Shown: positions 1 to 64,000 of the stretch, in pieces
Layout of the letters: each line of letters opens with the position of its first letter
Position numbering within the stretch: the first letter of the stretch is position 1
Sequence record: OL656110.1
DNA length: 64,000 bases
Reading direction: 5' to 3' (one strand)
DNA from: Escherichia phage vB_EcoM-RPN242
Made by a program: the position numbers and the translations under genes
The notes under the pieces: model-generated
Seen by the model: only the letters and a program-made list of their open reading frames with translations
What the model was told of the DNA's origin: nothing
The model's database searches: none

Positions 1-1802
1 CCTTCCAACGCAGCGATAGAGTTCTCCAGGTCGGTGGTAGGTGTTGGCTGTACAGCCAGTTTACGCTCCAGATCGGCAATAGACGCCACGAGAGGAGCAC
101 GACGGGCTTTCAGCTCGGCGATCTTATCATCGACGGCTTTAATCCCGCTGACGGCATTCTCTCGCGTCTGTTGCAGCGAAGCAGTGATATCTTCAAAACG
201 AACGTTCAGTGCCTTACGGATGTCAAGGATCTTCTGTTGGCATTCACGGTTCAGCGAATTACACTCAATCGTGGCGGCATCATGAAAACCTTGAATATCA
301 CGGCGCAGCTGCTTGATGTTGTCAACGATTTCGTCGGCCTGCTTGCGCATGGCATCCAGTTCAGCATCCAACACAGCAATGTCAGCAACCAGCTTGTCGT
401 CCTGAGCCTTGTGATCATCGATCAGGACATTGATATCGGCGGTAACTTTGTCCAGTTGATCTAACTTCGACTGTAGTTCCTGGATCTGAGGATTGTACTC
501 ACTCTCAATCCGCGCCTTGGTGTCATCAGACACCAGTTGGGTACATGTTGGGCAAGTCCCCATATCGTGGAAGCGCTTGATGGCCGACTGATGCCCCTCC
601 ATTTCAGTCTGGAACTTGATACGGAAGTTCTCACCCTGCTGGCGGCGCTGAATAGCAGCGTTCAGGGTGTCCAGGTTTGTGTTGCGCTCGGTGAGCAGGG
701 TGTTCTTGCGTTCGGCCACTGTAAAGGCGCGGTCACGCAAGACCTGAAGATCATGCTCCGCAGTAGACACTTCGATGCGCTCATAATCGTCAGCCTTGTC
801 CTGCGCGGCGTCCTTCACCGCCTGGATCTTGGCATCAAAGTCTTTCTTGACAGCCTCGATCTCCACCATGGATTCATCATGCAGGCGGCTTTCTACCGTC
901 TTCATTTCCTGGGTGGCTTCAAACTCCACAGCCGTGAGGCGGGTGCGCTCTTCATTCTGGGCGGCGATGTCAGCGTCTAGGGAAGTCAGGGCTTCCTGTT
1001 GCTGTACAAGGATATCGGCCGACTGCTGTTGGATAAGGGCATTGGACCGCTCTATCTGCTGTAGCTGCGTCTTCTTGTTGGTGCGGTCAACAACCTTCAA
1101 CGCACATTCATTCGCGATCGTGTCCAGCTTTTCGTTCGCTTTCTTGATGGCAGCCTTGACATCTTCGTTCATCAGGCTGAAGAAGCCCAAATCCCAGATA
1201 GTCTCCACCATGGCGCGGCGGTCGGCTGTGTACATCTCCGTGAACGGAATGAACTTCTCTTTGCCCAGCACCAGAGAGTTCTCAAACATCTTCTGGTCCA
1301 CGCCGATGAGGTTCACGATGTACTTGTTCATGTCGGCTTTGGCTGCTTCGTTATCGATCTGCAACCACTTGCCGTCCACCATCTGGTAGACTTCAACAAA
1401 GTCAGGTTTAATGCCACGGCGAACCTTCCATTCGCTACCACGGCAGGCAAACTCCACCTCACCCACACATTCCTTGCGGCTCTGTGAGTTAACCAGACCT
1501 GCCTTCTTCTCCTTCTTGCTGTATGTGTCGTTGTACAGTACGAAAAACAGCAGCCATACCAGCATCGTGGATTTACCCGCGCCGTTGTCATCAGACGTAA
1601 CAAGGGTGGCCGGGTTGCGCTGATAATCAATCTCCATGAACTGATTGCCGATGGAGCGGAAGTTCTTGGCGCGGCCTTTGCGGAAGGTCAGTTTGTGTGT
1701 AACAACGTTACGCACTTCAAATGGGACTTCAACCTCGACCGGGGCGTCGGCTTCCTTCAAAAGATTACCAAATTTGGTCAAGATATCTGTGCTCTGAGTC
1801 AT
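1..1802 (-). CDS. 46: SbcC/Rad50-like recombination ATPase (T4 gp46-like), C-terminus beyond window edge
   Basis: Minus-strand frame opens at ATG 1800-1802 and is still open at position 1. N-terminal Walker A DDNGAGKST, long coiled-coil stretch, CPTC zinc-hook-like motif. Sits directly downstream of the SbcD-like gene. Confidence 0.8.
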   Translation of the reverse strand, partial: MTQSTDILTKFGNLLKEADAPVEVEVPFEVRNVVTHKLTFRKGRAKNFRSIGNQFMEIDYQRNPATLVTSDDNGAGKSTMLVWLLFFVLYNDTYSKKEKKAGLVNSQSRKECVGEVEFACRGSEWKVRRGIKPDFVEVYQMVDGKWLQIDNEAAKADMNKYIVNLIGVDQKMFENSLVLGKEKFIPFTEMYTADRRAMVETIWDLGFFSLMNEDVKAAIKKANEKLDTIANECALKVVDRTNKKTQLQQIERSNALIQQQSADILVQQQEALTSLDADIAAQNEERTRLTAVEFEATQEMKTVESRLHDESMVEIEAVKKDFDAKIQAVKDAAQDKADDYERIEVSTAEHDLQVLRDRAFTVAERKNTLLTERNTNLDTLNAAIQRRQQGENFRIKFQTEMEGHQSAIKRFHDMGTCPTCTQLVSDDTKARIESEYNPQIQELQSKLDQLDKVTADINVLIDDHKAQDDKLVADIAVLDAELDAMRKQADEIVDNIKQLRRDIQGFHDAATIECNSLNRECQQKILDIRKALNVRFEDITASLQQTRENAVSGIKAVDDKIAELKARRAPLVASIADLERKLAVQPTPTTDLENSIAALE

Positions 1803-1803
1803 G

Positions 1804-2919
1804 TTATGCATCCAGTTTGTTCAGGCGTTGTTGGGCAGCATTATAGAAGTGCTCTGCCAGTTTACAGACGTTGTCGGGGCGCTGAATGTTGTTCCCGGCG
1901 CGGATATCCTTCTTCAGGACTTCCACCGCATCGGTCGCCACCATCTCTTCGGTGACCTCAACCTTCTCGGCAGCAACAGTAATCGTCCGGTCGATGAAGT
2001 TGTAGTCAATGCACTTACAGCGCTTCATGGCATCACAGAACTTTTCATAATGCTTAGCATTGTCACGGTTCTGTACAATAACCTTAACAATTTGCCCTTC
2101 AATACCCAAGCCTGTGTTCAACCATTCCGGGTCGATCCAATTACCTTCTTCATCAGATGACAACTTGGTGTAATCATATTCCACATAGCGGAACAGCGTC
2201 TGGTGCTCGGCGTTCGGGATAAAGATCTCACCACCACGCATGTCGTCCACATAGAAGCCACGGTTAGTGCCGTCTTTGTAGTCTTCCCAGTTCAGGTGAT
2301 ATGGAGTCCCAATATATTGAATGTTACCTTCCATCGAACGGGTATGGAAATGGCCCGTGTCGACCCTGGTAAACTTGGAAAGCAGAGCAACGTCGATCTG
2401 ACCGTGATCACAAGTAGAAGACTGGTACATTTTGAACCCCGCCAGCTCCAGATGCGCAAAACAGTACTCGGCGTCTGTATCTTGTATCGCTTTAATAGAC
2501 GCATCATAGTTCTCCTTGTTGATCCAAGGCAGCAGCAGAGTCTTGACACCCTCGATCATCACTTCGGTCGGTTCGCTGTAATAGCAGTACACATCCGGGT
2601 CGAGTTCGTTCAGGTAGGATGGCCAGTTGATGCGGTTGGACTCTTCCAGGGTGATGTCATGGTTGCCCACGATGCCATTCCACTTGATACCAGCCGCTTT
2701 CAACGCAGGGGTGAGTTCATCCTTCAGCCAGTCTTTGTCGCGCCCGTACATGAATTTGCGGACATCAAACGTATCACCGAACTGCCAGACCTCTTTGATA
2801 TCAGAGTCGGCAAGTTCAGGAATGAAATAATTGATAAGATAGTTCTTGATGAAGTCGCGAACGTATCGAGAACCATTACGGCTCCCGATATGCAGATCGC
2901 CAATTTTAGCAATCGCCAT
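1804..2919 (-). CDS. 47: SbcD/Mre11-like recombination nuclease (T4 gp47-like)
   Basis: 371-aa ORF with calcineurin-like phosphoesterase motifs GDLHIG, GNHD and GHFH; SD GGGAGA upstream of ATG 2919. Confidence 0.85.
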   Translation of the reverse strand: MAIAKIGDLHIGSRNGSRYVRDFIKNYLINYFIPELADSDIKEVWQFGDTFDVRKFMYGRDKDWLKDELTPALKAAGIKWNGIVGNHDITLEESNRINWPSYLNELDPDVYCYYSEPTEVMIEGVKTLLLPWINKENYDASIKAIQDTDAEYCFAHLELAGFKMYQSSTCDHGQIDVALLSKFTRVDTGHFHTRSMEGNIQYIGTPYHLNWEDYKDGTNRGFYVDDMRGGEIFIPNAEHQTLFRYVEYDYTKLSSDEEGNWIDPEWLNTGLGIEGQIVKVIVQNRDNAKHYEKFCDAMKRCKCIDYNFIDRTITVAAEKVEVTEEMVATDAVEVLKKDIRAGNNIQRPDNVCKLAEHFYNAAQQRLNKLDA

Positions 2920-3697
2920 TGTTCTTTTTCTCCCGTTCTTCTAATCTTTGTTTGAGGGCTTCCCAATCTGGTTCCATCGCACAGATATCATCTTCCAGAT
3001 TGAATTGGGTTTTGCCGAAGTCTTGATCTGAATTGTCTTCGGCCTGCGCTGTTACCGTATTCTTAGCCTGCGCCATGTATTGAAGTATGCCTTTCGCAAT
3101 CTTTTTATTCGATTCTGCGAGACGAGCTGCCTCCACCTTCTCTCGCTCCTTCTGCCTTTGAGCGTCCTTTTTGTTCTCAAAGTTGCCGATACGTTCACGG
3201 AAGTCCATGCCAATTCCTGTAGCATCAACAAAGACCTCTTGTTGGAAGTCGGGATCGTCTGCCAGGCCTGCGAACCCACCCGCCTCTTCAAATGAGCGCA
3301 ATTTAATGTACGTGTGCTCTTCTTCGATATTCAGTTTACGAGCGAATGATCGATCAGCACACATGGTCACCCAAGAGAAGAAGTTGATCTTCCCTTTCTT
3401 TCCAATGTGTTCGACGTCAAATGTGTGGAGGTAGCGCAAGATGTTGACTATTGCTTCAGAGACCATGTCTTCACGGAAGGGATAGTCGCGATAGTTGTAG
3501 CGGGTGCTCATCTTGGTGATGATGCGCTGGACCTGTAGAGCAACATAGTTGGGGATCTTTGGAAGCCTGGTGCCTTCAGCCAGAGCCTTCTTACGAGCAG
3601 GGATCCAATCACGAAGGATACTGATGACACGCTCGTTATCTTCGTCTGTGAAATATTTGACGACATTCTCCCCTCTGTCCACGAAGTTCATTCCCAT
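2906..3697 (-). CDS. 55: late-transcription sigma factor (T4 gp55-like)
   Basis: 263-aa ORF; central region aligns by eye with T4 gp55 conserved blocks; SD GAGGGA 8 nt upstream of the ATG. Confidence 0.75.
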   Translation of the reverse strand: MGMNFVDRGENVVKYFTDEDNERVISILRDWIPARKKALAEGTRLPKIPNYVALQVQRIITKMSTRYNYRDYPFREDMVSEAIVNILRYLHTFDVEHIGKKGKINFFSWVTMCADRSFARKLNIEEEHTYIKLRSFEEAGGFAGLADDPDFQQEVFVDATGIGMDFRERIGNFENKKDAQRQKEREKVEAARLAESNKKIAKGILQYMAQAKNTVTAQAEDNSDQDFGKTQFNLEDDICAMEPDWEALKQRLEEREKKNNGDC

Positions 3698-3708
3698 TAT
3701 GAAATCCC

Positions 3709-4236
3709 TCAGATACCGATAAATTCATCAAAAGATCCAACAACCTTCTTCACCGAGATCTTGTCATTCTCAATCAGGAAGTTGCTGTCGTTTTTGGCTG
3801 CTGTGGCCCAGTCATCGGCAAGTTCGTTGCCTTCGTGCCCCGCATGACCCTTAACCCATTTTAGTTCAACATCACAAATTGAACAAACGAGATCATAGAT
3901 TCTGAACAGATCTTTGATGAGTTCAACGTTCTTTTCTGGGAAACCCTGATACTCCCACTTCGCTCGCCATTCGGTGACGCTCTTGATAGCATATTGGCTG
4001 TCAGACCAAATTGTTGCCTTTGGTATTCTGCGCTCACCCTTTCCTGAGAATGCCCACAGTAGCTTCAATGCGTTGGTCACACCCAACAACTCGGCGATAT
4101 TGTTAGTGGACGGGGGAGGTAGATGACCGAAGAACACCTTCCATTGCATACCCGTTATTGGCCTGATGACAAATGCCCATCCTGCGGCCTGGTTGGTCTT
4201 CGGGTTAGAACCCCCGTCAGAATAAATTTCTATCAT
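3709..4236 (-). CDS. ribonuclease HI (RnhA family)
   Basis: Motifs YSDGGS, NNIAEL, IWSDSQY and WVKGHAGHEGNELAD closely match E. coli RNase HI. Start trimmed to the internal ATG (MIEIYSDGG). Confidence 0.8.
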   Translation of the reverse strand: MIEIYSDGGSNPKTNQAAGWAFVIRPITGMQWKVFFGHLPPPSTNNIAELLGVTNALKLLWAFSGKGERRIPKATIWSDSQYAIKSVTEWRAKWEYQGFPEKNVELIKDLFRIYDLVCSICDVELKWVKGHAGHEGNELADDWATAAKNDSNFLIENDKISVKKVVGSFDEFIGI

Positions 4237-4281
4237 GATATAAATATCCCAAACTGGTTTTATAGAAAGAGGAATGAAACT

Positions 4282-5049
4282 ATGGCACCCCGCGCATATC
4301 GTTTCAGTCTCACCGCCCCGCAGATTGAGCAATTGCTCCTCTCTATCTATGATGCTATCAAGTCAGAAGATATCATCTATGATTATGCTGCAGGTGGGAC
4401 TGCTGGACAAGTCGCAGCAGCTTCTGCTGTCAAGAACATGTGGTTGAAGCTCAACGAGATGGTGACAGGCCAAGGTCTCAAAGATGCCATCAACGATGCA
4501 GAAGACAGCAACGTGTTCACCGACTATTATAAGTCTTTACTGGATCGCGAAGGTTGGAAATTTATTGGATCTCCAGCAGATGAACTTCAGCGAGGCGACA
4601 TCGATACCTCGAACTTCAAAGGTGGTGAGGTCATTCTACTTCAGAAGAACGCTTCGGGCAACCCAGAATTCCAATACTGGAAGCGAACCCCTGTTGCTGG
4701 GGGTGATCCTACCTTTGCATGGGCTTCGGTCTATGAAGGGAACTCCAATGATTCCAGCATAGAGATTCCCGTGGTTGGCACCAGCGTACTCAAGGACATC
4801 CCCAAGGCACTCTTCCATATGATCGAGTTCAGAGTGCATGTCTACGATGAGACACTGGGTCATTGGCAAGACACCGACGGGAAGGTAGGGTATCGTGGCG
4901 AGGATCTGATCTACAGTGTATACAACCATATTCAGACCAAACCTCTCGCCACCATTGACTTCAGCCAAGATACGGACAATATGACGGTTTCTGTAACGTC
5001 GTTGGAACCGAATGTCAAGTGCCATCTGTCCTTCGTTGCGGGTTACTAA
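4282..5049 (+). CDS. hypothetical protein (plus-strand gene, diverges from RNase H gene)
   Basis: 255-aa ORF with SD AAGAGGAA 8 nt upstream of ATG 4282; stop overlaps the convergent helicase gene. Confidence 0.6.
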   Translation: MAPRAYRFSLTAPQIEQLLLSIYDAIKSEDIIYDYAAGGTAGQVAAASAVKNMWLKLNEMVTGQGLKDAINDAEDSNVFTDYYKSLLDREGWKFIGSPADELQRGDIDTSNFKGGEVILLQKNASGNPEFQYWKRTPVAGGDPTFAWASVYEGNSNDSSIEIPVVGTSVLKDIPKALFHMIEFRVHVYDETLGHWQDTDGKVGYRGEDLIYSVYNHIQTKPLATIDFSQDTDNMTVSVTSLEPNVKCHLSFVAGY

Positions 5050-6764
5050 ACCTCAAACACGGCATCAGTGAACCAAGCGGGGAAGAACTCTGGGTTGCGC
5101 ATCATCAGTGATTCAAAAGAAGAATCAAGGATGTACGTCGCAGCCCAGTCATTCACACCCCTGACCGAACGCCCACACATCTGAACGATACGCAGTACCG
5201 CCATCCTGAAGTACGCCGATGGGTCCACGCTGTTGACGTGGGCCACCAGAGGATCACCAAGGTAATCATATGGCACCTTGATCAAGATCTGAAATCGACT
5301 ATAATCGCCTTTGAAGTCATACCCCTCTTCCATGGCCGGACTGGCGATGACACAAGGCGTCTTCGTCCTGAACGCGTGTTCCATGATGTCCATCAGAGCC
5401 TTACGAGTACGAGGAACGTGAATCATATTCCGGTACTTACTGAACTTTTGTAGAGCCAGGGCGCGGTCATAACTGACTGTGTGAATGATGCCAGACTGCC
5501 CAGGGTGGAACGCGATAATTTCATCCACGTATTCAGCCAGCTTCTTCATCTCGTAGTCGCCCATGTTCGCTGTCATCTTCATGATGGGCATGTAGTTGAC
5601 TTTCCGGTTCTCAATCGGGATAGGGTTGCCGATCTGTATCTTGTGGTACTCACCCTCGCGGATACCCAGTGACCGGGCGTACGAGTCAATCCCACAAATG
5701 GTAGCCGACATGTGGACGTGGTAGTCACCCTTGCGGAACAGACCGAACTGGGATACATCAGAGGCGATGACAGGCTTGAACTGAATCATACCCTTGTCCT
5801 TCTCCTGTACGATGAAAGTGCTGGCGTTGGTCTGCCCCATGATACCACAGTAGTCGCTGAGGTTGTGAAGATTATCAATAATATCAGACAGCTTCATCAC
5901 CTGGGCTTCAGTCAGGCGCTCGTCCTCTACCAGTTCCTCAAGAGTTTCCAATAGGGCTTCAACCTTGCCATACAGTTCATCAAATATCGCATGCATCTCA
6001 CCAGACAGGGAATACAGCTTGCCCAATTCGTAGTTCTCTGTGCGGATGATGATATCCTTGATGGTCTCCACGATAGGCACTCCCTCGGGGATCGTAAGCA
6101 ACCCTTCCACAGCCTTTATGTTGTATTCCATGATAGTATGCTCTAGGAGCGTAGAGGGCATCTTATGACACTCGTCAAGGATCAGCATATCGGCACGGTT
6201 TTCCGGCTTCATACAAATCGTCGTACACATCTCCACCATCATGGCGGCGTTGGTGCAGCGCAGGGAGGAGACGTCGGTCCACTGTCTACGCGCCTGAACA
6301 TATGGGCAACGATTCTTACTACAGTGGCCATCACGGCATGCCATACGGCACTGAATGGCGTTGTAGTATAGGTCGGGACTGATGTGGCAACGATAGTTCT
6401 TCTTGCCCTTCAGGATGTCTATCGCCACGGCTTTCTCTGCTGCATACTGATCCTGTAAACCTTTGGTCGGCGTCGTGATAGACGTGCGGAACTGACCATA
6501 CGGGTTGTGCTCAAGAACCAAATGGCGAAGCACGTTATGGATGGTAGTGCCGATGAGGGATTTACCTACACCAGTCGGAGCCTCGATGATCACGTGTTTG
6601 AATTTCTTATTCACAAGGGCATCGATGGCTTCAACGATGCATTCCATCTGGCCGGGGTTGGCGGTGTCATACGGGAAGAACTCAGTGGCAAGAGACTTGA
6701 TGCGGTCTATGCTGACTGGTCCGACGCCGTTAAGCGCCTTGGTATATTGGTTGAATGCTGTCAC
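5046..6764 (-). CDS. DinG/XPD (Rad3)-family Fe-S DNA helicase
   Basis: 572-aa ORF with Walker A EAPTGVGKS, DECH box and a Cys cluster between the motor motifs. GTG start preceded by a strong SD AGGAGG at 6 nt spacing. Confidence 0.8.
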   Translation of the reverse strand: MTAFNQYTKALNGVGPVSIDRIKSLATEFFPYDTANPGQMECIVEAIDALVNKKFKHVIIEAPTGVGKSLIGTTIHNVLRHLVLEHNPYGQFRTSITTPTKGLQDQYAAEKAVAIDILKGKKNYRCHISPDLYYNAIQCRMACRDGHCSKNRCPYVQARRQWTDVSSLRCTNAAMMVEMCTTICMKPENRADMLILDECHKMPSTLLEHTIMEYNIKAVEGLLTIPEGVPIVETIKDIIIRTENYELGKLYSLSGEMHAIFDELYGKVEALLETLEELVEDERLTEAQVMKLSDIIDNLHNLSDYCGIMGQTNASTFIVQEKDKGMIQFKPVIASDVSQFGLFRKGDYHVHMSATICGIDSYARSLGIREGEYHKIQIGNPIPIENRKVNYMPIMKMTANMGDYEMKKLAEYVDEIIAFHPGQSGIIHTVSYDRALALQKFSKYRNMIHVPRTRKALMDIMEHAFRTKTPCVIASPAMEEGYDFKGDYSRFQILIKVPYDYLGDPLVAHVNSVDPSAYFRMAVLRIVQMCGRSVRGVNDWAATYILDSSFESLMMRNPEFFPAWFTDAVFEV

Positions 6765-6809
6765 TTTCTTCCTCCTATGGGATTCGCCTTTAGTTTAACC
6801 GATTCCCAG

Positions 6810-6846
6810 GAACGAAAAAGCCGGAGCATTGTACTCCGGCTTTCTC
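6810..6846 (-). terminator. intrinsic terminator after HU gene
   Basis: 9-bp stem AAGCCGGAG/CTCCGGCTT with T-rich flanks on both strands. Confidence 0.55.
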
Positions 6847-6892
6847 TTTTGCCATACCCTGATTGCAGAGCCTGGCCGCGCGTCAGATAGAA

Positions 6893-7171
6893 TTACTTGC
6901 CGTTGGCAGCGTTCTTCAGACCTTCGCCCACTTTGAATTTCACAACGTTTTTCGCCGCGATCTGAATGGTCTGGCCGTTCAGAGGGTTGCGACCTTCACG
7001 CGCTTCTTGGTGTTTCACTTCGAACGCACCGAAGCCAACCAGCTGTACAGATGCGCCTGCAGCAACTGCAGTTTTAACACCGTCGATAAAGGATGCCACT
7101 ACTTTCTCCGCTTCGCCTTTGGTGATATTCTGGGTCGAAGCAATGTGGGCAACAAATTCAGTACGATTCAT
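6893..7171 (-). CDS. HU/IHF-family histone-like DNA-binding protein
   Basis: 92-aa ORF; NRTEFVAHIA...GRNPLNGQTIQIAAKNVVKFKVG matches the HU fold signature (RNP-G-T arm); SD GGAGA. Confidence 0.85.
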   Translation of the reverse strand: MNRTEFVAHIASTQNITKGEAEKVVASFIDGVKTAVAAGASVQLVGFGAFEVKHQEAREGRNPLNGQTIQIAAKNVVKFKVGEGLKNAANGK

Positions 7172-7264
7172 CTGGATTTCTCCGTTGGGTTAATGTTTAC
7201 TTTCATGTTCACTACAAGAGGACTACATCTTACCTAACAAAACATATTGAATAAAGCGAAATTA

Positions 7265-7513
7265 TTAGCCTTTCGCCACGTCTTCAGTCGTCATCGTGCC
7301 ATAACATCCACAGCGTTCACAAATCACTCTGACGCAAGGCTTAAAAGTCTGAATATTAGTCACAGGAACGTTCACCGCCTTTGAAGAAACTTGCATTTCG
7401 CGGACTTCAACCCGTTGTTCGGCCAGGCGCTCATCGTCCAAGAAGGTGATCGTCTTGTGAGAACAACGCATTGACGATTCACCAACCCAGATTATTGCCA
7501 TGTTGGGACTCAT
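7265..7513 (-). CDS. hypothetical small Cys-containing protein
   Basis: 82-aa ORF with strong SD GGAGGT; ATGA start/stop overlap with the upstream gene; C-terminal CERCGCYG. Confidence 0.55.
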   Translation of the reverse strand: MSPNMAIIWVGESSMRCSHKTITFLDDERLAEQRVEVREMQVSSKAVNVPVTNIQTFKPCVRVICERCGCYGTMTTEDVAKG

Positions 7514-7788
7514 GATTTGACCTCCGATTTGGAGATTAACGATTCCATCTCCTGACGACCAATGACAGTCTCAACTTTGTCTTCTTCAACCATCATTTCA
7601 TTCAGAAGATCGTACCCCAGGACTTGTACACCAAAAGACTTTTTGTTCAGTTCTGCCTCAATATTGAGAACTCGCTGAACCGTCAGGCCACCGGAAGAGA
7701 ACGGTACTGGATAGAAGGCGGAACGCACTTGGACACACCCATTTACGCTGTAACGAACCAGCAAGACATCACACCATACGCCAGCCAT
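7510..7788 (-). CDS. hypothetical protein
   Basis: 92-aa ORF with SD GGAGGTG upstream of ATG 7788. Confidence 0.5.
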   Translation of the reverse strand: MAGVWCDVLLVRYSVNGCVQVRSAFYPVPFSSGGLTVQRVLNIEAELNKKSFGVQVLGYDLLNEMMVEEDKVETVIGRQEMESLISKSEVKS

Positions 7789-7789
7789 G

Positions 7790-8452
7790 TCACACCTCCA
7801 CCGCGTGAGACTTCAGGAGTTCATCAATCTCTTTCTGCCCCATGTATGAGAACGGGGTGCGCTGGTAGAACGCCCAGAGTACTAACTGGACAACAGCACG
7901 GGAACGGGTTTCGGCCGTCATCACCAGGCCACTGAAATGAGGAGACTCAGCTGTCCATTGTATCTCTTCGCCCAGGTCTTGATTACAGGTCACCGAGATG
8001 CGGAACTTGTTGCACAGATTGTCGACTTCTTTGTACGCATCGGTAGACACACGAAGTTGTTCCGAATGTGCCCACGGAGTTGTGACGATTCTTTCACCCA
8101 TCACTTTATCAGAGATAAACCAATCAATACATTCGGTAAACTCACTAAAATGGTCTATACGATAAATGCAGTCTCCCCCTTCCATAGAACGCATGGCATG
8201 ATAGCGAGAGTCGATTTCGTTGTTGTGCATCGCGTTGAAGTCGATGAACACGCGACGCGCCAGCACAACGTCTTCTGGTTGAAGTGCCAGGAAATCGTTC
8301 AGGCGGCTATAATGGAGGATATTGGAACCGTCGTGGCCACGTGTGCAATATGCGTAATAGCTACCGATACGGGCGTGGGCAATATAAGACAACGGGGCGA
8401 AGAATAATCCGTCAGGATCAGGACCGACGATAATAGAATAAAGTTTTTCCAT
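7790..8452 (-). CDS. hypothetical protein
   Basis: 220-aa ORF from the first in-frame ATG (track ORF begins at an upstream TTG); tight packing with neighbours. Confidence 0.55.
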   Translation of the reverse strand: MEKLYSIIVGPDPDGLFFAPLSYIAHARIGSYYAYCTRGHDGSNILHYSRLNDFLALQPEDVVLARRVFIDFNAMHNNEIDSRYHAMRSMEGGDCIYRIDHFSEFTECIDWFISDKVMGERIVTTPWAHSEQLRVSTDAYKEVDNLCNKFRISVTCNQDLGEEIQWTAESPHFSGLVMTAETRSRAVVQLVLWAFYQRTPFSYMGQKEIDELLKSHAVEV

Positions 8453-8508
8453 GATATAGTCACTCAAATGAAAGGGCAGCTTTATGATAAGCCGCCCGAG
8501 GTTATTGA

Positions 8509-9375
8509 TTATTGGAAATCGCCAACATACATATTCAGCTTGTCGTCCCAGTTCAGAACGACACGGATCGTTCCAGTATCTTCTGGGAAGGTCAGTTTGT
8601 CACACATGGCGCGATTAACATAAGTCCCGCTCTGGTTGACGTTGTAGTCCTTGCCTTGCATGATACCAAAACGCTTGAAGTCGCGAGTGACCATCATGTT
8701 CAGAGTTGTCCAAGGGATTGCATCGCGCAGGGCTTTGCACAGGACGATCTTGCCATCCGACCTGAACGACACAAACAGCTCGTTGGCGACACGACGGCGA
8801 GTAGGCGGTTCAAGTTCACGCAGGGAAATGAATTGTGAATTCTTTACCTTTTCTGCCAGCGCCTGTACTTCTGCTGGATCCGGCTTGAACGGCTCCACTG
8901 AAGAGTCAGACTTCATCACAACGTCACCCTTGCGCTTCTCGACCAATTGCTCCACAGCCTTTTGACTCACGGGCGGGAGGTATTTGGACTTAGGAACAAC
9001 CGCTGGCTTGATGACAGGGCTTGCATCTGGTTTCGCCTTTGGGGTACTCCGAGCCGCACGCAGCTTTTCCTGGGCTTCCAGAATGCGCTCTTGACGAGAA
9101 AGCGGAGCCTTTGGGGTGATCTTCGTACTGAAGTCAGAAACGCCGACCCAGTCACCCTGGTCATTACGCTTGGCCACCAGAGTCAGTTTGTGGATGATAC
9201 CCTGAAGTTTGCTCTCACGTAAGTTGTCGGCATACCAGAACTTCGCGCCCATCTCGAACTTCTCGGCGAAGATCACGCGAGCGTCTTCGTGTACCAACAT
9301 AACTTTGGCTGCGTTGGGGGCAAAAGCCTTATTCTTTTCGATAATCGCCGCAGCGATTGTTTTGGTCAGGAGCAT
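8509..9375 (-). CDS. hypothetical protein with Pro/Lys-rich linker
   Basis: 288-aa ORF; SD AAGGAA upstream of ATG 9375; two globular halves joined by a PKAKPDASPVIKPAVVPK linker. Confidence 0.55.
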   Translation of the reverse strand: MLLTKTIAAAIIEKNKAFAPNAAKVMLVHEDARVIFAEKFEMGAKFWYADNLRESKLQGIIHKLTLVAKRNDQGDWVGVSDFSTKITPKAPLSRQERILEAQEKLRAARSTPKAKPDASPVIKPAVVPKSKYLPPVSQKAVEQLVEKRKGDVVMKSDSSVEPFKPDPAEVQALAEKVKNSQFISLRELEPPTRRRVANELFVSFRSDGKIVLCKALRDAIPWTTLNMMVTRDFKRFGIMQGKDYNVNQSGTYVNRAMCDKLTFPEDTGTIRVVLNWDDKLNMYVGDFQ

Positions 9376-9414
9376 CACAGTGTATTCCTTCAGTTCACAA
9401 TGTAGGGCTAAATT

Positions 9415-9741
9415 TTAACCCGAAACTTTATTTTGAAATCCGACAAAGTCCTGGGCAATCCCCCGGCAATACATCAGGTCTTTCTTCGTTTGTGGACTGT
9501 TGTCAGCCGCAGTCAGCATCATGGGAAGGTCCAGCGCATTCTCTATCTGATCAACACTGAACAGATCAAGGCGCTTCAGCTCTCCCTCGAAGTCAGACAG
9601 TAGGATAGATGTGTCTTTGTCATCTGGGTGGAACTGCTGATACGTCTCCATCCATGCCACACATGTGTTCAGTTTGGACGGCGGCGCAGCGTTTACACAC
9701 CCGGCTATCAGTACCATCAAGAGCAGGATTTTACATTTCAT
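9415..9741 (-). CDS. putative lipoprotein
   Basis: N-terminus MKCKILLLMVLIAGC is a signal peptide with lipobox LIAGC; SD AAGGAGA; start overlaps the upstream stop. Confidence 0.6.
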   Translation of the reverse strand: MKCKILLLMVLIAGCVNAAPPSKLNTCVAWMETYQQFHPDDKDTSILLSDFEGELKRLDLFSVDQIENALDLPMMLTAADNSPQTKKDLMYCRGIAQDFVGFQNKVSG

Positions 9742-10427
9742 CACTCGTTCTCCTTCATCATATTGTCGCAGTCAACACGAGTCTGCTGAAGTTCGCGCGA
9801 CATGCGAGGATCATCAAGGTTCACGCTCAGATTCGTGGCCAGGTCTTTCAGACCGTTCTGAACCCTGTCTTCAAAGTAATAATCGTTCTCAACCAGCCAG
9901 GCTCTGAGACCAAGAGCGCGGGTGCGCCATTCCTTCTTCAGGACGCGATCAGAGGTCTGCGTAGCGCTGTATTCGAATACTTTGATGCACTGGTTGCCAT
10001 CGTTGATAAGGTTCAGGTGGCGGCGACCAACCTGCACACCCTTCTGTAATGCCGGAGAAGGGAGCGAACGGCACTGTCTTACGGTCATTCGGCCTTGGGT
10101 GCCCATTCGGCCAGTCATGATCAAATCGCCAGCCTCCATGCCTCCACGGTTAAATTCGTCGTCATTGAGGTAGCCTTTGAGGTTATAGGCTCCCTGTTTG
10201 TAACGGTTGAACTCAATTCCGGCATTGACGACAGCAGTGGAGACGTTGCCTGTGTTCCAGAGTTCAGCGAAGTTCTCTATGGAACCAGACTTGTCGATGG
10301 CAACCGCCTGGGAGAACCCAGCACAATAGGAAAGGTCGGACCACAGTTTATCACCTGTGGAGTTCAGCTTGGCAGCGGCGGGTAATGCCAGACCAGCCAG
10401 CACAACCCCGAGGATTAAACGTTTCAT
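9741..10427 (-). CDS. secreted protein (signal peptide)
   Basis: Start trimmed to MKRLILGVVLAGLALPAAA (Sec signal, AAA-K cleavage site) with SD AAGGAGA; 228 aa. Confidence 0.6.
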   Translation of the reverse strand: MKRLILGVVLAGLALPAAAKLNSTGDKLWSDLSYCAGFSQAVAIDKSGSIENFAELWNTGNVSTAVVNAGIEFNRYKQGAYNLKGYLNDDEFNRGGMEAGDLIMTGRMGTQGRMTVRQCRSLPSPALQKGVQVGRRHLNLINDGNQCIKVFEYSATQTSDRVLKKEWRTRALGLRAWLVENDYYFEDRVQNGLKDLATNLSVNLDDPRMSRELQQTRVDCDNMMKENE

Positions 10428-10506
10428 GGCGATTCTCCTTATTTCATTGGATGAAATGATAGGCGGCTCACCATGATGAGTAAAGGGTTTCAATAAACTA
10501 TCGTAT

Positions 10507-10956
10507 TCAGAAACGGGTATCGCTGACCGTTCTGTATCGCACACCCTGAAACTGTTTAGCGAGTTTAACAAATTCCATCGCTGGCAAATCAACTTTGTAG
10601 ACCTTCATGCGCTGTTTGCCATCCATGTTCAACGCAGCGACAAATCGGTGAGAACCGTCAATAACGTAATTGTCAGAAGACACCCAAACTCGACCCATAG
10701 GTTTCTTATTTCTGATCTGCTTCATAATCTTCCAGACCTTCATTTTATTGATTTCGTTCTGGGTGAGACGAAGCATTTTGATGGGCACTTGCACAGCATC
10801 TATGGACACGCCGTTGTCTTCAAGATATTTGTGAAAATCTTCTTGTTTGTCGGCATCGATTTGTGGCATAGAAGAACGAGAAAGCCCGAGGTTCCCAACA
10901 GGAATCCTCAGGCCGTTAATGATGTTCAACCAGTCAATAAAGGATGTAAGGAACAT
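10507..10956 (-). CDS. ParB/Srx-like nuclease-domain protein (tentative)
   Basis: 149-aa ORF with VIDGSHRFVAA resembling the ParB N-terminal domain core; SD GAGGTG. Confidence 0.45.
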   Translation of the reverse strand: MFLTSFIDWLNIINGLRIPVGNLGLSRSSMPQIDADKQEDFHKYLEDNGVSIDAVQVPIKMLRLTQNEINKMKVWKIMKQIRNKKPMGRVWVSSDNYVIDGSHRFVAALNMDGKQRMKVYKVDLPAMEFVKLAKQFQGVRYRTVSDTRF

Positions 10957-10988
10957 GACACACCTCGGGATATAGGGTTATCCCTTAG

Positions 10989-11147
10989 TTAGCGCATCCA
11001 TCGATCCTTTCTCTCTTTCTCCTTGCGTTCGCGACGTTTCTGGTCGGATCGTAATAACCAATAGAAGAAGTTCCCACCCAAGATGAAAACCACCGCGATT
11101 ATTACTAGGACACCCTTCACAATTTCCCAAACCAATTCTTTATCCAA
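10989..11147 (-). CDS. small membrane protein (TTG start, tentative)
   Basis: No in-frame ATG. A TTG sits after SD GAGGTG; hydrophobic helix VLVIIAVVFILGG followed by a basic tail. Confidence 0.3.
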   Translation of the reverse strand: MDKELVWEIVKGVLVIIAVVFILGGNFFYWLLRSDQKRRERKEKERKDRWMR

Positions 11148-11148
11148 A

Positions 11149-11436
11149 TTACACCTCGTCTTCTTCAGGTCCACCGTCAATCAGGATACGAGCGGTGTCG
11201 AAAGTTTCCCCGCCCGTGTTCAGCAGCTTGGTCAGATCGTCAAGATATCGGACCGTACCAAGATCAGATGACCGCGATATAAACTCCAGCATGCCATACA
11301 ACGCTGTTTGGAATCGGCTGTTATCGATATCGTTCTTTATTACCATCAGGCGCAAGATGTTCTCTGACTGAGTATGGTCAACACACGCCTTGTCTCTGAT
11401 CATCTCCTTGATAGAACTTCTCTCTGATGGTGTCAT
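11149..11436 (-). CDS. hypothetical protein
   Basis: 95-aa ORF; SD GGGGGT; ATGA overlap with the upstream gene. Confidence 0.5.
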   Translation of the reverse strand: MTPSERSSIKEMIRDKACVDHTQSENILRLMVIKNDIDNSRFQTALYGMLEFISRSSDLGTVRYLDDLTKLLNTGGETFDTARILIDGGPEEDEV

Positions 11437-11807
11437 AACGTACCCCCGACAGAGATCAAGAACTCTTCTTGCATGGTCTTGACCGGGTGGTGGTTGCGGG
11501 TTTCGAACATGAAGCCCCAGCCACCGTCGGCGACGTTGCCAAAGGTCTTGACGCCAAAGGACTTCGTCCCGTTAGAGCAGGAATAGATGTCCAGGACGTA
11601 TGGGCTACCCTGATTGTCGATCCCACGATTCACGTCGTCTGATACGCAGCGCTCAATCATCTTCCCGTTCTTATACAGAACGAGGTCTTGGCCATACGCC
11701 TTGAAAGCATAAACACCGTTGGTAGACACTCCGGTGATGACAGGAGGGGCGGAAACAGCAGCAAAGGAAGCGCCCAGCAGAGCAACAGCGAGGATTAACT
11801 TTTTCAT
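11433..11807 (-). CDS. secreted protein (signal peptide)
   Basis: Start trimmed to MKKLILAVALLGASFAAVSA (Sec signal); SD AAGAGA. Confidence 0.6.
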   Translation of the reverse strand: MKKLILAVALLGASFAAVSAPPVITGVSTNGVYAFKAYGQDLVLYKNGKMIERCVSDDVNRGIDNQGSPYVLDIYSCSNGTKSFGVKTFGNVADGGWGFMFETRNHHPVKTMQEEFLISVGGTL

Positions 11808-11866
11808 GATATAGTCTCTTGGTTTCAAATGGGCGGGGTAATCATACCCCGCCCAAAGTTATAGAA

Positions 11867-12106
11867 TTAACTGATGTGCTTCAGAAGAGCGAAGAGGATC
11901 GCGGCCTTGGCCTTTACCTTTCCCACGATGCCTGTCTCGACATCAACTTCTTCAGCAACCCACTCTTTGCCTTTCTTGCTGATGATCACGTCACGGCGCT
12001 GTGCGTAGACTTCTTTGGTCGCATACACACGACGGAACCCTTTAGCGCGGAGCAATCCCCAATTACGATCAATTTCTACTGAGGTTTCTACCATTTTGTT
12101 CTTCAT
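11867..12106 (-). CDS. hypothetical protein
   Basis: 79-aa ORF followed by a hairpin at 11831-11854. Confidence 0.5.
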   Translation of the reverse strand: MKNKMVETSVEIDRNWGLLRAKGFRRVYATKEVYAQRRDVIISKKGKEWVAEEVDVETGIVGKVKAKAAILFALLKHIS

Positions 12107-12190
12107 GATATAATCTTACCTTTCAACCCGGTGAACCCATCGTTCGCCAGTTATTGAATAATAGGACATTCCTTAGAGGAAGTAAACCCC

Positions 12191-12222
12191 TAAAAGTAAA
12201 AATCCCCAACGTTTGTTGGGGA
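12191..12222 (-). terminator. intrinsic terminator after ACP-like gene
   Basis: Hairpin TCCCCAAC-gttt-GTTGGGGA followed on the minus strand by TTTTTACTTTT. Confidence 0.6.
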
Positions 12223-12228
12223 CTTCTG

Positions 12229-12552
12229 TTATTTGCGCAGGGCAACCACGAGTTCAGCGAGTTCACCAATGGTCGGGTCATCACCTTTACTACCCAGCCA
12301 ACCGTCGTCGATTTCGACCTGAAACTCTTCTTCTAGTTCCATTACGATTTCGATGGCATCCAGTTCGTCACCGCCGAGGTCTTTCTTGGTACGGAGACCA
12401 GCCAGCTTGTCCAGGGCGTCCTCGTTCTGAGATGCCACGTCGTCCAGCAATTTGCGCTTGTCATCGTCACGCCACAGATCCATATTCAGATTGTCAGTGG
12501 CGTACTGAGCCAGATGACGCATGACTTCAACATATGTTGGTTTACTGCTCAT
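12229..12552 (-). CDS. acyl-carrier-protein-like protein with Ser-to-Glu substitution at the phosphopantetheine site
   Basis: KKDLGGDELDAIEIVMELEEEFQVEIDD aligns with E. coli ACP [28 protein letters not shown]. The attachment Ser is encoded here as GAA (Glu), confirmed by reading the codon. SD GGGAGAA. Confidence 0.7.
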   Translation of the reverse strand: MSSKPTYVEVMRHLAQYATDNLNMDLWRDDDKRKLLDDVASQNEDALDKLAGLRTKKDLGGDELDAIEIVMELEEEFQVEIDDGWLGSKGDDPTIGELAELVVALRK

Positions 12553-12560
12553 GCTACTTC

Positions 12561-12587
12561 TCCCAAAGAAAGGCGGGTTGCCCCGCC
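12561..12587 (-). terminator. intrinsic terminator after vWA gene
   Basis: GGCGGG-ttgc-CCCGCC hairpin followed on the minus strand by TTTCTTT. Confidence 0.5.
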
Positions 12588-12594
12588 CGTTGGA

Positions 12595-14796
12595 TTAGAT
12601 TTTGATTTCTTTCTCTGTCAGTTCGGCAGTGACCTTGTACTTCACGCCATCCACTTCAACTTCCATGGTGGACTCTTCCAGGTCGAGGTCGGTGAACCAG
12701 CCGTGGCCAGCAACGATACCATACACCACTTTAGACAGTGTCTTGTTCAGGGCACGGACTTCGGTGATGGCCGCCTTGGCAGCAGCGTCGATCCAGTTTT
12801 CGATCAGCTGTTTCTGTAAGGCTTCAGGCACGGCAGTGATCATAGGAGACTTCACGAATGCTTCGTACTCTTTCAGAGCATTGGCGATGAACAAGTCACC
12901 AGCATTGAGTTTCTTGTTCTCTGCGATCTTCTTCTGTACTGCCGCGATGCTCGGTAGTGAAGACGCCCCGGCGATCTTCACGTTCAGCTCACGGCTCATG
13001 TAGAAGTCGGTAGACTCTTTGGTCTCAGTCTTCGGTGAGAAGCCGTAATCGCGGATGCCGTAGGAGGACAGGAACTCGGCCGCCTCAGCGCCGTACTGTA
13101 CTGCCAGGCCTTTGGCGTTACCCTTACCAACCAGGGCGTCTCGATAGAACTTCAGCACCTTCTGCTTGCCTTTCAGGGCTTCCAGACGGACATTATCCGC
13201 AAAGAACTGAGCAGCACTGATGTTCTTGACCATGGCGCGGTTGACCAGCGGTACGCTTTCCAGGTTCAGGACAAACACTTCCGGACCACCAAACACGTGG
13301 ACGCCCATTTCGATCAGCTTCTGTACAACTTCGATATCAGCCTTGAACGGCAGAGTCTTCACGTTAATGATACCGTCTTTGACGATGGTGTAGTTGCGCC
13401 ACTGGAAAGTATCCAGTTCTTCAGGCAGGCCAAACTTCTTCTGTGCGAATTCAGGCACAGCCACAGTACCGTGTTGAATTGTACGCACACTGATGTTCGG
13501 GCGCTCGGAGTTATAGACCAAATCACTGATTGGCACAACACCCAGATCGTTGGTAGGTTCGAACGTCGGGTTCCACTCTTCGTGCTCTGCCAGCTTGAGA
13601 GCCAGGGCTTTACGCTCTTCTTTGGACTGAGCATTCGCGATCTGTTCTGCCAGCTTGTCTTCGGTGTCGTCGGTTTTCTGCACAGTACCGCGCCCGATGC
13701 TCTTGTAGGAGAACATCGGATGCTTGGTAGCAACAGGCACACCAGCTTCAGCCAGGTACGTCAGAACATCAACGACGGTCGTCGCATCTTCGGCCGGAAC
13801 CAGGTCATAGTCAATACCGTCAACGCCGCGCAGCTGGTCATCAACGATGGCCTGGGTCAGATCGTTCTTGATGTTGGAGTAGTCCTGCTTGGTGAAGCAG
13901 TTGCTGTACTGTTTGATGAAGCGAACGTCGCCCGTCTTCTTCAGCGCAGCCCAAACCAGATCTGCGTCCATAGTGTGTACGCCGTAGAACGCCAGCACGT
14001 ATGCCGCCTGGATGTCCGCCAGGCTATCCATCTGGTCGATCATGTTAGGGTTTACAACCCACAGCTTGGTGACGCTCTCAGGGATGCTCACGTGGCCGAT
14101 AGGATGGTCTTCATCCGGCTGTACCGCCAGAACAGTTGCTACGCCGTTTTCAACATAGATAGCGTGGGTGTATAGCAGAGGCACATCAACAACCACCTTC
14201 GGTACTGATGACTTCAGCACGTTTTCCAGTTCGGTCTGGTATTCGGTCTGACCTTCGGCAAACACGTGAGTAGCACCAGAGCGTTCGGCCATCTGCGTCA
14301 GCAGTTCACGGTTACAGTGCCAGCCGTATTCGATAAATGTAATGTTATCGAAAGCAAATGGCAGGGTCTCAGCAACCAGTAGAATTTCGTTGGTACGCCA
14401 GCAGTTGTCATACCCGTCAGTCATGAACGCCAGGTTGTTGACGTAGCCAGGTTTCTTCAGGTCACGCGCAGTATCCATCGCCAGTTTCAATGGCTCAACG
14501 AATCCAGTACATCCGGACGGTTGCAGGAAGCGATCGATCAGTTTGTTCAGCTCGCTCAGGTCAGACGCAGCACCAACCTGGCGGCCAGCGAACACAGTGC
14601 CAAAGTCGCCTTTGGATGAGAAGTATAGAACACTTACAGTGTCTTCCGGTTTCACCAGGGAAGGCAGGTTCTCCTTCAGGTGCTTGCGGACTTCAGGAAG
14701 CGCACGGTACATAGAGCCGGAAATGTCTACAACGATTACATGGTTGGACGGAGCAGCAGTCGCAACCGCATTCTTAAATTCTAATGATTCAATCAT
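12595..14796 (-). CDS. von Willebrand factor A (vWA) domain protein, 733 aa
   Basis: N-terminal MIDAS motif VIVVDISGSM (DxSxS) followed by about 550 aa of unassigned sequence. Start taken at the ATG with an AAGAGA RBS (track start is further upstream). Confidence 0.7.
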   Translation of the reverse strand: MIESLEFKNAVATAAPSNHVIVVDISGSMYRALPEVRKHLKENLPSLVKPEDTVSVLYFSSKGDFGTVFAGRQVGAASDLSELNKLIDRFLQPSGCTGFVEPLKLAMDTARDLKKPGYVNNLAFMTDGYDNCWRTNEILLVAETLPFAFDNITFIEYGWHCNRELLTQMAERSGATHVFAEGQTEYQTELENVLKSSVPKVVVDVPLLYTHAIYVENGVATVLAVQPDEDHPIGHVSIPESVTKLWVVNPNMIDQMDSLADIQAAYVLAFYGVHTMDADLVWAALKKTGDVRFIKQYSNCFTKQDYSNIKNDLTQAIVDDQLRGVDGIDYDLVPAEDATTVVDVLTYLAEAGVPVATKHPMFSYKSIGRGTVQKTDDTEDKLAEQIANAQSKEERKALALKLAEHEEWNPTFEPTNDLGVVPISDLVYNSERPNISVRTIQHGTVAVPEFAQKKFGLPEELDTFQWRNYTIVKDGIINVKTLPFKADIEVVQKLIEMGVHVFGGPEVFVLNLESVPLVNRAMVKNISAAQFFADNVRLEALKGKQKVLKFYRDALVGKGNAKGLAVQYGAEAAEFLSSYGIRDYGFSPKTETKESTDFYMSRELNVKIAGASSLPSIAAVQKKIAENKKLNAGDLFIANALKEYEAFVKSPMITAVPEALQKQLIENWIDAAAKAAITEVRALNKTLSKVVYGIVAGHGWFTDLDLEESTMEVEVDGVKYKVTAELTEKEIKI

Positions 14797-15004
14797 TGTT
14801 CTCTTCGCCTTGTGCGTAAGGGTTAAGTTCAGACTCATCAGCGGCTTCGATGCGCGTCTTTACAGAGTCCAGCATATTGTTGATAAACTCACGAGACTGC
14901 TCCAGCTGAGCCAAGAGCACATCCTTTGGAGCATAGTTCTGAATGCAAGCCGGAATACTTTCAGACGTCGCCTTCAGGTCGGTAAAACATTCTTTCAGTA
15001 TCAT
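14789..15004 (-). CDS. hypothetical protein
   Basis: 71-aa ORF; its end overlaps the vWA gene start by 8 nt; weak SD. Confidence 0.45.
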   Translation of the reverse strand: MILKECFTDLKATSESIPACIQNYAPKDVLLAQLEQSREFINNMLDSVKTRIEAADESELNPYAQGEENND

Positions 15005-15086
15005 TTGATCTCACTTAACAGAGACGACACCCTGTTGGGATTTAATAGCGGTCTTCACGCGCCAGGGGTGATAGAATCACCGTAGA

Positions 15087-15320
15087 TCAGGCCGATGTGC
15101 TCATCCAACAGGAAGTGCCCAGTTTCAAAGATCTCCCACAGGCGCTGGATAGAGCCAACCGCTTCTGAACGTCTGATGATTTGATGTGAGCATCAATCAC
15201 CACGTTCTGAACATGGCCGATAGGGATACCAGATTTTTGAATCTTGATATGTTCCTCACCACCTGGGAAGGTGAAGTGTTTGTAGAACACATCTTGGTCG
15301 TTCAATTTCAAACGAAACAT
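15087..15320 (-). CDS. hypothetical protein (possible frameshifted gene continuing to about 15055)
   Basis: 77-aa ORF with SD GAGGT; the C-terminal 27 aa are low-complexity while another frame carries a more protein-like continuation. Confidence 0.4.
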   Translation of the reverse strand: MFRLKLNDQDVFYKHFTFPGGEEHIKIQKSGIPIGHVQNVVIDAHIKSSDVQKRLALSSACGRSLKLGTSCWMSTSA

Positions 15321-15428
15321 AATGTAACCTCATGGTGTATTGTACAGCCGTATTATACTGTGATGTACAAATTGAAACGCCCAGCATTTACGCTGGACGT
15401 TATTGATATTGAAAAGGTTTTGACAAAC

Positions 15429-15662
15429 TCAGGATTTGGAGGAAGCGCCCTTCCATGTCTGACGTTTGTAGTGGGAAGCCATGGCCATCGACCCGGCGTA
15501 TTGCGTTTCACCCCTGACCACCACAGCCACAACCAGCTTATGTCGTAACAGGAAGTCCAGACCTGACTTAGACGGGATATCGCCAATGCTCAGTGGACCA
15601 CGATTGTACAGGGCATACATGGTGTCAAGCGCCGCCCCGGTAAAGATAATCTCTTTAGACAT
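15429..15662 (-). CDS. hypothetical protein
   Basis: 77-aa ORF from the internal ATG (MSKEIIFTG...). Confidence 0.4.
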   Translation of the reverse strand: MSKEIIFTGAALDTMYALYNRGPLSIGDIPSKSGLDFLLRHKLVVAVVVRGETQYAGSMAMASHYKRQTWKGASSKS

Positions 15663-15669
15663 GGCGGTC

Positions 15670-15975
15670 TCACTTAAACGAGTCAACGATGGATGTAAGA
15701 ATTTCGGGGGTGGGTTTGGCGTCTTGTGGTTCACGGAAACCCACCTTTGCGATGCGGCCCAAGACATTGTACACTTCGCGCGGAAGGGTGTCTACGACCG
15801 TGTCCGACATGAACGCCACGTCTTCTTGGATGGCGTTGTATTCGGCCAGTTTAGCCAGTTCTGATTCTACCAGGGACTTCAGCTTTTGCAATGGGTCGTT
15901 GCAATAGTTGAGACGGTTGCAGTTGGTGAGCGCCTGAGTTAGATTCTCAAACGCTTCTTGTATTTCCTTTGACAT
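15670..15975 (-). CDS. hypothetical protein
   Basis: 101-aa ORF from ATG 15975 with SD GAGG (track start is an upstream TTG). Confidence 0.45.
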   Translation of the reverse strand: MSKEIQEAFENLTQALTNCNRLNYCNDPLQKLKSLVESELAKLAEYNAIQEDVAFMSDTVVDTLPREVYNVLGRIAKVGFREPQDAKPTPEILTSIVDSFK

Positions 15976-16357
15976 TGATATGTGCCTCGTATTGTTGACA
16001 GACAACAACTACTTTACGGCACATGTCGATATCGAACAAGCCAATATGACACTCACGCTTCTTTATCCCCAGCTTATGCGCCAGCCAACTATAAGCGTCG
16101 CTCCTGCTCCTCTCTCCGCTTTTCCACAATGGGTCAAACGATCTATGGGCTTCCTGCTTAGCAGCACGGAGAGCGGCATTCGCCATCCTTCCCAAAGGTT
16201 GTCTGCCGTCGCCATGGGTATGGCAACCGACACGGGCATCACATGGAGTGCACACCCAGAACTTCAGATTGCGGAGGTCAGGGCGATGAGGGTAGAGAAC
16301 ATCACCACCGACGAATTCGGCTGGGAGGCCGCAGTAATCACAAATGACAGGTTTCAT
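15947..16357 (-). CDS. Cys-rich zinc-ribbon protein
   Basis: MKPVICDYCGLPAEF...VCTPCDARVGCHTHGDG carries paired Cys motifs; the track start is a GTG, trimmed here to the ATG. Confidence 0.5.
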   Translation of the reverse strand: MKPVICDYCGLPAEFVGGDVLYPHRPDLRNLKFWVCTPCDARVGCHTHGDGRQPLGRMANAALRAAKQEAHRSFDPLWKSGERSRSDAYSWLAHKLGIKKRECHIGLFDIDMCRKVVVVCQQYEAHINVKGNTRSV

Positions 16358-16361
16358 ATTC

Positions 16362-16393
16362 TTTGTCCAAAAGAAACCCCGCACATGGCGGGG
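16362..16393 (-). terminator. intrinsic terminator after gene 16418..16789
   Basis: CCCCGC-acatg-GCGGGG hairpin followed on the minus strand by TTTCTTTT. Confidence 0.6.
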
Positions 16394-16417
16394 TTGCTCA
16401 GGCTGAGGTCAGACAGA

Positions 16418-16789
16418 TTATTTCAGGAGTGCTTCCAGTTCTTCAACAGATTTGCTTTCCAGCTCTTGCTGTTTCTTACGTTGGATCAGCTCCAGGATAA
16501 CCTGGTTGTTCGCCTTACGCTCTGCCGCTTCTCTGCTGTCGTCACGTTCTTTCAGCTTAACGCCGATGATGTGCTTGACAACGTCGAAGCGCAGCTGCAG
16601 TTCGGAGTCAACGTTGCTTTTGGTACCAATGAAATCTTCTTCATCGGTTTCTGCTGCTTTCACCTGACGGCTCAGACCTTTCGCCATTTCGTTCAGGGCA
16701 GTCAGGCTCAGGTCCCAGACCTGCTCAACAGACAGCAGACCTTTGTTAGACTCGAAGCGCAGTTTCATACGGGTTGCTTTATCAAACAT
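16418..16789 (-). CDS. hypothetical protein
   Basis: 123-aa ORF with SD GAGGA 8 nt upstream; followed by an intrinsic terminator. Confidence 0.55.
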   Translation of the reverse strand: MFDKATRMKLRFESNKGLLSVEQVWDLSLTALNEMAKGLSRQVKAAETDEEDFIGTKSNVDSELQLRFDVVKHIIGVKLKERDDSREAAERKANNQVILELIQRKKQQELESKSVEELEALLK

Positions 16790-16833
16790 TTTACTATCCT
16801 CAATGATGAATGGGTTACAATTTCAAATCAGGT

Positions 16834-18852
16834 TTAGAACACAACTTTCACAGTGCGGTTGAACGAACCGCTCACCTTCACGAACACGTGGTTGCGTTGG
16901 GTGGTAGAGAAGCCCAGACCGGACAGCTGCTCAGTGCTTGGCTGTACTTTAATCTTACCACCTAACATTTCAAAAACCTTGCGGTGTTTATCAAGTTCCG
17001 GCTTCAGATATTCGTTATAGAAACCACGGGTGCCGACAGGGTTAGCACAACCTTCCAGGATGAAGAACACGTGCTTGTTGCCAGTCTGCTCGCCGTCCCA
17101 ATGGTTTGGTGAGTTCAGAACCAGCTGTACCTTCTGGAAGACGGAGGTCTTGATGCCCCAGATTTCCTGAGAGCGAGCGTCGTCTTTCAGGGTAGAACTG
17201 ATGTCAACCACCTGACCAGCGCGAACCTGAACCACAACAGCCAACGTGCGATCTTTGTTGCCCAGGCCAGGGTGTGAGAAGCGCTTAGTCTGGCCTTTGT
17301 ATTCAACTTCGATTTCGAAACCAACGTCACAGGTTTCACGCTTGTTGAAGTTGGTGACATAGAACTCATAATTCCCGTCACGCAACTTGCGTTCATCGCT
17401 AAAGAAGATGTTCTCCACCGGACGGCGGTTTGGATCAATGCCGTCCATACCGTTCATGTCGATGTCCAGAGTTGCGCCAGTTGTCGAACGACGGTTGCGA
17501 AAATATACGTGGTTGTGAAGAGGATCGTTCATGCTCAGATCCAGGTCGTCGTTGTTATGCCAAGCCAGTGACACGCGGAGGAAGCTGTCGACATTGCCGC
17601 CTGCGGTCTTCACGCGCTCTTTGATGGAGTCGGCCACTTCGCCATTGTACGACCAGCTGAAGCCGTTGTTCCACTTGAACAGGTTAGGAGCGCCTGCGGT
17701 AGCCGGAGCGATCAGGGACATCAGGTTGCCAATGTGAGAGTTTTCGACCAGCACTTCTAGGGAATGCGCCTTTGGCAACACGTTGGTCAGGAAGTCGTCG
17801 ATCGTGATCTCTTCAACCTTGTCCAGGGACTTTGTCGGAGTCTTCACTTCAGACGCCAGCTGAGCAAACGGGTCCATCTTCTTCTGAGCTGCCAGATCGG
17901 CGAACAGAACGTTGTTGATGGTCAGATCGTCATACACGGCATAACGGCGACCCAGTGAATCAGTCAGACCCAGCGCTTCGACTTCTTTCTGCGCGTTTTC
18001 AATCATCGACTTCGTGACCAGCGCGGTTGGGCGCTTGTAGTTCGTCGGAGCGACTTTGGCTTCAAAGGACTTCACGGCGGTTTCCAGATCCCGGCCTTCA
18101 TTGAGGTCTACCAGCAGAGAGCCAATCACGGTATTACGAATGCCGTGAGGGGTATGACCGTTTGCACGGTAGCCAGTGCGCCAAGCCCACAGAGCGCGTT
18201 TCTCTTCTGCAGTTTGTTCGTACAGGGTCTTGTTCACCACGAACGCCTGCACTGCCGCTTTGTGCTCTTCACCGCGATACAGAGAATTCTGGTCGATCAA
18301 TTCCAGAACGATTTCAGCCGATTCCAGAGACAGTTCACGCAGGCCGCGCTCAAACACTTCAATCGCCTGGCGGATTTCACCCTTCTTAGAAGCGATGGTA
18401 TCTGCCCGCAGAACATAGCTGCTCAGCAGGTCGGTGTGGAAGTGGTTGTAGGTGCGGACAATACCGTCTTTCATTTCGTGATTCGACCCAACACCAACTT
18501 TCTTGGTGTCGTTGAAGTACACGTCGACGATTGCGTGCTGCTTAACATATGCTGACAGCGCCGCAGCGACAACGTCGTATTCGTTACCCAACTGAATGTT
18601 ATCCCAGATAGAGATCACGTTCAGGTCGGAGTCGATGGTGACCACACCGCCGATGTTACGGATGAATTGTTTACAGCAGGTGCAGTCGTGCTCGGTACGC
18701 TCACGATAAAGCGGGTTAGTGCCAGCAGGGAAAGAAGACAGATACAGATCCCACAGAGCATCTTTATCGATGTTGGTCATGAACAGACCAGTTGCTGACA
18801 TGGCCCGCACGTTATTGTTGACAGCTACTGCGAAGGACTTAAAATCTGACAT
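16834..18852 (-). CDS. hypothetical large protein (672 aa)
   Basis: Long ORF with SD AGGAAG; no motif I can assign. Confidence 0.65.
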   Translation of the reverse strand: MSDFKSFAVAVNNNVRAMSATGLFMTNIDKDALWDLYLSSFPAGTNPLYRERTEHDCTCCKQFIRNIGGVVTIDSDLNVISIWDNIQLGNEYDVVAAALSAYVKQHAIVDVYFNDTKKVGVGSNHEMKDGIVRTYNHFHTDLLSSYVLRADTIASKKGEIRQAIEVFERGLRELSLESAEIVLELIDQNSLYRGEEHKAAVQAFVVNKTLYEQTAEEKRALWAWRTGYRANGHTPHGIRNTVIGSLLVDLNEGRDLETAVKSFEAKVAPTNYKRPTALVTKSMIENAQKEVEALGLTDSLGRRYAVYDDLTINNVLFADLAAQKKMDPFAQLASEVKTPTKSLDKVEEITIDDFLTNVLPKAHSLEVLVENSHIGNLMSLIAPATAGAPNLFKWNNGFSWSYNGEVADSIKERVKTAGGNVDSFLRVSLAWHNNDDLDLSMNDPLHNHVYFRNRRSTTGATLDIDMNGMDGIDPNRRPVENIFFSDERKLRDGNYEFYVTNFNKRETCDVGFEIEVEYKGQTKRFSHPGLGNKDRTLAVVVQVRAGQVVDISSTLKDDARSQEIWGIKTSVFQKVQLVLNSPNHWDGEQTGNKHVFFILEGCANPVGTRGFYNEYLKPELDKHRKVFEMLGGKIKVQPSTEQLSGLGFSTTQRNHVFVKVSGSFNRTVKVVF

Positions 18853-18966
18853 GATGTAATCTTCCTGTTTCAGTTCAAATGTGCGCCCCGTTTGCCAGGG
18901 CGCTTCGTTTAAGTGAGGTCAGTATACGCTGGATTGAGTTATTGAAGAACGAAGTAAAGGGAATCT

Positions 18967-19896
18967 TTATTCAGAAGAACCATATCGTTCTGTCCATTTA
19001 GGACATTTCAAAGGTTCCCACCCTCTATTGAAACGTTCGATAATGCTGTTTGTCGCATTAAAAGCCTTCAGGTCTTTTGTTCTGTACACATGCATGAGGG
19101 CTTCCGCTCTTTTCATTGTTTTTATTGCTTCAAGGAATTTATCAGCTTTTGACCAATACGCATCATTGTCGGGGTTCCATTTACCCTTCTCCCAAGGCAT
19201 CTTAGCCAACATGCCTTTCTGAGCGTTTTCTTTCTGTTTGGCGCGTTGCTCTGGTGTGAATGAGTTGGTTAAGTCCTTCCCATAATTGGGATTGAGTTCC
19301 CCAAGTTTAGCTTTACTGGCACGTTCAGAAAATTGTTCTAAATCTATGTTGGCGCGGCGTTTCTCTAAAACCCGCCTTTTATATTCAGGATCAGAAGCCA
19401 TCCTTTCATGGATTTTCATCAATCCTTTGGTAATTTTCTTGACTTGCTCTGGGGTTCTCTTATATCCATATTGGGGATTATTCTTTCCTCTTCTCCCATA
19501 CATTGGGTTGTTTGCCCCGACGCATTTGGAGACACCCTTTGTGAGTTTGGATATTCTTTGTCCAAATTCTTTCCTTAACTTTTCGTAAAGGTGAGAATTA
19601 AATTTTATACCCGTTGGTGTATACCTACCCCCACGGCTCATCAAAAGAACAGCATATACCATATCAGAATTCGGGAAAGCCAAGGCCAAGCATACATGGA
19701 CAAGATAATGTTGTCTGCCTGTTAATCGAACCAAATTTATCTTATCTTTAGAATATTCAGGGAACATGCTCTTGGGAAGGATGTGGTGCAATTCAGTGTA
19801 GTCACCATCAGAATATTTGAAAGATTGAACCATCATCAAATACTTCTTGATGAAATGCGGTTTACCGCCTTTAGAAATCAATAATTCGTAAAACAT
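18967..19896 (-). CDS. HNH homing endonuclease with NUMOD-like repeats (free-standing)
   Basis: HNH core TELHHILPKSMFPEYSKDKINLVRLTGRQHYLVH plus repeated NPMYGRRGKNNPQYG motifs; sits between core genes. Confidence 0.8.
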   Translation of the reverse strand: MFYELLISKGGKPHFIKKYLMMVQSFKYSDGDYTELHHILPKSMFPEYSKDKINLVRLTGRQHYLVHVCLALAFPNSDMVYAVLLMSRGGRYTPTGIKFNSHLYEKLRKEFGQRISKLTKGVSKCVGANNPMYGRRGKNNPQYGYKRTPEQVKKITKGLMKIHERMASDPEYKRRVLEKRRANIDLEQFSERASKAKLGELNPNYGKDLTNSFTPEQRAKQKENAQKGMLAKMPWEKGKWNPDNDAYWSKADKFLEAIKTMKRAEALMHVYRTKDLKAFNATNSIIERFNRGWEPLKCPKWTERYGSSE

Positions 19897-19955
19897 AACA
19901 GGAACTCCAAATGAAAGTTCCTGTTATAATATACTTTCTTAACTCACAAAGTAAG

Positions 19956-21149
19956 TTACTTTTTAAATAAATTTAGTAGGTTTTTAGAACCAGATGTCGC
20001 TTTAGGTTGTCCTTCCCCATCGTATCCAACCTTCCCGCGCGGTTTTTTACCTTGCTGTACAGCCTCTACACAACGGGTATATTTCTGAAGTTCACAAAAC
20101 ATATTTTCTCCTGCCATTATATTTAAATGGCGATCCCAAGGCTCTTCCACAGACCAAAATTCTTCCCTGTTATACCCAAGAGGACCATAAACTGCGTCCT
20201 GGTTGTCCCGTAGCCAGAAGATGCATTCTTCGTGGGTCATACCGTCTTTGTTCAGGAACAGCAGATCAATACCTGCGCGACAGCCTGGTCCAGCAACCGT
20301 GAAGTGGTTCTCACTGAAAGGATATTCAGGAATGTAAGTGAAGTCTACCCAGATCTGATAGGCCAGGAATGGACCAAGCCCTTCGATGTCGTCATACATG
20401 CGCTGGTATACTTCCAAAGGAGTACCAAGGCGCAGCAGGTCATGGAAATAATTTGGATACTTGTTGACGAATGCCTTCAGGGAGCGGATGACACGCATTG
20501 GCATGTACGGTTCCCAACCTTCGATGGTGTAGAAGTCCGGCTCTGCTTCGGCTATCGCCTTGGCTTCTTTATAATCCATGTTCTGGGTTGAACCGTCTTT
20601 ACAGATCAGATTCACCATCATCCCACCGAAGCGCTGCTCCTTGTGGTTGACAACCATCTCAGGGAAAGCCAGGCATTGCTTCAGGCCGCCCGTGTTGAAG
20701 GCATTGGTGAATACCTTACCGCCGTCGGCCTCGAACTTCTGAAGTCGTTCGCGGGTTGCATCGAGGTTGATCTCGGCGAATTCTTTGATCGTCATCGCGC
20801 CGCCGATAGCCTGGATTGGATCCCAGAGGTTGAACATGCGGAACATCACGCAGTTGAACATCTTGTCGGCCATACCCAGAGCATCGTTGTTGACAATGTT
20901 GTTGATCAGGTTGAGAGACTGCCTGTCGTGCTCTCTCCGGACATTACAGAACTTGACCTGCCGTAGTATGGGATTATCAGTCCAAGGAGCAGGAAGGCGC
21001 TGGACGTCCTTCTTGACGTGGATCTGATAACGATCGCGCATCCATTCGTAAGACAGGCGGGTATGGGTCGGACTGAGAACCGGTTTGGCCGACTTTATCT
21101 TTTCTTCACGGACACCGCAGTACGGGACGTCTAGGGCTTTATCTTTCAT
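19956..21149 (-). CDS. hypothetical protein (397 aa)
   Basis: ORF with good SD AGAGGA 5 nt upstream; no assignable motif. Confidence 0.65.
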   Translation of the reverse strand: MKDKALDVPYCGVREEKIKSAKPVLSPTHTRLSYEWMRDRYQIHVKKDVQRLPAPWTDNPILRQVKFCNVRREHDRQSLNLINNIVNNDALGMADKMFNCVMFRMFNLWDPIQAIGGAMTIKEFAEINLDATRERLQKFEADGGKVFTNAFNTGGLKQCLAFPEMVVNHKEQRFGGMMVNLICKDGSTQNMDYKEAKAIAEAEPDFYTIEGWEPYMPMRVIRSLKAFVNKYPNYFHDLLRLGTPLEVYQRMYDDIEGLGPFLAYQIWVDFTYIPEYPFSENHFTVAGPGCRAGIDLLFLNKDGMTHEECIFWLRDNQDAVYGPLGYNREEFWSVEEPWDRHLNIMAGENMFCELQKYTRCVEAVQQGKKPRGKVGYDGEGQPKATSGSKNLLNLFKK

Positions 21150-21157
21150 GGTATCCT

Positions 21158-21195
21158 CTTAGAATACGAAAACAGAGGCCATTATAGCCTCTGTT
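21158..21195 (-). terminator. intrinsic terminator after gene 21218..22090
   Basis: 9-bp stem AACAGAGGC/GCCTCTGTT followed on the minus strand by TTCGTATTCT. Confidence 0.5.
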
Positions 21196-21217
21196 GTTTA
21201 GTGAATAACTGTATATC

Positions 21218-22090
21218 TTAATCGATACGGGTCAGTTGGGTGATAGATGATTGCACTGGGCTGGCCACATAGATACGGACGTTGGCTTTCCATTCACCCC
21301 AGATCAACGGCAGAGTTGGGAAGTTGTCTTCATTGAAAACAAACACGGGAATGTAGCTCTCGACTGTTTCGCCAGAGAACGCCTGAAAGCCCATCTTGGT
21401 GTATCCCATGATCTCGTCAATAAAATCGAACGGAGCGAAGGCAACACCAGCGTGTTCGTTAGAACCGAGCTGGCCTGGAATGGCCGTGCCCGTCAGAATG
21501 ATTTCGGTGATCTGGCGCTTAGGCTCGGTGGTCAACATATCAGAGAAGTCAGGCTCTTTGAAGGTTGCCATGTTCTTCAGGAACTTGCCAGCCGGGTACT
21601 CTTTGCCGTCGACAGTGATGGTGTCCACCACTTTGATGCACGCCTGAGGGAATTCCCCTTCGATGCGCAGACTTTCGCGTGGGAAGCCTTTGTTGTAGTA
21701 GTAATCCAGTGCAGGCACAACTTCACCTTCATTACGGATGAACTTGCTCATGTTAGAGGCATACACGCGCTGTAGGCATTCGTCACCGTCGAAACCAGCA
21801 ATATGAGCCACACCGTCGTTGACTGTTGTGATGTCGCCCTGGGCGTCCATGATCTGGCGCATGATGTCTTTGATGTCGACAACAACGGGTTCTTTCAGGA
21901 CTCGCGGAGATGCAGTGAACTCAATTTTCACCTCGTGGTCGAAATACGCCGCTTCCAGCAGTTCACGGGTTTCTTCCAGCACCAGTTTCGCCTGATTGCG
22001 GATCTTACCAAAGTCGGGCGATGTGACGTCGCCCTTTGCATTACCGAAAGCCAGATTCAGATTCACGTTCTTGGAAAATGTAGTTGTCAT
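21218..22090 (-). CDS. hypothetical protein (290 aa)
   Basis: ORF with SD GGAG; followed by a terminator hairpin at 21171-21195. Confidence 0.6.
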   Translation of the reverse strand: MTTTFSKNVNLNLAFGNAKGDVTSPDFGKIRNQAKLVLEETRELLEAAYFDHEVKIEFTASPRVLKEPVVVDIKDIMRQIMDAQGDITTVNDGVAHIAGFDGDECLQRVYASNMSKFIRNEGEVVPALDYYYNKGFPRESLRIEGEFPQACIKVVDTITVDGKEYPAGKFLKNMATFKEPDFSDMLTTEPKRQITEIILTGTAIPGQLGSNEHAGVAFAPFDFIDEIMGYTKMGFQAFSGETVESYIPVFVFNEDNFPTLPLIWGEWKANVRIYVASPVQSSITQLTRID

Positions 22091-22106
22091 AATATAGCGA
22101 CTCCAG

Positions 22107-22571
22107 TTATTCGCTTTTTGCCTTTGTAGGCCGGATGATGTATTTTGGAACCAGCTTCCATTCAGGAACCTGATCGTGTTTAACCACTTTAATGCGAGAC
22201 ATATCGGCTGCTTCGGTGACCTGCTCAGGATGAATGACCTTCACCATGTTCCACTGCTCCAGCAGCTTGATGATTCGGTTCATCCTCAGGACATCTTCGC
22301 GGTTAAATCCGTTGTAATGCCCGTCCAGCATAAATAGATGCTTAAAGTGGACGATATAATACTTACCACACTTATGAAGAATATGGCAAGTCTGATACAG
22401 AGTATTCGGCTCTTGGCGCGTGTTTACCCCAATTCGACTCAGTGTTTCCTTGATCCCCAGAAATATACCTGGCCGATCTTGGTTCAATTGAACTTCAACC
22501 ATACAATCAACGATGCTGGCCTCATCGTTGACTGCTGAAATATTCAATATGTCTAGCGTATTACGCGCCAT
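22107..22571 (-). CDS. regA: translational repressor RegA
   Basis: KETLSRIGV...LYQTCHILHKCGKYYIVHFKHLFMLDG...EWKLVPKYIIRP matches T4 RegA blocks; SD AAGGGGA upstream of ATG 22571. Has an N-terminal extension of about 30 aa relative to T4. Confidence 0.75.
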   Translation of the reverse strand: MARNTLDILNISAVNDEASIVDCMVEVQLNQDRPGIFLGIKETLSRIGVNTRQEPNTLYQTCHILHKCGKYYIVHFKHLFMLDGHYNGFNREDVLRMNRIIKLLEQWNMVKVIHPEQVTEAADMSRIKVVKHDQVPEWKLVPKYIIRPTKAKSE

Positions 22572-22600
22572 GACTCATTCCCCTTTTACAATAGTTTGAA

Positions 22601-23023
22601 CTATTTAGCCTTGCGCGGTTTCGCTTTGGCGTTCAGCTCAGTGCGTCTCATCTTCTCGCGTATCTCGGCCAGGACTTCCTTCGGCAAGAAACGGACGTAC
22701 TCCGATGCCTTCTCCATGCTGATGTAGAAGTACTCTGAGAGTAACTTCACGTCAGGATCAATCGGACCTTTCTTAGACCATTTATCGTAGCGTTTCCGAG
22801 CCGGAATGGTGTAAAAGGCATATGACCATTGCATCCATGGAGTGATAGCATGTAGCTTATTCATCTGTTGCGCAGCCACTAGAGTGTCTTTGCTCTGAGC
22901 TAAACCACGCCGCGTCATAAACGGGTCGAATCCTTTCAACACTTCTGGGTCATCAGACCGCAAAAGGTTTTCTTTGCTGCTGTTCAGAGCAGCCAGGTAA
23001 TCGAACAATCCAAGGGCGGCCAT
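22601..23023 (-). CDS. 62: clamp-loader small subunit (T4 gp62-like)
   Basis: IPARKRYDKWSKK resembles T4 gp62 VPRGKRYGKWAK; start overlaps the gp44 stop, as in T4. Confidence 0.65.
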   Translation of the reverse strand: MAALGLFDYLAALNSSKENLLRSDDPEVLKGFDPFMTRRGLAQSKDTLVAAQQMNKLHAITPWMQWSYAFYTIPARKRYDKWSKKGPIDPDVKLLSEYFYISMEKASEYVRFLPKEVLAEIREKMRRTELNAKAKPRKAK

Positions 23024-23027
23024 AATA

Positions 23028-24017
23028 TCACTTCCACTTGATGTTGAGCATGACATTGGTCAGGAAAAACACGGCATGCAGCCAGACATCGCCGACTTGA
23101 CGGTGTTCAATCTGAGACTGACCACATACGCATACCAGATCAGGGATAGACTCATTCTGAACCAACATTTGCTTCTCTTTATCCTGTGGTACACAGAACT
23201 GGAAGAAGCGGGAATAGAAGTCTTCAGTGATATAGTTCTGGTTGTCGGTCACCCACTGCTTCATCCCAGCCCAGTCATTATCCTTCAACATATCCACCAA
23301 CATGCCCATATCGGCCGATTTTAACACAGCCAGTGCACGTTCGTCAATCTTGCCGTAAGTGGTGACGTTATCCTGTAGAACACCCATGATGCGGCGGTTA
23401 TCAGGGAAATGGCGCTTGACAATAGCAGCCAACACAGGAGGGTCATACTCAACACCTTCGCAGCGAAGGATTTCAGCACAGCGGCGCATGAACTGAAGTT
23501 TGACCTCATCAGCCTCGGTCTCATTCCAGATAAAGTCGATTTCACGGCAACGAGAGCGCAGAGGTTCGTTCACACGTTGCTTGGCGTTGGTGGTCAGGAT
23601 GAATGAACAGTTCTTGGAGACCTTCTCCACAATACCCTTCAGCGACTCCTGTGCCGCCATAGACAGACGCTCTACTTCGTCGAGGATAACGACTTTGCGA
23701 CCACCGAATACGCTCACACCAGTAGAGTACTGAATCACGCGGTCACGGATAACGTCGATGCTGTTGTCCAGGGATGCGTTGATCATCAGTGGTTGCTTAC
23801 AACCGATTTCATTACACACGGCCAGGGCGGAGGTAGTCTTGCCAGTACCAGGCTGAGGGGAGTAGAACAGCATAGACGGGATGTTGCCGTTGCCGCTGGT
23901 GATGTAGCCATGGATTTTAGCGCGGACGTCTTGAGGGATGATAATCTCGTCCAGGTTGTCAGGGCGGAAGCGGTTTTCCCATGCATACTGGTCTTTTACA
24001 ATTGTGATATTAGACAT
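23028..24017 (-). CDS. 44: clamp-loader AAA+ ATPase (T4 gp44-like)
   Basis: Walker A SPQPGTGKTT, DEVE Walker B and sensor motifs; SD GAGG. Confidence 0.85.
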   Translation of the reverse strand: MSNITIVKDQYAWENRFRPDNLDEIIIPQDVRAKIHGYITSGNGNIPSMLFYSPQPGTGKTTSALAVCNEIGCKQPLMINASLDNSIDVIRDRVIQYSTGVSVFGGRKVVILDEVERLSMAAQESLKGIVEKVSKNCSFILTTNAKQRVNEPLRSRCREIDFIWNETEADEVKLQFMRRCAEILRCEGVEYDPPVLAAIVKRHFPDNRRIMGVLQDNVTTYGKIDERALAVLKSADMGMLVDMLKDNDWAGMKQWVTDNQNYITEDFYSRFFQFCVPQDKEKQMLVQNESIPDLVCVCGQSQIEHRQVGDVWLHAVFFLTNVMLNIKWK

Positions 24018-24037
24018 TTTCAGCCTCGTGTAGAAGA

Positions 24038-24068
24038 ATCATTTCAAATAGGCGGGGAACGCCCCGCC
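24038..24068 (-). terminator. hairpin/terminator between gp45 and gp44 genes
   Basis: GGCGGGG-aacg-CCCCGCC hairpin with a moderately T-rich tail. Confidence 0.4.
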
Positions 24069-24098
24069 CACACATTATAGCATCAGGCTGGAGATTGA

Positions 24099-24767
24099 TT
24101 ACTCAATCTGTGCGCCGACGAAGTAATTGATCGTCGCGTCGGATGATTGGAAGTTCACCATCTGTAGATCAGCACAGGCACGCAGAGTGTAGTTGCCTTC
24201 GATCATTTTCAGGTTGGCAACATCCAGCGGCATTACGAAGTCCGGCAGCGCGGTTTCGCCCAGCTCAACAGTGTAGTTGTTGGAGTTGTCCAAGGTAGTG
24301 GTGGTTGCAACCAGGCGAGTTTTGCCACCCTGAGCAACCAGGCGCACAGTCTTGTGTCCGAGGGTAGAGCAGGCGCGGGTCAGTTCTTTCATCTTCTCTG
24401 GAGTGATGATCGCTTCAAAGTCAACAGACGGCAGTTCAATGGTGTCAGCCGGGACAACCGTGAGTTCTTTAGCAGAACGCCAGAATTGCAGCTGAGAGCT
24501 TTCGCCTTTCAACAGGATGTAGTCCTGATGGAATTCGGCTTTGGCACCTTTGAAGGAAGGTAGGCGCTGGATGGCCAGAAGTTTGGTCAGGTCCAGAATC
24601 GGGAACTCAAACGGGAAGTCTTCTTCGATCTGCGCCACGGCGATCACAGTAGAAGAATCATTAATACTGCGCAGCATCTTACCCGGTGTCAGAACGATAG
24701 ATGGGTTGATGGTCTCAAAGTTGGCCAGCAACTGAAGTGTACGTTCGGAGAGAGTGATCTCTTGCAT
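24099..24767 (-). CDS. 45: sliding clamp (T4 gp45-like)
   Basis: 222 aa; N-terminus LLANFETINPSIVL parallels T4 gp45 LLKNFATINSGIML; gene order 45-44-62-regA matches T4. Confidence 0.8.
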   Translation of the reverse strand: MQEITLSERTLQLLANFETINPSIVLTPGKMLRSINDSSTVIAVAQIEEDFPFEFPILDLTKLLAIQRLPSFKGAKAEFHQDYILLKGESSQLQFWRSAKELTVVPADTIELPSVDFEAIITPEKMKELTRACSTLGHKTVRLVAQGGKTRLVATTTTLDNSNNYTVELGETALPDFVMPLDVANLKMIEGNYTLRACADLQMVNFQSSDATINYFVGAQIE

Positions 24768-24898
24768 TTGTATGTATCCTCAAAATATAGTGGGGGTTCA
24801 AGTCATGTTTGACGCAATCTAGTATCGCTGTGTTTTGTTTATAGAACAAGTGGCAAATTGCGCTACGCGTTATTAATAAATGCCTTCGGCATTTATGG

Positions 24899-24952
24899 AC
24901 TTTATTAAAGATAATAACCTTTATTAAAGATAATAATCTTTATTAATCCTAT
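24899..24952. repeat. tandem direct repeat (about 2.5 copies of a 20-bp AT-rich unit)
   Basis: ACTTTATTAAAGATAATAAC / CTTTATTAAAGATAATAATC / TTTATTAATCC, within a 360-bp AT-rich intergenic region. Confidence 0.7.
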
Positions 24953-24979
24953 TCGCTTCGCTCATAAAACAAATACTCG

Positions 24980-25009
24980 TTGTTCGCTAACGCTCACAAC
25001 TCGTATAAT
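24980..25009 (+). promoter_or_regulatory. sigma70-like promoter candidate for the plus-strand gene at 25129
   Basis: TTGTTC, 18-nt spacer, perfect TATAAT, about 120 nt upstream of the start. Confidence 0.4.
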
Positions 25010-25128
25010 ACCACGCCATTGTTCAACAAGAAAGCAGTTTTTATTCAACAGCAAAATTAATTTATTTGGTCTAAACATGCACGCGAAATAATATGTATGT
25101 CATGTTAACCAACACACGAGAGTAATAT

Positions 25129-25500
25129 ATGAAACAGTTCGTAGGTTTATACGCAGTCGGGTGTAGTAAGCCAGACGCCAACCTCACCACAGGTCAATTT
25201 ATCACAGGCACCCCAGTTTATCTGACACAGCTGGCGTCAGACAAGAACTTACCATCGGAACCGCGATTTGTCCCCCTTGGCTTGATGACAGGCCTGAAAG
25301 TTGGTCTGTATGTCGGCGTTGTGACGTTTGAAAACGGCATCGAAGCGAAGGTTCTGCCATTCAAATTGGGTAGTGAACAAATGCTGAAGGATACGATCAG
25401 TGAACACCTGAACTCACAATGTCTGGCTTCTCTGGATAAATTGTTCGGCGTAGTATCTGATGAAGGCGAGGCCACCCCCGCCTATGTGAATCAAGATTAA
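25129..25500 (+). CDS. hypothetical protein (plus strand; possible lipoprotein)
   Basis: 123-aa ORF with SD GAGAG; N-terminus MKQFVGLYAVGC carries a lipobox-like AVGC. Confidence 0.55.
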   Translation: MKQFVGLYAVGCSKPDANLTTGQFITGTPVYLTQLASDKNLPSEPRFVPLGLMTGLKVGLYVGVVTFENGIEAKVLPFKLGSEQMLKDTISEHLNSQCLASLDKLFGVVSDEGEATPAYVNQD

Positions 25501-27005
25501 TCGTGATTACCCAGCGCCACCTTCATGAACTCCACAGGGTGGCGCTCTGCCAGGTAAAACTTGTAACGCTCATGAGAGTGCCTAAGAGCGTGGTTCGTGC
25601 TGGCGTTATACGATGCATCATCCACTAAGTCCCATATCCACGCGACGTCCTTAGAGGAGTGCTGACGCATCAGACGACCCAATGTCTGTATGACGCGGAT
25701 ATATGACTTGCTCGGGTGTGCCAGTACAAGGTGGTGTAGCTTCTTGATCGACACTCCCTGCTGCATTGTCCCGTATGATGCCAACAGGGTGATGTCCTCT
25801 CCATCCTCCATCGCTTTCTGTATGCGGCGGCGGTCTTCGATCTTCACTTCCCCGTTGATGACAAACACGTTGGGCTTGACTGCGCTCAGCATATCATACA
25901 CGACCATCATGTGACCATCAATACGCTCGAACATGATGGCCACGTTTCCTTTCAGATTCAGTGCCATCTTGGCGATCAGTTCGTTGCGGGACTGGTGTGT
26001 AATAAGGTATTCTATTTCCTTGGAATAATCCCCGTCTAGACCAACAGCATCCGCCGGAGTGTGCTTCAGCTGGATCATCTTCACTTTGATGTCAGTGGCG
26101 TACCCGAGATTGATAAGATCGCGAGCCGTGATGATCTTATGGTACGCCCCGAAGTGAGCCACCACCTGAAGCCCGGCAACTTTGGTGTTCGCCAGCGTAC
26201 CTGTAACCCCCAGGCGCTGGTCGGCATAGATGCAGTTGTTCAGGATGTAAGACAGTTTCTCAGACTTGGAGGTGTGCACTTCATCCACCACGATATCACC
26301 GAACTGGTGGAACCATTCCTTCGGCTGGTCTTGAATGCCCTGCCATGTGCTGATGACGATTGGTTTGCTGATCTCCTTTGTCGCGCCCTCAAAAATCAGC
26401 TGGGTGTTAACAACGGGCTTCCAATCACTGCCATGAGCATACTCTTCGAAGTTGTCGTACAGCTGAGTGACTAGGTGGATTGACGGCACCACGATAAGCG
26501 TCTTCAGAGGACTTTCGAGAGCTTCTCTGCGCCGCCTGTAGTACCGCGCCATGACATACAGAATAAAGGACTTACCGGCACTCGTAGCCAGTTCACAGAC
26601 GCATCTGGTTTGACGCATAGCCTTGGCGATGGTGTCGTATTGGTAGTCACGAGTCTCGGCATCGATATATTCGTGATTTTCGGTGCGGATCTTTGGATGC
26701 AGACTGTCGATGAAGTCACGGATTTCTTCATCTGGGATGTCCTGAATGTACTTCAGTGCCGGATCCAGTTCAATGGTGTATCCGTTGTTCTTACAGAACT
26801 TAAATACCTCAAACAGCAGACCGATATCGATTAGACCAGATGACTTGGTAAATAGGCGGACAACCCCGTCCCATTTAGAAAAGGGGTTGGGAACGAAGTT
26901 CGGGTCTTCGAATTTGAAGTAGTCATTAAGTTCTTCCCTGATAGAAAGATCTGCGATGCAACGCATGCGGACTTCGTTAACCTTAACAATCTGAATGTCT
27001 GCCAT
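25497..27005 (-). CDS. uvsW: UvsW-like SF2 helicase
   Basis: Walker A ELATSAGKS, DEVH box and helicase C-terminal motifs; start trimmed to the ATG with SD GGGAGA. Confidence 0.8.
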   Translation of the reverse strand: MADIQIVKVNEVRMRCIADLSIREELNDYFKFEDPNFVPNPFSKWDGVVRLFTKSSGLIDIGLLFEVFKFCKNNGYTIELDPALKYIQDIPDEEIRDFIDSLHPKIRTENHEYIDAETRDYQYDTIAKAMRQTRCVCELATSAGKSFILYVMARYYRRRREALESPLKTLIVVPSIHLVTQLYDNFEEYAHGSDWKPVVNTQLIFEGATKEISKPIVISTWQGIQDQPKEWFHQFGDIVVDEVHTSKSEKLSYILNNCIYADQRLGVTGTLANTKVAGLQVVAHFGAYHKIITARDLINLGYATDIKVKMIQLKHTPADAVGLDGDYSKEIEYLITHQSRNELIAKMALNLKGNVAIMFERIDGHMMVVYDMLSAVKPNVFVINGEVKIEDRRRIQKAMEDGEDITLLASYGTMQQGVSIKKLHHLVLAHPSKSYIRVIQTLGRLMRQHSSKDVAWIWDLVDDASYNASTNHALRHSHERYKFYLAERHPVEFMKVALGNHD

Positions 27006-27030
27006 ACAAAATCTCCCAAGGATTATGGGG

Positions 27031-27037
27031 TATTTAG
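27031..27037 (-). promoter_or_regulatory. late-promoter-like motif CTAAATACCCC upstream of uvsW
   Basis: Minus-strand CTAAATA about 25 nt upstream of the start codon; T4 late consensus is TATAAATA. Confidence 0.45.
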
Positions 27038-27780
27038 TGATCCGGCCAGACTCCGTTTTGTTCTTTATCCATGCGATGATACAGACGAACACGCTCAAAC
27101 ATCTTTGTCAGAATGTCATCACGGTTGAACTCAATGACGGTTGGTAGAGGGGAAGACTCGTTGGCGATCACGTTGATGAGGCGGGTGATCTTGACGCCGA
27201 ACATCTGCTGGAACATGACCGAATATAAGCACAGCTGGATACTGTAATCCTCGATCATGCCCCGCGTCTTCATGGTGTTCGATGTCTTGAAGTCGATGAC
27301 AGCAGGTTTACCCTCATAAACCCCGATAAGGTCTACACGACCTGCAAGACCAAGCACCTCACTATATAATGGGATCTCCTGAGCATAGATCTTTGTCATC
27401 TTGTTCAGGTAAGGGAACAGCTGCTTGAACATGAACATGTATTCGCCAGCCGCTTCCAACACTTCTTTCATTGGGCGGTTCTTTAGATACAGTTCACACG
27501 CAAGGTGCAGCTTCTCCCCTCGGTCAGCACAGCGCATGGTCTCAAGATCAGCGGCCTCTGCGCCCAGCTTCTTCCTCCAAGACTCAAGCCATTCATGATC
27601 TCCAGTGCGTCCCAGCATAGTCGTGACGGATGTCAGTTTTACACCAGACGGTGAAACGTAATGACGACCATTCTCCGTCGTAACACACTCCAGTTCCTTA
27701 TGAGGAAGTTCGTATTGCTGGAATGTGTAATGACGGTTTTCGAAGTCATTCAGCTTGCGTAGATCCTGGAGAGATGCCAT
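27034..27780 (-). CDS. PD-(D/E)XK exonuclease-like protein (YqaJ/lambda-Exo-like)
   Basis: GRVDLIGV...AVIDFKTS...YSIQLCLY fits the D...(D/E)xK...QxxxY nuclease motif; SD GAGGA. Confidence 0.55.
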   Translation of the reverse strand: MASLQDLRKLNDFENRHYTFQQYELPHKELECVTTENGRHYVSPSGVKLTSVTTMLGRTGDHEWLESWRKKLGAEAADLETMRCADRGEKLHLACELYLKNRPMKEVLEAAGEYMFMFKQLFPYLNKMTKIYAQEIPLYSEVLGLAGRVDLIGVYEGKPAVIDFKTSNTMKTRGMIEDYSIQLCLYSVMFQQMFGVKITRLINVIANESSPLPTVIEFNRDDILTKMFERVRLYHRMDKEQNGVWPDH

Positions 27781-27795
27781 TATGTGTGATCCTCG

Positions 27796-28248
27796 TTATA
27801 CACCATCAATATATTTTCTCCACTCAATAGCATTTTTCACTTCGTATCCCAGTTTGTTCAGGCGATCCAAACAAGTCTCTATGAACTTGACTTTTGCTTT
27901 TTGTTCTTGTAACAGAACAGACAACTCCACATAGTCATCGTCTGCTTTGACCCATGTATCTAGGTCAGACTTCAGGGGGCGAACCTTCAGGGGGCGATCT
28001 GCGTAGATGTTAGGGGGTAACTCCCCTGCATAGTAGCGGCGCAGATAGAGATCGATTTGGCGGAAGCGCCCGTTGAGAAATTCAAGATAACGTCCCTCGC
28101 GCAGATAATGCCGCTGTACAGCCATCCAAGAGCGCCCGATTTTCAGTGAGATCTGGTCAAGGTTCATGTCTTCTGGGTCCACTGTGATCAGCGGCTCCAG
28201 TTCGTTCATGATGTCCTCGGTAGCCATTGTCTGTAGTTGTTCTTTCAT
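27796..28248 (-). CDS. UvsY-like recombination mediator (tentative)
   Basis: 150 aa, adjacent to uvsW as in T4; C-terminal region has a UvsY-like pattern but similarity is weak. Confidence 0.5.
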   Translation of the reverse strand: MKEQLQTMATEDIMNELEPLITVDPEDMNLDQISLKIGRSWMAVQRHYLREGRYLEFLNGRFRQIDLYLRRYYAGELPPNIYADRPLKVRPLKSDLDTWVKADDDYVELSVLLQEQKAKVKFIETCLDRLNKLGYEVKNAIEWRKYIDGV

Positions 28249-28290
28249 AAAATATCCCAGCTTGTCAATGTCATAGAATTATACCGCATT

Positions 28291-28791
28291 TCATGGATTA
28301 GAATCAATCGCCTTCCCAACAGATAGTGGAACCAGCTGTTGGAACTTGAAGGTCACTGTCGTCACCAGCTGAGGTACAGCCGCGTCTACGTCCACCAGTA
28401 CGTTGTCCAAAGCAGTCGGGCGGGCTTCCTCCAGCACTAGAGTGAGGCCAATCGGTCGGTTGAGGTTATCCAGCAATTCAATGGTAATGTCCTTGCTGAC
28501 AGGCAAATCCTTGCCGACGTTGCTGGTAATCCATTGGTGGATCTGTAACCATGATTTCCAGTCCTCGTCTATAACGAAAGTAAATACGACGGGATCATAG
28601 GTTAAACGCTCTGAAGGTATAGAAACCAACACGTCACCAGGAGACGGACCATCGATGCCTTCGGAGTACACCCCTGGTATACTGAAGTCGTGGATGTTAC
28701 GGGTTAGGAGTACAAGGTCTCCGATAGTCAGACGCCACTTATCGGACGCCGCGAAATTAGGGTTTTCGTTCTTGAATTGTACGTTGGACAT
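28291..28791 (-). CDS. hypothetical protein (possible baseplate/tail component)
   Basis: 166-aa ORF from the ATG with SD AAGGTG; the longer track ORF overlaps a plus-strand ORF and looks like a shadow extension. Confidence 0.45.
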   Translation of the reverse strand: MSNVQFKNENPNFAASDKWRLTIGDLVLLTRNIHDFSIPGVYSEGIDGPSPGDVLVSIPSERLTYDPVVFTFVIDEDWKSWLQIHQWITSNVGKDLPVSKDITIELLDNLNRPIGLTLVLEEARPTALDNVLVDVDAAVPQLVTTVTFKFQQLVPLSVGKAIDSNP

Positions 28792-29062
28792 AATAGCACC
28801 TTTGCTGTGGAGATATTTTGTGACCCTGATGCGCGGGATCAGTAGATTGTTGTTGGCATGCTCGATGCTCTTGTTTACGAGCTGTCGCATCTTTGTCACG
28901 CCAATAATTTCTGTTTCCGAACTCTGGAACCCAGAAGTGCGCACTGTACCTGTGACGTTGTCGGCCAGCGTTCCCACTTGTAACAAGGGTATGCTGGACA
29001 TCATCGTGCAAGAGTTCCAGCCCTTCCAGAAGCTCGTACCTTTAGGTTGCTTTGATGAGAAC

Positions 29063-29470
29063 ATGAGCACCCTCAAGCCATACTGGAAGACCACAATTCC
29101 TCTCCTGCGGCATGGCGATGAAGGGAAGATTCCATACCTATCAGCAAGTATTTATTACTCTCAGAACAACAGCATCATTATCACTTTTAATCCATCATTC
29201 CATGCCAAGCTGAAGCAACACATGGTTGGGCGACTGGATACAACATCAGATATAATCGTGACGTTCAAGATCATGAATGACTCGGATAAACCAGTACGAA
29301 TCGCAACTCAGGGTGTGTTCGTTAACAACGACGCGGTTGGAAATGGGATGAGTATCTTTGAAGTTAACCCAGGGGGAACGATCTTGATCAGACTGAGTAA
29401 TGTGGGTGTGAACTCCCTGCTGTTGGATGGCATCGAACCAGTGGGAGTTCTTCCGGCGCGGGAGCACTGA
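29063..29470 (+). CDS. hypothetical protein (plus strand inside the late module, tentative)
   Basis: A 375-nt stretch is open on plus with no convincing minus-strand alternative; weak RBS. Confidence 0.35.
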   Translation: MSTLKPYWKTTIPLLRHGDEGKIPYLSASIYYSQNNSIIITFNPSFHAKLKQHMVGRLDTTSDIIVTFKIMNDSDKPVRIATQGVFVNNDAVGNGMSIFEVNPGGTILIRLSNVGVNSLLLDGIEPVGVLPAREH

Positions 29471-30199
29471 TTACTTCAGCGCGTTCTTCAGATTATCGGA
29501 ACCAATGCTGTTGATGACACCTCCGGCGCAGATATCTTTCGCCCACTCTGAGATCACGTTGGCAAAAGAGAAGTTAAGACACTTACCAACCATGTCTTGG
29601 ATATGGGCTAACTCTGCTGCAATACCGTTCGTGATGTCCTGAGCAATAGAGGCTACTGATGCGACAGCAGTGTCGATGGCCTGAGTAACTTCAGCAGCCA
29701 GTGCCTGAATAGCATCAAGACCAGCACCGACGCCCTGAGCTACCAACTCAGCCAGCTCATTCATCTTGTTTGTGATAGTTGTGAGAACACTTTGCATGGT
29801 GTTGATCCACTGTTTGCCGAGGTTCTGAATAACCCCAAATGCATTATTGATCAGATCACAGTTGTTCGGTTCTCGACCTATAGACTTCAGGGCGGACTTA
29901 TACGACACAGATGTACCGATGCGGGAATATGCCTCGTTCACTGACTGGTCGCCATAGTTGTTCAAAGTAGTGATGCTGTTGTTGGCTGAGTTGAACATTG
30001 CTGTAGATTCGTTGAGTTTGGCTGTAGTCAACCCACCTGCCGTCAGCGCTTCCTGAATCTGCGCATTTCCGGTGTTAGCCAGTGACGCTGTAGTCGCCTT
30101 ACCACTGGTGATTAACCCCTGTGAGGCGCTGCTGAGGGACGGGAGAGGATTGGTAAAGGCGTTGCCCTGTGATAGGGCGTCATAGATCTGTGCGTTCAT
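29471..30199 (-). CDS. hypothetical Ala/Thr/Gly-rich structural protein
   Basis: ORF with a CTAAATAC motif 28 nt upstream of ATG 30199; an alternative start at 30241 would make an ATGA overlap with the upstream gene. Confidence 0.5.
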   Translation of the reverse strand: MNAQIYDALSQGNAFTNPLPSLSSASQGLITSGKATTASLANTGNAQIQEALTAGGLTTAKLNESTAMFNSANNSITTLNNYGDQSVNEAYSRIGTSVSYKSALKSIGREPNNCDLINNAFGVIQNLGKQWINTMQSVLTTITNKMNELAELVAQGVGAGLDAIQALAAEVTQAIDTAVASVASIAQDITNGIAAELAHIQDMVGKCLNFSFANVISEWAKDICAGGVINSIGSDNLKNALK

Positions 30200-30227
30200 A
30201 AGAAAATACCCCCATGGATGATGGGGG

Positions 30228-30234
30228 TATTTAG
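30228..30234 (-). promoter_or_regulatory. late-promoter-like motif CTAAATACCCCC
   Basis: 28 nt upstream of ATG 30199; embedded in a palindrome. Confidence 0.4.
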
Positions 30235-30237
30235 GGA

Positions 30238-30408
30238 TCATGGTAGTTTGTAAACGAAGTTGGACCAGAACTTACGAACAAACTTCTTGACATAAACCAT
30301 TCGGTTGGCGTATTCCCCATCCTTCAGGTCATTGTAGGTCTCGATCCCTACCGCGCCCAAGAAGTACGCCGTGAAGATATAGCAGAACAGATTGATGACG
30401 ACAAACAT
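30238..30408 (-). CDS. small membrane protein (56 aa)
   Basis: Below the 60-aa cutoff of the ORF track. SD GGAGATA 4 nt upstream of the ATG; hydrophobic N-terminus MFVVINLFCYIFTAYFLGAVGI. Confidence 0.4.
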   Translation of the reverse strand: MFVVINLFCYIFTAYFLGAVGIETYNDLKDGEYANRMVYVKKFVRKFWSNFVYKLP

Positions 30409-30448
30409 GATGTATCTCCGCTGTGTGTACTCAATTATTTATGGTATG

Positions 30449-30871
30449 TTACAAAAGGCGCTTGGTCTTCGGCTTACCCATTAGAGTGATATCCACAGGC
30501 AGGCCAGCTTTCTTGCAACGGTTGATCATGTCCAGGGTGCCAGTGGACGAACCATCCCACATCGCAATCGGATACACTTCCAGCTTGGTCTGTCTGACGA
30601 GATCCAATGCCTTGTCTAACATGTCCTGATTGCGTTTGTTGCCCATCCCTTTCCCATACTTTTCATAATAGCTCGGAGGTATTGGCATAGGAGTGATATG
30701 AACATAATTGATTTCAGCCCAGTCACGGCAAATCTTGTCCACACCAGAGGCTTCACCCTCAATCAGTGTATAGACCTCACGAGGATCGAGGAGTTCGTCC
30801 AGCTTGGCGAATACCTTATCCCGCTCGGTGATTGAGCGGGAACCCGTAATGAGAACGATATACTTCTTCAT
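30449..30871 (-). CDS. DprA/SLOG-like Rossmann-fold protein (tentative)
   Basis: IVLITGSR and EGEASGVD resemble the DprA/Smf VVGSR and GxARGID motifs; 141 aa. Confidence 0.4.
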   Translation of the reverse strand: MKKYIVLITGSRSITERDKVFAKLDELLDPREVYTLIEGEASGVDKICRDWAEINYVHITPMPIPPSYYEKYGKGMGNKRNQDMLDKALDLVRQTKLEVYPIAMWDGSSTGTLDMINRCKKAGLPVDITLMGKPKTKRLL

Positions 30872-30875
30872 AGAA

Positions 30876-31196
30876 TCACAGCGCCCCAAGATTGCCGATT
30901 ACGTACAGGGAGCACAGAGGAGTACCTGACGAACGAGGTTCGATCGTCATCCCGCTCAGGCGGATCAGTTCCAGTAAGCCGTCAGTGGTCTGATACGCGC
31001 GTGTCGAACCGTTCGGTCGATATAGCTCCAGCTCAGTTCGCCCTTCCTTTATTGCATTTCGAATGCGAGTGAACACACTGTGGTCGCCGAACTTCTGTTT
31101 CAGAAGATCCAGCTTGGTGGTCAGGCGGCGACGTGGTTTGCGCGCACGAGGGTTCTCTTTTACGACCGCTTCTAAAATCGGGATGCTGTTAGCCAT
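30876..31196 (-). CDS. hypothetical protein
   Basis: 106-aa ORF with SD AGAGGA. Confidence 0.5.
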   Translation of the reverse strand: MANSIPILEAVVKENPRARKPRRRLTTKLDLLKQKFGDHSVFTRIRNAIKEGRTELELYRPNGSTRAYQTTDGLLELIRLSGMTIEPRSSGTPLCSLYVIGNLGAL

Positions 31197-31398
31197 GATA
31201 AAGTCCTCTATTTGTAGGGGATAGGGTATGCGGTTAACATACCCTGTTCAAAGGTTTAGAACAAATTGCTGCAATGTTACTTTGTAACGAGAGTGGTGAT
31301 AGTTCCTTCATTTCAGAGTCAGTGTTGTGCTGCTTATGGAATGAAGTATACGGGGTTTATTGAAGAATTAAACCCCGTATATTGAATAAATTTAAAAT

Positions 31399-31635
31399 TT
31401 ATTTGAAGCGATCAGGAAGGGTGTCGTGAACCTCGGCGCTCAGCACCAGAAACTTACCATCCGTCGTTGGGAAGCAATAGTCTTTCTTGATGTGACGCAA
31501 GTGTTCAGCTACAGCTGCTACGCAGTCATCTGTCACGTCGGTCTTCTCACCAACCCACATGCTGGTTTTGGTGTTCAACCTGCCCTGGAATATAGTACCA
31601 GTGAGAGGACTTGCGCCGATCTTTTTGATAATCAT
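31399..31635 (-). CDS. hypothetical protein
   Basis: 78-aa ORF with SD GAGG. Confidence 0.5.
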   Translation of the reverse strand: MIIKKIGASPLTGTIFQGRLNTKTSMWVGEKTDVTDDCVAAVAEHLRHIKKDYCFPTTDGKFLVLSAEVHDTLPDRFK

Positions 31636-31643
31636 GTTTAACC

Positions 31644-32087
31644 TCAGTTGTTAACGCGGAATGCCGCCGGATACCCACCTGGATGCCCTTCTCCGGTCAC
31701 GAAGACCTCGTACCGGGCACCTTTAACCAAACCAGGCAAATTGCCTGAGTCAAGCAGATAGCGGATTTTATCCATAGTCTCCATCCAGGACTTAGCAGGT
31801 TCGGCCTCGGCCTCCCCACGGTTGATTTTGATCACACCCTCTGAATAATACTTCCCATTGTCCTTCATGTAGTACAGCTTGACATCGATAAACTGTGGGG
31901 ATGGAACTTCTGTCCAACCCTCATCGTTCAAATCCTGGCGATCATTGTCGAAACTCTGAAAATCAACATCACCGCATGCCAGGCGATAATCTTTGAATTT
32001 ACGGAAACCTTCCACCTTGTCCCCAACGGAGCTACGGAAGAACTGTTTCTTGGCGGGACTAATGAAAATGAAATTCTTGTCACACAT
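31644..32087 (-). CDS. hypothetical protein
   Basis: 147 aa from ATG 32087 with SD AAGGA (track start is an upstream TTG). Confidence 0.5.
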   Translation of the reverse strand: MCDKNFIFISPAKKQFFRSSVGDKVEGFRKFKDYRLACGDVDFQSFDNDRQDLNDEGWTEVPSPQFIDVKLYYMKDNGKYYSEGVIKINRGEAEAEPAKSWMETMDKIRYLLDSGNLPGLVKGARYEVFVTGEGHPGGYPAAFRVNN

Positions 32088-32104
32088 GATATAGATCCTT
32101 CCTT

Positions 32105-32329
32105 TCAAAGAATGTTGTGTTCGTCGATATCGGACTGCGTTGCAATCTCCCAGCGGACGATGTTCTCGGTTGTGACGAAATCACGGTTCAGGTGAGAGGC
32201 TGGCACATACACCATCGTGTCGACCATGAAGTAACACTGCTCATTGTTACAAGAATCAACGTAAACCTCGATGAGGCACACCTCGGCAACACCGGCTTTC
32301 GGCTTCTTCACGATCTTTTTCAAGTACAT
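32105..32329 (-). CDS. hypothetical protein
   Basis: 74-aa ORF with SD GAGGG; a 32-bp repeat element lies 26 nt upstream. Confidence 0.5.
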   Translation of the reverse strand: MYLKKIVKKPKAGVAEVCLIEVYVDSCNNEQCYFMVDTMVYVPASHLNRDFVTTENIVRWEIATQSDIDEHNIL

Positions 32330-32354
32330 GGTACAACCCTCGGATAAGTAGACG

Positions 32355-32386
32355 GGGCAATAATACCTCTCGCCCCGTTATTGAAA
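32355..32386 (-). repeat. 32-bp conserved intergenic element, copy B
   Basis: GGGCAATAATACCTCTCGCCCCGTTATTGAAA, identical to 32615-32646; ends about 26 nt upstream of the next start codon. Confidence 0.7.
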
Positions 32387-32389
32387 CTG

Positions 32390-32590
32390 TTATCCTTCTT
32401 GTTCTTCCCAACCCCATTCATCTTCCCAAGACTGGCGAGGGGTCTTGCCTGCTTCGTAATCATCACGCCAGGCGTCGGCGTCGGCGGCTGAACCGCCCTG
32501 GCTTTTCGCGACTTTGCATAATACGTCGTGCCACTCACGGAAAGTGGAGTTGGCGACTGTGGTGTTTACAGAATCTTCTTTCAGGCTCAT
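32390..32590 (-). CDS. hypothetical acidic Trp-rich protein
   Basis: 66 aa from the ATG with SD GAGGA; flanked on both sides by copies of the 32-bp repeat. Confidence 0.45.
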   Translation of the reverse strand: MSLKEDSVNTTVANSTFREWHDVLCKVAKSQGGSAADADAWRDDYEAGKTPRQSWEDEWGWEEQEG

Positions 32591-32614
32591 TGTGATTTCC
32601 TCGATTAATAGAGA

Positions 32615-32646
32615 GGGCAATAATACCTCTCGCCCCGTTATTGAAA
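32615..32646 (-). repeat. 32-bp conserved intergenic element, copy A
   Basis: Identical to 32355-32386; ends about 25 nt upstream of ATG 32590. Confidence 0.7.
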
Positions 32647-32653
32647 TGTTCTT

Positions 32654-34126
32654 TTAGTTCAAGACATATTTGATCAGTCCACAATTCCAAATCCTGACCA
32701 ACCCGGCTTCGGTTGCTAACTGGCTTTCTGTTTTGCCTTCTACGTCATACCCCATGCGAGCAAATGAACCTTTTCTGAAACCGAATTTGTGCTCACGCAT
32801 AAATGTGCCAGGCTTGTGATATTTGTAGTCTGGCTTCTGTACTTCCTCTTCTATGAATCCGTGGGATAGGTAAATGTTGGACAACCTGCTTACAACACAC
32901 CTATCCCCAAAGGAATAGATTTTGGTGTCGGCAAATTTTCTTCTGAAGTGTGAAAGAAGTTTACTGAATGCCCCGTGGCAATCATTAGAGGCAAATCTGA
33001 CTAATTCCAGGCCATCTTTCCTTTTAGTGAATAGCATCACGGCTTGTATGACCCCACTCTTGTCAATTAACGATAAATGGTGGGTGGAAGAAACGGAACC
33101 TTGTATGTGGTGGTTGTCTAAAAACTCCCTCAAGCCGCTTATATTTCCCCAAACGACTTTGTGTTGGCGAGCATATGACGCAGGCGTTTTAATGCCAAGT
33201 TTAGCTTTCAGAAGAGATTTGACCACTTCCTGTTTCTCAACCCATTCATCTTCCCAGATGTGGATCAACTGGATACCCTGAGATTCACATATTTCAGTCT
33301 TTTCCAGGTGATAATATTTCTCTTTAAAAACTTCTGAATGCCAGTACAGGCCATTAAATTCAATCGCCAATTTGTGTTCAGGGCAATAGATATCCAGTTG
33401 TTTACCGGATAATATACTGTAATCAGAAACAGTGTTTACAACTCCCATTGAGGTGAGAAACTCGGATATTTCCTTTTCATAAGAAGATTTCTTGTTCCTG
33501 ATAGAACCATTGCTGAACAACGCACGTTTTAGTATGTTCGAGTTTTTCATAGGGTTGTCAACACCATAACGTTCTTGTAACGTTGCCAACGCCTTCTCCC
33601 TCACACCAGGTAATTGTAGTGTGGAGCAGCTTCCGTATTTGGATATATTCGAAGTCTCTATGGCTTTCCGACCAATCCCACCTTTACACATAGAAACCTG
33701 ATAACATTCTTCAGAACAATATGTTCTGTAATCTTTATTATTGATATAAAAGTTGGTTTCCTTGGAACACACCGGGCATATTTTCACGGTTCTATTGTAC
33801 AGCCAAGCTGTGACTTTACAAGCCAAATCTTGTAGGGTGTTGTGGGTATTGGCGAACGCTAAAAGGTCTACATTGATGTGCTTCATAAGCAGTTCAGATT
33901 TGCATTTTTGGATATCCAATTTGTTGTTCTTGGTAAACATATATTTGTAGAAAAATTGGCGATATGATTCCTCGTCAGACAATTCATTCACTGCTTCAAG
34001 GAAACCTTCCGGGAGGTTCTTTAGGGTGTTCGATGCGAAGGTCTTGCAAGCATCTGAACAAAATTTCTTATCTTTCCTGGATGCTTTGAACTGTTCATGG
34101 CAGACACTACAGATTACCTGATACAT
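32654..34126 (-). CDS. zinc-ribbon plus restriction-endonuclease-like (Vsr/DUF559-type) protein; putative free-standing homing endonuclease
   Basis: N-terminal CxxC pairs; C-terminal LAIEFNGLYWHSE...IHIWEDEW resembles the Vsr/PD-(D/E)XK core. Strong SD GGAGGAGA upstream of ATG 34126. Inserted just downstream of the major capsid gene. Confidence 0.45.
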   Translation of the reverse strand: MYQVICSVCHEQFKASRKDKKFCSDACKTFASNTLKNLPEGFLEAVNELSDEESYRQFFYKYMFTKNNKLDIQKCKSELLMKHINVDLLAFANTHNTLQDLACKVTAWLYNRTVKICPVCSKETNFYINNKDYRTYCSEECYQVSMCKGGIGRKAIETSNISKYGSCSTLQLPGVREKALATLQERYGVDNPMKNSNILKRALFSNGSIRNKKSSYEKEISEFLTSMGVVNTVSDYSILSGKQLDIYCPEHKLAIEFNGLYWHSEVFKEKYYHLEKTEICESQGIQLIHIWEDEWVEKQEVVKSLLKAKLGIKTPASYARQHKVVWGNISGLREFLDNHHIQGSVSSTHHLSLIDKSGVIQAVMLFTKRKDGLELVRFASNDCHGAFSKLLSHFRRKFADTKIYSFGDRCVVSRLSNIYLSHGFIEEEVQKPDYKYHKPGTFMREHKFGFRKGSFARMGYDVEGKTESQLATEAGLVRIWNCGLIKYVLN

Positions 34127-34170
34127 AATTATTCTCCTCCATATGGTATCTAGTATAACCTGTTCGATAA

Positions 34171-34204
34171 TATGAACAAATAAAAACCCCGCCGAAGCGG
34201 GGTT
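34171..34204 (-). terminator. strong intrinsic terminator after major capsid gene
   Basis: AACCCCGC-cgaa-GCGGGGTT followed on the minus strand by TTTTTATTTG. Confidence 0.7.
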
Positions 34205-34230
34205 TGTCAGGGTTAAGGACAACTATTCGA

Positions 34231-35553
34231 TTAGAAAAGTCCCTTAATTAACCCTTTGCGGAAATACACGTTGCTGTCCTTGGCGATACCATCCGCAGTC
34301 ACATAGACCTGTGGATCCTGGTTCGCTGGGATCTGAACGAATGGGTTAGCACAAATCCCGTAGCGGGTCTTGAATGCCATACGTGGTGCGAAGGTGGTTT
34401 CACCCTGGGTGCGGTACATTTCCAGCGGTACATACGGTGCGAAGAAGATACCAGCGTCCAGCGCGGTTGCGCCTTTGTATGCCAGGGTGATGTATTCTGC
34501 TACTGCATACGGGTCGATGTAGACACGCATACCGTTAGACAGCACACCAGCGAAGGTCTGGCCAGTCGGATCAATCGCCAGCTTGGTGTTTTCCTGCAGC
34601 GCCGGAGCATAATCCAGCATGCCGGACATCGCCAGAGCGGATGCTACGTTCGGAGAACACAGAACACGGTTGCCTTTACCACGACGGGTATCAACACCGA
34701 TGCCGTTCGCTTCAACTTCCAGCATGAAAGTCATGTACTTCCATTTTTCCAGCGCCCAACGACCGGAGATGTCAGTGGAGATATCTACGATACCATTGGT
34801 GCCGAATTTTTTGAAGCGTACTGCGCTGAAGTTCATGGTGCGGATAAACTCACGGTTCATCTCTGCCTGAATTTCAGTTACCATCACGTCGGACAGGATG
34901 CTGTCAACGTCTTCGCCGTGGATCGCCATCATGTCCTGGCGCAGTTCGTGGCTGTAGTCAGCGTACAGGCCACGAGACTTCGCAGTCACGGTTGCTTTCT
35001 GAACGGTGATACCAACACGTGCCCATGGGTTGGTGGTGGTGCCCAGCAGTTCGGCGTCGGTAGTTGACATACCTTTACCGATGGTGGTAGCAGCGCCGGA
35101 ACCTTCGATCTCAGTCTGGGAGAAGCCAGATGGGTCGCCAGCCTGTGCAGTGTCGTCACCAGAGTAGCCAGAATCAGCTTCCTGCATGAACAGTTCTTTA
35201 CGGGAATGTTGGGTGTTGGAGCCGCCGTCTGAAATGCCCTGGCGAGCACGCAGTGCGAAGATCTGACCGTCAGGACCAGACAACGGCTGAACGCCGAAGA
35301 AGTCCATCGCGATGTTGACCGGAGCCAGACGTTTGGCCATGTCGATCAGGACTGGCTGCCATTTGCCCACAGAGGCGTTCACGGAGCCAGGAGCGTCAGA
35401 TTCGCCCAGGTTTTTGGCGTTCCACTCAGCCTGGTTTTGCAGCAGACGGACGGCAACGTTTTCGGCAGAAAGCGGCTGGATGCTTTCAGATTCTTTCTGA
35501 AGAACTGGCAGCCACTGCTCGCGCATTTGTTCGGTAACAAGTTTCTTAGCCAT
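34231..35553 (-). CDS. 23: major capsid protein (T4 gp23-like)
   Basis: 440-aa ORF with a gp23-type sequence pattern; SD AAGGAA 8 nt upstream of the second ATG; strong terminator downstream; sits in 20-21-22-23 synteny. Confidence 0.85.
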   Translation of the reverse strand: MAKKLVTEQMREQWLPVLQKESESIQPLSAENVAVRLLQNQAEWNAKNLGESDAPGSVNASVGKWQPVLIDMAKRLAPVNIAMDFFGVQPLSGPDGQIFALRARQGISDGGSNTQHSRKELFMQEADSGYSGDDTAQAGDPSGFSQTEIEGSGAATTIGKGMSTTDAELLGTTTNPWARVGITVQKATVTAKSRGLYADYSHELRQDMMAIHGEDVDSILSDVMVTEIQAEMNREFIRTMNFSAVRFKKFGTNGIVDISTDISGRWALEKWKYMTFMLEVEANGIGVDTRRGKGNRVLCSPNVASALAMSGMLDYAPALQENTKLAIDPTGQTFAGVLSNGMRVYIDPYAVAEYITLAYKGATALDAGIFFAPYVPLEMYRTQGETTFAPRMAFKTRYGICANPFVQIPANQDPQVYVTADGIAKDSNVYFRKGLIKGLF

Positions 35554-35644
35554 GATGGTCATTCCTTACATTGATATTCAGTTAAGTTGAAATTACTTAG
35601 TAGTTCAAAATCAAGCCCCCTTTCGAGGGCTGTGGCTGCTAAAA

Positions 35645-36496
35645 TTAGCCGTTGATGCCGAAGCGACGATTATAGTCGGCCAACTGACGCTTGATAGATT
35701 CTTTCAGCTCTTTGTCTGTTTCATCTTCATCGTCATCTTCATCGCCTTCTTTCTTAGGCTTTTTGCCTTCGGCTTTAACATCTTTGTTGTCGTCATCGCC
35801 GTCTTTACCGCCGACTTTGTCCTGGAAGTCATCGTCATCGTCATCGCCTTCTTTCTTCACGGACTTACCTTCTACCAGGTTGCGGAAGGTGTGTACGCGG
35901 GAAGCGAATTCGCTTTCGGTGGTGAACTGCACAGCTTCCAGCAGATTGACAACCGTTGCTTTCTTGGTGTCGACCATACCTTCACAGATACGGGCGATCA
36001 CAGAGTCACGCAGAGTCGCATTCGCGGCTTCTTTGATTTGACGGTTTTCGCTTTCGGCAATCGCAGCACGTCGTTCTGCTTCGGTCAGGCGGGCAGTCAG
36101 CGCAGCGATCTGGCCGTTTTCGTCGGTGGCAAAGTTGATACCAGCTTCTTTCAGAACACCAGTCAGGCCAGTCAGCAGATTTTCAGCCGCTTCACGTTTG
36201 ATCTGAGCATCGATTCCAGGAGCGTTCTTGTTAGCCCACTCTTCTACAACAGCATTCAGGAAGCCATCGACTTTGGTCGCGATTTCCATCAAGTGAGACT
36301 CTTTCAGCTGAGCAATCTCAGCCTGATGAGCTTCAACCAGACGCAGGCGCTCAATGTTGGCAGCGTTTTCGGTTTCTTGAATAGCGTTCAGGCGAGCGGC
36401 TTCTACTTTAGATTCCAGCAGACCAGACACTTTATCCAGGAAGTCGGTGCTGAGGCCGTTAACGCCCTCAAACAGTTTTTGCAATTCAGGTTTCAT
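35645..36496 (-). CDS. 22: prohead scaffold protein (T4 gp22-like)
   Basis: Coiled-coil, highly acidic protein with a DDDDDD/EDDDEDE C-terminal tail; located between protease and capsid genes. Confidence 0.7.
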   Translation of the reverse strand: MKPELQKLFEGVNGLSTDFLDKVSGLLESKVEAARLNAIQETENAANIERLRLVEAHQAEIAQLKESHLMEIATKVDGFLNAVVEEWANKNAPGIDAQIKREAAENLLTGLTGVLKEAGINFATDENGQIAALTARLTEAERRAAIAESENRQIKEAANATLRDSVIARICEGMVDTKKATVVNLLEAVQFTTESEFASRVHTFRNLVEGKSVKKEGDDDDDDFQDKVGGKDGDDDNKDVKAEGKKPKKEGDEDDDEDETDKELKESIKRQLADYNRRFGING

Positions 36497-36523
36497 GATT
36501 GTTTCCTTCTGAACGATTTTCAG

Positions 36524-36530
36524 TATTTAG
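36524..36530 (-). promoter_or_regulatory. late-promoter-like motif CTAAATAC upstream of scaffold gene
   Basis: About 27 nt upstream of ATG 36496. Confidence 0.45.
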
Positions 36531-36541
36531 TGAGGCTGAAT

Positions 36542-37207
36542 TCAGCCCAGATGTTTCAATGCGATATCGAGGCGGCGCAGGAAGTCGTCTTCTAACTGAA
36601 TATTGGTTTTCACCAATGAATCGACCACATGCCCCTTAATGTCCTTAGGAACCCAAATTCCTGAAGATTCATCAAGCTGCCATTCCACAGATTCGCTCAC
36701 AGCCTTTACATAACAAACTTGTCCAGAAGGACGGTCGACTGCATCAACAGCAGTGAGCATAAAGCCGGGTTGAACGTCATCATAGCCGTTCACTGACTTG
36801 GTCTCACCAAGGCCACGTGTAGACACGGCCAGGTTGAAGTCTGCTTCAGCCAGAGCACGAATGATCTGACCTTTCGGTGTATTCAGGATCCGCGCTCGAC
36901 CGATAGCGTTGGTGCCTTCCCAGCGCAAAGATTCGGTTTTGAGTGCAGCGTGTTCGATATCGGGGAAAGGATAATCCGGATGCTTGAGTTCACCGATTGC
37001 ACGACGATCCTGGATATACTCTTTGTCGTATGCTTCGACAGCAGGGATACCCACCTTTTGGAGATCGTAGTTGCGACCATTACGGTTCACCTGGTTACAC
37101 ATCACGAATGGACCTTCGATGTACATGGCCTTGCCGCCAGTAGCCGTGGCCGCTTCACCAATCTGAAGATCTTTCCCTATCGCAGTGATCTCACGCAACA
37201 GTTTCAT
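36542..37207 (-). CDS. 21: prohead core protease (T4 gp21-like)
   Basis: 221 aa at the gp21 position; SD AAGGAG. Confidence 0.75.
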   Translation of the reverse strand: MKLLREITAIGKDLQIGEAATATGGKAMYIEGPFVMCNQVNRNGRNYDLQKVGIPAVEAYDKEYIQDRRAIGELKHPDYPFPDIEHAALKTESLRWEGTNAIGRARILNTPKGQIIRALAEADFNLAVSTRGLGETKSVNGYDDVQPGFMLTAVDAVDRPSGQVCYVKAVSESVEWQLDESSGIWVPKDIKGHVVDSLVKTNIQLEDDFLRRLDIALKHLG

Positions 37208-37217
37208 CATTCGCTCC

Positions 37218-37523
37218 TTAACTCAGTCCCATCATACGACGGAACTTCATTGCTTTTTTCTTACGACGCTCGATTTTGCGCTGGTATCCCATACCCATGC
37301 GTTTCTTGGCTCGGATCGCCTTGCGGTTGCCCAGCTTGCGAGTACGGCGCTCACTGGCGACCATCACCTCACAACGGGAACCATCCGCAGACAGTTTGAA
37401 ACCAGGAGCACACTGAAGACGGCGACGGCGTTTGCCTTTTGCGTTCACCTTGTCAATGACTTTCTGCTCATCCATGCGGGAAGCCAGGAAATCAGCGAAC
37501 GTTGCAACTTCTTCGATTTCCAT
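37218..37523 (-). CDS. prohead core / internal basic protein (gp68-like by position)
   Basis: 101 aa with a very basic C-terminus (KGKRRRRL...RRKKKAMKFRR); SD AAGAGGAA. Confidence 0.5.
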   Translation of the reverse strand: MEIEEVATFADFLASRMDEQKVIDKVNAKGKRRRRLQCAPGFKLSADGSRCEVMVASERRTRKLGNRKAIRAKKRMGMGYQRKIERRKKKAMKFRRMMGLS

Positions 37524-37535
37524 GATACATTCCTC

Positions 37536-37706
37536 TTACTGGTCGTCGCCGAAAGGACCCATGTCTTGGCTCAGGGAGTTCAAGACATATTCAGTACCCT
37601 GCTGGACCAGTTCTTGGGCGCGAGCGGACAGCTCCATTTCGCATTCAGCAGCAGCGGCATCAGTATCACCAGCGATGATTGCTTTTACCAGATCGATAGC
37701 GGCCAT
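37536..37706 (-). CDS. small acidic prohead core protein (gp67-like by position)
   Basis: 56 aa from the ATG with SD AGAGGA at 7 nt; positioned between the portal and core genes. Confidence 0.4.
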   Translation of the reverse strand: MAAIDLVKAIIAGDTDAAAAECEMELSARAQELVQQGTEYVLNSLSQDMGPFGDDQ

Positions 37707-37743
37707 GTTCATATCCTCTAAATGTTTTCTATACTTAGTCGAA

Positions 37744-39438
37744 TTATTCTTCACCACCAGGAGGGTTAGTCGCTGGGATGACGTTAGGTCTGAATTTCAG
37801 TGGACTGACTTCCCCGCTGCCGAAGCCGCCGGACTCATCTGCCTGCACTTCAGGGTATTTGCCTTCTTTCTTCTCTTTCGCGATCTTCTCTTGCTGGTCT
37901 TTGATGTCTTCATCGGACATACGCAGCAAATTGCGTTGAGCAAAATCGATAGAGAAGAGAGTGCCGATATATGGTTCGATCTGACCGAGAGCCGCCATAC
38001 GCTGTGACAAGATTTCGTTCTCTTGTTGTTCACGGATGAAGCTGTCAGAAGTGAATTCGAACTTGACGAACGGCTTGATCTTCTCATTCCAGTCAGCCTG
38101 ATCTGTAATGCCTTTCAATATCAGTTGACGGCGCAGAAGTTCCAGGAAGATACCAGAAGAATAACGACGGCGCAGGCTCGCACAGAACTTGTTGAAGCGC
38201 AGTTCTTCCTGTGTGATTTCAGCAAGATTGGAACCACCGATGTTGATGGAACCTTCCTCTTGCAGGCGGCTCTTAGGGATCATCAGAGCCTCGTAGAGCT
38301 TCTCGCGGAAGTATACCACATGATCCATTTGACCCAGTTGATCGCCACCGCCTACGTTGGAGATCTCGGTTGCGTTCTGCCCTTCGCGACGTGGTAGCCA
38401 GTAGTCCTCAGCGATACCCATCAAATGAGTGTTACCAGCCACCTTACCAGTGGTGCGATCATACGCCAGGCGGTTCTTGAATTTGCCCATCATGGCTTGC
38501 ATGTATTCTTCGGCCGACTTCTTACCCAGCGTACCCACGTCGAGATAGAAAGCTCGCTTCTCAGGAGCACGTGTGATCGCATAGATCACCGTTGCATCTT
38601 CAGTTGTAACAAGGTTGTTCAGGGGACGGATAGCTGGGTTCAGCAGGCTTGGTACAACCCCATTCGCCAGAGGCTCTTCACCACTGTCCAGATACACTAT
38701 GCTCTCATCATCAAACACCAGCTCTTGCTGTGACGGTTGGAAGTTCTGAGACGTACCGGACTGGCCAGTGAATTGGTTGCGGTTGTAGTTCGGGTTGTAG
38801 TAGTATTGAAGTTTTACGTCATTGATGACTTCGATACCGTCGCGCATCGCCTTTTGAACGATGTACACTGGGCGGATACAGCGTGAGTCCATCATGATGA
38901 GTTTGGCGATACCCGCTTTCTTGTTCTTCGGGTCCACTACAACGTGGAATGCCTGACGGCCTTCAATATACCATTTGCGGATCTTCTGATACGCTGTGTT
39001 GTCAAAGTCAAGGAGATGCATGATCTCTTTGAATGCGTCAGTGATCTTCTCTTTGACTTCGTCTGTGATGCCATCTACCTTTTCCAGGTTGATGGTTACA
39101 GGAGTCTCTTCCTCTTCACAAGTGACGACGTCGTTGACAATGATATCCACAGCCTTACGAATCTCAGGCTGCTGAGCCATAGACTGGTACTCTTCGACCA
39201 GCTGTTTGACGTTGAGCAACTCATTCTCAACACCAACGAAATTGAATGTGTTCGCGCCGCCCTGGAGGATGATGGAACCATCCTGAGAATCGTCCAGCGC
39301 AACAACAGTCGCTTTTGAAAGCAACTTCTCTTCTTGGTTCGTGACCATCTTGTCGGTATCAATCGGCGCTTCTACTTTGCCGCCTCTGCCGAACAAGCCG
39401 AAGAACCCATTTCCGAATGCACCATTACCGAATGCCAT
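37744..39438 (-). CDS. 20: portal vertex protein (T4 gp20-like)
   Basis: 564 aa, Gly-rich N-terminus, SD TGAGGA; at the T4 gene 20 position. Confidence 0.8.
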   Translation of the reverse strand: MAFGNGAFGNGFFGLFGRGGKVEAPIDTDKMVTNQEEKLLSKATVVALDDSQDGSIILQGGANTFNFVGVENELLNVKQLVEEYQSMAQQPEIRKAVDIIVNDVVTCEEEETPVTINLEKVDGITDEVKEKITDAFKEIMHLLDFDNTAYQKIRKWYIEGRQAFHVVVDPKNKKAGIAKLIMMDSRCIRPVYIVQKAMRDGIEVINDVKLQYYYNPNYNRNQFTGQSGTSQNFQPSQQELVFDDESIVYLDSGEEPLANGVVPSLLNPAIRPLNNLVTTEDATVIYAITRAPEKRAFYLDVGTLGKKSAEEYMQAMMGKFKNRLAYDRTTGKVAGNTHLMGIAEDYWLPRREGQNATEISNVGGGDQLGQMDHVVYFREKLYEALMIPKSRLQEEGSINIGGSNLAEITQEELRFNKFCASLRRRYSSGIFLELLRRQLILKGITDQADWNEKIKPFVKFEFTSDSFIREQQENEILSQRMAALGQIEPYIGTLFSIDFAQRNLLRMSDEDIKDQQEKIAKEKKEGKYPEVQADESGGFGSGEVSPLKFRPNVIPATNPPGGEE

Positions 39439-39503
39439 GATTAAGTCCTCAACATTTTCTTGTAATTAGTGAGGGGGAATAAGATCCCCCAGCACTGAGG
39501 ACA

Positions 39504-40037
39504 TTAGAGAGACTTGTCTGAGATGGCCTGGAAGTAACGCAGGTCAACAGTGAACTGAGTATAAGAGTCCATTGCAGACATGTCCAGTTCCAGCTGACCG
39601 AGGTTCTGAGGCCAGGCACCCTGAAGGGTCCAGGTCTTGGTGACGTTGTCATTCGCATCCAACAGTTCCATGATTACATCACGGAAATAATCATCTGGGT
39701 TAGCAGACGCACGGTTGTTGTTGCTGCCGTTGATATACTGCTGCCAGACTTCGAATGCGTTGTACGGGGCGTTGTCCACGACGTTGATGAACGTCACAGG
39801 CAGAGCCTCGAAGCGGCGGTCACCTGGGAATGGAAGTTCACGACCACCCCATGGGACGAGTATTTCCCCGAGCTGGCCTGTTGGGGTATTTGTGGTCACC
39901 GCCAACAGCGAAACATCACGGATAGTATCGCTTCCAGCCACGAAGGAAGGGAAGTTAACAGTCACACGCCAACGGTGTTGGCGCTGAACGCCACCCCCGC
40001 GTGACATAGCTGCTCTGAATTCATTAACTGTAGCCAT
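39504..40037 (-). CDS. 19: tail tube protein (T4 gp19-like)
   Basis: 177 aa; C-terminal GAWPQNLGQLELDMSAMDSYTQFTVDL parallels T4 gp19 GLWPTNVGELQLDWDSNNEIQTFEVTL. Confidence 0.8.
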   Translation of the reverse strand: MATVNEFRAAMSRGGGVQRQHRWRVTVNFPSFVAGSDTIRDVSLLAVTTNTPTGQLGEILVPWGGRELPFPGDRRFEALPVTFINVVDNAPYNAFEVWQQYINGSNNNRASANPDDYFRDVIMELLDANDNVTKTWTLQGAWPQNLGQLELDMSAMDSYTQFTVDLRYFQAISDKSL

Positions 40038-40057
40038 TATAGATTCTCCAGAAAGAG

Positions 40058-40771
40058 TTACACAATTCTAATTAGCTGCCAACCCGTCGTGTTCAAACGC
40101 TCTGCGGTCGCAGTTTTCCTATGATACACAGACGGTGGTGGAACTGGAATACCCTTGTCGATGTAATCATAGAGTGCTGAATATTTAAGTCCCAACCTCT
40201 CCACGTATTCGCGACAATTCCCGTGGATTTCGTATTCTTCGCCGGATGGAGATACCAATTTGAATCGCTTGGCATGACCGTTGTTCTTGCCCTTTCTGAT
40301 TCCAGTTTCAATGCATTTTCGACTAAATGATAATTTACCTTCTTCTTTCCATTCAACCCCGATCCGACAGCTAATGATTTCTCCTGTTTTCCACCGTGGA
40401 TCATCGCAATCAACTAAACCGAGATGTTCACCAGTAGAAGTCAAAACTGCTCCGTGTTTATTGGAAAATGTGGACCCGTCTCCACCCCAGGTCTTGTTGT
40501 ACCCTTTCTGAGTTGACATGTGGGTTCCGTGTTGCTTTATAAGAATGATTTCCAATTCTTTTAGATCTTCCAGGGATTTGGTCTGGGCTAACACTTGAAC
40601 AGAAAAGGACTCTTCTCCGTACTTTCTTATTGCTTGGTGAATAAAGTAATCAGATCCCTTCTGAGCACTATTGCAGTGCTCCCACCACCTTTGCATAGGG
40701 TCTCTCGTCGTTATCCCAATATAGGCTTTCTGATTGACTAGATTTGTAATTTTGTAAACACTTCCGATCAT
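40058..40771 (-). CDS. GIY-YIG homing endonuclease (free-standing, between tail tube and sheath genes)
   Basis: N-terminal GSVYKITNLVNQKAYIGIT...RWWEH is a classic GIY-YIG module; 237 aa. Confidence 0.8.
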   Translation of the reverse strand: MIGSVYKITNLVNQKAYIGITTRDPMQRWWEHCNSAQKGSDYFIHQAIRKYGEESFSVQVLAQTKSLEDLKELEIILIKQHGTHMSTQKGYNKTWGGDGSTFSNKHGAVLTSTGEHLGLVDCDDPRWKTGEIISCRIGVEWKEEGKLSFSRKCIETGIRKGKNNGHAKRFKLVSPSGEEYEIHGNCREYVERLGLKYSALYDYIDKGIPVPPPSVYHRKTATAERLNTTGWQLIRIV

Positions 40772-40853
40772 TTCGATGCTCTCTCAGTAAAATCGTTCCA
40801 TTTTAACCCGCGAGAGACCATTGAAATGCCCTCCGAAGAGGGCATGGGGTAAA

Positions 40854-42749
40854 TTAAGAAGCGGCTACGATACCACCACCGGATTCGATCTCACTGAATT
40901 CCATGTCTGGACGCACGGAAGCAAAATCAAGATACACCCAATTTATACTGTACTCTGGTTTCAGCCAGATACCCGCGACCATGGTGTTGGCTGCGATAAC
41001 ATCAGCGGTGTTGTTGTCCTCGTCACACTTCACCATCCCGTCATAGATCGCGCCCATGTTGGCCAACTGGCGGATATATGGGCGGACAGCGTTGCTGAAC
41101 AACCCACGAGTGAATGCATCGTTGTTCTCACCAAGGTAGTATTTGGCGATGGCTGCGATATTCTGCTCTGCCATAATGAACAGACCACGAACGTTGATGC
41201 GGTCGAACGCAGATGGGCGGGTCAGGCCAGTCTTGTCGCCGTACAACACGATGCCTTCGTTGGAGAAGGTGACGATGCTGTTGATCTGGTTGCGATACAG
41301 CACAGCACGCTCATCAGAAGACGCAGACCACGCCATTCGATTATAGTTGTTGTATTTACCACGGTTGTGGAACGCCGGAGATTTGTAGATACCCGCGATT
41401 TCAATGCTTCGCGCCCAAACACCTGCGGTGCCGCCACAAGCCGGAATCCAACGCATTTTGTCGTTGTACTTGTCGTACACATACGCCCAGTTGTCATCCA
41501 TGAAGAAGTAGGAGGAGTCGCGAACAAGGCTTTCACGCCAGGCCACAACATCATCCATCTCACGGCCACGGTTTCCGACGACCGTATCGCGAAGAGGAGA
41601 CACGAAGGACACTGTGTCTTTACGCTCGGTGGACAGGTCGATCAGTGCCTGCTGCTCAATCAGTTCTTCACAGAAACCGAACACTGGCTTGGCATCATAC
41701 GCTTCGGCGTTGTTCAGTGCCTGGATAGCCGCAACACGGTTCCCAGTGTAATCGTCTACACCACCTTCGAGTTCAATCACACCAGCAGCCAGGGTAGTGG
41801 CGAAGGTGTACACCCAATTTGAGGTGCCGTTGATCACGTCTTTGAAGTACGCATTGGATCCATCAGATTTCTTAGAACCCTGAGCGGTCTGCACCAGTTC
41901 ATACTTCTCGATGATCGTACCGGAAGCACCAACAGTTGTGACGGCAGCGGTGGCAGTCAGACCATTCGCGTCTGGAACAATCGCAGTCGCAGCCTGAGGA
42001 CCGATTGCTTTGTGAGTGACGGTGACGGTGTTGGACTTCACGACAACAGAAGAATACACGTCAGACAGGGACGTCAGCGCGGTTCCGATCTTTGTCGCCA
42101 GAGTCGCCGGGGTGTCAGCGTCAGTGTACGCCACGGCTTCACCAGCAACAGAGATGGAACCAGCAGCGGTGGCAGTACCGGATACAGAGATACGATCAAC
42201 CTGACTAACAGCGCCAGAAGAGTCGGTAATGCGACCTACTTTGTCAACGATGGCGATATGGTACTCGCCATCCTGTGGAGCATATGCGAAGTTGTTACGG
42301 AATTCCCAGGTCGGGAACAGCGCAGCATCACAGATGTTCACAGCAATGTCGTTACCCAGAGAGCCAGCATAGCGGCCTGTCCAGGTAATAGACGCAGATG
42401 GGGACGCAGTTTCGAAGTCTAGTTTGTTGCGGATAAGGATTGCAGTCTGACCTTTGGTTACAGCGTTGCGTGCCGCCGGACCGACCACACGGGTCACCCA
42501 TGCAACAGAGCTGTAAGACAGGAAGTCAGCAATCACCAAGAAGTCGGTGGCAGTTGCATCGTTTGGCTTGAAGAATTTCTTCACCAGACCAGTTTCGCCA
42601 CCAGTGACCAACACAGGGAGTTCTGCTTCACCCCATTGGAATTTGCCGACAGTCGCACCCTGAACAACAACGGATGGAGACGTCTGAAGCGTGGCATCAC
42701 GCTCAGTCCACTGTACGGACGGCGCAACGCTGAAGCTTTGAGTTGCCAT
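40854..42749 (-). CDS. 18: tail sheath protein (T4 gp18-like)
   Basis: 631 aa from ATG 42749 with SD AAGGAA; CTAAATAT motif about 45 nt upstream; at the gene 18 position. Confidence 0.85.
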   Translation of the reverse strand: MATQSFSVAPSVQWTERDATLQTSPSVVVQGATVGKFQWGEAELPVLVTGGETGLVKKFFKPNDATATDFLVIADFLSYSSVAWVTRVVGPAARNAVTKGQTAILIRNKLDFETASPSASITWTGRYAGSLGNDIAVNICDAALFPTWEFRNNFAYAPQDGEYHIAIVDKVGRITDSSGAVSQVDRISVSGTATAAGSISVAGEAVAYTDADTPATLATKIGTALTSLSDVYSSVVVKSNTVTVTHKAIGPQAATAIVPDANGLTATAAVTTVGASGTIIEKYELVQTAQGSKKSDGSNAYFKDVINGTSNWVYTFATTLAAGVIELEGGVDDYTGNRVAAIQALNNAEAYDAKPVFGFCEELIEQQALIDLSTERKDTVSFVSPLRDTVVGNRGREMDDVVAWRESLVRDSSYFFMDDNWAYVYDKYNDKMRWIPACGGTAGVWARSIEIAGIYKSPAFHNRGKYNNYNRMAWSASSDERAVLYRNQINSIVTFSNEGIVLYGDKTGLTRPSAFDRINVRGLFIMAEQNIAAIAKYYLGENNDAFTRGLFSNAVRPYIRQLANMGAIYDGMVKCDEDNNTADVIAANTMVAGIWLKPEYSINWVYLDFASVRPDMEFSEIESGGGIVAAS

Positions 42750-42791
42750 AATCTTATTCCTTCTCTGTAGAGTTTCGCTCAATTTGAAAGA

Positions 42792-42798
42792 TATTTAG
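42792..42798 (-). promoter_or_regulatory. late-promoter-like motif CTAAATAT upstream of sheath gene
   Basis: About 45 nt upstream of ATG 42749. Confidence 0.45.
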
Positions 42799-42801
42799 TG
42801 A

Positions 42802-45012
42802 TCACCGTCTCAGCCATTCTTCCATAGACATACCAGAGCGTTCATCATAAACCTGAATTCCACCGAACCCTGGGATGTTCTCCACAGAGTGAGGATCTGG
42901 CGTCGTCATCATGCCCCCAAATGGTAGCATCTGTGATTCTTCCATCGCAGACAACCGTCCTCTCATATCCACAGAGATATTTGAATTGGTGAGATCACTA
43001 AACCATTCTTGTTTCACCGCCCATGCATACAACACGAGGGGCATTACACAGTCATCATGACAACCATCATCGGCTTCATACCTTGTTCCAGTCCATACGA
43101 ATGTACTGAGTTCATCTATCGTGTCCTGGTCATCTATCACCAGCATTTCACGTTCAATCAGGGCTTTCAGGTTGGCACAGCCGTTTGTGCGCACCTTCTT
43201 GTTGGTATTGATACCAGGCTCAGGACGGCGACCACCGATTCTCTTGCCTGTGCCCTTGGTATCTGTTGTAGTGAAGATGATCTCGGGATATTCAATTTCC
43301 TGGTATAGAATTGTGATTACCTGACCACCCACGTCGTTGTTGGTCTCGACTAGCATCGGGCACGTTCCATACTTCTCGCCCATATCGGCGATTGTGTACG
43401 CATACATCATTGGAGGTATCGTGTTATTTCGATACTTGGCTGCGATCTTGTGAGGATAGTCTGTGATGTCGATAATGGTCAGCACAGAATAATCCCCTTC
43501 GACACCCTTGCCTGTATCTGCGATACCCATATAGATGCGCTTAGGATCGTAGTCGTGATAAATCTTGGTGAACTCGTTCGGCTCCTGATACAGCTTCGAG
43601 GTCATCTTGTCCAGACACTTGGCAGGTATCAGTGATCCCACAGAACCACGGAACTTAATGCCAAATTCTTGATCGAAACGTGCATCACCCAGCTTCGCCC
43701 TTTGTTTGGATTCCCAGTCTGGATCTTTGGTGTACGTTGGAACACGATACCATGGGACCTCGGTGAGTTTGAAGTCGTTGTATTGTGGGTGTTCTGGGTT
43801 CGCCTTGGTGACGATGTCGTAGAACAACCCGCGCTGACCTTTCGGCGTACTGGTCAGAATACAACGTGAAGTCTCTGCAGATGCAATCGCCGGGAATGTA
43901 GACTCCCAGAATTCAAAGTCGTTTTCAATGAACGCCACTTCGTCCACATACAGGAGCGATACAGATCGACCACGGATGGAGTCGGAAGATGTCGCATAGG
44001 CGTAGATCTTTGATCCGTTTTCGAACTCTATCAGCGTGGAACCGAACTTCTCACAACCCTGTTGGAGGAAGAATGGCAAATCTTGATATGCTTTGCGAAT
44101 ACGATCTAGGATTTCAATCGCCTGCTTCTCTTTGTTCGCCAGTACTGCGATCTCTTTGTCGGAGTGGAACATCGCATACCAGAGCAGGAACGCTGCCACG
44201 ACAGTCGTGTTGTGGCTGAGGAAGCCGTTGGTGTAGTAGCGCTGATCACTAGATTTCACCTGTAGGTCATACATGTGATGCGTCTCACCAGTCTGCCAAA
44301 CCTCACGGATTTCTTCTGGACCTTCTGACGTCATGATGTATGACCCAGCATTCAGGTCTTTGGCAAATATCTCCTTCATTTCCGGAGTGAAGAATATATG
44401 TTCGTCGGCCACGTTAATTCGCCGCCCAGTAACAGTCACAATAACGAATTCCGCATATTTCTTCGTCTTATGCGCTGCGATAACCGGAACCCAGCCACTA
44501 TCGGATTGCACAAAGTAACGCTTGCCGAAGCGGCTGTCCACGAACTTGTCATGGTTGCCAATGGTATTCAGCGGCACGGCGTGATTGACGTCCTCGAAGC
44601 GACTGTGAAGCTCCCCTATGGTCAGGAGCAACTGCTCTTGGCTGAGAGTATCGTAAACTGTGACAAGCGTGTCACCTTTTACACATTTCCCAGACTGACG
44701 AGCCTGGACGACCGCATTGAATCGATAGTCCTGGAAGTCATGGAACAACTGCTTCTGGTAATCGTGCATGTCAAAGAGGATGAAGCCTTTATCGATGGTC
44801 GTGATCTTGTAGTAGTTGGCGGCGAAGTAATGGGCGTCCATCGCGCACTCGACGAACTCCGATTCTTGTTCGTCGGTTAGCATCAACTCCACACGAGGTG
44901 CACGCACAGACGGCTTGCGCATGAACGTTTGGTCCATACGCAGTCTGACGTCTTCTGTCTTAAACCCCGTCTTGAGCGGGGCGTATTCTACATCACGCTT
45001 CTGATACGCCAT
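42802..45012 (-). CDS. 17: terminase large subunit (T4 gp17-like) interrupted by a mini-intein
   Basis: Extein sequence QARQSGK|TTVVAAFLLWYAMF...YVDEVAFI aligns with T4 gp17 SRQLGKTTVVAIFLAHF...YIDECAFI. Start taken at the ATG with SD GGAGAAGG. Confidence 0.85.
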   Translation of the reverse strand: MAYQKRDVEYAPLKTGFKTEDVRLRMDQTFMRKPSVRAPRVELMLTDEQESEFVECAMDAHYFAANYYKITTIDKGFILFDMHDYQKQLFHDFQDYRFNAVVQARQSGKCVKGDTLVTVYDTLSQEQLLLTIGELHSRFEDVNHAVPLNTIGNHDKFVDSRFGKRYFVQSDSGWVPVIAAHKTKKYAEFVIVTVTGRRINVADEHIFFTPEMKEIFAKDLNAGSYIMTSEGPEEIREVWQTGETHHMYDLQVKSSDQRYYTNGFLSHNTTVVAAFLLWYAMFHSDKEIAVLANKEKQAIEILDRIRKAYQDLPFFLQQGCEKFGSTLIEFENGSKIYAYATSSDSIRGRSVSLLYVDEVAFIENDFEFWESTFPAIASAETSRCILTSTPKGQRGLFYDIVTKANPEHPQYNDFKLTEVPWYRVPTYTKDPDWESKQRAKLGDARFDQEFGIKFRGSVGSLIPAKCLDKMTSKLYQEPNEFTKIYHDYDPKRIYMGIADTGKGVEGDYSVLTIIDITDYPHKIAAKYRNNTIPPMMYAYTIADMGEKYGTCPMLVETNNDVGGQVITILYQEIEYPEIIFTTTDTKGTGKRIGGRRPEPGINTNKKVRTNGCANLKALIEREMLVIDDQDTIDELSTFVWTGTRYEADDGCHDDCVMPLVLYAWAVKQEWFSDLTNSNISVDMRGRLSAMEESQMLPFGGMMTTPDPHSVENIPGFGGIQVYDERSGMSMEEWLRR
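44209..44685 (-). mobile_element. mini-intein (159 aa) inserted in the terminase Walker A P-loop
   Basis: Insert begins with Cys (CVKGDTLV), ends ...YTNGFLSHN and is followed by Thr. Excising it restores SGKTTVVA. Blocks A and F/G are present; there is no endonuclease-sized central domain. Confidence 0.8.
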
Positions 45013-45694
45013 CGTCTTCACCTTCTCCATTCGGCTCTGCCTGAACGTCGATTACATCTTCTTCGGGATCAGGTCCTTTGGGCGCAGCTTTCGCTGCAGC
45101 ACGTTCTTCAGCACGTTTACGGGCGTCTTCGATGGTCTTCAGTAGATCACGGGAAGACCTGGCCTGTTTACCGACGTTGACCGTGGTTGTGCCATCAGGG
45201 GACGTGGTGACCTCGACGGTTGTTTCGTCTCCAGGAGGTGGCTCTCTGTCGCCCGTGACCGCCTTGATAGTTTTCTGGTTCTCCATCAGGTCTTTGTTCA
45301 GGCCGCGCATGAGTTCACCCAACTCTTTGAAGACTGTGAAGGCACGGGGTGCTTCAGTCGTCGTCGCGAGTTTGGCTGCCTGTCCCATCATGAACATCGT
45401 GGCTTCCTGCATGGCATAAGTCGTGTCACGGATGCGTTTGTAGTCGGTGGTGGCATCAGTGTCTTCGAAGTCTGGAACCTTAGACTCCTTGGGCTTCAGC
45501 TCTTCTGGGTCCAATGAAGGAGGAAACACCACAGGCTCATACCCCGCAGGCTTTTCACCCAACCATTCGCCTGTATCCGGATCGTAATTTTTTCCGGCCA
45601 TAGGCGAGGTCTTCTCCATGACTTCTTGAGCGACCTCATCCCGCGCTTGGATAGCACTGAGGGTGGATAATAGGCGTTCTGACATAGCACTCAT
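44993..45694 (-). CDS. putative terminase small subunit (gp16-like by position)
   Basis: 233 aa from the ATG with SD GGAGA; immediately upstream of and overlapping the large subunit gene. Confidence 0.5.
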   Translation of the reverse strand: MSAMSERLLSTLSAIQARDEVAQEVMEKTSPMAGKNYDPDTGEWLGEKPAGYEPVVFPPSLDPEELKPKESKVPDFEDTDATTDYKRIRDTTYAMQEATMFMMGQAAKLATTTEAPRAFTVFKELGELMRGLNKDLMENQKTIKAVTGDREPPPGDETTVEVTTSPDGTTTVNVGKQARSSRDLLKTIEDARKRAEERAAAKAAPKGPDPEEDVIDVQAEPNGEGEDDGVSEA

Positions 45695-45696
45695 AA

Positions 45697-46392
45697 TCAA
45701 TCTCCAGGATGATGTACACCGTCTTTGTCAACACGGAACCACTCCGGCAGTTCCGTCCACGGTGTTTTCAAATCATTAGACATTTCGATAATTATCTCTT
45801 TGATCCCGTTAGGATCCCCGCCTCCCTCGTTGTCCACCCAATAGTCATACCCGTAGATGAAGCCGCTCAGCTGGAACATGAAGGAGCAGTCGACGTGTGG
45901 TGAATCAGAAGCATCCCCTTCCCAGTTATCGGACATCTGGTGGCTGATCAGTTGGATCTTGATCTTCTGGTCTTGCTGTAGTGTATCGTTGTCCTTGATA
46001 CCACAGTCTAGAGAGGGAGTGAATACCGAATAAACCTGCTCTAGCACCTGTAACATCTCAACCAATTTCTTGGTTCGGATATTGTACTCAAAATCGATAA
46101 TCAGGGGGATTCGCTGCTTCGCCCCTGCTGTTGGTGTCGATTGTCGATTGTGGTACGTCTTCGTCACCTGTTTGTTGATCTCAAACTGGCCAAAAGAGAA
46201 TGTCGCAAATGGAAGCATGTTGGACGGCACGTTCCTGTTGAGGTCATTGCGTCTCCCGATGGCCATGTGTAATGGGACTTCCATAAGACCACGCTCTGTG
46301 TTCACCTTCAGATCAGACATAATGGTGGCAAACAGATTGATGTATTTCATCAATGAATCATGGTAGAAGTAATTTTCAAATGGTCTGGCCAT
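45697..46392 (-). CDS. 15: tail sheath stabiliser / completion protein (T4 gp15-like)
   Basis: N-terminus MARPFENYFYHDSLMKYINLFATIMSDL parallels T4 gp15 MFGYFYNSSFRRYATLMGDLFSNI; SD TGGAGAA. Confidence 0.65.
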   Translation of the reverse strand: MARPFENYFYHDSLMKYINLFATIMSDLKVNTERGLMEVPLHMAIGRRNDLNRNVPSNMLPFATFSFGQFEINKQVTKTYHNRQSTPTAGAKQRIPLIIDFEYNIRTKKLVEMLQVLEQVYSVFTPSLDCGIKDNDTLQQDQKIKIQLISHQMSDNWEGDASDSPHVDCSFMFQLSGFIYGYDYWVDNEGGGDPNGIKEIIIEMSNDLKTPWTELPEWFRVDKDGVHHPGD

Positions 46393-46394
46393 GA

Positions 46395-47045
46395 TTATTC
46401 TCCAAAGTCGATCTTCATATTGTCTGTTGCAAGCCCCTTCTCAAGATCATCTGCTAAAGCATTGTCGGTCTGCAGAGAAGAATCCTTGTACACGTCCGGT
46501 TCGTTCTCTTCGTCCAAGATGGACAGACGTTTGTCGATATCGTCGATCTCCGGAACGCCCGTATCGAAGTTTTCGTTGCCGTACTGGAACAACGTGCACG
46601 GCAGAGAGAACGTATACCATTTGCCAAATTGCATGAAGTCTTCATCGTTGTTCGGGTTGTTGACCTTGAAGATCTTGTTCGCCAGTGGTAGATAGATCAG
46701 GTCACCTTCCTGAGGTTGTTGTTCAAACCCAACACCGTTGCCTATCACCTCGGCAAATCGGCGGCGCGAGATAGAGAACGTCACTTCGTCTTGCAATTGG
46801 ATACCCCCAAACTTCTCCCACATCTGGGTGTTGAAGCCCTGATAATCCTGCATGTACGCTTCGATGTCGAACGCCTGGTCGAATCTGTGGTTAGCGTCGT
46901 TGGTGATAGGAAATTTTTCAACGATGGAACGGGGTATATACTTGATGTCTATCCCGCGCAACTCAATCATTTCCTGTACCAAATCTTCAATCAGCTTCTG
47001 TGTGCCTTGGTGATTGGTGGCGTTGAAATATTTAGAAGTGGCCAT
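46395..47045 (-). CDS. neck protein (gp14-like by synteny)
   Basis: 216-aa ORF between the gp15-like and gp13-like genes; SD GAGGG; CTAAATACC motif upstream. Confidence 0.5.
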   Translation of the reverse strand: MATSKYFNATNHQGTQKLIEDLVQEMIELRGIDIKYIPRSIVEKFPITNDANHRFDQAFDIEAYMQDYQGFNTQMWEKFGGIQLQDEVTFSISRRRFAEVIGNGVGFEQQPQEGDLIYLPLANKIFKVNNPNNDEDFMQFGKWYTFSLPCTLFQYGNENFDTGVPEIDDIDKRLSILDEENEPDVYKDSSLQTDNALADDLEKGLATDNMKIDFGE

Positions 47046-47068
47046 ATCAATACCCTCAATTTTGAAGG

Positions 47069-47075
47069 TATTTAG
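47069..47075 (-). promoter_or_regulatory. late-promoter-like motif CTAAATACC upstream of neck gene
   Basis: About 24 nt upstream of ATG 47045. Confidence 0.45.
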
Positions 47076-47104
47076 TCGAAGTTTATTCTTTTGAGGAATA
47101 GCTC

Positions 47105-47317
47105 ATGCAAGTGGAAGACATCAAAGAAGTTCGCAGCGGTCGTCGCGTCCGAATCATCTGTGTGGACGCCAAGATTGGAGGTGGTGATTACGACATCGTC
47201 GGTCTGGTGAAAGAAGTAGATGGCACAGACTTCATTGAATGGTGGAACTCCAAAGACAAGACAGAAGACGGTCTGCTGCGTGGTAGTGGCAACGGAAACC
47301 TGGATTTGAAAATCTAA
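47105..47317 (+). CDS. hypothetical small protein (plus strand)
   Basis: 70 aa with SD GAGGAA 7 nt upstream; followed by a 12-bp-stem bidirectional terminator. Confidence 0.5.
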   Translation: MQVEDIKEVRSGRRVRIICVDAKIGGGDYDIVGLVKEVDGTDFIEWWNSKDKTEDGLLRGSGNGNLDLKI

Positions 47318-47350
47318 AAGAAGGGCGGGAACCCGCCCTTCTTTTACCCC
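47305..47350. terminator. bidirectional terminator between convergent genes
   Basis: 12-bp stem AAGAAGGGCGGG/CCCGCCCTTCTT with T-runs on both strands. Confidence 0.65.
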
Positions 47351-48096
47351 ATGTAGAAGTCGATAGGGTACTGCTGACCAGTACGCAATTCTTCCTCTAA
47401 ACGCTCGATCTCCGCTTCAGCCTCACTGAACATACTATCGCCATCCAGCTCGATACCGCCAGGGAGACGGATGCCTCTTGCCTTCTTGAGCACTTCTGCC
47501 CAGCGGCGCTTGACCAACGCAGTTGCATATGCCTTCAGCCACATATCATTCCATGCTTCTTCATTACCCTCAACCTCTGGGTCGATGTTCTGGAAGCATT
47601 TGAACGCCAACACCTCGTCCTTTGTCAGGGCGAATTGTGGGTAGAGTTTGCGCTGGAATTTCTTGTAAACGAAGGTGCGTTTCACGTTCAGCACACTGGT
47701 GATGTCAGACAAACGCTGTTGCATTGAAACATAGTCGACCAAGCGGATGGAAACGAGGGCGGCCTTTGGTACCAACATGGCTTGGGCCATCTGCCATTGA
47801 GGGGTTGCCCAGTTACCGATCGATTCAATCGGAGGGCCAACGATGACTTCAACCACGTCGTCGATGTCTTTGGGGAATTCGATGTAACCGTTGGTGATAG
47901 TTTCTTCAGTCACCTGGTGAACAAAGAATGCGTCCTGACTGCCATCACGATGATACTCCCAAAACTTCTGTAGAGCATCGTCTACAGCATCCGAAACTTG
48001 CGTTGGGTCAAGGTTGATCTGAATTACAGGTGCCCCCAATTTCTTGAGAATGTAATTCATAAATCCTTTACGATCAACAATAGAATTAACGGCCAT
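47344..48096 (-). CDS. 13: neck protein (T4 gp13-like)
   Basis: MNYILKKLGAPVIQINLDPTQV...EYHRDG parallels T4 gp13 [22 protein letters not shown]...EYHFDG; C-terminal LPGG motif also shared. Confidence 0.75.
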   Translation of the reverse strand: MAVNSIVDRKGFMNYILKKLGAPVIQINLDPTQVSDAVDDALQKFWEYHRDGSQDAFFVHQVTEETITNGYIEFPKDIDDVVEVIVGPPIESIGNWATPQWQMAQAMLVPKAALVSIRLVDYVSMQQRLSDITSVLNVKRTFVYKKFQRKLYPQFALTKDEVLAFKCFQNIDPEVEGNEEAWNDMWLKAYATALVKRRWAEVLKKARGIRLPGGIELDGDSMFSEAEAEIERLEEELRTGQQYPIDFYMG

Positions 48097-48424
48097 TGCC
48101 ATTCCCCTTGTTGCTCTGGATATCAGCGACGGTGATACGTAAAGTGCGAACGTCATCGGATAGACTGTTGCTATTGAGTTTCAACTCAGCAACGTTCTGC
48201 TTGACGTAGTTAACGTCTGTGTTTAACACAGCAATCTTCTCATTCATATCGTTCACCTTGGTGAGGATTAGGTTGACCTTGTTGGAGTCACGCTCAACCA
48301 CATCAAGGCGATTCTCAAATTTACCCATCATCCAAACAACCGAGCCAACAGAGACTATCGTCGCCGTCAGCACCCCGGTGAGGATCGCTTTCACATCGAT
48401 CACAGTGTCAGTTTGGGCTGCCAT
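48086..48424 (-). CDS. membrane-anchored coiled-coil protein
   Basis: 112 aa from the ATG with SD AGGAGG; N-terminal TM helix ILTGVLTATIVSVGSVVWMM followed by coiled-coil. Confidence 0.5.
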   Translation of the reverse strand: MAAQTDTVIDVKAILTGVLTATIVSVGSVVWMMGKFENRLDVVERDSNKVNLILTKVNDMNEKIAVLNTDVNYVKQNVAELKLNSNSLSDDVRTLRITVADIQSNKGNGNGR

Positions 48425-48656
48425 CTTGGCCTCCTGACGGGAGTTCAATCCCGAGGTGTTCCGCCATGAGTTGTACCATCGCTGTCAGTTGATCTATTTG
48501 CGCTGCCTGCGCTGCAATAGTTCTGTCCTTTTCTTCCTGATTTCGACGAGCGTTCAATGCTGCCAAACCGGCAGCATTGTCTGTGCAGATGATAGCCCCA
48601 GGGCAAGAGCTACTTCTCATCATCGATGCATGCCCTTGTACTTTTACACCACGCAT
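48408..48656 (-). CDS. hypothetical small protein
   Basis: 82-aa ORF with SD AGAGGA 8 nt upstream. Confidence 0.45.
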   Translation of the reverse strand: MRGVKVQGHASMMRSSSCPGAIICTDNAAGLAALNARRNQEEKDRTIAAQAAQIDQLTAMVQLMAEHLGIELPSGGQDGSPN

Positions 48657-48705
48657 GATAATATCCTCTGTTAATGGCGGGGCAACCCCGCCTTGTTAAT
48701 ACTAC

Positions 48706-51700
48706 TTATGCCAGAGCAATCAAACGGAAATCTTTGAATGACGGCGGTGCTATGCGGTTGCCTCTGACCAGCAGGCGGATCTTCAGACCAACGAAAGGAT
48801 TGGTGCTGTCTACAGTCTTGTCATACTCATATTCGAAGAATGCAGAACCGTCATTGACCAGAGGGGATGTCGGTGTCACAGTTTCCCATGCCACATTATC
48901 CATCTCCTGACCTGCGCGCAGCAGTTTAACCTGCACAGTCATTGAAGACTGAGAAGGTAGCATCGCGCCGAAGTATTGCTTCAGAGTGGTGCAAGGGTTA
49001 TCGAATCCGATATCCTTGGTCACATAGCTGAACACATCTTCAAACGGATCCACACCGTAGGTGTTGAAGATGATAGTGAAATCATCACCGTCGATCATTG
49101 GAGCCGTGTAGACATTACTCTCGTTGCGAGTCATGGTTGCACGAACCTGGAAGTCGCCCACCTGACGATAGATACCTTCCGTCGGCAGAGACACGTCCGT
49201 ATCGGATTCGAACTCAACCCAATCAGAGAATGAGTTGGAGGTCGCATCGCGATAGCGGTATTCCAGTTTCAATACAGATCCTTCTAGGGCTGAATTGGTG
49301 ACGCTTGCGTAGAACATGTCTACCAAGTAGTTGCCTAGGAAAGAAGCCGCTTCACCACCAATCTGACCGTCGGAGTCGGCGTTGGAACTCAGAACGAATT
49401 TGAACGTCGTGAACGTCGCATCAGTCACAGTGTGTTGAGCGTTCAGTTGCTCAGGAGTGAAACCGCAACCACCCGTCAACCCAGACAGAGTAACACTTTC
49501 ACCCGCAGTCAGGCCATGCCCCGGAGCGTACACAGTAACAGTTGAAGAACCGTTGACACATTTCACGGTGTTCAGACCCAGAGGGCGGATCTTCGGACCG
49601 ACTTTAGCATCGAAGGTCACGATGTTTGAACCAGCGGAGAAGTTACAGCGATACACACGGAACTTCATATCGGCAGTCTGGTTTGGAGTCCAGGTCGTAC
49701 CATTTGAAGATGTGAAGAACACGCCAGTGTACGGCTGTTTGGCAATGAACTCGTTGGTCAGCAAGTTCTTCTTACCCATCTCTGCGATGTATGCGTTGTA
49801 GTCCTGAGTGTTGGCCAAGAGAACAATCGCGAACTCAGTCTGCGCCTGCAGATACACAGGATAATCAAACTTGAACATCGTCGGCACAGAAGAGTCTGTG
49901 GAGATGGAAACTTCTGATGGATTCAGAGTCTTACGAGTGACGACAGTCGTCGCTGGCAGACCATTGCTCATCTCACGGATTTCCAGAGTGATCGGGATAT
50001 CACGGGACTTGGTAGAGAAGAACACTTCAATACCTTCGATGTATTCGCCGCCGATATTGGTGGCAACCATGAAGGACTGGGCGATAGGATCTTTCCACTT
50101 CGCGACTTCAACCGTCTCTGTTTTGTTTTCCGTAGACTTGGTCGCAGTGTATCCCAGGACGCGAGTGTTGACATAAGTCTTCTGGATGCCCTGTTTCTTG
50201 CCGAAGGACTTATGAACAGCCTCGGCATTGGTCAGGGTATCATCAGCAGACTTGCTATCCACAGGACTGTCAGTCAGACGGAAGACGTTGTCGCCCGTGT
50301 TAAACTTGATAGTCTCGTTCTGAGGAACCGCAAACACACCTTTGATGTTACCGTTGGCATCAGTGTTCAACGCACCACCCAGTACACCACCGTTTGGGGT
50401 ACAGTACGCGCTCACATCACGCCCAGAGAAGAACGGATACACACGAGTAAATGGACGCAGGCCTGTGGCTTCGAAGTTGATGTTCGTTTTGCGCATGTAT
50501 GGGATAACCTGCGTTTCAACGATCTGCTCGCCAGTCAGGGTAGTGGTCGTCTTGTCGGTGTACGTGTACGTGGTGACGTCACGGGTAGACACAGTCGTGC
50601 GGTAGCGATAGCCCCACCATACACCACCTGCACCATGCGGTTCCCACACACGCTCAGACACAGACACAGTACGCCATGTGCCATACACAGAACCTTCTTT
50701 GATCGCACCACGGGTGTTGATCGTTTCGTTGACCACACGTGGGGTGACATAGTAGTTCTCAAACCAGTAATCAGTAGTTGGGTTCAGCTTCAAGAAACCT
50801 TCCCAGTTGAACACCGCATACGGGTTCACGTTGATGGTCGTGGTTGCATAGTCCTGGCGGACAGAGATCTCACGGGTGTAGTTGCATACAACCATGCCAT
50901 CCTGAACGTTGTTCCAACCGACTGGCGTCAGGTCAATCGCGTTCTGCTGAACAAACGGGCGTAGGCGACCATTGTCAGTGTCGATTGAACCCACCCAGTC
51001 TGCAGACAAATCGTCGATCAGACGGAAGTCTTTGAACGGGTCTGCTGCGATACCGTTCTTGAAGCGCGGGTTGCCAGTAATTGGATCGAACACCTGTTGT
51101 GACATCGCCGAGGATTCCAGCTGAGACAGTGAGGTGTAATATTCGACATTGGAGATACGGGTCTCCAGTTTACCGATATCGCGCATCGTGTAGCGGCGGT
51201 TGTCGATAGTACGAATCTGGATGTCGTCAATGTTGGCCGTGTATGGTGGGATCATCAATTCATACAGGCGCATGCCGTTGTCTGGGATCGCAGGGGAAGC
51301 CAGGTTGTTGGAACTCACACCACGAGCAACGTTGAACACGCCGTTGTCTGCCAGATACACAGCATCAATACGAGGCAGATAGTACTCTGCATCTAGGATG
51401 ATCGCGGTGTTCGGGCGAACCATGTCCGTGTCAGACGCTCCGCTGGTGATCTTGGGACGGAAGTCCAGACTGTCGGCCAACCCATACACAGTACCAGAAC
51501 TGGATGAAACATAGTTCGGGATGTCTGGGTAGTTGATGGACGAATAGGAGTCCGCTGTGAAGAAATCACCAGAGCTGTGAGCGAAATACTGATACACCAC
51601 CGTGAACGTCCCTGAAATGGCTCCTGTGGACGATATGAGGTTAGAAAGGTAGTATGCAGCATCACGCTGACCGCCGTCCAGAGTGAAGTTAGAGGTGACG

Positions 51701-53544
51701 TCAGCGCCATTTGCGTTCTTCACGCTGATCAGCTTGTAACCATCATGGTTCCCAAGTTGTGCGCTGGCCGCCGCAGTAAACGTCACAGTCTCGGTGACTT
51801 CGGTAACAGTCTTGGTCTTGATCGTCGCTGTGGTGCGGACCATCAATGCCAACAGGTTGATAGACTGGTTGGCGTACCCCGCGCCCAGGGAAATCTGTAG
51901 TGCTGAACCAACCGGAGTACCAGCCAGGGACAGTCCCGAAGAGATATCAAACTGAGCTGCAGTGCCATCTGCCTTCGCTGCGGAGTACAGTGAAAACTCA
52001 GGGCTGAAGCTGTAACCCAGAGGAGCAGAAATTGAGCCTGCACCAGCGGCGTTCAACGTGATCTTGTTTGACCGCAGGACAGTGTAGTTGATGTCGATGG
52101 TGCCTGTAGGTGCTAGAGTCTTCACACCAAATACAGGCAGAGGGAAGATCAGGTCAATCGCCGAACTCTGGCTGAACTGATTGGACTCCAGTTCGCAAGA
52201 GAACATCGTTGTACCGCTTTCTTCATAAGCGACTTTGGTCACCGTGCCCATGTCCCCAGTCACAACCAGGTCGCGCATATACAGACGGAATTCAGTACCA
52301 GAGCGCTCTGCCGAAATCAACAGGGCGGTGGCCTGCACATCGCTGGATGCGTTCAGGAACTTGTAGCGGATTGTGCGGGAGACAACCGGAACCCCTTTGG
52401 AGTTCTTGGACACCAGATAGTTTCCAGTCGAAACAGCCACAGGGTTGTTGTTCAGGATATCAGTGTCACGGGCTTTGTCAATTATGACCAGCTCTTCGCC
52501 GAGGTTTTCGATACGACGACCACGAACGTAGGAAATGCCTGGCTTCATAACCGCCACGAATTTGCTTTCATCACCGCCTTCAGCCGGAGTGTAAACGCCG
52601 CCGTTGTTGTTCTGTTTCAGATGTTCACGCAGGTCGATCTGGTGAGTAGAGACGTTGTAGTCACCATTGGTCTCATAGGTACGCTGAGCCATGGCGTCTT
52701 CGAGGATGTTGTACGTTGACTGGGTGACCATGGACTGAATGCGACCGTCTTTCACCTTCGCCAGTTCGACGAAGTCGGCCACTTCTTCATCATAACCGTA
52801 GCGAGACAACACGAGGTCGACGCGCAGGCGATGCGCACCAGGGGCTTTAGAGTTCGGAGTACCCTGAGCATTGGAGAACAGACTTTCATCTTCTGCTTCG
52901 GTCACGATTGTTTCTGTAACTTTGAAGCCAATGCGGTGAGATGTAGAGTTCGATGCGTTGTCTACGATCAGAGTGGCTGGTTCAACATCCAGGAACATAC
53001 CACGAACGAAATAAACACCCTTTGTCATGCGAGCGACAATCGAACCACCAACAGTATCGGCCACACCATAGCCGACACGGATGAAGTTATCGTTCACGTC
53101 ATAGGTGTTGAAATATAGATTGTCGCCAGCTTCGAAACCGTCTGAACTACCACTTTCAGTCATCTCTAAGATGGCATACATTGTATCTGGCTCAGCTGGA
53201 TAACGTTCCAAGGACAGGACGCGTGCTTTCGCATTGTTGTCCTTGCCCAGAACATAGAGTTCGGAGATACCTTCCAGATCAGTGAACTCACTACCACCAG
53301 CCAGAGTGAACTTCATGGACACAGCAGTGTTGGTGATCGTTAGGCCGCCGGGGATAACCATTGAACCGTCTTTGAACAGATGGTTGCCAAGTTTCTCCAG
53401 TTGATCCTGGAAGATGGTCTGCATCTGGTTCAGTTCACGCGTCTGAACTTTGATAGGTGCCGGACGGAATAGGATGCGCGAAAAACGCTTCTCTGGATTC
53501 CAGTCATCCCAATATGGGCGGCGGTTGAGGTTCATTTCTTGCAT
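48706..53544 (-). CDS. large tail/baseplate-associated structural protein (1612 aa)
   Basis: Very long ORF; start trimmed to the ATG with SD GGAG (MQEMNLN...); CTAAATAT motif 35 nt upstream; lies upstream of the tailspike cluster. Confidence 0.7.
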   Translation of the reverse strand: MQEMNLNRRPYWDDWNPEKRFSRILFRPAPIKVQTRELNQMQTIFQDQLEKLGNHLFKDGSMVIPGGLTITNTAVSMKFTLAGGSEFTDLEGISELYVLGKDNNAKARVLSLERYPAEPDTMYAILEMTESGSSDGFEAGDNLYFNTYDVNDNFIRVGYGVADTVGGSIVARMTKGVYFVRGMFLDVEPATLIVDNASNSTSHRIGFKVTETIVTEAEDESLFSNAQGTPNSKAPGAHRLRVDLVLSRYGYDEEVADFVELAKVKDGRIQSMVTQSTYNILEDAMAQRTYETNGDYNVSTHQIDLREHLKQNNNGGVYTPAEGGDESKFVAVMKPGISYVRGRRIENLGEELVIIDKARDTDILNNNPVAVSTGNYLVSKNSKGVPVVSRTIRYKFLNASSDVQATALLISAERSGTEFRLYMRDLVVTGDMGTVTKVAYEESGTTMFSCELESNQFSQSSAIDLIFPLPVFGVKTLAPTGTIDINYTVLRSNKITLNAAGAGSISAPLGYSFSPEFSLYSAAKADGTAAQFDISSGLSLAGTPVGSALQISLGAGYANQSINLLALMVRTTATIKTKTVTEVTETVTFTAAASAQLGNHDGYKLISVKNANGADVTSNFTLDGGQRDAAYYLSNLISSTGAISGTFTVVYQYFAHSSGDFFTADSYSSINYPDIPNYVSSSSGTVYGLADSLDFRPKITSGASDTDMVRPNTAIILDAEYYLPRIDAVYLADNGVFNVARGVSSNNLASPAIPDNGMRLYELMIPPYTANIDDIQIRTIDNRRYTMRDIGKLETRISNVEYYTSLSQLESSAMSQQVFDPITGNPRFKNGIAADPFKDFRLIDDLSADWVGSIDTDNGRLRPFVQQNAIDLTPVGWNNVQDGMVVCNYTREISVRQDYATTTINVNPYAVFNWEGFLKLNPTTDYWFENYYVTPRVVNETINTRGAIKEGSVYGTWRTVSVSERVWEPHGAGGVWWGYRYRTTVSTRDVTTYTYTDKTTTTLTGEQIVETQVIPYMRKTNINFEATGLRPFTRVYPFFSGRDVSAYCTPNGGVLGGALNTDANGNIKGVFAVPQNETIKFNTGDNVFRLTDSPVDSKSADDTLTNAEAVHKSFGKKQGIQKTYVNTRVLGYTATKSTENKTETVEVAKWKDPIAQSFMVATNIGGEYIEGIEVFFSTKSRDIPITLEIREMSNGLPATTVVTRKTLNPSEVSISTDSSVPTMFKFDYPVYLQAQTEFAIVLLANTQDYNAYIAEMGKKNLLTNEFIAKQPYTGVFFTSSNGTTWTPNQTADMKFRVYRCNFSAGSNIVTFDAKVGPKIRPLGLNTVKCVNGSSTVTVYAPGHGLTAGESVTLSGLTGGCGFTPEQLNAQHTVTDATFTTFKFVLSSNADSDGQIGGEAASFLGNYLVDMFYASVTNSALEGSVLKLEYRYRDATSNSFSDWVEFESDTDVSLPTEGIYRQVGDFQVRATMTRNESNVYTAPMIDGDDFTIIFNTYGVDPFEDVFSYVTKDIGFDNPCTTLKQYFGAMLPSQSSMTVQVKLLRAGQEMDNVAWETVTPTSPLVNDGSAFFEYEYDKTVDSTNPFVGLKIRLLVRGNRIAPPSFKDFRLIALA

Positions 53545-53578
53545 TTTGATGCTCCATCGATAGGTGCCATTATAGAGA

Positions 53579-53585
53579 TATTTAG
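53579..53585 (-). promoter_or_regulatory. late-promoter-like motif CTAAATAT upstream of 1612-aa tail protein gene
   Basis: About 35 nt upstream of ATG 53544. Confidence 0.45.
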
Positions 53586-53947
53586 TATACAACCAACCGA
53601 GGAATAGAAAGAAATAAGCCCGAAGGGGCTTTGATTATCTTTCTGTGGTTATGGTCATGGATTCAAGACCTCCGCATTCTTCAGGAACTATTGCAGGGGT
53701 GCTGGTACAGCCAGGGAATGGAGAACGCAAACAAGGCGAACCAATGGAACCACAGTAGTAGGTTCAGATGCTAGTGTTAAGGTACAGGGTACAGACATTG
53801 CCAACAGAGATAACGTATTAGCCACTTACACACTTGGTTCGACAGACCCTTTCATGGTAGAAGGTATTCAATTGGGTATGTTTAATATCTCTGGGCAAGT
53901 AATCACCTTAACAGCAGTATCAATTAGGGTAATGCAAACAGTAAATT

Positions 53948-53978
53948 CTATATAAGAAAAGACCCCAAATGGGGTCTT
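53948..53978 (-). terminator. intrinsic terminator after tailspike 1
   Basis: AAGACCCCA/TGGGGTCTT hairpin followed on the minus strand by TTTTCTTATATAG. Confidence 0.6.
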
Positions 53979-53995
53979 AGTTTTACAGTTATAAG

Positions 53996-56221
53996 TCACG
54001 CTTCTGGCGAGGGGATAGTAAACCAATCGGACGCTGTTCCTGTTGTAGTGCCTTTATGCCTCCAGCCACTAACAGTTCTTTTTACCGTAGGGCTATCCTG
54101 CCAACCTGTTGCCGGGAGAAAGAAATTCCTCACTGGGGCGGGGTTTAACGCTCCAGTAGCTGGCGTGGCGGTTCCAGTCTGAGATGATACGAAGGTGGTT
54201 ACTGTTGAGTAATCTATTACGTTATCATCATGAAACGCATTCGTGTATAGATTTGCGGGTGCTGAGTTAACGAAGAATGCCGTAGTAACCCCGCTAACCT
54301 TGTTTCTATATACGTTGTTCCATCTACAGTTACCACCAAGGCGTATACCCTCAGAATCAGAAGCCCCCGCAATGGTGTTACTATCTATGTCACAATATTG
54401 GAAACTTTGAGCTACTAAAAACCGGCAACTATTACGCGTAACCCTGCCGTAAGTAGACGTACCATTGGCATAGTAAACTGTTATATTGCCAGATGTTAAA
54501 CAGTCTTTAATCGAGAAATTGGTCATAGGGCTAGTAAGGTATACACTGCCAGTACCTTTCACTGTAATGTTTATATTTTTTCTAACTGTCAGGGTGTATG
54601 CGGGCGCGCTATACATACTGACTATATACCCGTTCGCCCCTGTATTTACAGGGACATTTGCATCCACTGTCACATAATCACAGTCCTTAATTAATATCGC
54701 AGCGGTTGTTTGAGCGCCAGTCTTTACGAATCTAATAGACGGGTTTGTGATGGTAAAGTTCTGGCATTGCTCCATAAAGATAACGCCTGATACTTGATCG
54801 TCTGCCGCCAGCGAGTCTACAACAATACGCTGAGCACCAAATGCCCCCATAACCCCATACTTTCCGCCTTTAATATAATCAGCATGGGTGTTGCAGTCGA
54901 AGCATTTTGCACCAAAATATATACCTCCGTTGTTGGCCGTAGGTTTTAGGGTGTTATGGGATGTACGGATGTTACGGCAGCCAGCATAAGATATTATTTG
55001 CGCATCCCCACCGGTCCCTCCAATGTGGGTCGTACCTGTAACAGTACAATCTGTAGATCCGTAACCAAAAAATATATTACCATTTCCGACACGCCCGGTA
55101 TGGGTAGTGTTGTGGTACACCACACCGTACGCGTTATCATGCCTTGAACCGCCATTTCCATTATAATCAAAAACAGTACCATGGAACTCTATAAGCGAAG
55201 CCCCCACAGATTGGTACATGTAGCTAGACCCTGACGCAGAATTTTTTAAGATTCCCCCGATGAACTTAGTAGCGTTGCCTTTTATAAGATAAATAACCGA
55301 ATTGGTGGTAGTTAGGTCCCACGGTAAAGCCGTTGCTAAATTTACGGTAGCACCTGATATGGACGAGATTAAAAAAGATTCGCCTTGGTATCCGGTTACA
55401 TCCGGATTCTGTGCGTTGGCAATATACCAAGCGTCACTTGTGTCCTCAGTGCGTATTACCAACGCCCGAGTATACCCAGTTCCTGCCACCTCAGATGTTA
55501 ATGTGATGGACGTTGCTCCGGAAGCCGCAGGGGAAAGCAAGCTGAATTGGCTCTCGCTGACGAAATTAAGAGCATTAGCGGTCAATGATGTCAACCCAGC
55601 ACCGTGACCGAAAGTAAAAATCGTACCTTTTGGTATGTTGACTTGTGAATGGGAAATTGTCATGCCCGGAGGAACAAAAACATTCCCCGAGTTAATGGCT
55701 AACTGTAAACTAGATGCCTCATCAGACCCATCACCGACAACCCCAAAAGCACGCACGTCCCGTAAATTAGGATCTGTCTGCGGCTTCCAGTCAGCGTTAC
55801 CAACTGGGTTAGTTCCTGCGACAATAGTTACAGGTAAGGAACCTAAGTAGGTGTAACCTATGCCATTATAAAATAGTAATTCATTTCTAGTATTCACAAC
55901 TAAACCAGTAGCAAACGAGTCGGATAGGTTCACGAACTCTCTACGTGTAGCAGCCAGTTCCCCCAAATCAACTGTGCCTGCGGAATGAACCAGGACTGCA
56001 TGTTTATTGAGGCTTACGGCAGTGGTTCCTACTGGAAGTACAGGTAATGAGTAAGCACGTTGGGTAGACTTGTCATAGATTACTTTGTAGCCACCCAAGT
56101 CCACTCCCACAGCAAAGTAGACTACTTCATTTTGCTTAACACCAAACTTACGAGCAATGGCTTGCTTATTGGTAAGAATACCAGTAGAGCCTTTACCGCC
56201 TTGTGAGAACATTTCGTTCAT
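53996..56221 (-). CDS. tailspike protein 1 (beta-helix type)
   Basis: 741 aa; N-terminal module NKQAIARKFGVKQNEVVYF...VLVHSAGTVDLGELA is shared with the other tailspikes; C-terminus is repetitive and Gly/Asn/Thr-rich, typical of a parallel beta-helix. Confidence 0.75.
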   Translation of the reverse strand: MNEMFSQGGKGSTGILTNKQAIARKFGVKQNEVVYFAVGVDLGGYKVIYDKSTQRAYSLPVLPVGTTAVSLNKHAVLVHSAGTVDLGELAATRREFVNLSDSFATGLVVNTRNELLFYNGIGYTYLGSLPVTIVAGTNPVGNADWKPQTDPNLRDVRAFGVVGDGSDEASSLQLAINSGNVFVPPGMTISHSQVNIPKGTIFTFGHGAGLTSLTANALNFVSESQFSLLSPAASGATSITLTSEVAGTGYTRALVIRTEDTSDAWYIANAQNPDVTGYQGESFLISSISGATVNLATALPWDLTTTNSVIYLIKGNATKFIGGILKNSASGSSYMYQSVGASLIEFHGTVFDYNGNGGSRHDNAYGVVYHNTTHTGRVGNGNIFFGYGSTDCTVTGTTHIGGTGGDAQIISYAGCRNIRTSHNTLKPTANNGGIYFGAKCFDCNTHADYIKGGKYGVMGAFGAQRIVVDSLAADDQVSGVIFMEQCQNFTITNPSIRFVKTGAQTTAAILIKDCDYVTVDANVPVNTGANGYIVSMYSAPAYTLTVRKNINITVKGTGSVYLTSPMTNFSIKDCLTSGNITVYYANGTSTYGRVTRNSCRFLVAQSFQYCDIDSNTIAGASDSEGIRLGGNCRWNNVYRNKVSGVTTAFFVNSAPANLYTNAFHDDNVIDYSTVTTFVSSQTGTATPATGALNPAPVRNFFLPATGWQDSPTVKRTVSGWRHKGTTTGTASDWFTIPSPEA

Positions 56222-56497
56222 AATGACCTCTTTGTTTTTCTAAGTAAGCCTCCCAACGTGGGGAGGCATGTAAGTAAAGTTATTTACCGATTCTCAATTC
56301 AGCTAACCAACCTAGAATTTGTTTATTGATTCTAGACGGGTAAGCAGCCTCTAACCATGCACATCGGTCTGGTATTAAACCTCACCTTGAACCAGCAGGA
56401 GTAACAAATTCTTTCCATCCTTTCTGTAGAACTCAGGTATACGCTTCTTTAATACCATTATTACCAACAATACTTGCATACACAACAGACACTAAAC

Positions 56498-56530
56498 TCT
56501 ATATAAGAAAAGGTCCCGAATGGGACCTTT
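56498..56530 (-). terminator. intrinsic terminator after tailspike 2
   Basis: AGGTCCC-gaat-GGGACCT hairpin followed on the minus strand by TTTCTTATATAG; the same flanking motif CTATATAAGAAAAG as at 53948. Confidence 0.55.
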
Positions 56531-56539
56531 ATAATAAAA

Positions 56540-58963
56540 TTAAGGGCTAACCCGATACCACCCGTCGTAGCTAATATACAAACGTTTACCGGACACAACT
56601 GCATCAATGCGAAGCGTTTTTTCACCTTCAGTAAAGAACGCTCCTCCAGTGTTCCCGATGTTCATTCGAAAGCTGGCTGGAATATTTCCAGAGGTAAAAC
56701 CGATGTCCCCGTTGTTCACCCCTGTTACTGCTATGTATGCGTAATCCCGCGCGACAGGAAATCCTGTCACAGATATGAACTGACTGGTGCCGGAACTCCA
56801 TTCAATTGTCACATCAAACACACCGAATATATGAGCAAAATCTCCGACATAATTTATGTTATGTACGGTATACTCGCCGTATGATATCACCGCATTGGTG
56901 CCTGATTGAACTGTAATTTCAGGCGAACCGGGGTCATTCGCTAAGAAAGTACGGTCTGGTCTGATTTTGGCGGATGAATTCGCCACCGTTCTGGTAACGT
57001 TGTTGAGCCAACCGGCCTCCACCGGATCCCCATTTCGCGTAGACCTTACAATGTTGTTACGCAATATTGCGTTAAAAAACGTAATATCGGAGATGTAAAT
57101 ATTATGGTGCTGCCCGGCTACGGCCCCGCCAAACAACATCCCATTAGAGTTGTACTCATAAGATACGTTGTTCTCAATGATGCTGTTGCGCGCCACTCCA
57201 TTTAATTCTAGCCATGATATGTTAGACGGGCCTGTGTAATCAGAACCAAGTCTAATACTGGTGTTATTGGTGAATGAGCTATGGTCGAAATTATCCAATC
57301 TCCAGTTAATACCCAGAGTGCCTTCTTGACCATTCCCAGTTACCGTTACCCCTAGCAGGTTCTGTAATATATAGCCATAACACACTCTTGTCCTGTCCGG
57401 ATAATAGTCGTTCCTGTTAGTGTGATCACAGGCATTAGCCTCTATAACAGAGTATTTAAGATCCCGATAGCAATGCCCATAATCACGGCAACTATTACTA
57501 TAGTTAGTAGATATTACGCATGAAGTGCCGTTGTTTATAAATATCCCACCGAGACATGCGGTAACGCGGTTGTTTCCTACTCGCGACGCAAATACAACAG
57601 GGAGAATTAGCCCATACTTGCAATCGTAAATATAGACGTCTTCTATCGTGGCGTCGGATACCACGCCTGCATTTACGATACCAAATTCTACCGCGTGGTT
57701 TTCCGTTGTAGTTTTTGTCCCATGCAGAGTAACCCCTGTGATGACACCGGACCATCTTGAACTACTAGAATCCCCTAAACAAATAACCGCATTCATATCT
57801 GTAGGCAGGGTTCCGGTATATCCTCCAGATAGTGCAGGCGCCGTCACCAGAACTGTAACGGTAGTGGATGTCGTTTTCGTTATAGTAACTGATTCGCGAC
57901 TTCTCCCTATTACTGATACATTCGATGGTAGAGCAAGAGTACTGCTTATTTTATAGTTACCATCCGGGAAATAAACCACGCCTTTTGTGGTGCTGGCATA
58001 AGCTATAGCTGCTTTTATAGCTACCGTATCATCAGTAGCTCCGTCACCAACAGCACCAAAATCTTTAACGTTATAGTAGTCTTTAAAATGGCTATCAATG
58101 GTTCGCTTAATTGCAGAAGAAACACCAGATAAGCCAGAATTTACTAATGTTCCCCCATCAGTAACCATAGCCGTTTTATATACCTGCAACTCATTCTCCA
58201 CTGGAGTTACATCATTGGGTGCAGGGAGCAGGTCAACAACAATCCCACCAGGATTGTATGTTAGTTGGTCACCATTAACGGAAGAAATATATACGTTAGT
58301 AGGCAATGTAGGCAACCCATATGCCTTCTGCTCACTAACAGAATAAATAATCTTCTTACCATTGAGGGACTGAGTAGTATCGGTGCTAAGAATTACTTCA
58401 CTATCTTTAACGTTAGTAGCACGAGCGATTTCTTGAATACTTCGGTCAAACAACGGACTGATATTCGGTTGTTTAACAGACATTTCAGCGACTACCCAAA
58501 CGCCTGCTGTCAGCGCAGTTTGTAAAGACACTTTCCCTGTCGTGCTGTCATAGGAATATTCAATTTCGGGTGTTTTGTACTCACCACCGATATAAAGAGA
58601 TTGGACTCCATAAGATGTGTAATCAGGAGTGAACTCGGTTTCACCTCCTATAGCCTGAAACTTATAGATTCGAATCCCAGTTTTATAATCTTCTGGAGAC
58701 AGAATCTTATCAAACAGACAGAACACAACGTCACCTTTGGATAATGCGCGTCCGAGATTTAACGTATTTCCATCGATTTCAAAGTTGTCTAACGGAACTT
58801 GCATACCACCGTTGATTGTGACTATACCAGTGACAGGGTAGAAAGGGAGGGAGATAAACTTCTCTCCGCCCGTTGCTGTGTAAGTGTATGGAATCTGGTG
58901 CGGAGCTGTTACGACCGCTCCAAAGATGCTCTCGACGTTTCTGGTCATTTGAAAATACCCCAT
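56540..58963 (-). CDS. tailspike protein 2 with extended N-terminal anchor and pectate-lyase-like beta-helix
   Basis: 807 aa; an N-terminal region of about 200 aa precedes the shared ARATNVKDSEV module; YNVKDFGAVGDGATDDT is the pectate-lyase-superfamily signature. Confidence 0.8.
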   Translation of the reverse strand: MGYFQMTRNVESIFGAVVTAPHQIPYTYTATGGEKFISLPFYPVTGIVTINGGMQVPLDNFEIDGNTLNLGRALSKGDVVFCLFDKILSPEDYKTGIRIYKFQAIGGETEFTPDYTSYGVQSLYIGGEYKTPEIEYSYDSTTGKVSLQTALTAGVWVVAEMSVKQPNISPLFDRSIQEIARATNVKDSEVILSTDTTQSLNGKKIIYSVSEQKAYGLPTLPTNVYISSVNGDQLTYNPGGIVVDLLPAPNDVTPVENELQVYKTAMVTDGGTLVNSGLSGVSSAIKRTIDSHFKDYYNVKDFGAVGDGATDDTVAIKAAIAYASTTKGVVYFPDGNYKISSTLALPSNVSVIGRSRESVTITKTTSTTVTVLVTAPALSGGYTGTLPTDMNAVICLGDSSSSRWSGVITGVTLHGTKTTTENHAVEFGIVNAGVVSDATIEDVYIYDCKYGLILPVVFASRVGNNRVTACLGGIFINNGTSCVISTNYSNSCRDYGHCYRDLKYSVIEANACDHTNRNDYYPDRTRVCYGYILQNLLGVTVTGNGQEGTLGINWRLDNFDHSSFTNNTSIRLGSDYTGPSNISWLELNGVARNSIIENNVSYEYNSNGMLFGGAVAGQHHNIYISDITFFNAILRNNIVRSTRNGDPVEAGWLNNVTRTVANSSAKIRPDRTFLANDPGSPEITVQSGTNAVISYGEYTVHNINYVGDFAHIFGVFDVTIEWSSGTSQFISVTGFPVARDYAYIAVTGVNNGDIGFTSGNIPASFRMNIGNTGGAFFTEGEKTLRIDAVVSGKRLYISYDGWYRVSP

Positions 58964-58984
58964 AAAGGATTTGCCAATATGGGG

Positions 58985-58991
58985 TATTTAG
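58985..58991 (-). promoter_or_regulatory. late-promoter-like motif CTAAATACCCC upstream of tailspike 2
   Basis: Part of a conserved cassette repeated at 61647. Confidence 0.45.
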
Positions 58992-59014
58992 TCTGAACTA
59001 ATAAATTTATAAAC

Positions 59015-59044
59015 AAATGTATAGAGAAACCCCGCCGAAGCGGG
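59015..59044 (-). terminator. intrinsic terminator after tailspike 3
   Basis: CCCCGC-cgaa-GCGGGG hairpin, the same core as at 34187 and 61693; T-rich on both sides. Confidence 0.6.
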
Positions 59045-59066
59045 GCTAGTTTTTATTTGTGGTGTG

Positions 59067-61616
59067 TCAATTGAGTTTTGATATCTCTACAGTTATACCG
59101 AATACGTTATTCGGTCTACTTGTGGTTGTAGCTATAGTTAGCTCAAAGAAATGCGCGTTTATATCTGGTGACTGTGTGTATCCCGCAGAATTAGTTAATG
59201 TTACATTGAGTGATATGTCCGAATCTGTTACGCCGTTTATGCGAATTTCATTCACAGGTCCTGATAGCGACGCGGCGGAAGTTGCACCTATCTTATGATT
59301 TACCAGGTACGTCTTCTCAATATAAGCAACGGATCCCCCATTATTATATGAAGAGCACGACTTAACTTTTACCAGTAGGTTTTGCGATTCTAATGTTCCA
59401 TAGTTATCAAAAATCTTTAAAACTTTGTTAGCAGATGCACCAGAAATGCTTCCACAGTTCACTTCCCATAATGTAGTTCTATTCGCATTCGGTGCGTTCT
59501 CATACATGTAGAAACTACCATCTGGAATTACCCTGTTGTTTATTAATGTTTTCAGATTTCCGCAGTTACCTATTAGTCTCACGTGGGCATTGATGTTTGT
59601 TAATGTTACTGTTTTTATTTTTGATTCTGTGTTTGCGCACCTAATAGAACCACCCATGCAGTTAATATTTTCGTAATAGACATTACCAGCTTGCCACGGT
59701 AACGCGAAAATATCGTCCGCCCGGTTTTTATAATTGAGCGCAACATTAGCAGCAATCCAGTCTCGGTGCATAGAAGAATCACCAGTAAATGTGACGATAC
59801 CTATTTGAGGGTCTTCTGCTGGGGTTGTGCCCAAACTGGCAACTATATTGATATCTGTCAGCTCACCACCAAGACATCTTATATTTGGCATATCATATTC
59901 TTCGGTGGCAAATACGTTACGCCATTTAGCATCAAAACCAGCGTGCGAGTCCATCGTGGCGAAGTTATTATAACCGAAGCACTTTTTAACCTCGAACTTG
60001 TTGAACCATGTTGTTGGGGAGGCAGCATGTCTACAGAATGATGCTGTGATGCTATCAACAACTGTATCGTAAGTGCCCGCCGCAGGGCTGATAGGATACT
60101 GACACCTATTAGCAACTACATTGCCAATCCTTGGCATATAGCAAGCTATTAATAAGTACGAGGAACCACCACTGGTTTCCACGTCACCAGAAAAGACTGG
60201 CATATAAAAACCACGGAACCATGAAGATGAAACCCCAAATGATGCGGTGCCTATATTAACAAAAGATGAGTTATCACGGTTGTTAAAGTGCTCCATCTTG
60301 AAGTTATTGAAAATCAACCTTACCGGTTTGTACCTGTTAACCTTAACGTTGTTTGCTACTAGATGATCGAATAGCGCTGGCCTATCAACTTTCATATTAG
60401 AACCAGATTCACGCTCTGCAATAAACAACTCCCTTGAGTTAAAATTCCACTGAGTCTCGTACGTCTTGTTGTCCTCTATATAAATCAAATCACCCTCTAC
60501 AGCCCCAGCCACCCGCGCAACTGTGGAGCCGCTTACCATATCAGCTAGAAGTGAAGACTGAATCTCGGTTGATGACAGGTGCATTTCCACCCCATCAGAG
60601 GCCCCGAACAGCTTTATGCCAGACCAATCAACAACTAAGTTTTTATCAATCGACAATAGTTCTATATTACTGGTTACAGTAACCTCACCGACTGACCTGA
60701 AGTATCCACGGCACCCGGATGTGTAAGCTACAGTCAGGAATTCAGATATAGTCTGGCCTGATACAGACCCTCCAGCGGTTATGCCGAAATCATCTCCGCA
60801 AATCGCGCTTATAGGGGTAAATGATGTTAATGCCGGCTGGGAAGCAGACCTGACCCACATTGTACCGCCGGTTGAGCATACCGAATCTACAGGTAACTCT
60901 GCCTCCGTGGACGCAATCATCTCGTAAAAAGAGGAGAAATGTTTGTATATTCCAGCAACTTTGTAACCACCAGTTATAGGATTAGTCCCAGCGACAACTA
61001 TACCAGCAGGACCGGAGAACGCCTTACCAGTGCGTTCTTGTAGTAGCACATCGTTGGCGTTCACTAGTGTACCGCCCGACTCAAAGCTACCATCTACTAG
61101 ATTATAGCCTGCTGTTGCATAGCTACGGCGCAACGCCTCACGGGTCTGTGTACTTGTGAACTGATTGGAGCACCTAATATAACCACTCCCTGGAAGAGTA
61201 GGGTCTGTGCCAGCAGGAACTACTTTAGGTAATGCCCCATCCCAACGGTACTTCCCATCTGTAAAGACAACTAATTCATTCTTGGTATTAACTGTTACAC
61301 CGGTATCAAATGACCCAGACAATGTGACGTACTCTTCACGAGATACAGCCAATTCCCCGAGATCTACAGAACCTGCTGAATGTACCAGGATTGCCTGTTC
61401 GTTCAGACTTATCGCAGTCGTTCCTGAAACAATACCTGAAGGAAGAGAATAAGCCCGTTGGGTAGACTCATCATAAATTACTTTAAATCCACTGAGATCA
61501 ATACCAGCAGTGAAATAAATGACTTCGTCTTCTTTGACACCGAAATTTCGAGCGATAGATTGTTTGTTAACTTCTATGGAAGTGGAGCCGCGTGGTTGAT
61601 TGAATTGAGAAATCAT
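59067..61616 (-). CDS. tailspike protein 3
   Basis: 849 aa; N-terminus VNKQSIARNFGVKEDEVIYF and a 60-aa block nearly identical to tailspike 4. Confidence 0.75.
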   Translation of the reverse strand: MISQFNQPRGSTSIEVNKQSIARNFGVKEDEVIYFTAGIDLSGFKVIYDESTQRAYSLPSGIVSGTTAISLNEQAILVHSAGSVDLGELAVSREEYVTLSGSFDTGVTVNTKNELVVFTDGKYRWDGALPKVVPAGTDPTLPGSGYIRCSNQFTSTQTREALRRSYATAGYNLVDGSFESGGTLVNANDVLLQERTGKAFSGPAGIVVAGTNPITGGYKVAGIYKHFSSFYEMIASTEAELPVDSVCSTGGTMWVRSASQPALTSFTPISAICGDDFGITAGGSVSGQTISEFLTVAYTSGCRGYFRSVGEVTVTSNIELLSIDKNLVVDWSGIKLFGASDGVEMHLSSTEIQSSLLADMVSGSTVARVAGAVEGDLIYIEDNKTYETQWNFNSRELFIAERESGSNMKVDRPALFDHLVANNVKVNRYKPVRLIFNNFKMEHFNNRDNSSFVNIGTASFGVSSSWFRGFYMPVFSGDVETSGGSSYLLIACYMPRIGNVVANRCQYPISPAAGTYDTVVDSITASFCRHAASPTTWFNKFEVKKCFGYNNFATMDSHAGFDAKWRNVFATEEYDMPNIRCLGGELTDINIVASLGTTPAEDPQIGIVTFTGDSSMHRDWIAANVALNYKNRADDIFALPWQAGNVYYENINCMGGSIRCANTESKIKTVTLTNINAHVRLIGNCGNLKTLINNRVIPDGSFYMYENAPNANRTTLWEVNCGSISGASANKVLKIFDNYGTLESQNLLVKVKSCSSYNNGGSVAYIEKTYLVNHKIGATSAASLSGPVNEIRINGVTDSDISLNVTLTNSAGYTQSPDINAHFFELTIATTTSRPNNVFGITVEISKLN
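61239..61385 (-). repeat. near-identical coding repeat in tailspike 3 N-terminal module
   Basis: About 145 bp with only a few mismatches against 63519-63665; encodes the shared VLVHSAGSVDLGELAVSREEYVTLSGSFDTGVTVNTKNELVVFTDGKYRWDG block. Confidence 0.8.
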
Positions 61617-61646
61617 GATAATACCCCAAGAATGACCAATATGGGG

Positions 61647-61653
61647 TATTTAG
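61647..61653 (-). promoter_or_regulatory. late-promoter-like motif CTAAATACCCC upstream of tailspike 3
   Basis: Part of a conserved cassette repeated at 58985. Confidence 0.45.
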
Positions 61654-61675
61654 TCTGAACTAATAAATTTATGAA

Positions 61676-61710
61676 CAAAGTTATAATAAGAACCCCGCCG
61701 AAGCGGGGTT
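61676..61710 (-). terminator. intrinsic terminator after tailspike 4
   Basis: AACCCCGC-cgaa-GCGGGGTT hairpin with T-rich flanks. Confidence 0.6.
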
Positions 61711-61715
61711 TATTG

Positions 61716-64000
61716 TTATGATGCATTTGCTGATTTGTTTAAATACCATCCGTAGTTCGTTTTTATTAACTCTACAATCTCCCCGTTTGTCTTGTATTTT
61801 GTCTTCCCGGTTTCTGTATTATACATAATTCTGTCGGTGACAGAGACGCCGGACGCTTGTTTTGAAAGCGTCACAACAGTGTTGCCGGATAACGGAAGTA
61901 TTGATATCCTTTGTCCGATATATCCACCAGTGATTGACGTTATCACTGATCCATTACTTCCAGCGTCGAGATAAAATACGTCGCAAGAGTTGGCATCTAA
62001 TGTAGTTGTTTCAGTTGTTAGCGTTTTCGTTGGCGACGAAATACCAAGCACAAATGATGAACCGTTCCATGTATATTCTTTGCCGTCAGCAAGACCAATC
62101 ACTCGCTCGTTGATTCTTAAATCGGGTGCAAAAGTCTTTCTAATGTCAACAATTTTAATAGTGCCACAAAACGGGACAGGGATAATCACGTTACCTGCAA
62201 GCCTGTTAATAGTGTAAATTGAATTGCTGATCGTCCACTGTCTACCGTTCCACATACTCATAAATGAACCAGAAGATAGAAGCACGGTTGAACTGTAACC
62301 TGCTTCCAAAGCATTTGTGTCTGTTATCATGCCGCGATCAATAGGATTGCTAAAATCGTCAGAGCAGTCGAATACTCTAATGTTTGCACGTCCTTCATAA
62401 TTACCTGATTGACCAACAGGTGCGATAACAAAGAGATAATCCTTATCAAAACCATAATCAGGGCCAACGCGTAAGAACGACGCCATACAGTTAGTGGTAG
62501 GGAACTGTCCTTTTACAACCCACTTTCCACTAGAATCTTGCATCAATAGCTTTTGAATGGCTATTTTGTACGGCTTAGTGGTCGTATCTGCTGCGCGCTC
62601 AATGGCAAACGGTGTTCCGTCATAAAAATTTCCGAAACCAATTTCACCGCCAGATGTACCGAGAGTATCGGTATCCGTGTCTTTCCTGACATCTTCACCG
62701 TAGGTGTAGTTACCGCTATCATCAACTGTGATATACCCCTCAACTATTCCGGTAGATAGTTGAGTTAAATAATAATAAGGAATTGCAGGCTTGCCATTTA
62801 TGTACCCGACTTGTGTAGGTGCAATTGATGAGAAGTAAGCACCAGATGGTTTAACCAATGGCGTAATATCAACAGGGGTGCTCCATGTATTGCCACCATC
62901 CTTTGATATGACATATTCAATAGTTGATGTTGTGTCAGGGTTAGTTCCTTGTTGTGCATGCCCCCACCCAGTAATCCCCTTCATTGATGTAAAGAAACAA
63001 TACAAATATCCATCAAGATTATTTAGGAATAGTACCGTTTCAGAAGTGGCATATCCTGGCCCTTTGTTAACAACAGTTCCAGTGGTCCAGTTCACACCGT
63101 TATCATCAGATATTAGGTAATCAATGTGCATAGGTGTGCCGTCCTGTCCTGGGTCAATATTAGCACCATCCTTCACTGTGTAGATACATACCACCCGCCC
63201 ACTTGGAAGTGACACCGCTTTTGGTGCAAAGTTAAATACATTCTCCACATAAGTTTGCAACTGTAAGCGCAAATTATTGTTAAAGCTTCTTGAGTATTTA
63301 TTCCCAAAAGCGAAATTAAATCTATTTTTTGCAATTGATTGCCTTTTGTAAAGCTCAAAATCTTTATCCTTGACTGCTCCGTTAACTAAATCAACTCCGT
63401 CATCATCAGCCAGGTCACTTCTTAAACTTACATCACCAACACTTAACCATTTTCCTGCACCAGTACCACCAGCACTCCCTGGGGTTGAGCCAGCAGAAAC
63501 CTCTTTAGGCAATTCCCCATCCCAGCGATACTTCCCATCTGTAAAGACAACTAATTCATTCTTGGTATTAACTGTTACACCGGTATCAAATGACCCGGAC
63601 AATGTGACGTACTCTTCACGAGATACAGCCAATTCCCCGAGATCTACAGAACCCGCTGAATGCACAAGTACAGCGGAAGGACTAAGACTGACAGCAGTAG
63701 TACCAGGGGCAATATCAGCAGGCAAGGGATAAGCCCTTTGCGTCTCCTTGTCATAAATAACTTTATACCCACTTAACGCAGCACCAACACTAAAATAAAC
63801 GACCTCTGTATCTTTAACATTGGTTACACGAGCAACTTCCCGCAAAGTATAATCAATTTGATTGTAGATGTTTGGTGTTCCATTGATAATTACAACAACT
63901 TCATCCTCTGGTTCCAGTTCTTGCGCAAGAGTGATTTTACTGGTTGATGGATCGAATGTGAATCCCAGATTTTTATACTGGCGACTTCCGTTTATATCAA
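61716..64000 (-). CDS. tailspike protein 4 with BNR/Asp-box repeats, N-terminus beyond window edge
   Basis: Frame remains open upstream of the track start (a TTG) to position 64000; the upstream translation matches the tailspike 2 linker. Two Asp-boxes, SDDNGVNWT and SKDGGNTWS. Confidence 0.75.
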   Translation of the reverse strand, partial: DINGSRQYKNLGFTFDPSTSKITLAQELEPEDEVVVIINGTPNIYNQIDYTLREVARVTNVKDTEVVYFSVGAALSGYKVIYDKETQRAYPLPADIAPGTTAVSLSPSAVLVHSAGSVDLGELAVSREEYVTLSGSFDTGVTVNTKNELVVFTDGKYRWDGELPKEVSAGSTPGSAGGTGAGKWLSVGDVSLRSDLADDDGVDLVNGAVKDKDFELYKRQSIAKNRFNFAFGNKYSRSFNNNLRLQLQTYVENVFNFAPKAVSLPSGRVVCIYTVKDGANIDPGQDGTPMHIDYLISDDNGVNWTTGTVVNKGPGYATSETVLFLNNLDGYLYCFFTSMKGITGWGHAQQGTNPDTTSTIEYVISKDGGNTWSTPVDITPLVKPSGAYFSSIAPTQVGYINGKPAIPYYYLTQLSTGIVEGYITVDDSGNYTYGEDVRKDTDTDTLGTSGGEIGFGNFYDGTPFAIERAADTTTKPYKIAIQKLLMQDSSGKWVVKGQFPTTNCMASFLRVGPDYGFDKDYLFVIAPVGQSGNYEGRANIRVFDCSDDFSNPIDRGMITDTNALEAGYSSTVLLSSGSFMSMWNGRQWTISNSIYTINRLAGNVIIPVPFCGTIKIVDIRKTFAPDLRINERVIGLADGKEYTWNGSSFVLGISSPTKTLTTETTTLDANSCDVFYLDAGSNGSVITSITGGYIGQRISILPLSGNTVVTLSKQASGVSVTDRIMYNTETGKTKYKTNGEIVELIKTNYGWYLNKSANAS
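63519..63665 (-). repeat. near-identical coding repeat in tailspike 4 N-terminal module
   Basis: Pairs with 61239-61385. Confidence 0.8.

Follow-up and report, generated by a model that had tools for sequence, protein, structure and literature searches.

A predicted CTAAATA late-promoter box, accompanied by predicted leader hairpins at a subset of sites, in a ViI-like Escherichia phage

Among ViI-like phages (Viunalikevirus / Ackermannviridae), CTAAATAcCcc has been named as a regulatory motif, and in the GenBank record of LIMEstone1 (HE600015, 2012) sites orthologous to those described below are marked as putative late promoters. A late-promoter core of CTAAATA, with a/gC at -13/-12, is also known from Aeromonas phage Aeh1 (Nolan et al. 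2006; Geiduschek & Kassavetis 2010), which belongs to a different family, the Straboviridae, and whose late promoters were likewise predicted from the regions upstream of T4-late-gene orthologues. The late promoters of T4 itself carry the box TATAAATA at -13 to -6 and depend on gp55, gp33 and gp45; gp45 is the activator of T4-type late transcription, and A(-12) is the base flipped by T4 gp55 into a deep pocket. For the T4 genes e, soc, 49 and I-TevI, inhibitory leader hairpins have been described whose 5' strand comes from the late-promoter region (Uzan & Miller 2010).

The window, a stretch of 64,000 nucleotides from Escherichia phage vB_EcoM-RPN242 (OL656110.1), shares 98.9 % identity with Escherichia phage AV101 (Aglimvirinae), and its source is an Ackermannviridae phage (ViI-like, Aglimvirinae). 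It holds 11 exact copies of CTAAATA, all on the minus (coding) strand and none on the plus strand, where whole-window shuffles give 4.6 +/- 2.2 for both strands summed. A sequence-only reading had listed eight of these as a candidate gp55-dependent late promoter variant, and all eight are indeed present upstream of the genes it named. Nine copies stand 23-42 nt before start codons, measured from the end of the box to the ATG; the ninth, at regA, lies outside the range 27031-61653 covered by that reading. All copies are given here, with the C-rich or other tail that follows the box at some of them.

22602..22608, minus strand: box 30 nt before the regA start (22571), overlapping the gp62 stop codon
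27031..27037, minus strand: box 25 nt before the uvsW start (27005), within which the exonuclease-like gene upstream has its stop codon; tail CCCC
30228..30234, minus strand: box 28 nt before the ORF129-like virion gene 29471..30199 (start 30199); tail CCCCC
36524..36530, minus strand: box 27 nt before the gp22 scaffold gene (36496)
42792..42798, minus strand: box 42 nt before the gp18 sheath gene (42749), just 3' of the gp17 stop codon
47069..47075, minus strand: box 23 nt before the gp14 neck gene (47045); tail CCTT
53579..53585, minus strand: box 34 nt before the gene of a 1612-aa tail protein (53544), following a terminator at 53616-53631
58985..58991, minus strand: box 36 nt before the Shine-Dalgarno-preceded tailspike ATG at 58948, following a terminator at 59030-59045; tail CCCC
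61647..61653, minus strand: box 30 nt before a tailspike gene (61616), following a terminator at 61691-61710; tail CCCC
47029..47035, minus strand: intragenic copy, gp14 codons 4-6
63020..63026, minus strand: intragenic copy, far inside a tailspike ORF truncated by the window edge

Only 4.1 % of positions fall 20-60 nt upstream of a start codon, yet 9 of the 11 coding-strand copies begin in this zone; within it CTAAATA ranks first of all 7-mers (hypergeometric p = 1.7e-11). Dinucleotide shuffles of the zone sequences (2000 shuffles) give 0.36 +/- 0.59 copies against the 9 observed, with a maximum of 3. The strand bias extends to 28 related loci, where 152 copies are on the coding strand and 11 on the opposite one, while distant T4-like loci, taken as a control, show a strand-biased TATAAATA and not CTAAATA; the T4 sequence is in turn absent from the window. 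The two intragenic copies match what chance alone would give, about 2.3 per strand, and the one in gp14, like the one in the truncated tailspike ORF, is probably a chance copy. The two tailspike boxes are duplicates and not independent, the one at 61647..61653 being located within a block of ~45 nt that is duplicated at 58985-59030.

Near-matches before the capsid and portal genes had also been pointed out, and both were found (CTAAGTA before gp23, CTAATTA before gp20), each with a second occurrence elsewhere.

35594..35600, minus strand: CTAAGTA 40 nt before gp23 (major capsid), directly after a terminator at 35614-35631
37732..37738, minus strand: CTAAGTA 25 nt before a 56-aa gene (37706) heading the prohead-core/gp21 cluster
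39463..39469, minus strand: CTAATTA 24 nt before the gp20 portal gene (39438)
40069..40075, minus strand: CTAATTA 31 nt before the gp19 tail tube gene (40037)

Amongst the single-base variants of CTAAATA on the coding strand, only CTAAGTA (2 of 2) and CTAATTA (2 of 2) are restricted to the zone. The gp23 site is invariant in all relatives, whereas at the 56-aa gene Kuttervirus-type relatives, and at gp19 some relatives, carry CTAAATA at the same position; CTAAGTA and CTAATTA are thus genuine variants of the box, in which G or T at -8 swaps with A between relatives.

With these variants the boxes number 13, and they precede regA, uvsW, the ORF129-like gene, gp23, gp22, the gp21 cluster, gp20, gp19, gp18, gp14, the 1612-aa tail protein and two tailspikes. 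They are found before 11 of 23 structural or late genes compared with 2 of 41 others (p = 9e-5), the first 22 kb of the window being free of them, and four have a terminator directly upstream. Several late genes (gp3, gp13, gp15-17 and one tailspike) lack a box, which tells against the assignment, although they may be co-transcribed with genes upstream. In the position matrix of the 13 sites C T A A x T A is invariant, A is present at -13 in 10 of 13 and positions +1/+2 are A-rich, while upstream of -13 nothing is conserved, a conserved -35 region included. Comparison with up to 20 related genomes shows no change in the box at the orthologous sites of uvsW, gp22, gp18, gp14 and the tail protein, although the flanks have diverged or been replaced; at uvsW this holds for 7 sequence variants, and at gp14 the box is unchanged across three unrelated upstream contexts.

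Two factors that could act on such a box are encoded in the window, and gp33 was not identified within it.

2906..3697, minus strand: gp55 homologue (late sigma factor); PHROG 234, E = 3e-52; profile match to T4 gp55 (7d7c_F), E = 6e-7; gp55-like in the AV101 annotation
24099..24767, minus strand: gp45 sliding clamp homologue; PHROG 223, E = 1e-64; AV101 annotation

The gp55 homologue, whose presence at this position the earlier reading had correctly stated, is presumed to be the reader of the box. Going by homology with T4, the core of the host RNA polymerase together with this gp55, aided by the gp45 clamp, would recognise the box at -13 to -6 (by analogy with the T4 sequence) and open the DNA, and transcription would begin ~6 nt downstream of the box in the A-rich patch; a -35 element is absent. 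The 13 boxes would then head late transcription units, several of them directly after an intrinsic terminator. The literature yielded no transcript 5'-end mapping, timing or gp55-dependence data for any Ackermannviridae phage.

As in T4, with which it has TAAATA in common, a -10-like box without a -35 element precedes structural genes as well as uvsW and regA, and both gp55 and gp45 homologues are encoded. The differences from T4 lie at -13/-12, where TA is replaced by aC with -13 mostly A, at the degenerate position -8 (A, G or T), and after the box, where T4 has an AT-rich stretch and five sites here have a C-rich segment. The core of Aeh1 is identical, down to the C at -12 and the purine at -13, and is likewise paired with a gp55 diverged from that of T4. 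However, Aeh1 gp55 retains the T4-type pocket residues H95/Y97 where Ackermannviridae gp55 has F/W, so the common C(-12) is not explained by a shared residue change and may have arisen independently in the two.

The closest agreement is with LIMEstone1 and the ViI-like motif, in the 7-mer, the phage family, the tail that some of the sites carry and the orthologous positions (uvsW, where the LIMEstone1 orthologue is annotated as a putative late promoter, ORF129, gp22, gp18, gp14, the large structural protein and the tailspikes), and nothing essential differs. The published forms, however, do not list the -8 variants at gp23, gp20 and gp19, the LIMEstone1 record having no late-promoter feature at gp23 or gp20, and they count cCcc as part of the motif. 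The sequence-only reading had similarly described the box as often followed by CC; this is true of 5 of 9 sites, but the tail is a subset feature outside the core box. It occurs only where box and tail form the 5' arm of a predicted hairpin burying the ribosome-binding site (ORF129, gp14, the tailspikes and, weakly, uvsW).

30204..30232, minus strand: hairpin AAATACCCCCAT / ATGGGGGTATTT at the ORF129-like gene, -19.5 kcal/mol in context; 5' arm of box and tail, 3' arm of the GGGGG Shine-Dalgarno and spacer
47049..47072, minus strand: hairpin AATACCTTCA / TGAGGGTATT, -11.5 kcal/mol; the box tail pairs with the gp14 Shine-Dalgarno
58953..58989, minus strand: hairpin AAATACCCCATA / TATGGGGTATTT, -20.8 kcal/mol in context; buries the tailspike ribosome-binding site
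61620..61650, minus strand: hairpin AATACCCCA / TGGGGTATT, -13.7 kcal/mol in context; buries the tailspike ribosome-binding site

The predicted hairpins at five sites range from -11 to -21 kcal/mol and are lost if the RNA begins at the predicted +1. All CCCC tails fall in six ortholog groups; in five of them median duplex energies are -11 to -18 kcal/mol for cognate arms against about -3 to -4 for non-cognate ones, and in the sixth, uvsW, -7.3 against -4.9 kcal/mol. Paralogous stems differ in sequence and keep their pairing, and the ORF129 stem is conserved in relatives with a variable loop. At these sites the last five box bases and the C-rich tail would supply the 5' arm, and the Shine-Dalgarno and spacer the 3' arm, of a structure into which read-through RNA from upstream would fold, to be silenced or terminated, while RNA begun at the box would lack the 5' arm and be translatable. 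The arrangement resembles that of T4 e, soc, 49 and I-TevI, where too the Shine-Dalgarno is taken up in a helix with a 5' arm overlapping the box of the late promoter, and the transcript begun at that promoter is without this arm, but here it is predicted for other genes (tailspikes, neck protein gp14, the ORF129-like virion protein and uvsW). Unlike the T4 examples, the predicted stems have GC cores with T-rich sequence behind them, and could therefore also terminate transcription.

Other features, too, count against a promoter. The CC(CC) directly after the box at five sites should hinder DNA opening, and at ORF129, where Kuttervirus-type relatives have TTAAATA or TATAAATA, the -12 base varies by lineage (C, T or A) with the hairpin kept, so that structure may outweigh the box there. 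An RNA-level role, as an endonuclease processing site or a signal for leader stability or translation, would suit a strand-specific motif that is always in the 5' leader region, the conservation of the gp18 and gp23 leaders well past the box, and the use of sequence-specific RNases and RegA operators by T4-type phages. We consider it very unlikely, since the box often directly follows a terminator, where a new start is needed, lies at a variable 23 to 42 nt from the start codon whereas RegA operators overlap the AUG, would be base-paired in RNA at the hairpin sites, and matches 6 of 8 positions of the T4 gp55 box besides being identical to the Aeh1 core. It is similarly improbable that the motif simply represents the A-tract plus 5' stem of intrinsic terminators serving the upstream genes (AAATA-CCCC...GGGG-TATTT), as 8 of 13 boxes are without such a hairpin, the stem does not include the invariant C-T prefix, each tailspike hairpin site is already preceded, at a distance of 40-60 nt, by another, GC-rich terminator and a generic terminator scan made no coding-strand call for these hairpins. 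The T-rich sequence following the GC-cored hairpins at five sites, the annotation of the ORF129 hairpin as a factor-independent terminator in LIMEstone1 and its conservation next to a variable first box base do favour termination, which is nevertheless compatible with promoter function at one site. Unlikelier still are weak host sigma-70 -10 elements working without a phage sigma factor: although TAAATA matches TATAAT at 3 of 6 positions and clear sigma-70-type TATAAT boxes occur at other genes of the window, e.g. uvsY, the boxes have no conserved -35 or TG extension and lack the key final T of the hexamer, the motif is restricted to late/structural genes, generic sigma-70 scans show no enrichment, and the phage encodes a gp55 homologue. 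Chance recurrence in AT-rich intergenic DNA with TAA stop codons, to which the TAA within the motif, the stop-codon overlaps at uvsW and regA (just 2 of 13 boxes) and the intragenic copies could be ascribed, is refuted by the shuffles, the strand bias and the invariance at orthologous sites, and its probability is negligible.

On the sequence evidence, CTAAATA almost certainly serves this ViI-like phage as its late-gene promoter box, and the proposal of a gp55-dependent late promoter variant is upheld as a putative assignment, the sequence showing all that would be expected of late promoters of the gp55 type. The explanation as a whole, a-C-T-A-A-(A/G/T)-T-A as a late-promoter -10-like box read by gp55, with a leader hairpin at a subset of sites, is very probably correct. 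As the motif was previously described and annotated for ViI-like phages, the finding is correct but ordinary, and the late box itself is not new; the modest addition is that the cCcc tail lies outside the core and is tied to a predicted hairpin that would bury the ribosome-binding site.

All 11 copies of the heptamer CTAAATA in the window are on the minus (coding) strand and none is on the plus strand; whole-window dinucleotide shuffles put the chance level at 4.6 ± 2.2 copies for both strands together. Nine of them precede, by 23-42 nt measured from box end to ATG, the start codons of regA, uvsW, ORF129 (start 30199), gp22, gp18, gp14, a 1612-aa protein and two tailspikes, and all eight sites named in the sequence-only reading are among them, at distances close to those given there. 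The two other copies are intragenic, which is about the number that chance predicts per strand. The principal features considered are as follows:

2906-3697, gp55 homologue
24099-24767, gp45 sliding clamp
29471-30199, minus strand, ORF129, an ORF129-like virion gene
47029 and 63020, minus strand, intragenic CTAAATA copies
58985-59045 and 61647-61710, minus strand, leader modules of the two box-bearing tailspike genes

When all 7-mers were ranked by enrichment relative to start-codon position, CTAAATA came first, as the zone 20-60 nt upstream of coding-strand starts comprises 4.1% of positions and holds nine of the 11 copies (hypergeometric p = 1.7e-11). The frequency is also well above that expected from composition, with nine copies observed against 0.36 ± 0.59 (maximum 3) over 2000 trials of a dinucleotide-preserving shuffle of each upstream segment. 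ATAAATA, GTAAATA and TTAAATA showed no comparable placement in the 7-mer zone test, and the T4 late-promoter consensus box TATAAATA is absent from the window. The near-matches proposed before the capsid and portal genes, CTAAGTA before gp23 and CTAATTA before gp20, are borne out as well: only these two single-base variants are restricted to promoter zones (2/2 coding-strand copies each), their second copies lying upstream of a 56-aa gene heading the gp21 cluster (CTAAGTA) and of gp19 (CTAATTA).

The T4 box TATAAATA occupies positions -13 to -6, without a -35 element; aligned with it, the element would read a(-13) C(-12) T A A N(-8) T A(-6). Across the 13 sites, position -13 is A in 10, G in two and C in one, and -12 is C in 13/13, within a C, T, A, A run that is invariant after -13. 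Position -8 is degenerate (A in nine, G in two, T in two) and is followed by an invariant T and A; because of this degeneracy, boxes can be assigned to the major capsid, portal and tail-tube genes. The resulting aCTAA(A/G/T)TA has TAAATA in common with T4 and differs from it at -13/-12. No column upstream of -13 is conserved in the 13-site matrix, nor is a -35 element, and the upstream flanks of the boxes are unrelated between genomes. T4 numbering would place the transcription start about 6 nt past the box, in agreement with an A-rich patch at positions six and seven beyond it.

The map on which these placements rest uses start codons carried over from the record of AV101, a near-identical Escherichia phage, together with ORF calls, all checked by hand. 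Judged by the gene content of that record, nearly all genes lie on the minus strand. The first ~22 kb carry a gp55-like sigma factor, RNase H, a helicase and many small hypothetical genes, followed by a block with regA, gp62, gp44, gp45, uvsW and uvsY and by a last block with gp3, gp23, gp22, gp21, gp20, gp19, gp18, gp17, gp16, gp15, gp14 and gp13, continuing into the 1612-aa VriC-like protein and the tailspike genes. Boxes stand before 11 of 23 structural or late genes and before two of 41 others, uvsW and regA (Fisher p = 9e-5), and the first 22 kb contain none. Immediately before the boxes of gp23, the tail protein and the two tailspikes there are canonical GC-rich terminators, and this order of terminator, then box, is the arrangement expected of independent transcription units.

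A few features of the map deserve mention in their own right. Relative to AV101 there is a deletion of ~3.1 kb at ~11800-15430, and at the corresponding position no ORF matches the lengths of the AV101 nicotinamide phosphoribosyltransferase and ribose-phosphate pyrophosphokinase genes. A 490-aa ORF (32654-34126), lying between gp23 and the small genes upstream, occupies the place of the homing endonuclease F-LimVII in phage LIMEstone1 (GenBank HE600015) and has its own strong terminator before it (34184-34205). The tailspike gene at 53996-56221, the only one fully in view without a CTAA(A/G/T)TA box, is flanked by unusually long non-coding gaps at 56222-56540 (~320 nt) and 53586-53995 (~410 nt); GTAAATA lies 66 nt upstream of it, followed by a GC-rich hairpin. 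No Rfam family was matched in the window.

The 6.8-kb capsid-to-portal stretch is 98.9% identical to Escherichia phages AV101 and LHE287 and 87% identical to Dickeya Limestonevirus phages, with weaker matches to ~280 Salmonella, Klebsiella, Serratia and other records, all Ackermannviridae. The identity to AV101 (Ackermannviridae; Aglimvirinae) makes the phage a member of the ViI-like/Ackermannviridae group. The DNA of ViI-type phages carries hypermodified thymidine. Conservation was assessed on orthologue-bearing IMG/VR loci with flanks of 10 kb; nine genomes cover uvsW-to-gp18 and nineteen cover gp18-to-tailspikes. The 28 related loci together hold 152 coding-strand copies of CTAAATA, compared with 11 on the opposite strand. 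At the uvsW, gp22, gp18, gp14 and large-tail-protein sites the box does not vary while the flanking bases diverge, and at the gp14 and tail-protein sites some lineages have unrelated flanks around a retained box. Among the variant sites, gp23 invariably has CTAAGTA, gp19 has CTAATTA or CTAAATA at the same position depending on lineage, and the 56-aa gene has CTAAGTA in Aglimvirinae, replaced by CTAAATA in genomes of the Kuttervirus type. Distant T4-like loci, recovered through the scaffold protein at 22-28% identity, served as a control: they carry strand-biased TATAAATA (e.g. 5/0, 6/0, 7/1) and not CTAAATA. Stretches of the genome of the Aeromonas phage Aeh1 carry CTAAATA on the coding strand only.

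The ORF129 site is the exception, having CTAAATA, TTAAATA or the T4-type TATAAATA by lineage with the downstream hairpin kept; it is in the Kuttervirus-type loci L035-L040 that one of the latter two replaces CTAAATA. Either this site tolerates changes at -12 or selection acts there on the hairpin. The start of this gene also differs between annotations: AV101 places it at ATG 30241, upstream of the box and overlapping the stop codon of the preceding gene, and LIMEstone1 at the counterpart of 30199, with a GGGGG Shine-Dalgarno sequence in front. Of the two versions, the shorter gene looks correct. Separately, the untranslated leaders of gp18 (42750-42791) and gp23 (35554-35593) are far more conserved than neighbouring coding third positions; being nearly invariant over their whole length across all relatives examined, they suggest a further function, such as translation control or RNA stability.

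A closely similar element is known in other phages. In Aeh1, CTAAATA 'beginning at -12' was described in 2006 as the late-promoter core from regions upstream of late-gene orthologues, and a review of T4 late transcription summarises the Aeh1 box as a/gC at -13/-12; the boxes of the window likewise have a/g(-13) and C(-12) in place of the T4 TA. Within the family, 'CTAAATAcCcc' has been listed as one of two 'unique regulatory motifs' of ViI-like phages in the EspM4VN paper (PMC7283392). The window shares this motif, CTAAATA with a C-rich tail recurring upstream of genes. The published motif presumably originates in the Viunalikevirus proposal in Arch Virol, 2012. The LIMEstone1 paper reports 33 late promoters, and its GenBank record marks TAAATA hexamers as 'putative late promoter' at the orthologues of uvsW, ORF129, gp22, gp18, gp14, the large structural protein and two tailspikes; the record has no late-promoter feature at gp23 or gp20, where the box is a G/T variant. 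The other published family motif, TTCAAT[N14]TATAAT (PMC7283392), resembles a sigma-70-type TTCAAT-N13-TATAAT at 15340-15376, before the gene ending at 15320. As an early-region contrast, TTCAAT-N14-TATAAT gave two to three matches, too sparse to inform. At ~28250-28310 another sigma-70-type element, GGTATAAT, precedes uvsY in all Aglimvirinae relatives.

The protein complement points in the same direction. The gp55 homologue that had been proposed matches PHROG 234, 'late sigma transcription factor' (E = 3e-52), and the clamp matches PHROG 223 (E = 1e-64). A single-sequence phmmer search of the gp55 homologue against PDB sequences did not match T4 gp55, so a 17-member family profile was needed, which found it (PDB 7d7c_F) at E = 6e-7; Pfam gave no matches for gp55, gp45 and neighbouring proteins. 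A homologue of the co-activator gp33 was not identified within the 64-kb window, and the phiSboM-AG3 paper reports homologues of gp55, gp33 and gp45 in that relative. The box, the lack of a -35 element, the presence of gp55 and gp45 and the placement before late genes together argue for a gp55-type late promoter, as the sequence-only reading had suggested. The observation is confirmed and its interpretation supported, for an element that is already known in kind and place. In the literature searched, no experimental mapping of late transcripts for Ackermannviridae was found.

T4 gp55 reads the non-template strand with bases -12, -9 and -8 flipped into pockets, A(-12) entering a deep pocket in which it stacks on Y97. 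The pocket residues were placed on the gp55 homologue through the profile alignment:

Table. T4 gp55 pocket residues and their counterparts in the window
N13: N21, retained
R57: R66, retained
F86: F93, retained
T99: T111, retained
Y97: W109, changed, invariant in the phage's gp55 family
H95: F107, changed

The Y97-to-W109 change, with H95-to-F107, was rejected as a general explanation of C(-12) specificity: C(-12) is used by Aeh1 too, whose gp55 retains H-A-Y (NPHAY). Within the last ~35 residues of the homologue, QFNLEDD lines up with LSFLEDD at the C terminus of Aeh1 gp55, in the clamp-binding-motif region; Ackermannviridae gp55 has an extra tail of ~30 residues after QFNLEDD.

The bases after the box differ from those in T4. 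T4 late promoters have an AT-rich segment at this place; the 13 sites depart from this, with C in 7/13 at -5 and at -4 alike and CC(CC) at five. The earlier remark that the box is 'often followed by CC' holds for five of the nine exact boxes, four of which have a CCCC(C) tail and one CC; the other four have no such tail. At the five sites (uvsW, ORF129, gp14 and the two tailspikes), the tail and the final five bases of the box are complementary to the GGGG/GAGGG Shine-Dalgarno sequence and the TATT(T) after it, giving predicted hairpins of -11 to -21 kcal/mol with 0.7-0.99 of Shine-Dalgarno bases paired. The 5' arm begins inside the box (AAATA) and ends near the predicted +1, a start position taken from T4 numbering; RNA beginning there loses the arm and, in predicted folds, the structure.

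Of 22 box-bearing ortholog groups from the window and relatives, only five show strong cognate pairing, namely ORF129, gp14 and three tailspike leader types. Median cognate energies in these five are -11 to -18 kcal/mol; the same 5' arms paired with the ribosome-binding regions of other genes give about -3 to -4 kcal/mol. The uvsW hairpin is weak (-7.3 versus -4.9 kcal/mol), no better than non-cognate pairing and therefore treated as marginal. Every CCCC tail falls in six groups, the five strongly paired ones and uvsW. Paralogous stems differ in sequence with complementarity kept:

Table. Paralogous stems
CCCC-ATA with TAT-GGGG
CCCC-TAGATG with CATTTA-GGGG
CCCCC-AT with AT-GGGGG
CCTTCAA with TTGAGGG

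These predicted leaders match an arrangement known from T4 e, soc, 49 and I-TevI, in which early read-through RNA keeps the ribosome-binding site paired while late RNA begins within the helix, whose 5' strand is encoded by the late-promoter region. By the same logic, RNA initiated upstream would be silenced or terminated, and RNA started at the box, inside the arm, would be translated. The box hairpins could also be terminators of read-through, as the stems are GC-cored and then followed by T-rich sequence, and the LIMEstone1 record annotates the ORF129 hairpin as a terminator; a generic terminator scan did not call them on the coding strand because the T-run lies inside the stem. Silencing or termination would either way amount to insulation from upstream transcription. 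From these folds, the cCcc tail is best described as a putative site-specific anti-Shine-Dalgarno arm and not part of the core box. That it serves as such an arm of a promoter-embedded hairpin insulating selected late genes, and not as a promoter determinant, has in our judgement an even chance of being right. The genes insulated from read-through expression would be chiefly the exchangeable tailspike cassettes, gp14 and the ORF129-like virion protein.

Both box-bearing tailspike genes have the same module in front of them, consisting of a GC-rich terminator, a near-identical block of ~45 nt (TTTGTT(C/T)ATAAATTTATTAGTTCAGA followed by CTAAATACCCCATATTGG) and the hairpin leader. Relatives may keep the box and leader behind unrelated upstream sequence, and the module looks like a portable cassette boundary for tailspike exchange. 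The region 56000-64000 has a GC content of 42-43%, compared with about 48-51% elsewhere, and diverges from AV101, consistent with horizontally exchanged receptor-binding modules.

The analysis mainly confirms a genuine regulatory signal recovered from sequence alone, with modest additions: the degeneracy at -8, the role proposed for the cCcc tail and a -12-stacking pocket residue differing from T4. The box is of use for marking late transcription units in Ackermannviridae genomes, many of which are poorly annotated (the AV101 record has no promoter features), and accepting A, G or T at -8 gives boxes to capsid, portal and tail-tube genes missed or left unmarked by the TAAATA-based LIMEstone1 annotation. 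With C at -12, the base that T4 gp55 flips into its pocket, Ackermannviridae offer a natural specificity variant for structural work on gp55. Knowing that the tail belongs to a hairpin matters when tailspike cassettes are engineered or exchanged in these phages, which have therapeutic and biocontrol uses; box, leader and hairpin seem to travel together. The hairpin reading extends a mechanism already known from T4 and is of moderate interest; if true, it would carry the e/soc/49/I-TevI mechanism to a second phage family, in which a portable terminator-promoter-leader module would travel with the tailspike genes.

Follow-up and report, generated by a model that had tools for sequence, protein, structure and literature searches.

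Introduction

T5 Llp and T1/phi80 Cor exclude superinfection by receptor blocking, and the mature Llp comprises approximately 60 residues. Termed a 'small' lipoprotein, Llp is produced early and blocks FhuA from the periplasmic side; its gene adjoins the late pb5 gene, a structural gene (PMC9586334).

The closest described counterparts of the locus reported here are the orthologous gene pairs of other Ackermannviridae phages (e.g., Ag3 gp145/gp146, LIMEstone1 ORF127/ORF128, Maynard gp70/gp69 and AV101 WJJ54112/WJJ54113). All related records checked for annotation (AV101, Ag3, RC-2014, SKML-39, Vi01, Maynard, Magnus, IME250, 2050H1 and LIMEstone1) have the same two-gene layout. A gene of approximately 500 nt, labelled 'gp3 tail completion / sheath stabiliser', lies on the strand of the surrounding genes, and a gene of approximately 650 nt starts on the opposite strand about 30 nt past the gp3 start codon. 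The 3′ end of the longer gene abuts a convergent 729 nt gene, and its label is hypothetical, 'putative signal peptide present' or 'conserved hypothetical lipoprotein'.

Results and Discussion

Two divergent genes at the locus

The window analyzed is a 64,000 nt stretch of Escherichia phage vB_EcoM-RPN242 (OL656110.1), of which the piece 28,291-29,470 was studied. By its sequence, the phage is assigned to the Ackermannviridae. Over 3 kb around the locus, identity amounts to 99.3% with Escherichia phage AV101, 89% with the Agtrevirus phages Ag3 and SKML-39, and 85% with the Dickeya Limestonevirus phages. The ORF list of the window contains a long minus-strand ORF (28291..29094, 267 aa, GTG start) and a long plus-strand ORF (28655..29470, 271 aa, ATG start). 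The two overlap across 28655-29094, i.e., over 440 nt, exactly as given in the original prediction, and ATG codons are present within them at 28791 (minus strand) and 29063 (plus strand).

The original prediction had read this arrangement as two real genes on opposite strands, each casting a shadow ORF on the other strand, and this reading is borne out by the annotation of the relatives, by domain matches and by stop codons in the shadow frames. Its minus-strand gene, 28291..28791, agrees with the gp3 homology, the ribosome-binding site and the annotation in relatives. Its plus-strand gene, 29063..29470, was called too short, and the promoter expected in a gap at 28792-29062 has no such gap to lie in, as detailed below. 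The assignment to a late module applies only loosely, as the neighbors include UvsW, an exonuclease and UvsY. The comparative data show two real genes, divergently transcribed and 28 nt apart (Table 1). Overall, we consider it highly likely that the locus consists of two divergent genes with non-coding shadows, the plus-strand gene encoding a predicted exported lipoprotein.

These corrected gene models are already present in the public records of relatives and amount to ordinary gene calling. Compared with the Ackermannviridae orthologues, the gene pair, its divergent layout and its neighbors are identical, the lengths (about 501 and 651 nt) match, and nothing of substance differs; only the lineage of the window and AV101 has the long mutual shadow ORFs. 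Vibrio phage K444 and Aeromonas phage TSW001, whose DUF7424 proteins are only 24-26% identical to that of the window, still retain the order UvsW-exonuclease-UvsY-gp3 on the minus strand followed by DUF7424 on the plus strand.

Table 1. Features of the locus and their coordinates in the window.
Feature	Coordinates	Strand	Remarks
Tail-tube terminator / tail completion gene, T4 gp3 homologue	28291..28791	-	166 aa, ATG at 28791
gp3 ribosome-binding site AAGGTG	28797..28802	-	5 nt before ATG 28791; read from sequence
Shadow extension of plus ORF over gp3 5′ part	28655..28819	+	non-coding on plus strand
Shadow extension of minus ORF, 101 codons upstream of gp3 ATG	28792..29094	-	non-coding on minus strand
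Ribosome-binding site GGAG of lipoprotein gene	28809..28812	+	7 nt before GTG 28820; read from sequence
DUF7424 lipoprotein precursor gene (predicted)	28820..29470	+	216 aa, GTG start
Putative signal peptide MTLMRGISRLLLACSMLLFTS and lipobox Cys22 codon (28883-28885)	28820..28885	+	sequence pattern, conservation
Small hairpin over two abutting stop codons of convergent genes	29464..29482	.	weak in window
DUF7217 virion protein gene, convergent neighbor	29471..30199	-	annotated 729 nt in relatives
Late-promoter-like motif CTAAATAccccc	30228..30234	-	ahead of DUF7217 gene

The minus-strand gene is a homologue of T4 gp3

The minus-strand product matched phrog_45 with an E-value of 4.5e-33. In a phmmer search, it was aligned colinearly with the T4 gp3 tube terminator (PDB 9mkb), residues 29-151 of the query corresponding to 30-162 of the 176 aa chain. 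Orthologues were found in virions (LIMEstone1 ORF127, Sajous1 gp168), and the gene is annotated at about 500 nt in Ag3, RC-2014, SKML-39, Vi01, Magnus and others. The sequence GCACCTTT at the ribosome-binding site is invariant in the seven phages compared. By sequence homology, comparable length (166 vs. 176 aa), colinear alignment and virion presence, the product is assigned to the T4 gp3-type tail-tube terminators and, as such, to the virion proteins, although the similarity to T4 gp3 is low (E-value 3.7e-6) and the genomic neighbors are unlike those of T4.

Start of the plus-strand gene

Homologue searches for each candidate gene, as recommended in the original prediction, were productive on both strands: phrog_45 and T4 gp3 were found for the minus-strand gene, and DUF7424 for the plus-strand gene. 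The plus-strand product is classified as a member of Pfam DUF7424 (PF24199) over the whole domain, residues 25-215 matching profile positions 2-196 of 196 with 193.5 bits, far above the gathering cut-off of 27, and it matched phrog_3832 over profile positions 1-214 of 216. Using tblastn, homologues were detected in 291 phage records at 24-99% identity, with 80% or more of the 216 residues covered in each. The codon GTG 28820 and the upstream GTGGAGA did not vary among the seven phages compared, which belong to five genera. Between 28820 and 29062, the plus frame is free of stops in all seven relatives, whereas the minus frame contains at least one stop in every one of them, and the amino acid identity of the plus frame equals or exceeds that of the minus frame at every divergence (31% vs. 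21% in Bue1). The gene is annotated as 651 nt in AV101, Ag3, RC-2014, SKML-39, LIMEstone1 and Maynard. We thus place the start at GTG 28820, 243 nt (81 codons) before 29063.

Translation from ATG 28829 instead, giving 213 aa, would use the commoner start codon, agrees with the length of some database members and coincides with the Met at which the PHROG match begins. However, this codon is ATA in Vi01 and Maynard, where GTG 28820 stays; further, GGAG is 16 nt away from it as opposed to 7 nt from the invariant GTG, and most records give 651 nt. We therefore regard ATG 28829 as a quite improbable start. The predicted mature lipoprotein is identical in either case.

A gene limited to 29063..29470 (135 aa), preceded by a non-coding and promoter-bearing stretch from 28792 to 29062, is very improbable. 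An ATG is present at 29063, short calls do exist (the Bue1 record and the 107 aa profile phrog_37762), and the codon statistics are clearly coding only from this position on (+28 bits, compared with −3.5 for 28820-29062). Against this, the Pfam domain begins at residue 25 of the 216 aa protein and phrog_3832 aligns from position 1; tblastn against the Bue1 genome itself reaches residues 5-215 of the plus-strand product; conservation of the signal peptide, Cys22, C54 and C77 extends to homologues of 24% identity; and the stop-free plus frame in 7/7 relatives is accompanied by an invariant GTG and GGAG. With the start at GTG 28820, the supposed 270 nt gap does not exist, and the intergenic spacer measures 28 nt (28792-28819).

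Two public gene calls are flagged as truncated. The record of Erwinia phage Bue1 has a 107 aa call, equal in length to the phrog_37762 profile and affected by the same truncation error as the start 29063, and EspM4VN has a 174 aa call.

Shadow frames and codon statistics

Conservation of the full 267 aa minus-strand ORF had been named in the original prediction as evidence that would speak against two genes, but the frame upstream of the gp3 ATG is closed within 4-18 codons in 9 of 11 distinct relatives. Open runs of 16 codons were found in Ag3 and SKML-39, 9 in Vi01 and Maynard, 4 in Bue1, 10 in 2050H1 and 18 in Magnus, and the frame is likewise closed within 4-18 codons in Vibrio and Aeromonas phages. 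Longer runs occur in RC-2014 (60 codons) and IME250 (75 codons), and 120 codons are open only in the window and AV101. On the other strand, the frame upstream of GTG 28820 runs into stops within 8-13 codons in Ag3, SKML-39, IME250, Bue1 and Magnus. A true antisense overlapping pair, i.e., two frames both open and conserved in relatives, was accordingly not found at this locus.

The third codon positions of the two overlapping frames coincide, and for this reason stops are rare in the antisense frame and the shadows stay open. For the same reason, GC3 content or periodicity per strand, which had been suggested as a check, cannot separate the strands and is uninformative. Stop-free antisense runs of at least 100 codons were found for 14 of the 52 long ORFs of the window in the third-position-sharing frame, and for 29 of the 52 in the codon-on-codon frame. 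When synonymous codons were shuffled, the open run observed by the 5′ end of the gene was matched in 4.7% of trials for the plus-strand gene (110 codons) and in 28% for gp3 (63 codons). Given these rates and the common occurrence of antisense runs, mutual shadowing is within chance for the genome of the window.

Codon usage, likewise proposed as a check, was evaluated as a log-likelihood ratio, for which 35 other genes of the window served as the training set. The ratio was decisive for 28294-28791, where the gp3 minus frame gained +38 and +19 bits in its two segments and the plus shadow at 28655-28819 had −22 bits against +19 for the minus frame, and also for the plus frame at 29063-29470. 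For 28820-29062, the ratio was ambiguous, with −3.5 bits for the plus and +5.7 bits for the minus frame; chunks of 81 codons typically have +35 bits for true sense and −52 for shadow. This ambiguity explains why 29063 had been chosen as the start. The codon statistics of this region count against the plus frame and are outweighed by the comparative data, on which the case for the gene model consequently rests.

That the 267 aa ORF 28291..29094 is an N-terminally extended gp3, or that both long ORFs are real and overlap in antisense, is practically out of the question, as its slightly higher phrog_45 score (121.5 vs. 115.9 bits, a difference which is not meaningful against the comparative evidence), its codon ratio over 28820-29062, far above a typical shadow, and the 120 open codons in the window and AV101 are opposed by the closure of the frame 4-18 codons before the ATG in Ag3, SKML-39, Vi01, Maynard, Magnus, Bue1, 2050H1 and the Vibrio and Aeromonas phages, by a stop in 7/7 relatives, by the alignment of residue 30 of T4 gp3 (176 aa) with residue 29 of the 166 aa form, a colinearity from the N-terminus which leaves no room for a 101-residue extension, by a good ribosome-binding site 5 nt before ATG 28791, and by the absence of the long form from all related records checked.

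The frames beside the two genes thus resemble shadow ORFs in general, namely long antisense frames with coincident third positions that are common in the window and broken in relatives. They differ from the usual case in that two divergent genes shadow each other, producing the apparent overlap of 440 nt, and in that the 5′ third of the real plus-strand gene has atypical codon usage. For annotation, this means that divergent genes may mimic an antisense overlap of such length, and that intrinsic codon statistics may fail, here in the signal-peptide third of a gene, where relatives settle the case at once.

Predicted properties of the DUF7424 lipoprotein

The first 81 codons of the plus-strand gene encode a putative lipoprotein signal peptide and the start of DUF7424. 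At its N-terminus, the product combines positive charge in the n-region with a hydrophobic core and the lipobox LFTS|C, features from which Sec export, lipidation and cleavage by signal peptidase II are predicted; in sequence terms, the product thus qualifies as a putative bacterial lipoprotein. All 12 phage homologues examined, including those of only 24% identity, have a lipobox, in the variants LTSC, VSGC, IGGC, ISSC and LISC, each followed by Arg or Lys. A PROSITE-like lipobox pattern was passed by 117 of 145 family sequences, with mostly R or K at +2, and those failing were mostly N-terminally truncated gene calls. LIMEstone1 ORF128 is annotated with 'putative signal peptide', the Maynard gene as 'conserved hypothetical lipoprotein', and several GenBank records name the orthologue a putative lipoprotein. 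The +2 rule for Lol sorting is established, and with Arg in this position the protein is predicted to reside in the outer membrane. Two alignments, of 21 and 37 sequences, showed no variation at C22 and C77, while C54 is invariant in the former and at least 90% conserved in the latter; C54 and C77 would fit a periplasmic disulfide.

The DUF7424 gene is a conserved core gene, with about 60% identity among phages of Salmonella, Escherichia, Klebsiella, Dickeya and Serratia. When 1.84 billion representative proteins were searched with an HMM, 85 family members were retrieved, mostly of 190-230 aa. Distant bacterial members occur in cassettes of a resolvase, a zinc-ribbon protein, DUF7424 and a protein of approximately 400 aa; a contig search with a single distant member found one MAG only. 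An AlphaFold model based on a diverse alignment predicts a mixed, beta-rich domain (pLDDT 90.7, pTM 0.85). No solved structural relative of the model was found, a BFVD search returned DUF7424 proteins only, and a profile search of PDB sequences gave a collagen adhesin (E-value 0.0016) as its only, marginal match. PADLOC defence models did not match the DUF7424 protein of the window; for the distant bacterial homologues and their cassette neighbors, there was one marginal match, P0141, a type II methyltransferase model (E-value 0.009, 12.4 bits). Our literature search found no paper mentioning DUF7424. To what Pfam and PHROG hold on the family, the present analysis adds the lipobox in nearly all members, a confident model and the bacterial cassettes. 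The wider interest of the locus is limited to this lipoprotein, as an Ackermannviridae core gene with a confidently predicted fold and no solved relative.

The protein was also considered as an o-spanin and rejected. In the window, as in all relatives checked, the genes on either side have the opposite orientation, so that a same-strand i-spanin partner is missing, and the mature chain, with approximately 195 residues modelled as a globular beta-rich domain, is not short. A spanin locus was likewise rejected, the DUF7424 protein being devoid of a C-terminal membrane segment.

Transcription signals

The spacer between the two genes is filled by their ribosome-binding sites, lying back to back, and so neither promoter can be located between the genes; any promoter must be inside coding sequence. 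As the lipoprotein gene is alone in its orientation, flanked on both sides by late structural genes with spacers of 28 and 0 nt, its promoter must be inside or beyond the gp3 coding sequence. A sigma-70 scan upstream of the plus-strand gene revealed no promoter that passed, and a relaxed scan gave the extended −10 element TGgTATACT (28675-28683) as sole candidate, which is not conserved.

The motif CTAAATA, often extended to CTAAATAcccc, which we take to be the proposed ViI-like late promoter, has 11 matches in the window, all on the minus strand, compared with 4.6 expected. Sites are positioned about 25-35 nt before gene starts, e.g., those of DUF7217 (30234) and UvsW (27037), and none lies directly before gp3 in the window. 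In the LIMEstone1 record, late promoters are annotated at equivalent places and none for ORF127 or ORF128. The simplest reading is that the site at 30234 would be the nearest candidate source of minus-strand read-through to gp3, antisense to the whole lipoprotein gene.

Three regions stand out by unusual conservation at synonymous sites, namely codons 1-14 (0.82) and 104-123 (about 0.7) of the plus-strand gene and codons 64-83 of gp3 (about 0.6-0.66), the mean being 0.46. Each of the latter two islands contains TAAATAC in 7/8 phages: at 29154..29148 on the minus strand within the plus-strand gene, aimed at gp3, and at 28581-28587 on the plus strand within gp3, aimed at the lipoprotein gene. 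Both are devoid of the leading C and the trailing CCC of strong sites, and TAAATAC occurs elsewhere by chance, too. We regard these islands as candidates for embedded promoters and as nothing more.

At the junction with the convergent gene, a stem-loop or terminator is annotated in Ag3 and Magnus, and a G/C-to-C/G compensatory change distinguishes these two phages. Folding of the hairpin gave z-scores of −0.7 and +0.4 for the window, compared with −1.3 to −2.5 for Ag3 and Magnus, and a terminator scan detected none at 29464-29482 in the window. In the window, the hairpin is not a convincing terminator.

Possible roles of the lipoprotein

As the nearest functional analogue, T5 Llp suggests a tentative scenario. 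The DUF7424 lipoprotein may be made before the late genes and act from the periplasmic face on a conserved component of the host envelope, whereby receptors would be masked, superinfection excluded, or progeny protected from debris, as for Llp. Late transcripts initiated at the CTAAATAcccc promoter (30234) would, in that case, cross the lipoprotein gene in antisense before reaching gp3. The comparison with Llp and Cor is by analogy only: no similarity in sequence or fold was detected, the mature protein would have about 195 aa, and, unlike Llp and Cor, DUF7424 is a core gene across phages of many host genera. This conservation counts against exclusion, as typical exclusion genes track variable receptors. 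A pre-late role in exclusion or receptor masking at the envelope is, in our view, possible, and the likeliest of the mechanisms considered, if speculative.

That phages infecting different host genera have kept DUF7424 strongly conserved speaks for a conserved target or another role altogether. The lipoprotein might, for instance, be a lysis or envelope-remodelling factor, such as a spanin-like component of the outer membrane or a protein that inhibits or modulates a conserved machine of the periplasm or outer membrane, an option we find rather doubtful.

Extending the proposed exclusion role, DUF7424 could represent a new class of phage 'lytic conversion' lipoproteins. In this scenario, the gene would be expressed early, from a promoter hidden within the gp3 coding sequence, and the protein would be anchored to the outer membrane on its inner leaflet. 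By disabling, at this site, a conserved envelope component needed by Ackermannviridae after their tailspikes have cut the capsule or O-antigen, it would protect the infected cell and the progeny, and late antisense transcription from 30234 would shut the gene off. The TAAATAC islands at 28581-28587 (plus strand) and 29148-29154 (minus strand) would be the embedded promoters of the divergent genes. All these steps together are unlikely to hold. No Ackermannviridae transcriptome covering the DUF7424 gene and no phenotype data for it were found in the literature. Ackermannviridae are widely proposed for biocontrol and therapy, and an envelope-acting or exclusion factor present in all of them would, if true, be worth knowing.

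Virion proteins around the locus

In the virion proteome of LIMEstone1, ORF127 and ORF129 are listed and the DUF7424 orthologue ORF128 is not (PMC3296691). The same applies to Sajous1, where gp166 and gp168 are listed and the orthologue gp167 is not (PMC10892097). Absence from two proteomes is negative evidence only, and the context suggests that the lipoprotein is not part of the virion. The 'gp214-217 operon' described for Sajous1 (PMC10892097) was considered as a counterpart of the locus and rejected; it is located elsewhere in the genome, and the true orthologues are gp166-168.

The product of the convergent neighbor of the lipoprotein gene is a confirmed structural protein in LIMEstone1 (ORF129) and was also detected in the Sajous1 proteome (gp166). 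In the window, the 256 aa ORF matches Pfam DUF7217 at residues 15-256, and the gene probably starts at ATG 30199, not at 30241.

Codon usage and annotation of the lipoprotein gene

With the remainder of the window as reference, codon-usage log-likelihood ratios over the first third of the plus-strand DUF7424 lipoprotein gene (28820-29062) are −3.5 and +5.7 bits, compared with typical values of +35 for sense frames and −52 for shadows, i.e., stop-free frames antisense to a real gene. By codon usage this region thus resembles neither, a warning for intrinsic gene finders at signal-peptide regions. In some public records, the DUF7424 gene is called N-terminally truncated and the signal peptide is lost (see table). 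Further, phrog_37762, which with 107 positions equals the Erwinia phage Bue1 call in length, matches the DUF7424 protein of the window in its C-terminal part only.

Features discussed in this part, with positions in the window or, where a record is named, in that record
Feature	Position	Strand	Remark
123-aa gene, phrog_4255	25129..25500	plus	directly downstream of UvsW
UvsW ORF, 533 aa, TTG start	25497..27098	minus	as listed (ORF list)
DUF7217 ORF, 256 aa	29471..30241	minus	mechanically called (ORF list)
CTAAATAcccc late-promoter-like motif	27037..27031	minus	inverted repeat after motif
CTAAATAcccc late-promoter-like motif	30234..30228	minus	inverted repeat after motif
CTAAATAcccc late-promoter-like motif	58991..58985	minus	inverted repeat after motif
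CTAAATAcccc late-promoter-like motif	61653..61647	minus	inverted repeat after motif
TAAATAC, conserved synonymous island	28581-28587	plus	inside gp3
TAAATAC, conserved synonymous island	29148-29154	minus	inside lipoprotein gene
Truncated DUF7424 call, Erwinia phage Bue1 HWB57_gp118	L005 2840-3163		
Truncated DUF7424 call, Enterobacter phage EspM4VN (P0034)			174 aa
DUF7424 cassette	L015 7414-10215		
DUF7424 cassette	L016 7632-10433		
DUF7424 cassette	L018 3727-5994		
DUF7424 cassette	L019; L020		

Start and stop codons of neighboring genes

The DUF7217 gene probably starts at ATG 30199, which would give a protein of 242 aa. In the longer, 256-aa ORF, the match to Pfam DUF7217 covers residues 15-256, the gene is annotated with 729 nt in relatives, and the CTAAATAccccc motif at 30234 falls within the longer ORF. 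Given an annotated length of approx. 1509 nt in relatives and an ATG at approx. 27005 downstream of the motif at 27037, this ATG rather than the listed TTG is the likely start of UvsW.

The tail-tube terminator homolog gp3 is annotated with 513 nt in the closely related phage AV101 (2280-2792 of its record, L001) versus 501 nt in the window (28291..28791) and most relatives. Since the protein match stops at the same position, the difference seems to lie at the stop codon, and a C-terminal extension of four residues would result.

Conserved motifs and putative late leaders

All CTAAATA matches in the window (11 of 11) are on the minus strand. At four CTAAATAcccc sites, a CCCC(A)...(T)GGGG inverted repeat follows 3' of the motif and a start codon is found approx. 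25-35 nt downstream. Because the G-run of the repeat is the only Shine-Dalgarno-like element in these leaders, folding of the leader into the hairpin could control whether late mRNAs are translated.

Conservation of synonymous sites is raised in two islands that contain TAAATAC, in both cases on the strand opposite to the host gene, and each copy is kept in seven of eight phages from several genera. The islands may represent embedded promoters of the two divergent genes, gp3 and the lipoprotein gene, or another constraint at the nucleotide level.

Bacterial homologs and a second lone gene

Distant bacterial DUF7424 lipoproteins (21-24% identity) occur in a recurring cassette that consists, in this order, of a divergent serine resolvase, a 110-aa zinc-ribbon/DrpB-like protein, DUF7424 and an uncharacterized protein (401-466 aa), with DUF1425, LpoB and CsgG genes coming next in two of the contigs. 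PADLOC found no matches among the cassette neighbors of bacterial DUF7424. The cassette looks like a mobile envelope module.

Besides the lipoprotein gene, the window has a second lone opposite-strand gene, encoding a 123-aa product. Its N-terminus, MKQFVGLYAVGC, resembles a very short lipobox-type signal and does not match the strict lipobox pattern. The positional counterpart of this gene is Sajous1 gp172.

Follow-up and report, generated by a model that had tools for sequence, protein, structure and literature searches.

Two groups of SLOG proteins, DprA and the LOG enzymes, can be told apart by short sequence signatures. In a study of Helicobacter pylori DprA in complex with single-stranded DNA (ssDNA), the ssDNA-binding signatures were given as G-S/T/A-R and F/L/Y-x-x-R-N/D (with the variant A-M-x-R-N/D), and these were set against the LOG signature PGGxGTxxE, which contains a catalytic Glu (PMC3950713). 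A further family, Pfam PF10686, is named YAcAr for "YspA, cpYpsA-related SLOG family" and was earlier known as DUF2493. Fusions of YAcAr-type domains with helicase, HNH and exonuclease domains have been described (PMC9503650). Our literature search found no experiment on any YAcAr protein, and its name-based hits were dominated by papers on Caiman yacare.

We analyzed a member of this family encoded in a 64,000-nucleotide stretch of Escherichia phage vB_EcoM-RPN242 (sequence record OL656110.1), referred to below as the window. The protein belongs directly to YAcAr/DUF2493, with the hallmark residues G10, R12, G39, G43, D45, R80, N81, G111 and T112 all present, and its Ackermannviridae clade differs from the wider family by an added basic tail, GKPKTKRLL. 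DprA/Smf (PF02481; structures 4LJR, 3UQZ and 3MAJ) is a recombination mediator that binds ssDNA and loads RecA. Its DprA domain, which has a hydrophobic dimer interface, spans about 205 aa, whereas the phage protein has 140 aa and carries neither SAM nor winged-helix extensions; DprA also has extra β-α units that cannot be aligned to the phage protein, which does not reach the Pfam threshold for DprA. Bacillus subtilis YpsA (2NX2), which is 15% identical to the phage protein, acts on cell division and has its own GxD/E signature, and no FtsZ link is suggested for the phage protein. ShosA, the antitoxin of the ShosTA system (8ZVA), has 308 aa and binds RecA, whereas the window gene has no adjacent PRTase gene and no PADLOC match. 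The SLOG domain of ThsA from type I Thoeris (7UXS) is fused to a SIR2 effector (in cADPR sensors of this type the effector is SIR2, TM or Macro), unlike the window protein, which is stand-alone, phage-encoded and without an HMM match. LOG enzymes (PF03641) are cytokinin riboside 5′-monophosphate phosphoribohydrolases with a catalytic Glu, in place of which the phage protein has an invariant Met. Finally, HelB of Vibrio phage ICP1 is a phage replication protein with a domain of the DUF2493 family, there joined to a helicase, whereas the window protein consists of the free-standing domain.

Fold and pocket of the phage SLOG protein

The gene lies on the minus strand, with its ATG at 30871 and its TAA stop codon at 30449-30451, and its 423 nt hold 140 codons plus the stop, giving a protein of 140 aa and not of 141 aa as stated in a preliminary description of the locus. 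An alternative, mechanically called TTG start at 30889 would lengthen the ORF by 6 codons. In all 30 aligned homologues the start is the MKK of the ATG or lies at most two residues away, and the longer starts found in some GenBank records are without conservation among these 30 sequences. The ORF is genuine, with matches far above chance level. The gene and its sequence elements are as follows.

30449..30871, minus strand: SLOG (YAcAr/DUF2493) gene, 140 aa plus stop, supported by the ORF list, PF10686, PHROG 289, the AlphaFold2 (AF2) model and matches to SLOG folds
30836..30844, minus strand: G10-S11-R12 loop after strand 1, corresponding to DprA motif 1, the phosphate/base gate
30737..30757, minus strand: G39-x-A41-x-G43-x-D45 helix-capping motif, which aligns with DprA GGAxGxD
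30629..30646, minus strand: M76-G77-N78-K79-R80-N81 in the long helix α3, the hallmark (A)G-x-x-R-N
30536..30550, minus strand: S108-S109-T110-G111-T112 loop before helix α4, counterpart of LOG PGGxGT and DprA SGS
30452..30478, minus strand: clade-specific basic tail GKPKTKRLL, predicted to be disordered

The protein matched PF10686 over aa 5-58 (E=1.7e-10; score 41 bits, curated gathering threshold 28.2) and PHROG 289 (E=2.5e-39), and a precomputed PF10686 match was present in every homologue except two short fragments and one further protein (P0030). An AF2 model built from a 31-sequence alignment reached a pLDDT of 93.9 and a pTM of 0.87. It shows a three-layer Rossmannoid α/β sandwich with the five-stranded sheet typical of SLOG proteins, in the order β1-α1-β2-α2-β3-long α3-β4-α4-β5, followed by a flexible tail. 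The best structural matches were all SLOG proteins, including YpsA, ShosA, the ThsA SLOG domain, DprA and LOG. In the structural match list, B. subtilis YpsA (2NX2) scored 11.4, TM1055 (1RCU, uncharacterised in the PDB and taken here to be LOG-like) 10.8, TRPM2 (ADPR-binding domain) 10.7, ShosA 10.7, the ThsA SLOG domain with 3′cADPR 10.4, DprA from three species 9.4-10.2 and LOG enzymes 8-9.4; Foldseek ranked H. pylori DprA at the top.

Profile comparisons point in the same direction. A profile built from 127 distant homologues matched only DprA chains in the PDB (E ~0.003), with the GSR and GxAxGxD motifs aligned, and hhalign placed the same region of the family profile on E. coli Smf. A single-sequence PDB search returned only a chance match to a transaldolase, and an NCBIfam search returned nothing meaningful. 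Among the PADLOC HMMs there was no ThsA or ShosA match, the sole match being a methylase at chance level. The window protein had no match to Pfam DprA (PF02481) at E<=1 or to Pfam LOG (PF03641), and of the 120 top-ranking family members listed, 16 had a precomputed Pfam DprA match. The preliminary description had proposed a small Rossmann protein of the DprA/Smf-SLOG type, citing ITGSR and EGEASGVD; both motifs are present (aa 8-12 and aa 38-45, respectively), and the assignment is borne out by the PF10686 profile, the motif content and the fold matches of the AF2 model. Since the profile and structure searches returned YAcAr/SLOG and no unrelated fold, the structural call stands. We conclude that the protein is a stand-alone YAcAr/DUF2493 SLOG domain, in effect a "mini-DprA".

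Conservation is concentrated in the pocket. Across the 127 distant homologues G10, G39, G43, D45, R80 and N81 were invariant, and R12, A41, W/Y69, A76, G77, M84, A103, G111 and T112 were conserved in at least 90%. The family block (W/Y)xxYGxxAGxxRNxxM is represented by Y69, G77, R80-N81 and M84. The pocket is invariant and is made of two loops (G-S-R and SxGT) and two helices (GxAxGxD and R-N). Compared with the published DprA signatures, motif 1 (G-S/T/A-R) is exact, and G10-S11-R12 aligns with GTR or GSR in the DprA proteins of H. pylori and Streptococcus pneumoniae and in E. coli Smf. For motif 2, R80-N81 is collinear with the FPRRN of Smf and G77 replaces the aromatic residue. Profile alignments stop short of this region: when the family profile was aligned to E. 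coli Smf with hhalign and hmmalign, the N-terminal half alone was aligned. Because the extra β-α units of DprA are not bridged by the profile alignment, the equivalence of R80/N81 with DprA R143/N144 is drawn from collinearity. At the position of the LOG catalytic Glu the protein has M115 (SSTGT-L-D-M, that is, GT-L-D-M against GT-x-x-E), and this Met is invariant in 31 homologues. The protein may be non-catalytic.

The tail is a separate feature. GKPKTKRLL or a close variant ends all Ackermannviridae-type homologues, even those with 44% overall identity, and it is absent from the wider YAcAr family. Its pLDDT is about 61 (last block of the AF2 model), and with a pI of 11.3 it is more basic than the near-neutral core (pI 6.6). 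The obvious candidates for its role are contact with DNA and docking of a partner.

Distribution and existing annotation

The 4-kb surroundings of the gene matched 264 phage records, which are enterobacterial Ackermannviridae except for two odd labels. The best nucleotide matches were Escherichia phages LHE287, A221 and YX22 (96.8-98.8% identity), and close relatives of the window phage are classed as Agtrevirus, so that the window is from an Agtrevirus-like Ackermannviridae phage. A tblastn search found a SLOG homologue in 641 phage records, among them Ackermannviridae, cluster-A-type mycobacteriophages (where it is called "DprA-like"), Queuovirinae and Vibrio schizoT4 phages. Homologues with at least 60% identity occurred in about 262 records as against the 264 with the shared locus, which makes the gene essentially universal in this phage family; on these counts it can be regarded as an Ackermannviridae core gene.

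When 1.84 billion cluster representatives were searched with a profile, 26,006 proteins matched at E<=1e-3, mostly stand-alone and of 113-140 aa; the resulting figure of ~26,000 DUF2493/YAcAr clusters is counted at 50% identity. Phage LHE287 carries a 100% identical protein that is already deposited, close homologues bear the UniRef name "YspA cpYpsA-related SLOG domain-containing protein", and the homologues of phages ChubbyThor and Vibrio phage BA3 already have a DUF2493 annotation. The family is thus already catalogued and the protein already deposited, and the locus adds nothing new to databases and comparative-genomics papers.

Some existing labels disagree with these results. The protein is called a GTP-binding protein in PHROGs (PHROG 289) and a chromosome segregation protein in the annotation of phage Bue1, and such labels recur in GenBank/RefSeq records. 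Direct inspection of the 140-aa sequence showed neither a Walker A/P-loop motif (GxxxxGK[ST]) nor G-domain motifs, and the fold is SLOG, not that of a P-loop NTPase. In the absence of a P-loop the "GTP-binding domain" label is unsupported, and both labels are almost certainly wrong. The first of them is traced to PHROG 289, the profile of which (500 columns) is chimeric: columns 20-146 are matched by SLOG and columns 250-500 by DUF7217, its unrelated neighbour, and as a result both genes are labelled GTP-binding in some records. The SLOG-DUF7217 fusion hinted at by this profile was found in none of 30 DUF7217 homologues and in none of the inspected genera, and we regard it as a profile or annotation artefact.

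Genomic setting and expression signals

On the minus strand the order of genes is head module, capsid, terminator, homing endonuclease, orf76, orf74, orf147, orf78, hairpin, orf106 and SLOG, followed by a 56-aa ORF, DUF7217, DUF7424 on the opposite strand, a gp3-like tail-completion gene, uvsY, exonuclease, uvsW and clamp. The principal features are as follows.

34231-35562, minus strand: major capsid gene, the last of the head module
34184..34205, minus strand: intrinsic terminator immediately behind the major capsid gene; its 9-bp stem includes 6 GC pairs, and a T-run comes next
31347..31381, minus strand: 13-bp hairpin after orf78 and upstream of the orf106-SLOG pair (−17.5 kcal/mol, z = −6.2)
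30876..31196, minus strand: orf106, a basic 106-aa protein (pI 10.3; PHROG 4663)
30238..30408, minus strand: hydrophobic 56-aa small ORF downstream of SLOG, with an ATAAATA motif upstream at 30436-30442
29471..30199, minus strand: DUF7217 gene, 242 aa from its conserved start (PF23854, E=1e-91)

By its predicted structure the terminator is strong, and it would set the small-gene cluster downstream apart from the head operon. Copies resembling it occur elsewhere in the window (family D3). The hairpin after orf78 is kept in ChubbyThor, CECAV_050 and Sajous1. The product of orf106 had no Pfam match, and the gene adjoins SLOG in Sajous1 (84% identity) and in Taipeivirus 0507-KN2-1 (37% identity). 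Its stop codon and the SLOG ATG are 4 nt apart, which makes it a probable co-translated partner. Homologues of DUF7217 have 242 aa, and the AF2 model of this protein is all-α. In Agtrevirus, Kuttervirus, Taipeivirus and Nezavisimistyvirus the core of the gene order is preserved, the succession of SLOG and a DUF7217-sized gene included. The place of SLOG, 2 kb upstream of the uvsY-exonuclease-uvsW genes, is shared by at least four genera of Ackermannviridae, with two virion genes and one opposite-strand gene between SLOG and uvsY.

We considered the timing of expression by way of a recurrent motif. The window contains 11 copies of CTAAATA, all of them on the coding strand, where 4.6 would be expected by chance, and none of 100 shuffles reached 11 copies. 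The heptamer usually lies 25-40 nt upstream of a start codon, for example at the scaffold, uvsW, regA and DUF7217 genes (the DUF7217 copy is at 30228-30234), and copies with one mismatch precede the capsid, gp3-like and 56-aa genes. We take CTAAATA to be a putative late-promoter core. No copy with 0 or 1 mismatch was found in 30443-33641, the region upstream of orf106/SLOG and the four preceding small genes. The T4 late-promoter octamer TATAAATA was tried as well and was not enriched, its 2 sites being on the wrong strand. A literature search for an Ackermannviridae phage transcriptome found none.

Published virion data bear on the same point. Gene mapping to the Kuttervirus Sajous1 identified gp164 as SLOG (77% identity), gp166 as DUF7217 (61%) and gp168 as the gp3-like protein (80%). 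In mass spectrometry of CsCl-purified Sajous1 virions, gp166 and gp168 were detected with 8 spectra each, and gp164 was not among the 61 proteins detected (PMC10892097, Table 6). The Sajous1 "ferrojan horse" operon gp214-217 had also been considered as the SLOG locus and was dismissed, since the mapping places that operon elsewhere. A role in the virion or in morphogenesis might be read from the placement of SLOG between head and tail genes, flanked as it is by the capsid module, DUF7217 and the gp3-like gene, the latter two with homologues seen in Sajous1 virions. Such a role is nevertheless most improbable, as the SLOG homologue is missing from the virion protein list, no CTAAATA motif lies upstream of the gene, and YAcAr members of other phages sit in replication or early regions. 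SLOG is ringed by late and structural genes, yet from the absence of the motif and the Sajous1 data it is probably neither itself. The view in the preliminary description that its position among structural genes is unexpected thus holds in part: head genes lie upstream, and downstream come the genes for a virion protein and for tail completion, but the gene belongs to a small-gene cluster behind a terminator, without CTAAATA from orf76 to SLOG, and at least four genera share its position.

Candidate functions of the pocket

We tentatively suggest that the protein may be a non-catalytic ssDNA or nucleotide clamp that assists phage replication and recombination. The pocket would clamp one nucleotide unit (base and phosphate), as the DprA Rossmann domain does on ssDNA, and the likeliest ligand would be ssDNA. 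The GKPKTKRLL tail could touch DNA at a second site or bind a partner, basic orf106 could be the co-translated partner, and the protein would then act as a small accessory factor of the replication/recombination machinery, of which uvsY, exonuclease, uvsW and clamp are encoded just downstream. Consistent with this proposal, the first DprA signature (PMC3950713) is represented by G10/R12 (R12 being at least 90% conserved), and the invariant R80/N81 may stand for the second. Further support comes from enzymes acting on ssDNA that are fused to family members or encoded beside them elsewhere. Besides the published fusions to helicase, HNH and exonuclease domains, ICP1 HelB is an SF1B helicase with a C-terminal DUF2493 domain, and DciA-YAcAr fusions occur; the YAcAr gene of Vibrio phage BA3 lies between clamp and DNA polymerase, that of ValKK3 adjoins a helicase, and that of mycobacteriophage Smeadley adjoins a PRTase gene, and a DnaB-like helicase is encoded another two genes upstream. 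The Smeadley PRTase-YAcAr pairing echoes the ComFC/DprA pair, and it also recalls the documented pair ShosT/ShosA. The core-gene status, the lack of an upstream CTAAATA and the absence of the homologue from the Sajous1 virion proteome fit such a factor as well. Against a clamp stand the failure of the window protein to match Pfam DprA, the Gly in place of the motif-2 aromatic and the assignment of the R-N pair by collinearity. The near-neutral core (pI 6.6) and the small size (140 aa against a DprA domain of ~205 aa, in which the dimer-interface residues fall in the unalignable part) also speak against it, as do family fusions and neighbours that include NADAR, DUF4326, NUDIX and cREC and the fact that SLOG is not adjacent to uvsY.

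The NADAR, DUF4326, NUDIX and cREC associations lead to a different reading, in which the protein works against host defence as a sensor, a sponge or a hydrolase. Its SLOG pocket would bind, and perhaps cleave, an ADP-ribose-derived signal (2′/3′cADPR, His-ADPR or ADPR) and so blunt Thoeris-like or other NAD-derived host signalling. The Aravind group predicted such a role for viral SLOG domains of the YpsA clade and reads the NADAR, DUF4326, NUDIX and cREC links as ADP-ribose-signal processing (PMC9503650, PMC7824862). The resemblance of the AF2 model to ThsA-SLOG and TRPM2 in fold agrees with this, as do a protein (P0082) that joins a DarT1-type NADAR domain to three YAcAr domains and DUF4326, a YAcAr-DUF4326 fusion (P0241), the NADAR, NUDIX and cREC genes that neighbour YAcAr in metagenomic phage contigs, and the location of SLOG in a small accessory-type gene cluster that lacks a late-promoter-like motif. 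We nonetheless consider a counter-defence role, the main rival of the clamp, to be somewhat less likely. The PADLOC models for ThsA and ShosA gave no match, no SLOG protein is named in the anti-Thoeris and sponge literature that we found, and the gene belongs to the strictly conserved core in all genera and is not a variable accessory; with the LOG-type catalytic Glu missing, the known SLOG mechanism is unlikely to support hydrolysis. NADAR domains of the type associated with DarT1 remove ADP-ribose from DNA. Since the NADAR domain of P0082 is of this type and would act on ADP-ribosylated DNA, the fusion fits a DNA-binding YAcAr domain equally well, and for this reason we favor the clamp over the immune-signal reading. 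A third option is a LOG-like nucleotide N-glycosidase or other nucleotide-metabolising enzyme that remodels the dNMP pool, tied for example to hypermodified thymidine. Ackermannviridae DNA uses bases derived from 5-hmdU, and one YAcAr family member had a sub-threshold match to Pfam Lysine_decarbox. We regard this option as very unlikely: the Glu position of PGGxGTxxE is the invariant Met, which makes LOG-like catalysis unlikely, the window protein has no Pfam LOG match, and YAcAr is widespread in phages without known base modification, such as mycobacteriophages.

The most far-reaching form of the immune reading, and in our view a distinctly unlikely one, is that the protein is an immune-evasion factor, either the first viral sponge or hydrolase of cADPR-type (TIR-derived) signals with a SLOG fold or a decoy "mini-DprA" that mimics DprA-like antitoxins, of which ShosA is one. 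If that were true, the decoy would keep ShosTA-type abortive systems silent, and in both versions the GKPKTKRLL tail would dock the protein onto a host or phage partner. DUF2493/YAcAr is among the commoner uncharacterised phage domains, and Ackermannviridae serve phage therapy and biocontrol. Knowledge of the function would correct the misleading labels "GTP-binding domain", "chromosome segregation protein" and "DprA-like", and an answer as to whether the ligand is ssDNA or a host immune nucleotide would fill a real annotation gap.

DUF7217 and the labels derived from PHROG 289

The gene downstream of the SLOG gene carries DUF7217 and was called mechanically as an open reading frame of 256 aa at 29471-30241 on the minus strand. 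Judged by homologue length, the true start is most likely the ATG at 30199, which would give a protein of 242 aa, the length of nearly all homologues. The homologue in the Kuttervirus Sajous1, gp166, has been found in purified virions. An AF2 model of the DUF7217 protein is an all-helical bundle, and none of the structural matches to this model was informative. We found that PHROG 289, a 500-column profile labeled "GTP-binding domain", matches both the SLOG gene (30449-30871) and the DUF7217 frame (29471-30241). PHROG 289 is a chimera of two unrelated neighboring genes, and therefore the "GTP-binding domain-containing protein" annotations, such as those in phage vB_CECAV_050 (CECAV_050), are duplicated and unsupported.

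The CTAAATA motif and its inverted repeat

The heptamer CTAAATA occurs 11 times in the window, always on the coding (minus) strand (11/11), against 4.6 copies expected by chance, and 0 of 100 shuffles reached 11. Most copies lie 25-40 nt 5′ of start codons, including those of the scaffold, uvsW, regA and DUF7217 genes, and we consider CTAAATA a candidate for a late-promoter core. No enrichment was seen for the T4 octamer, TATAAATA.

CTAAATA sites and associated inverted repeat
22602, 27031, 30228, 36524, 42792, 47029, 47069, 53579, 58985, 61647 and 63020, minus strand: CTAAATA
30196-30240, minus strand: CTAAATA inverted repeat (58985-58991 and 61647-61653 are comparable sites)

Several of these sites carry an inverted repeat, AATACCCC(C)AT...ATGGGG(G)TATTTT, in which the motif supplies the 5′ arm; the 3′ end of the repeat immediately precedes an ATG. 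In the copy upstream of DUF7217, the stem is 12 bp long (-17.2 kcal/mol, z = -2.65), and folding of the copy upstream of uvsW was not significant. Because the genes behind these repeats have no obvious Shine-Dalgarno sequence, the inverted repeat may be a 5′UTR element.

Repeats, hairpins and a missing gene upstream of SLOG

Repeats and hairpins in the small-gene cluster
32343-32386 and 32603-32646, in minus-strand reading: 44-nt repeat TTTCAATAACGGGGCGAGAGGTATTATTGCCC... (looser copy at 11824-11867)
31347-31381, minus strand: perfect 13-bp hairpin after orf78 (-17.5 kcal/mol, z = -6.2)
31224-31244, minus strand: hairpin GGGTATG-TTAACCG-CATACCC, 27 nt 5′ of the orf106 start

Copies of the 44-nt repeat stand immediately 5′ of orf74 and orf76 and share a 25-nt core in two exact copies, where none is expected by chance; the first copy folds into a 9-bp hairpin (-15.6 kcal/mol). 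The 13-bp hairpin, which lacks a T-run, is kept in ChubbyThor, CECAV_050 and Sajous1 and could be a terminator or processing site. The hairpin before orf106 falls within a segment that is conserved in both Agtrevirus and Kuttervirus. In its Sajous1 counterpart, the loop differs and the stem (GGGTATGG/CCATACCC) is retained, which suggests a conserved RNA structure. Between the orf78 and orf106 homologues, ChubbyThor (gp184) and CECAV_050 carry a 282-nt gene that is absent from the window (31197-31346). Since its upstream leader is still there and the start codon region is lost, the absence looks like a deletion.

Homing endonucleases, direct repeats and a DUF2493 neighbor

Features elsewhere in the window
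32654-34126, minus strand: HNH-type homing-endonuclease gene, inserted 3′ of the capsid gene
40058-40771, minus strand: homing-endonuclease gene, inserted between the genes for tail sheath and tail tube (GIY-YIG in the ChubbyThor annotation)
55806-55993, 61201-61388 and 63481-63668: 188-nt direct repeat, three copies (61-93% identity)

Presence of both homing-endonuclease genes varies among close relatives. Paired 50-57-nt repeats occur near the 188-nt copies (53935/56486 and 58974/61636), and together these repeats suggest a tandemly duplicated gene/leader arrangement.

In Mycobacterium phage Smeadley (2748-3863), a phosphoribosyltransferase gene lies directly 5′ of the DUF2493 gene, with a DnaB-like helicase two genes further upstream. 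The same pairing of a PRTase with a DprA-like protein is found in the ShosT/ShosA defense pair.
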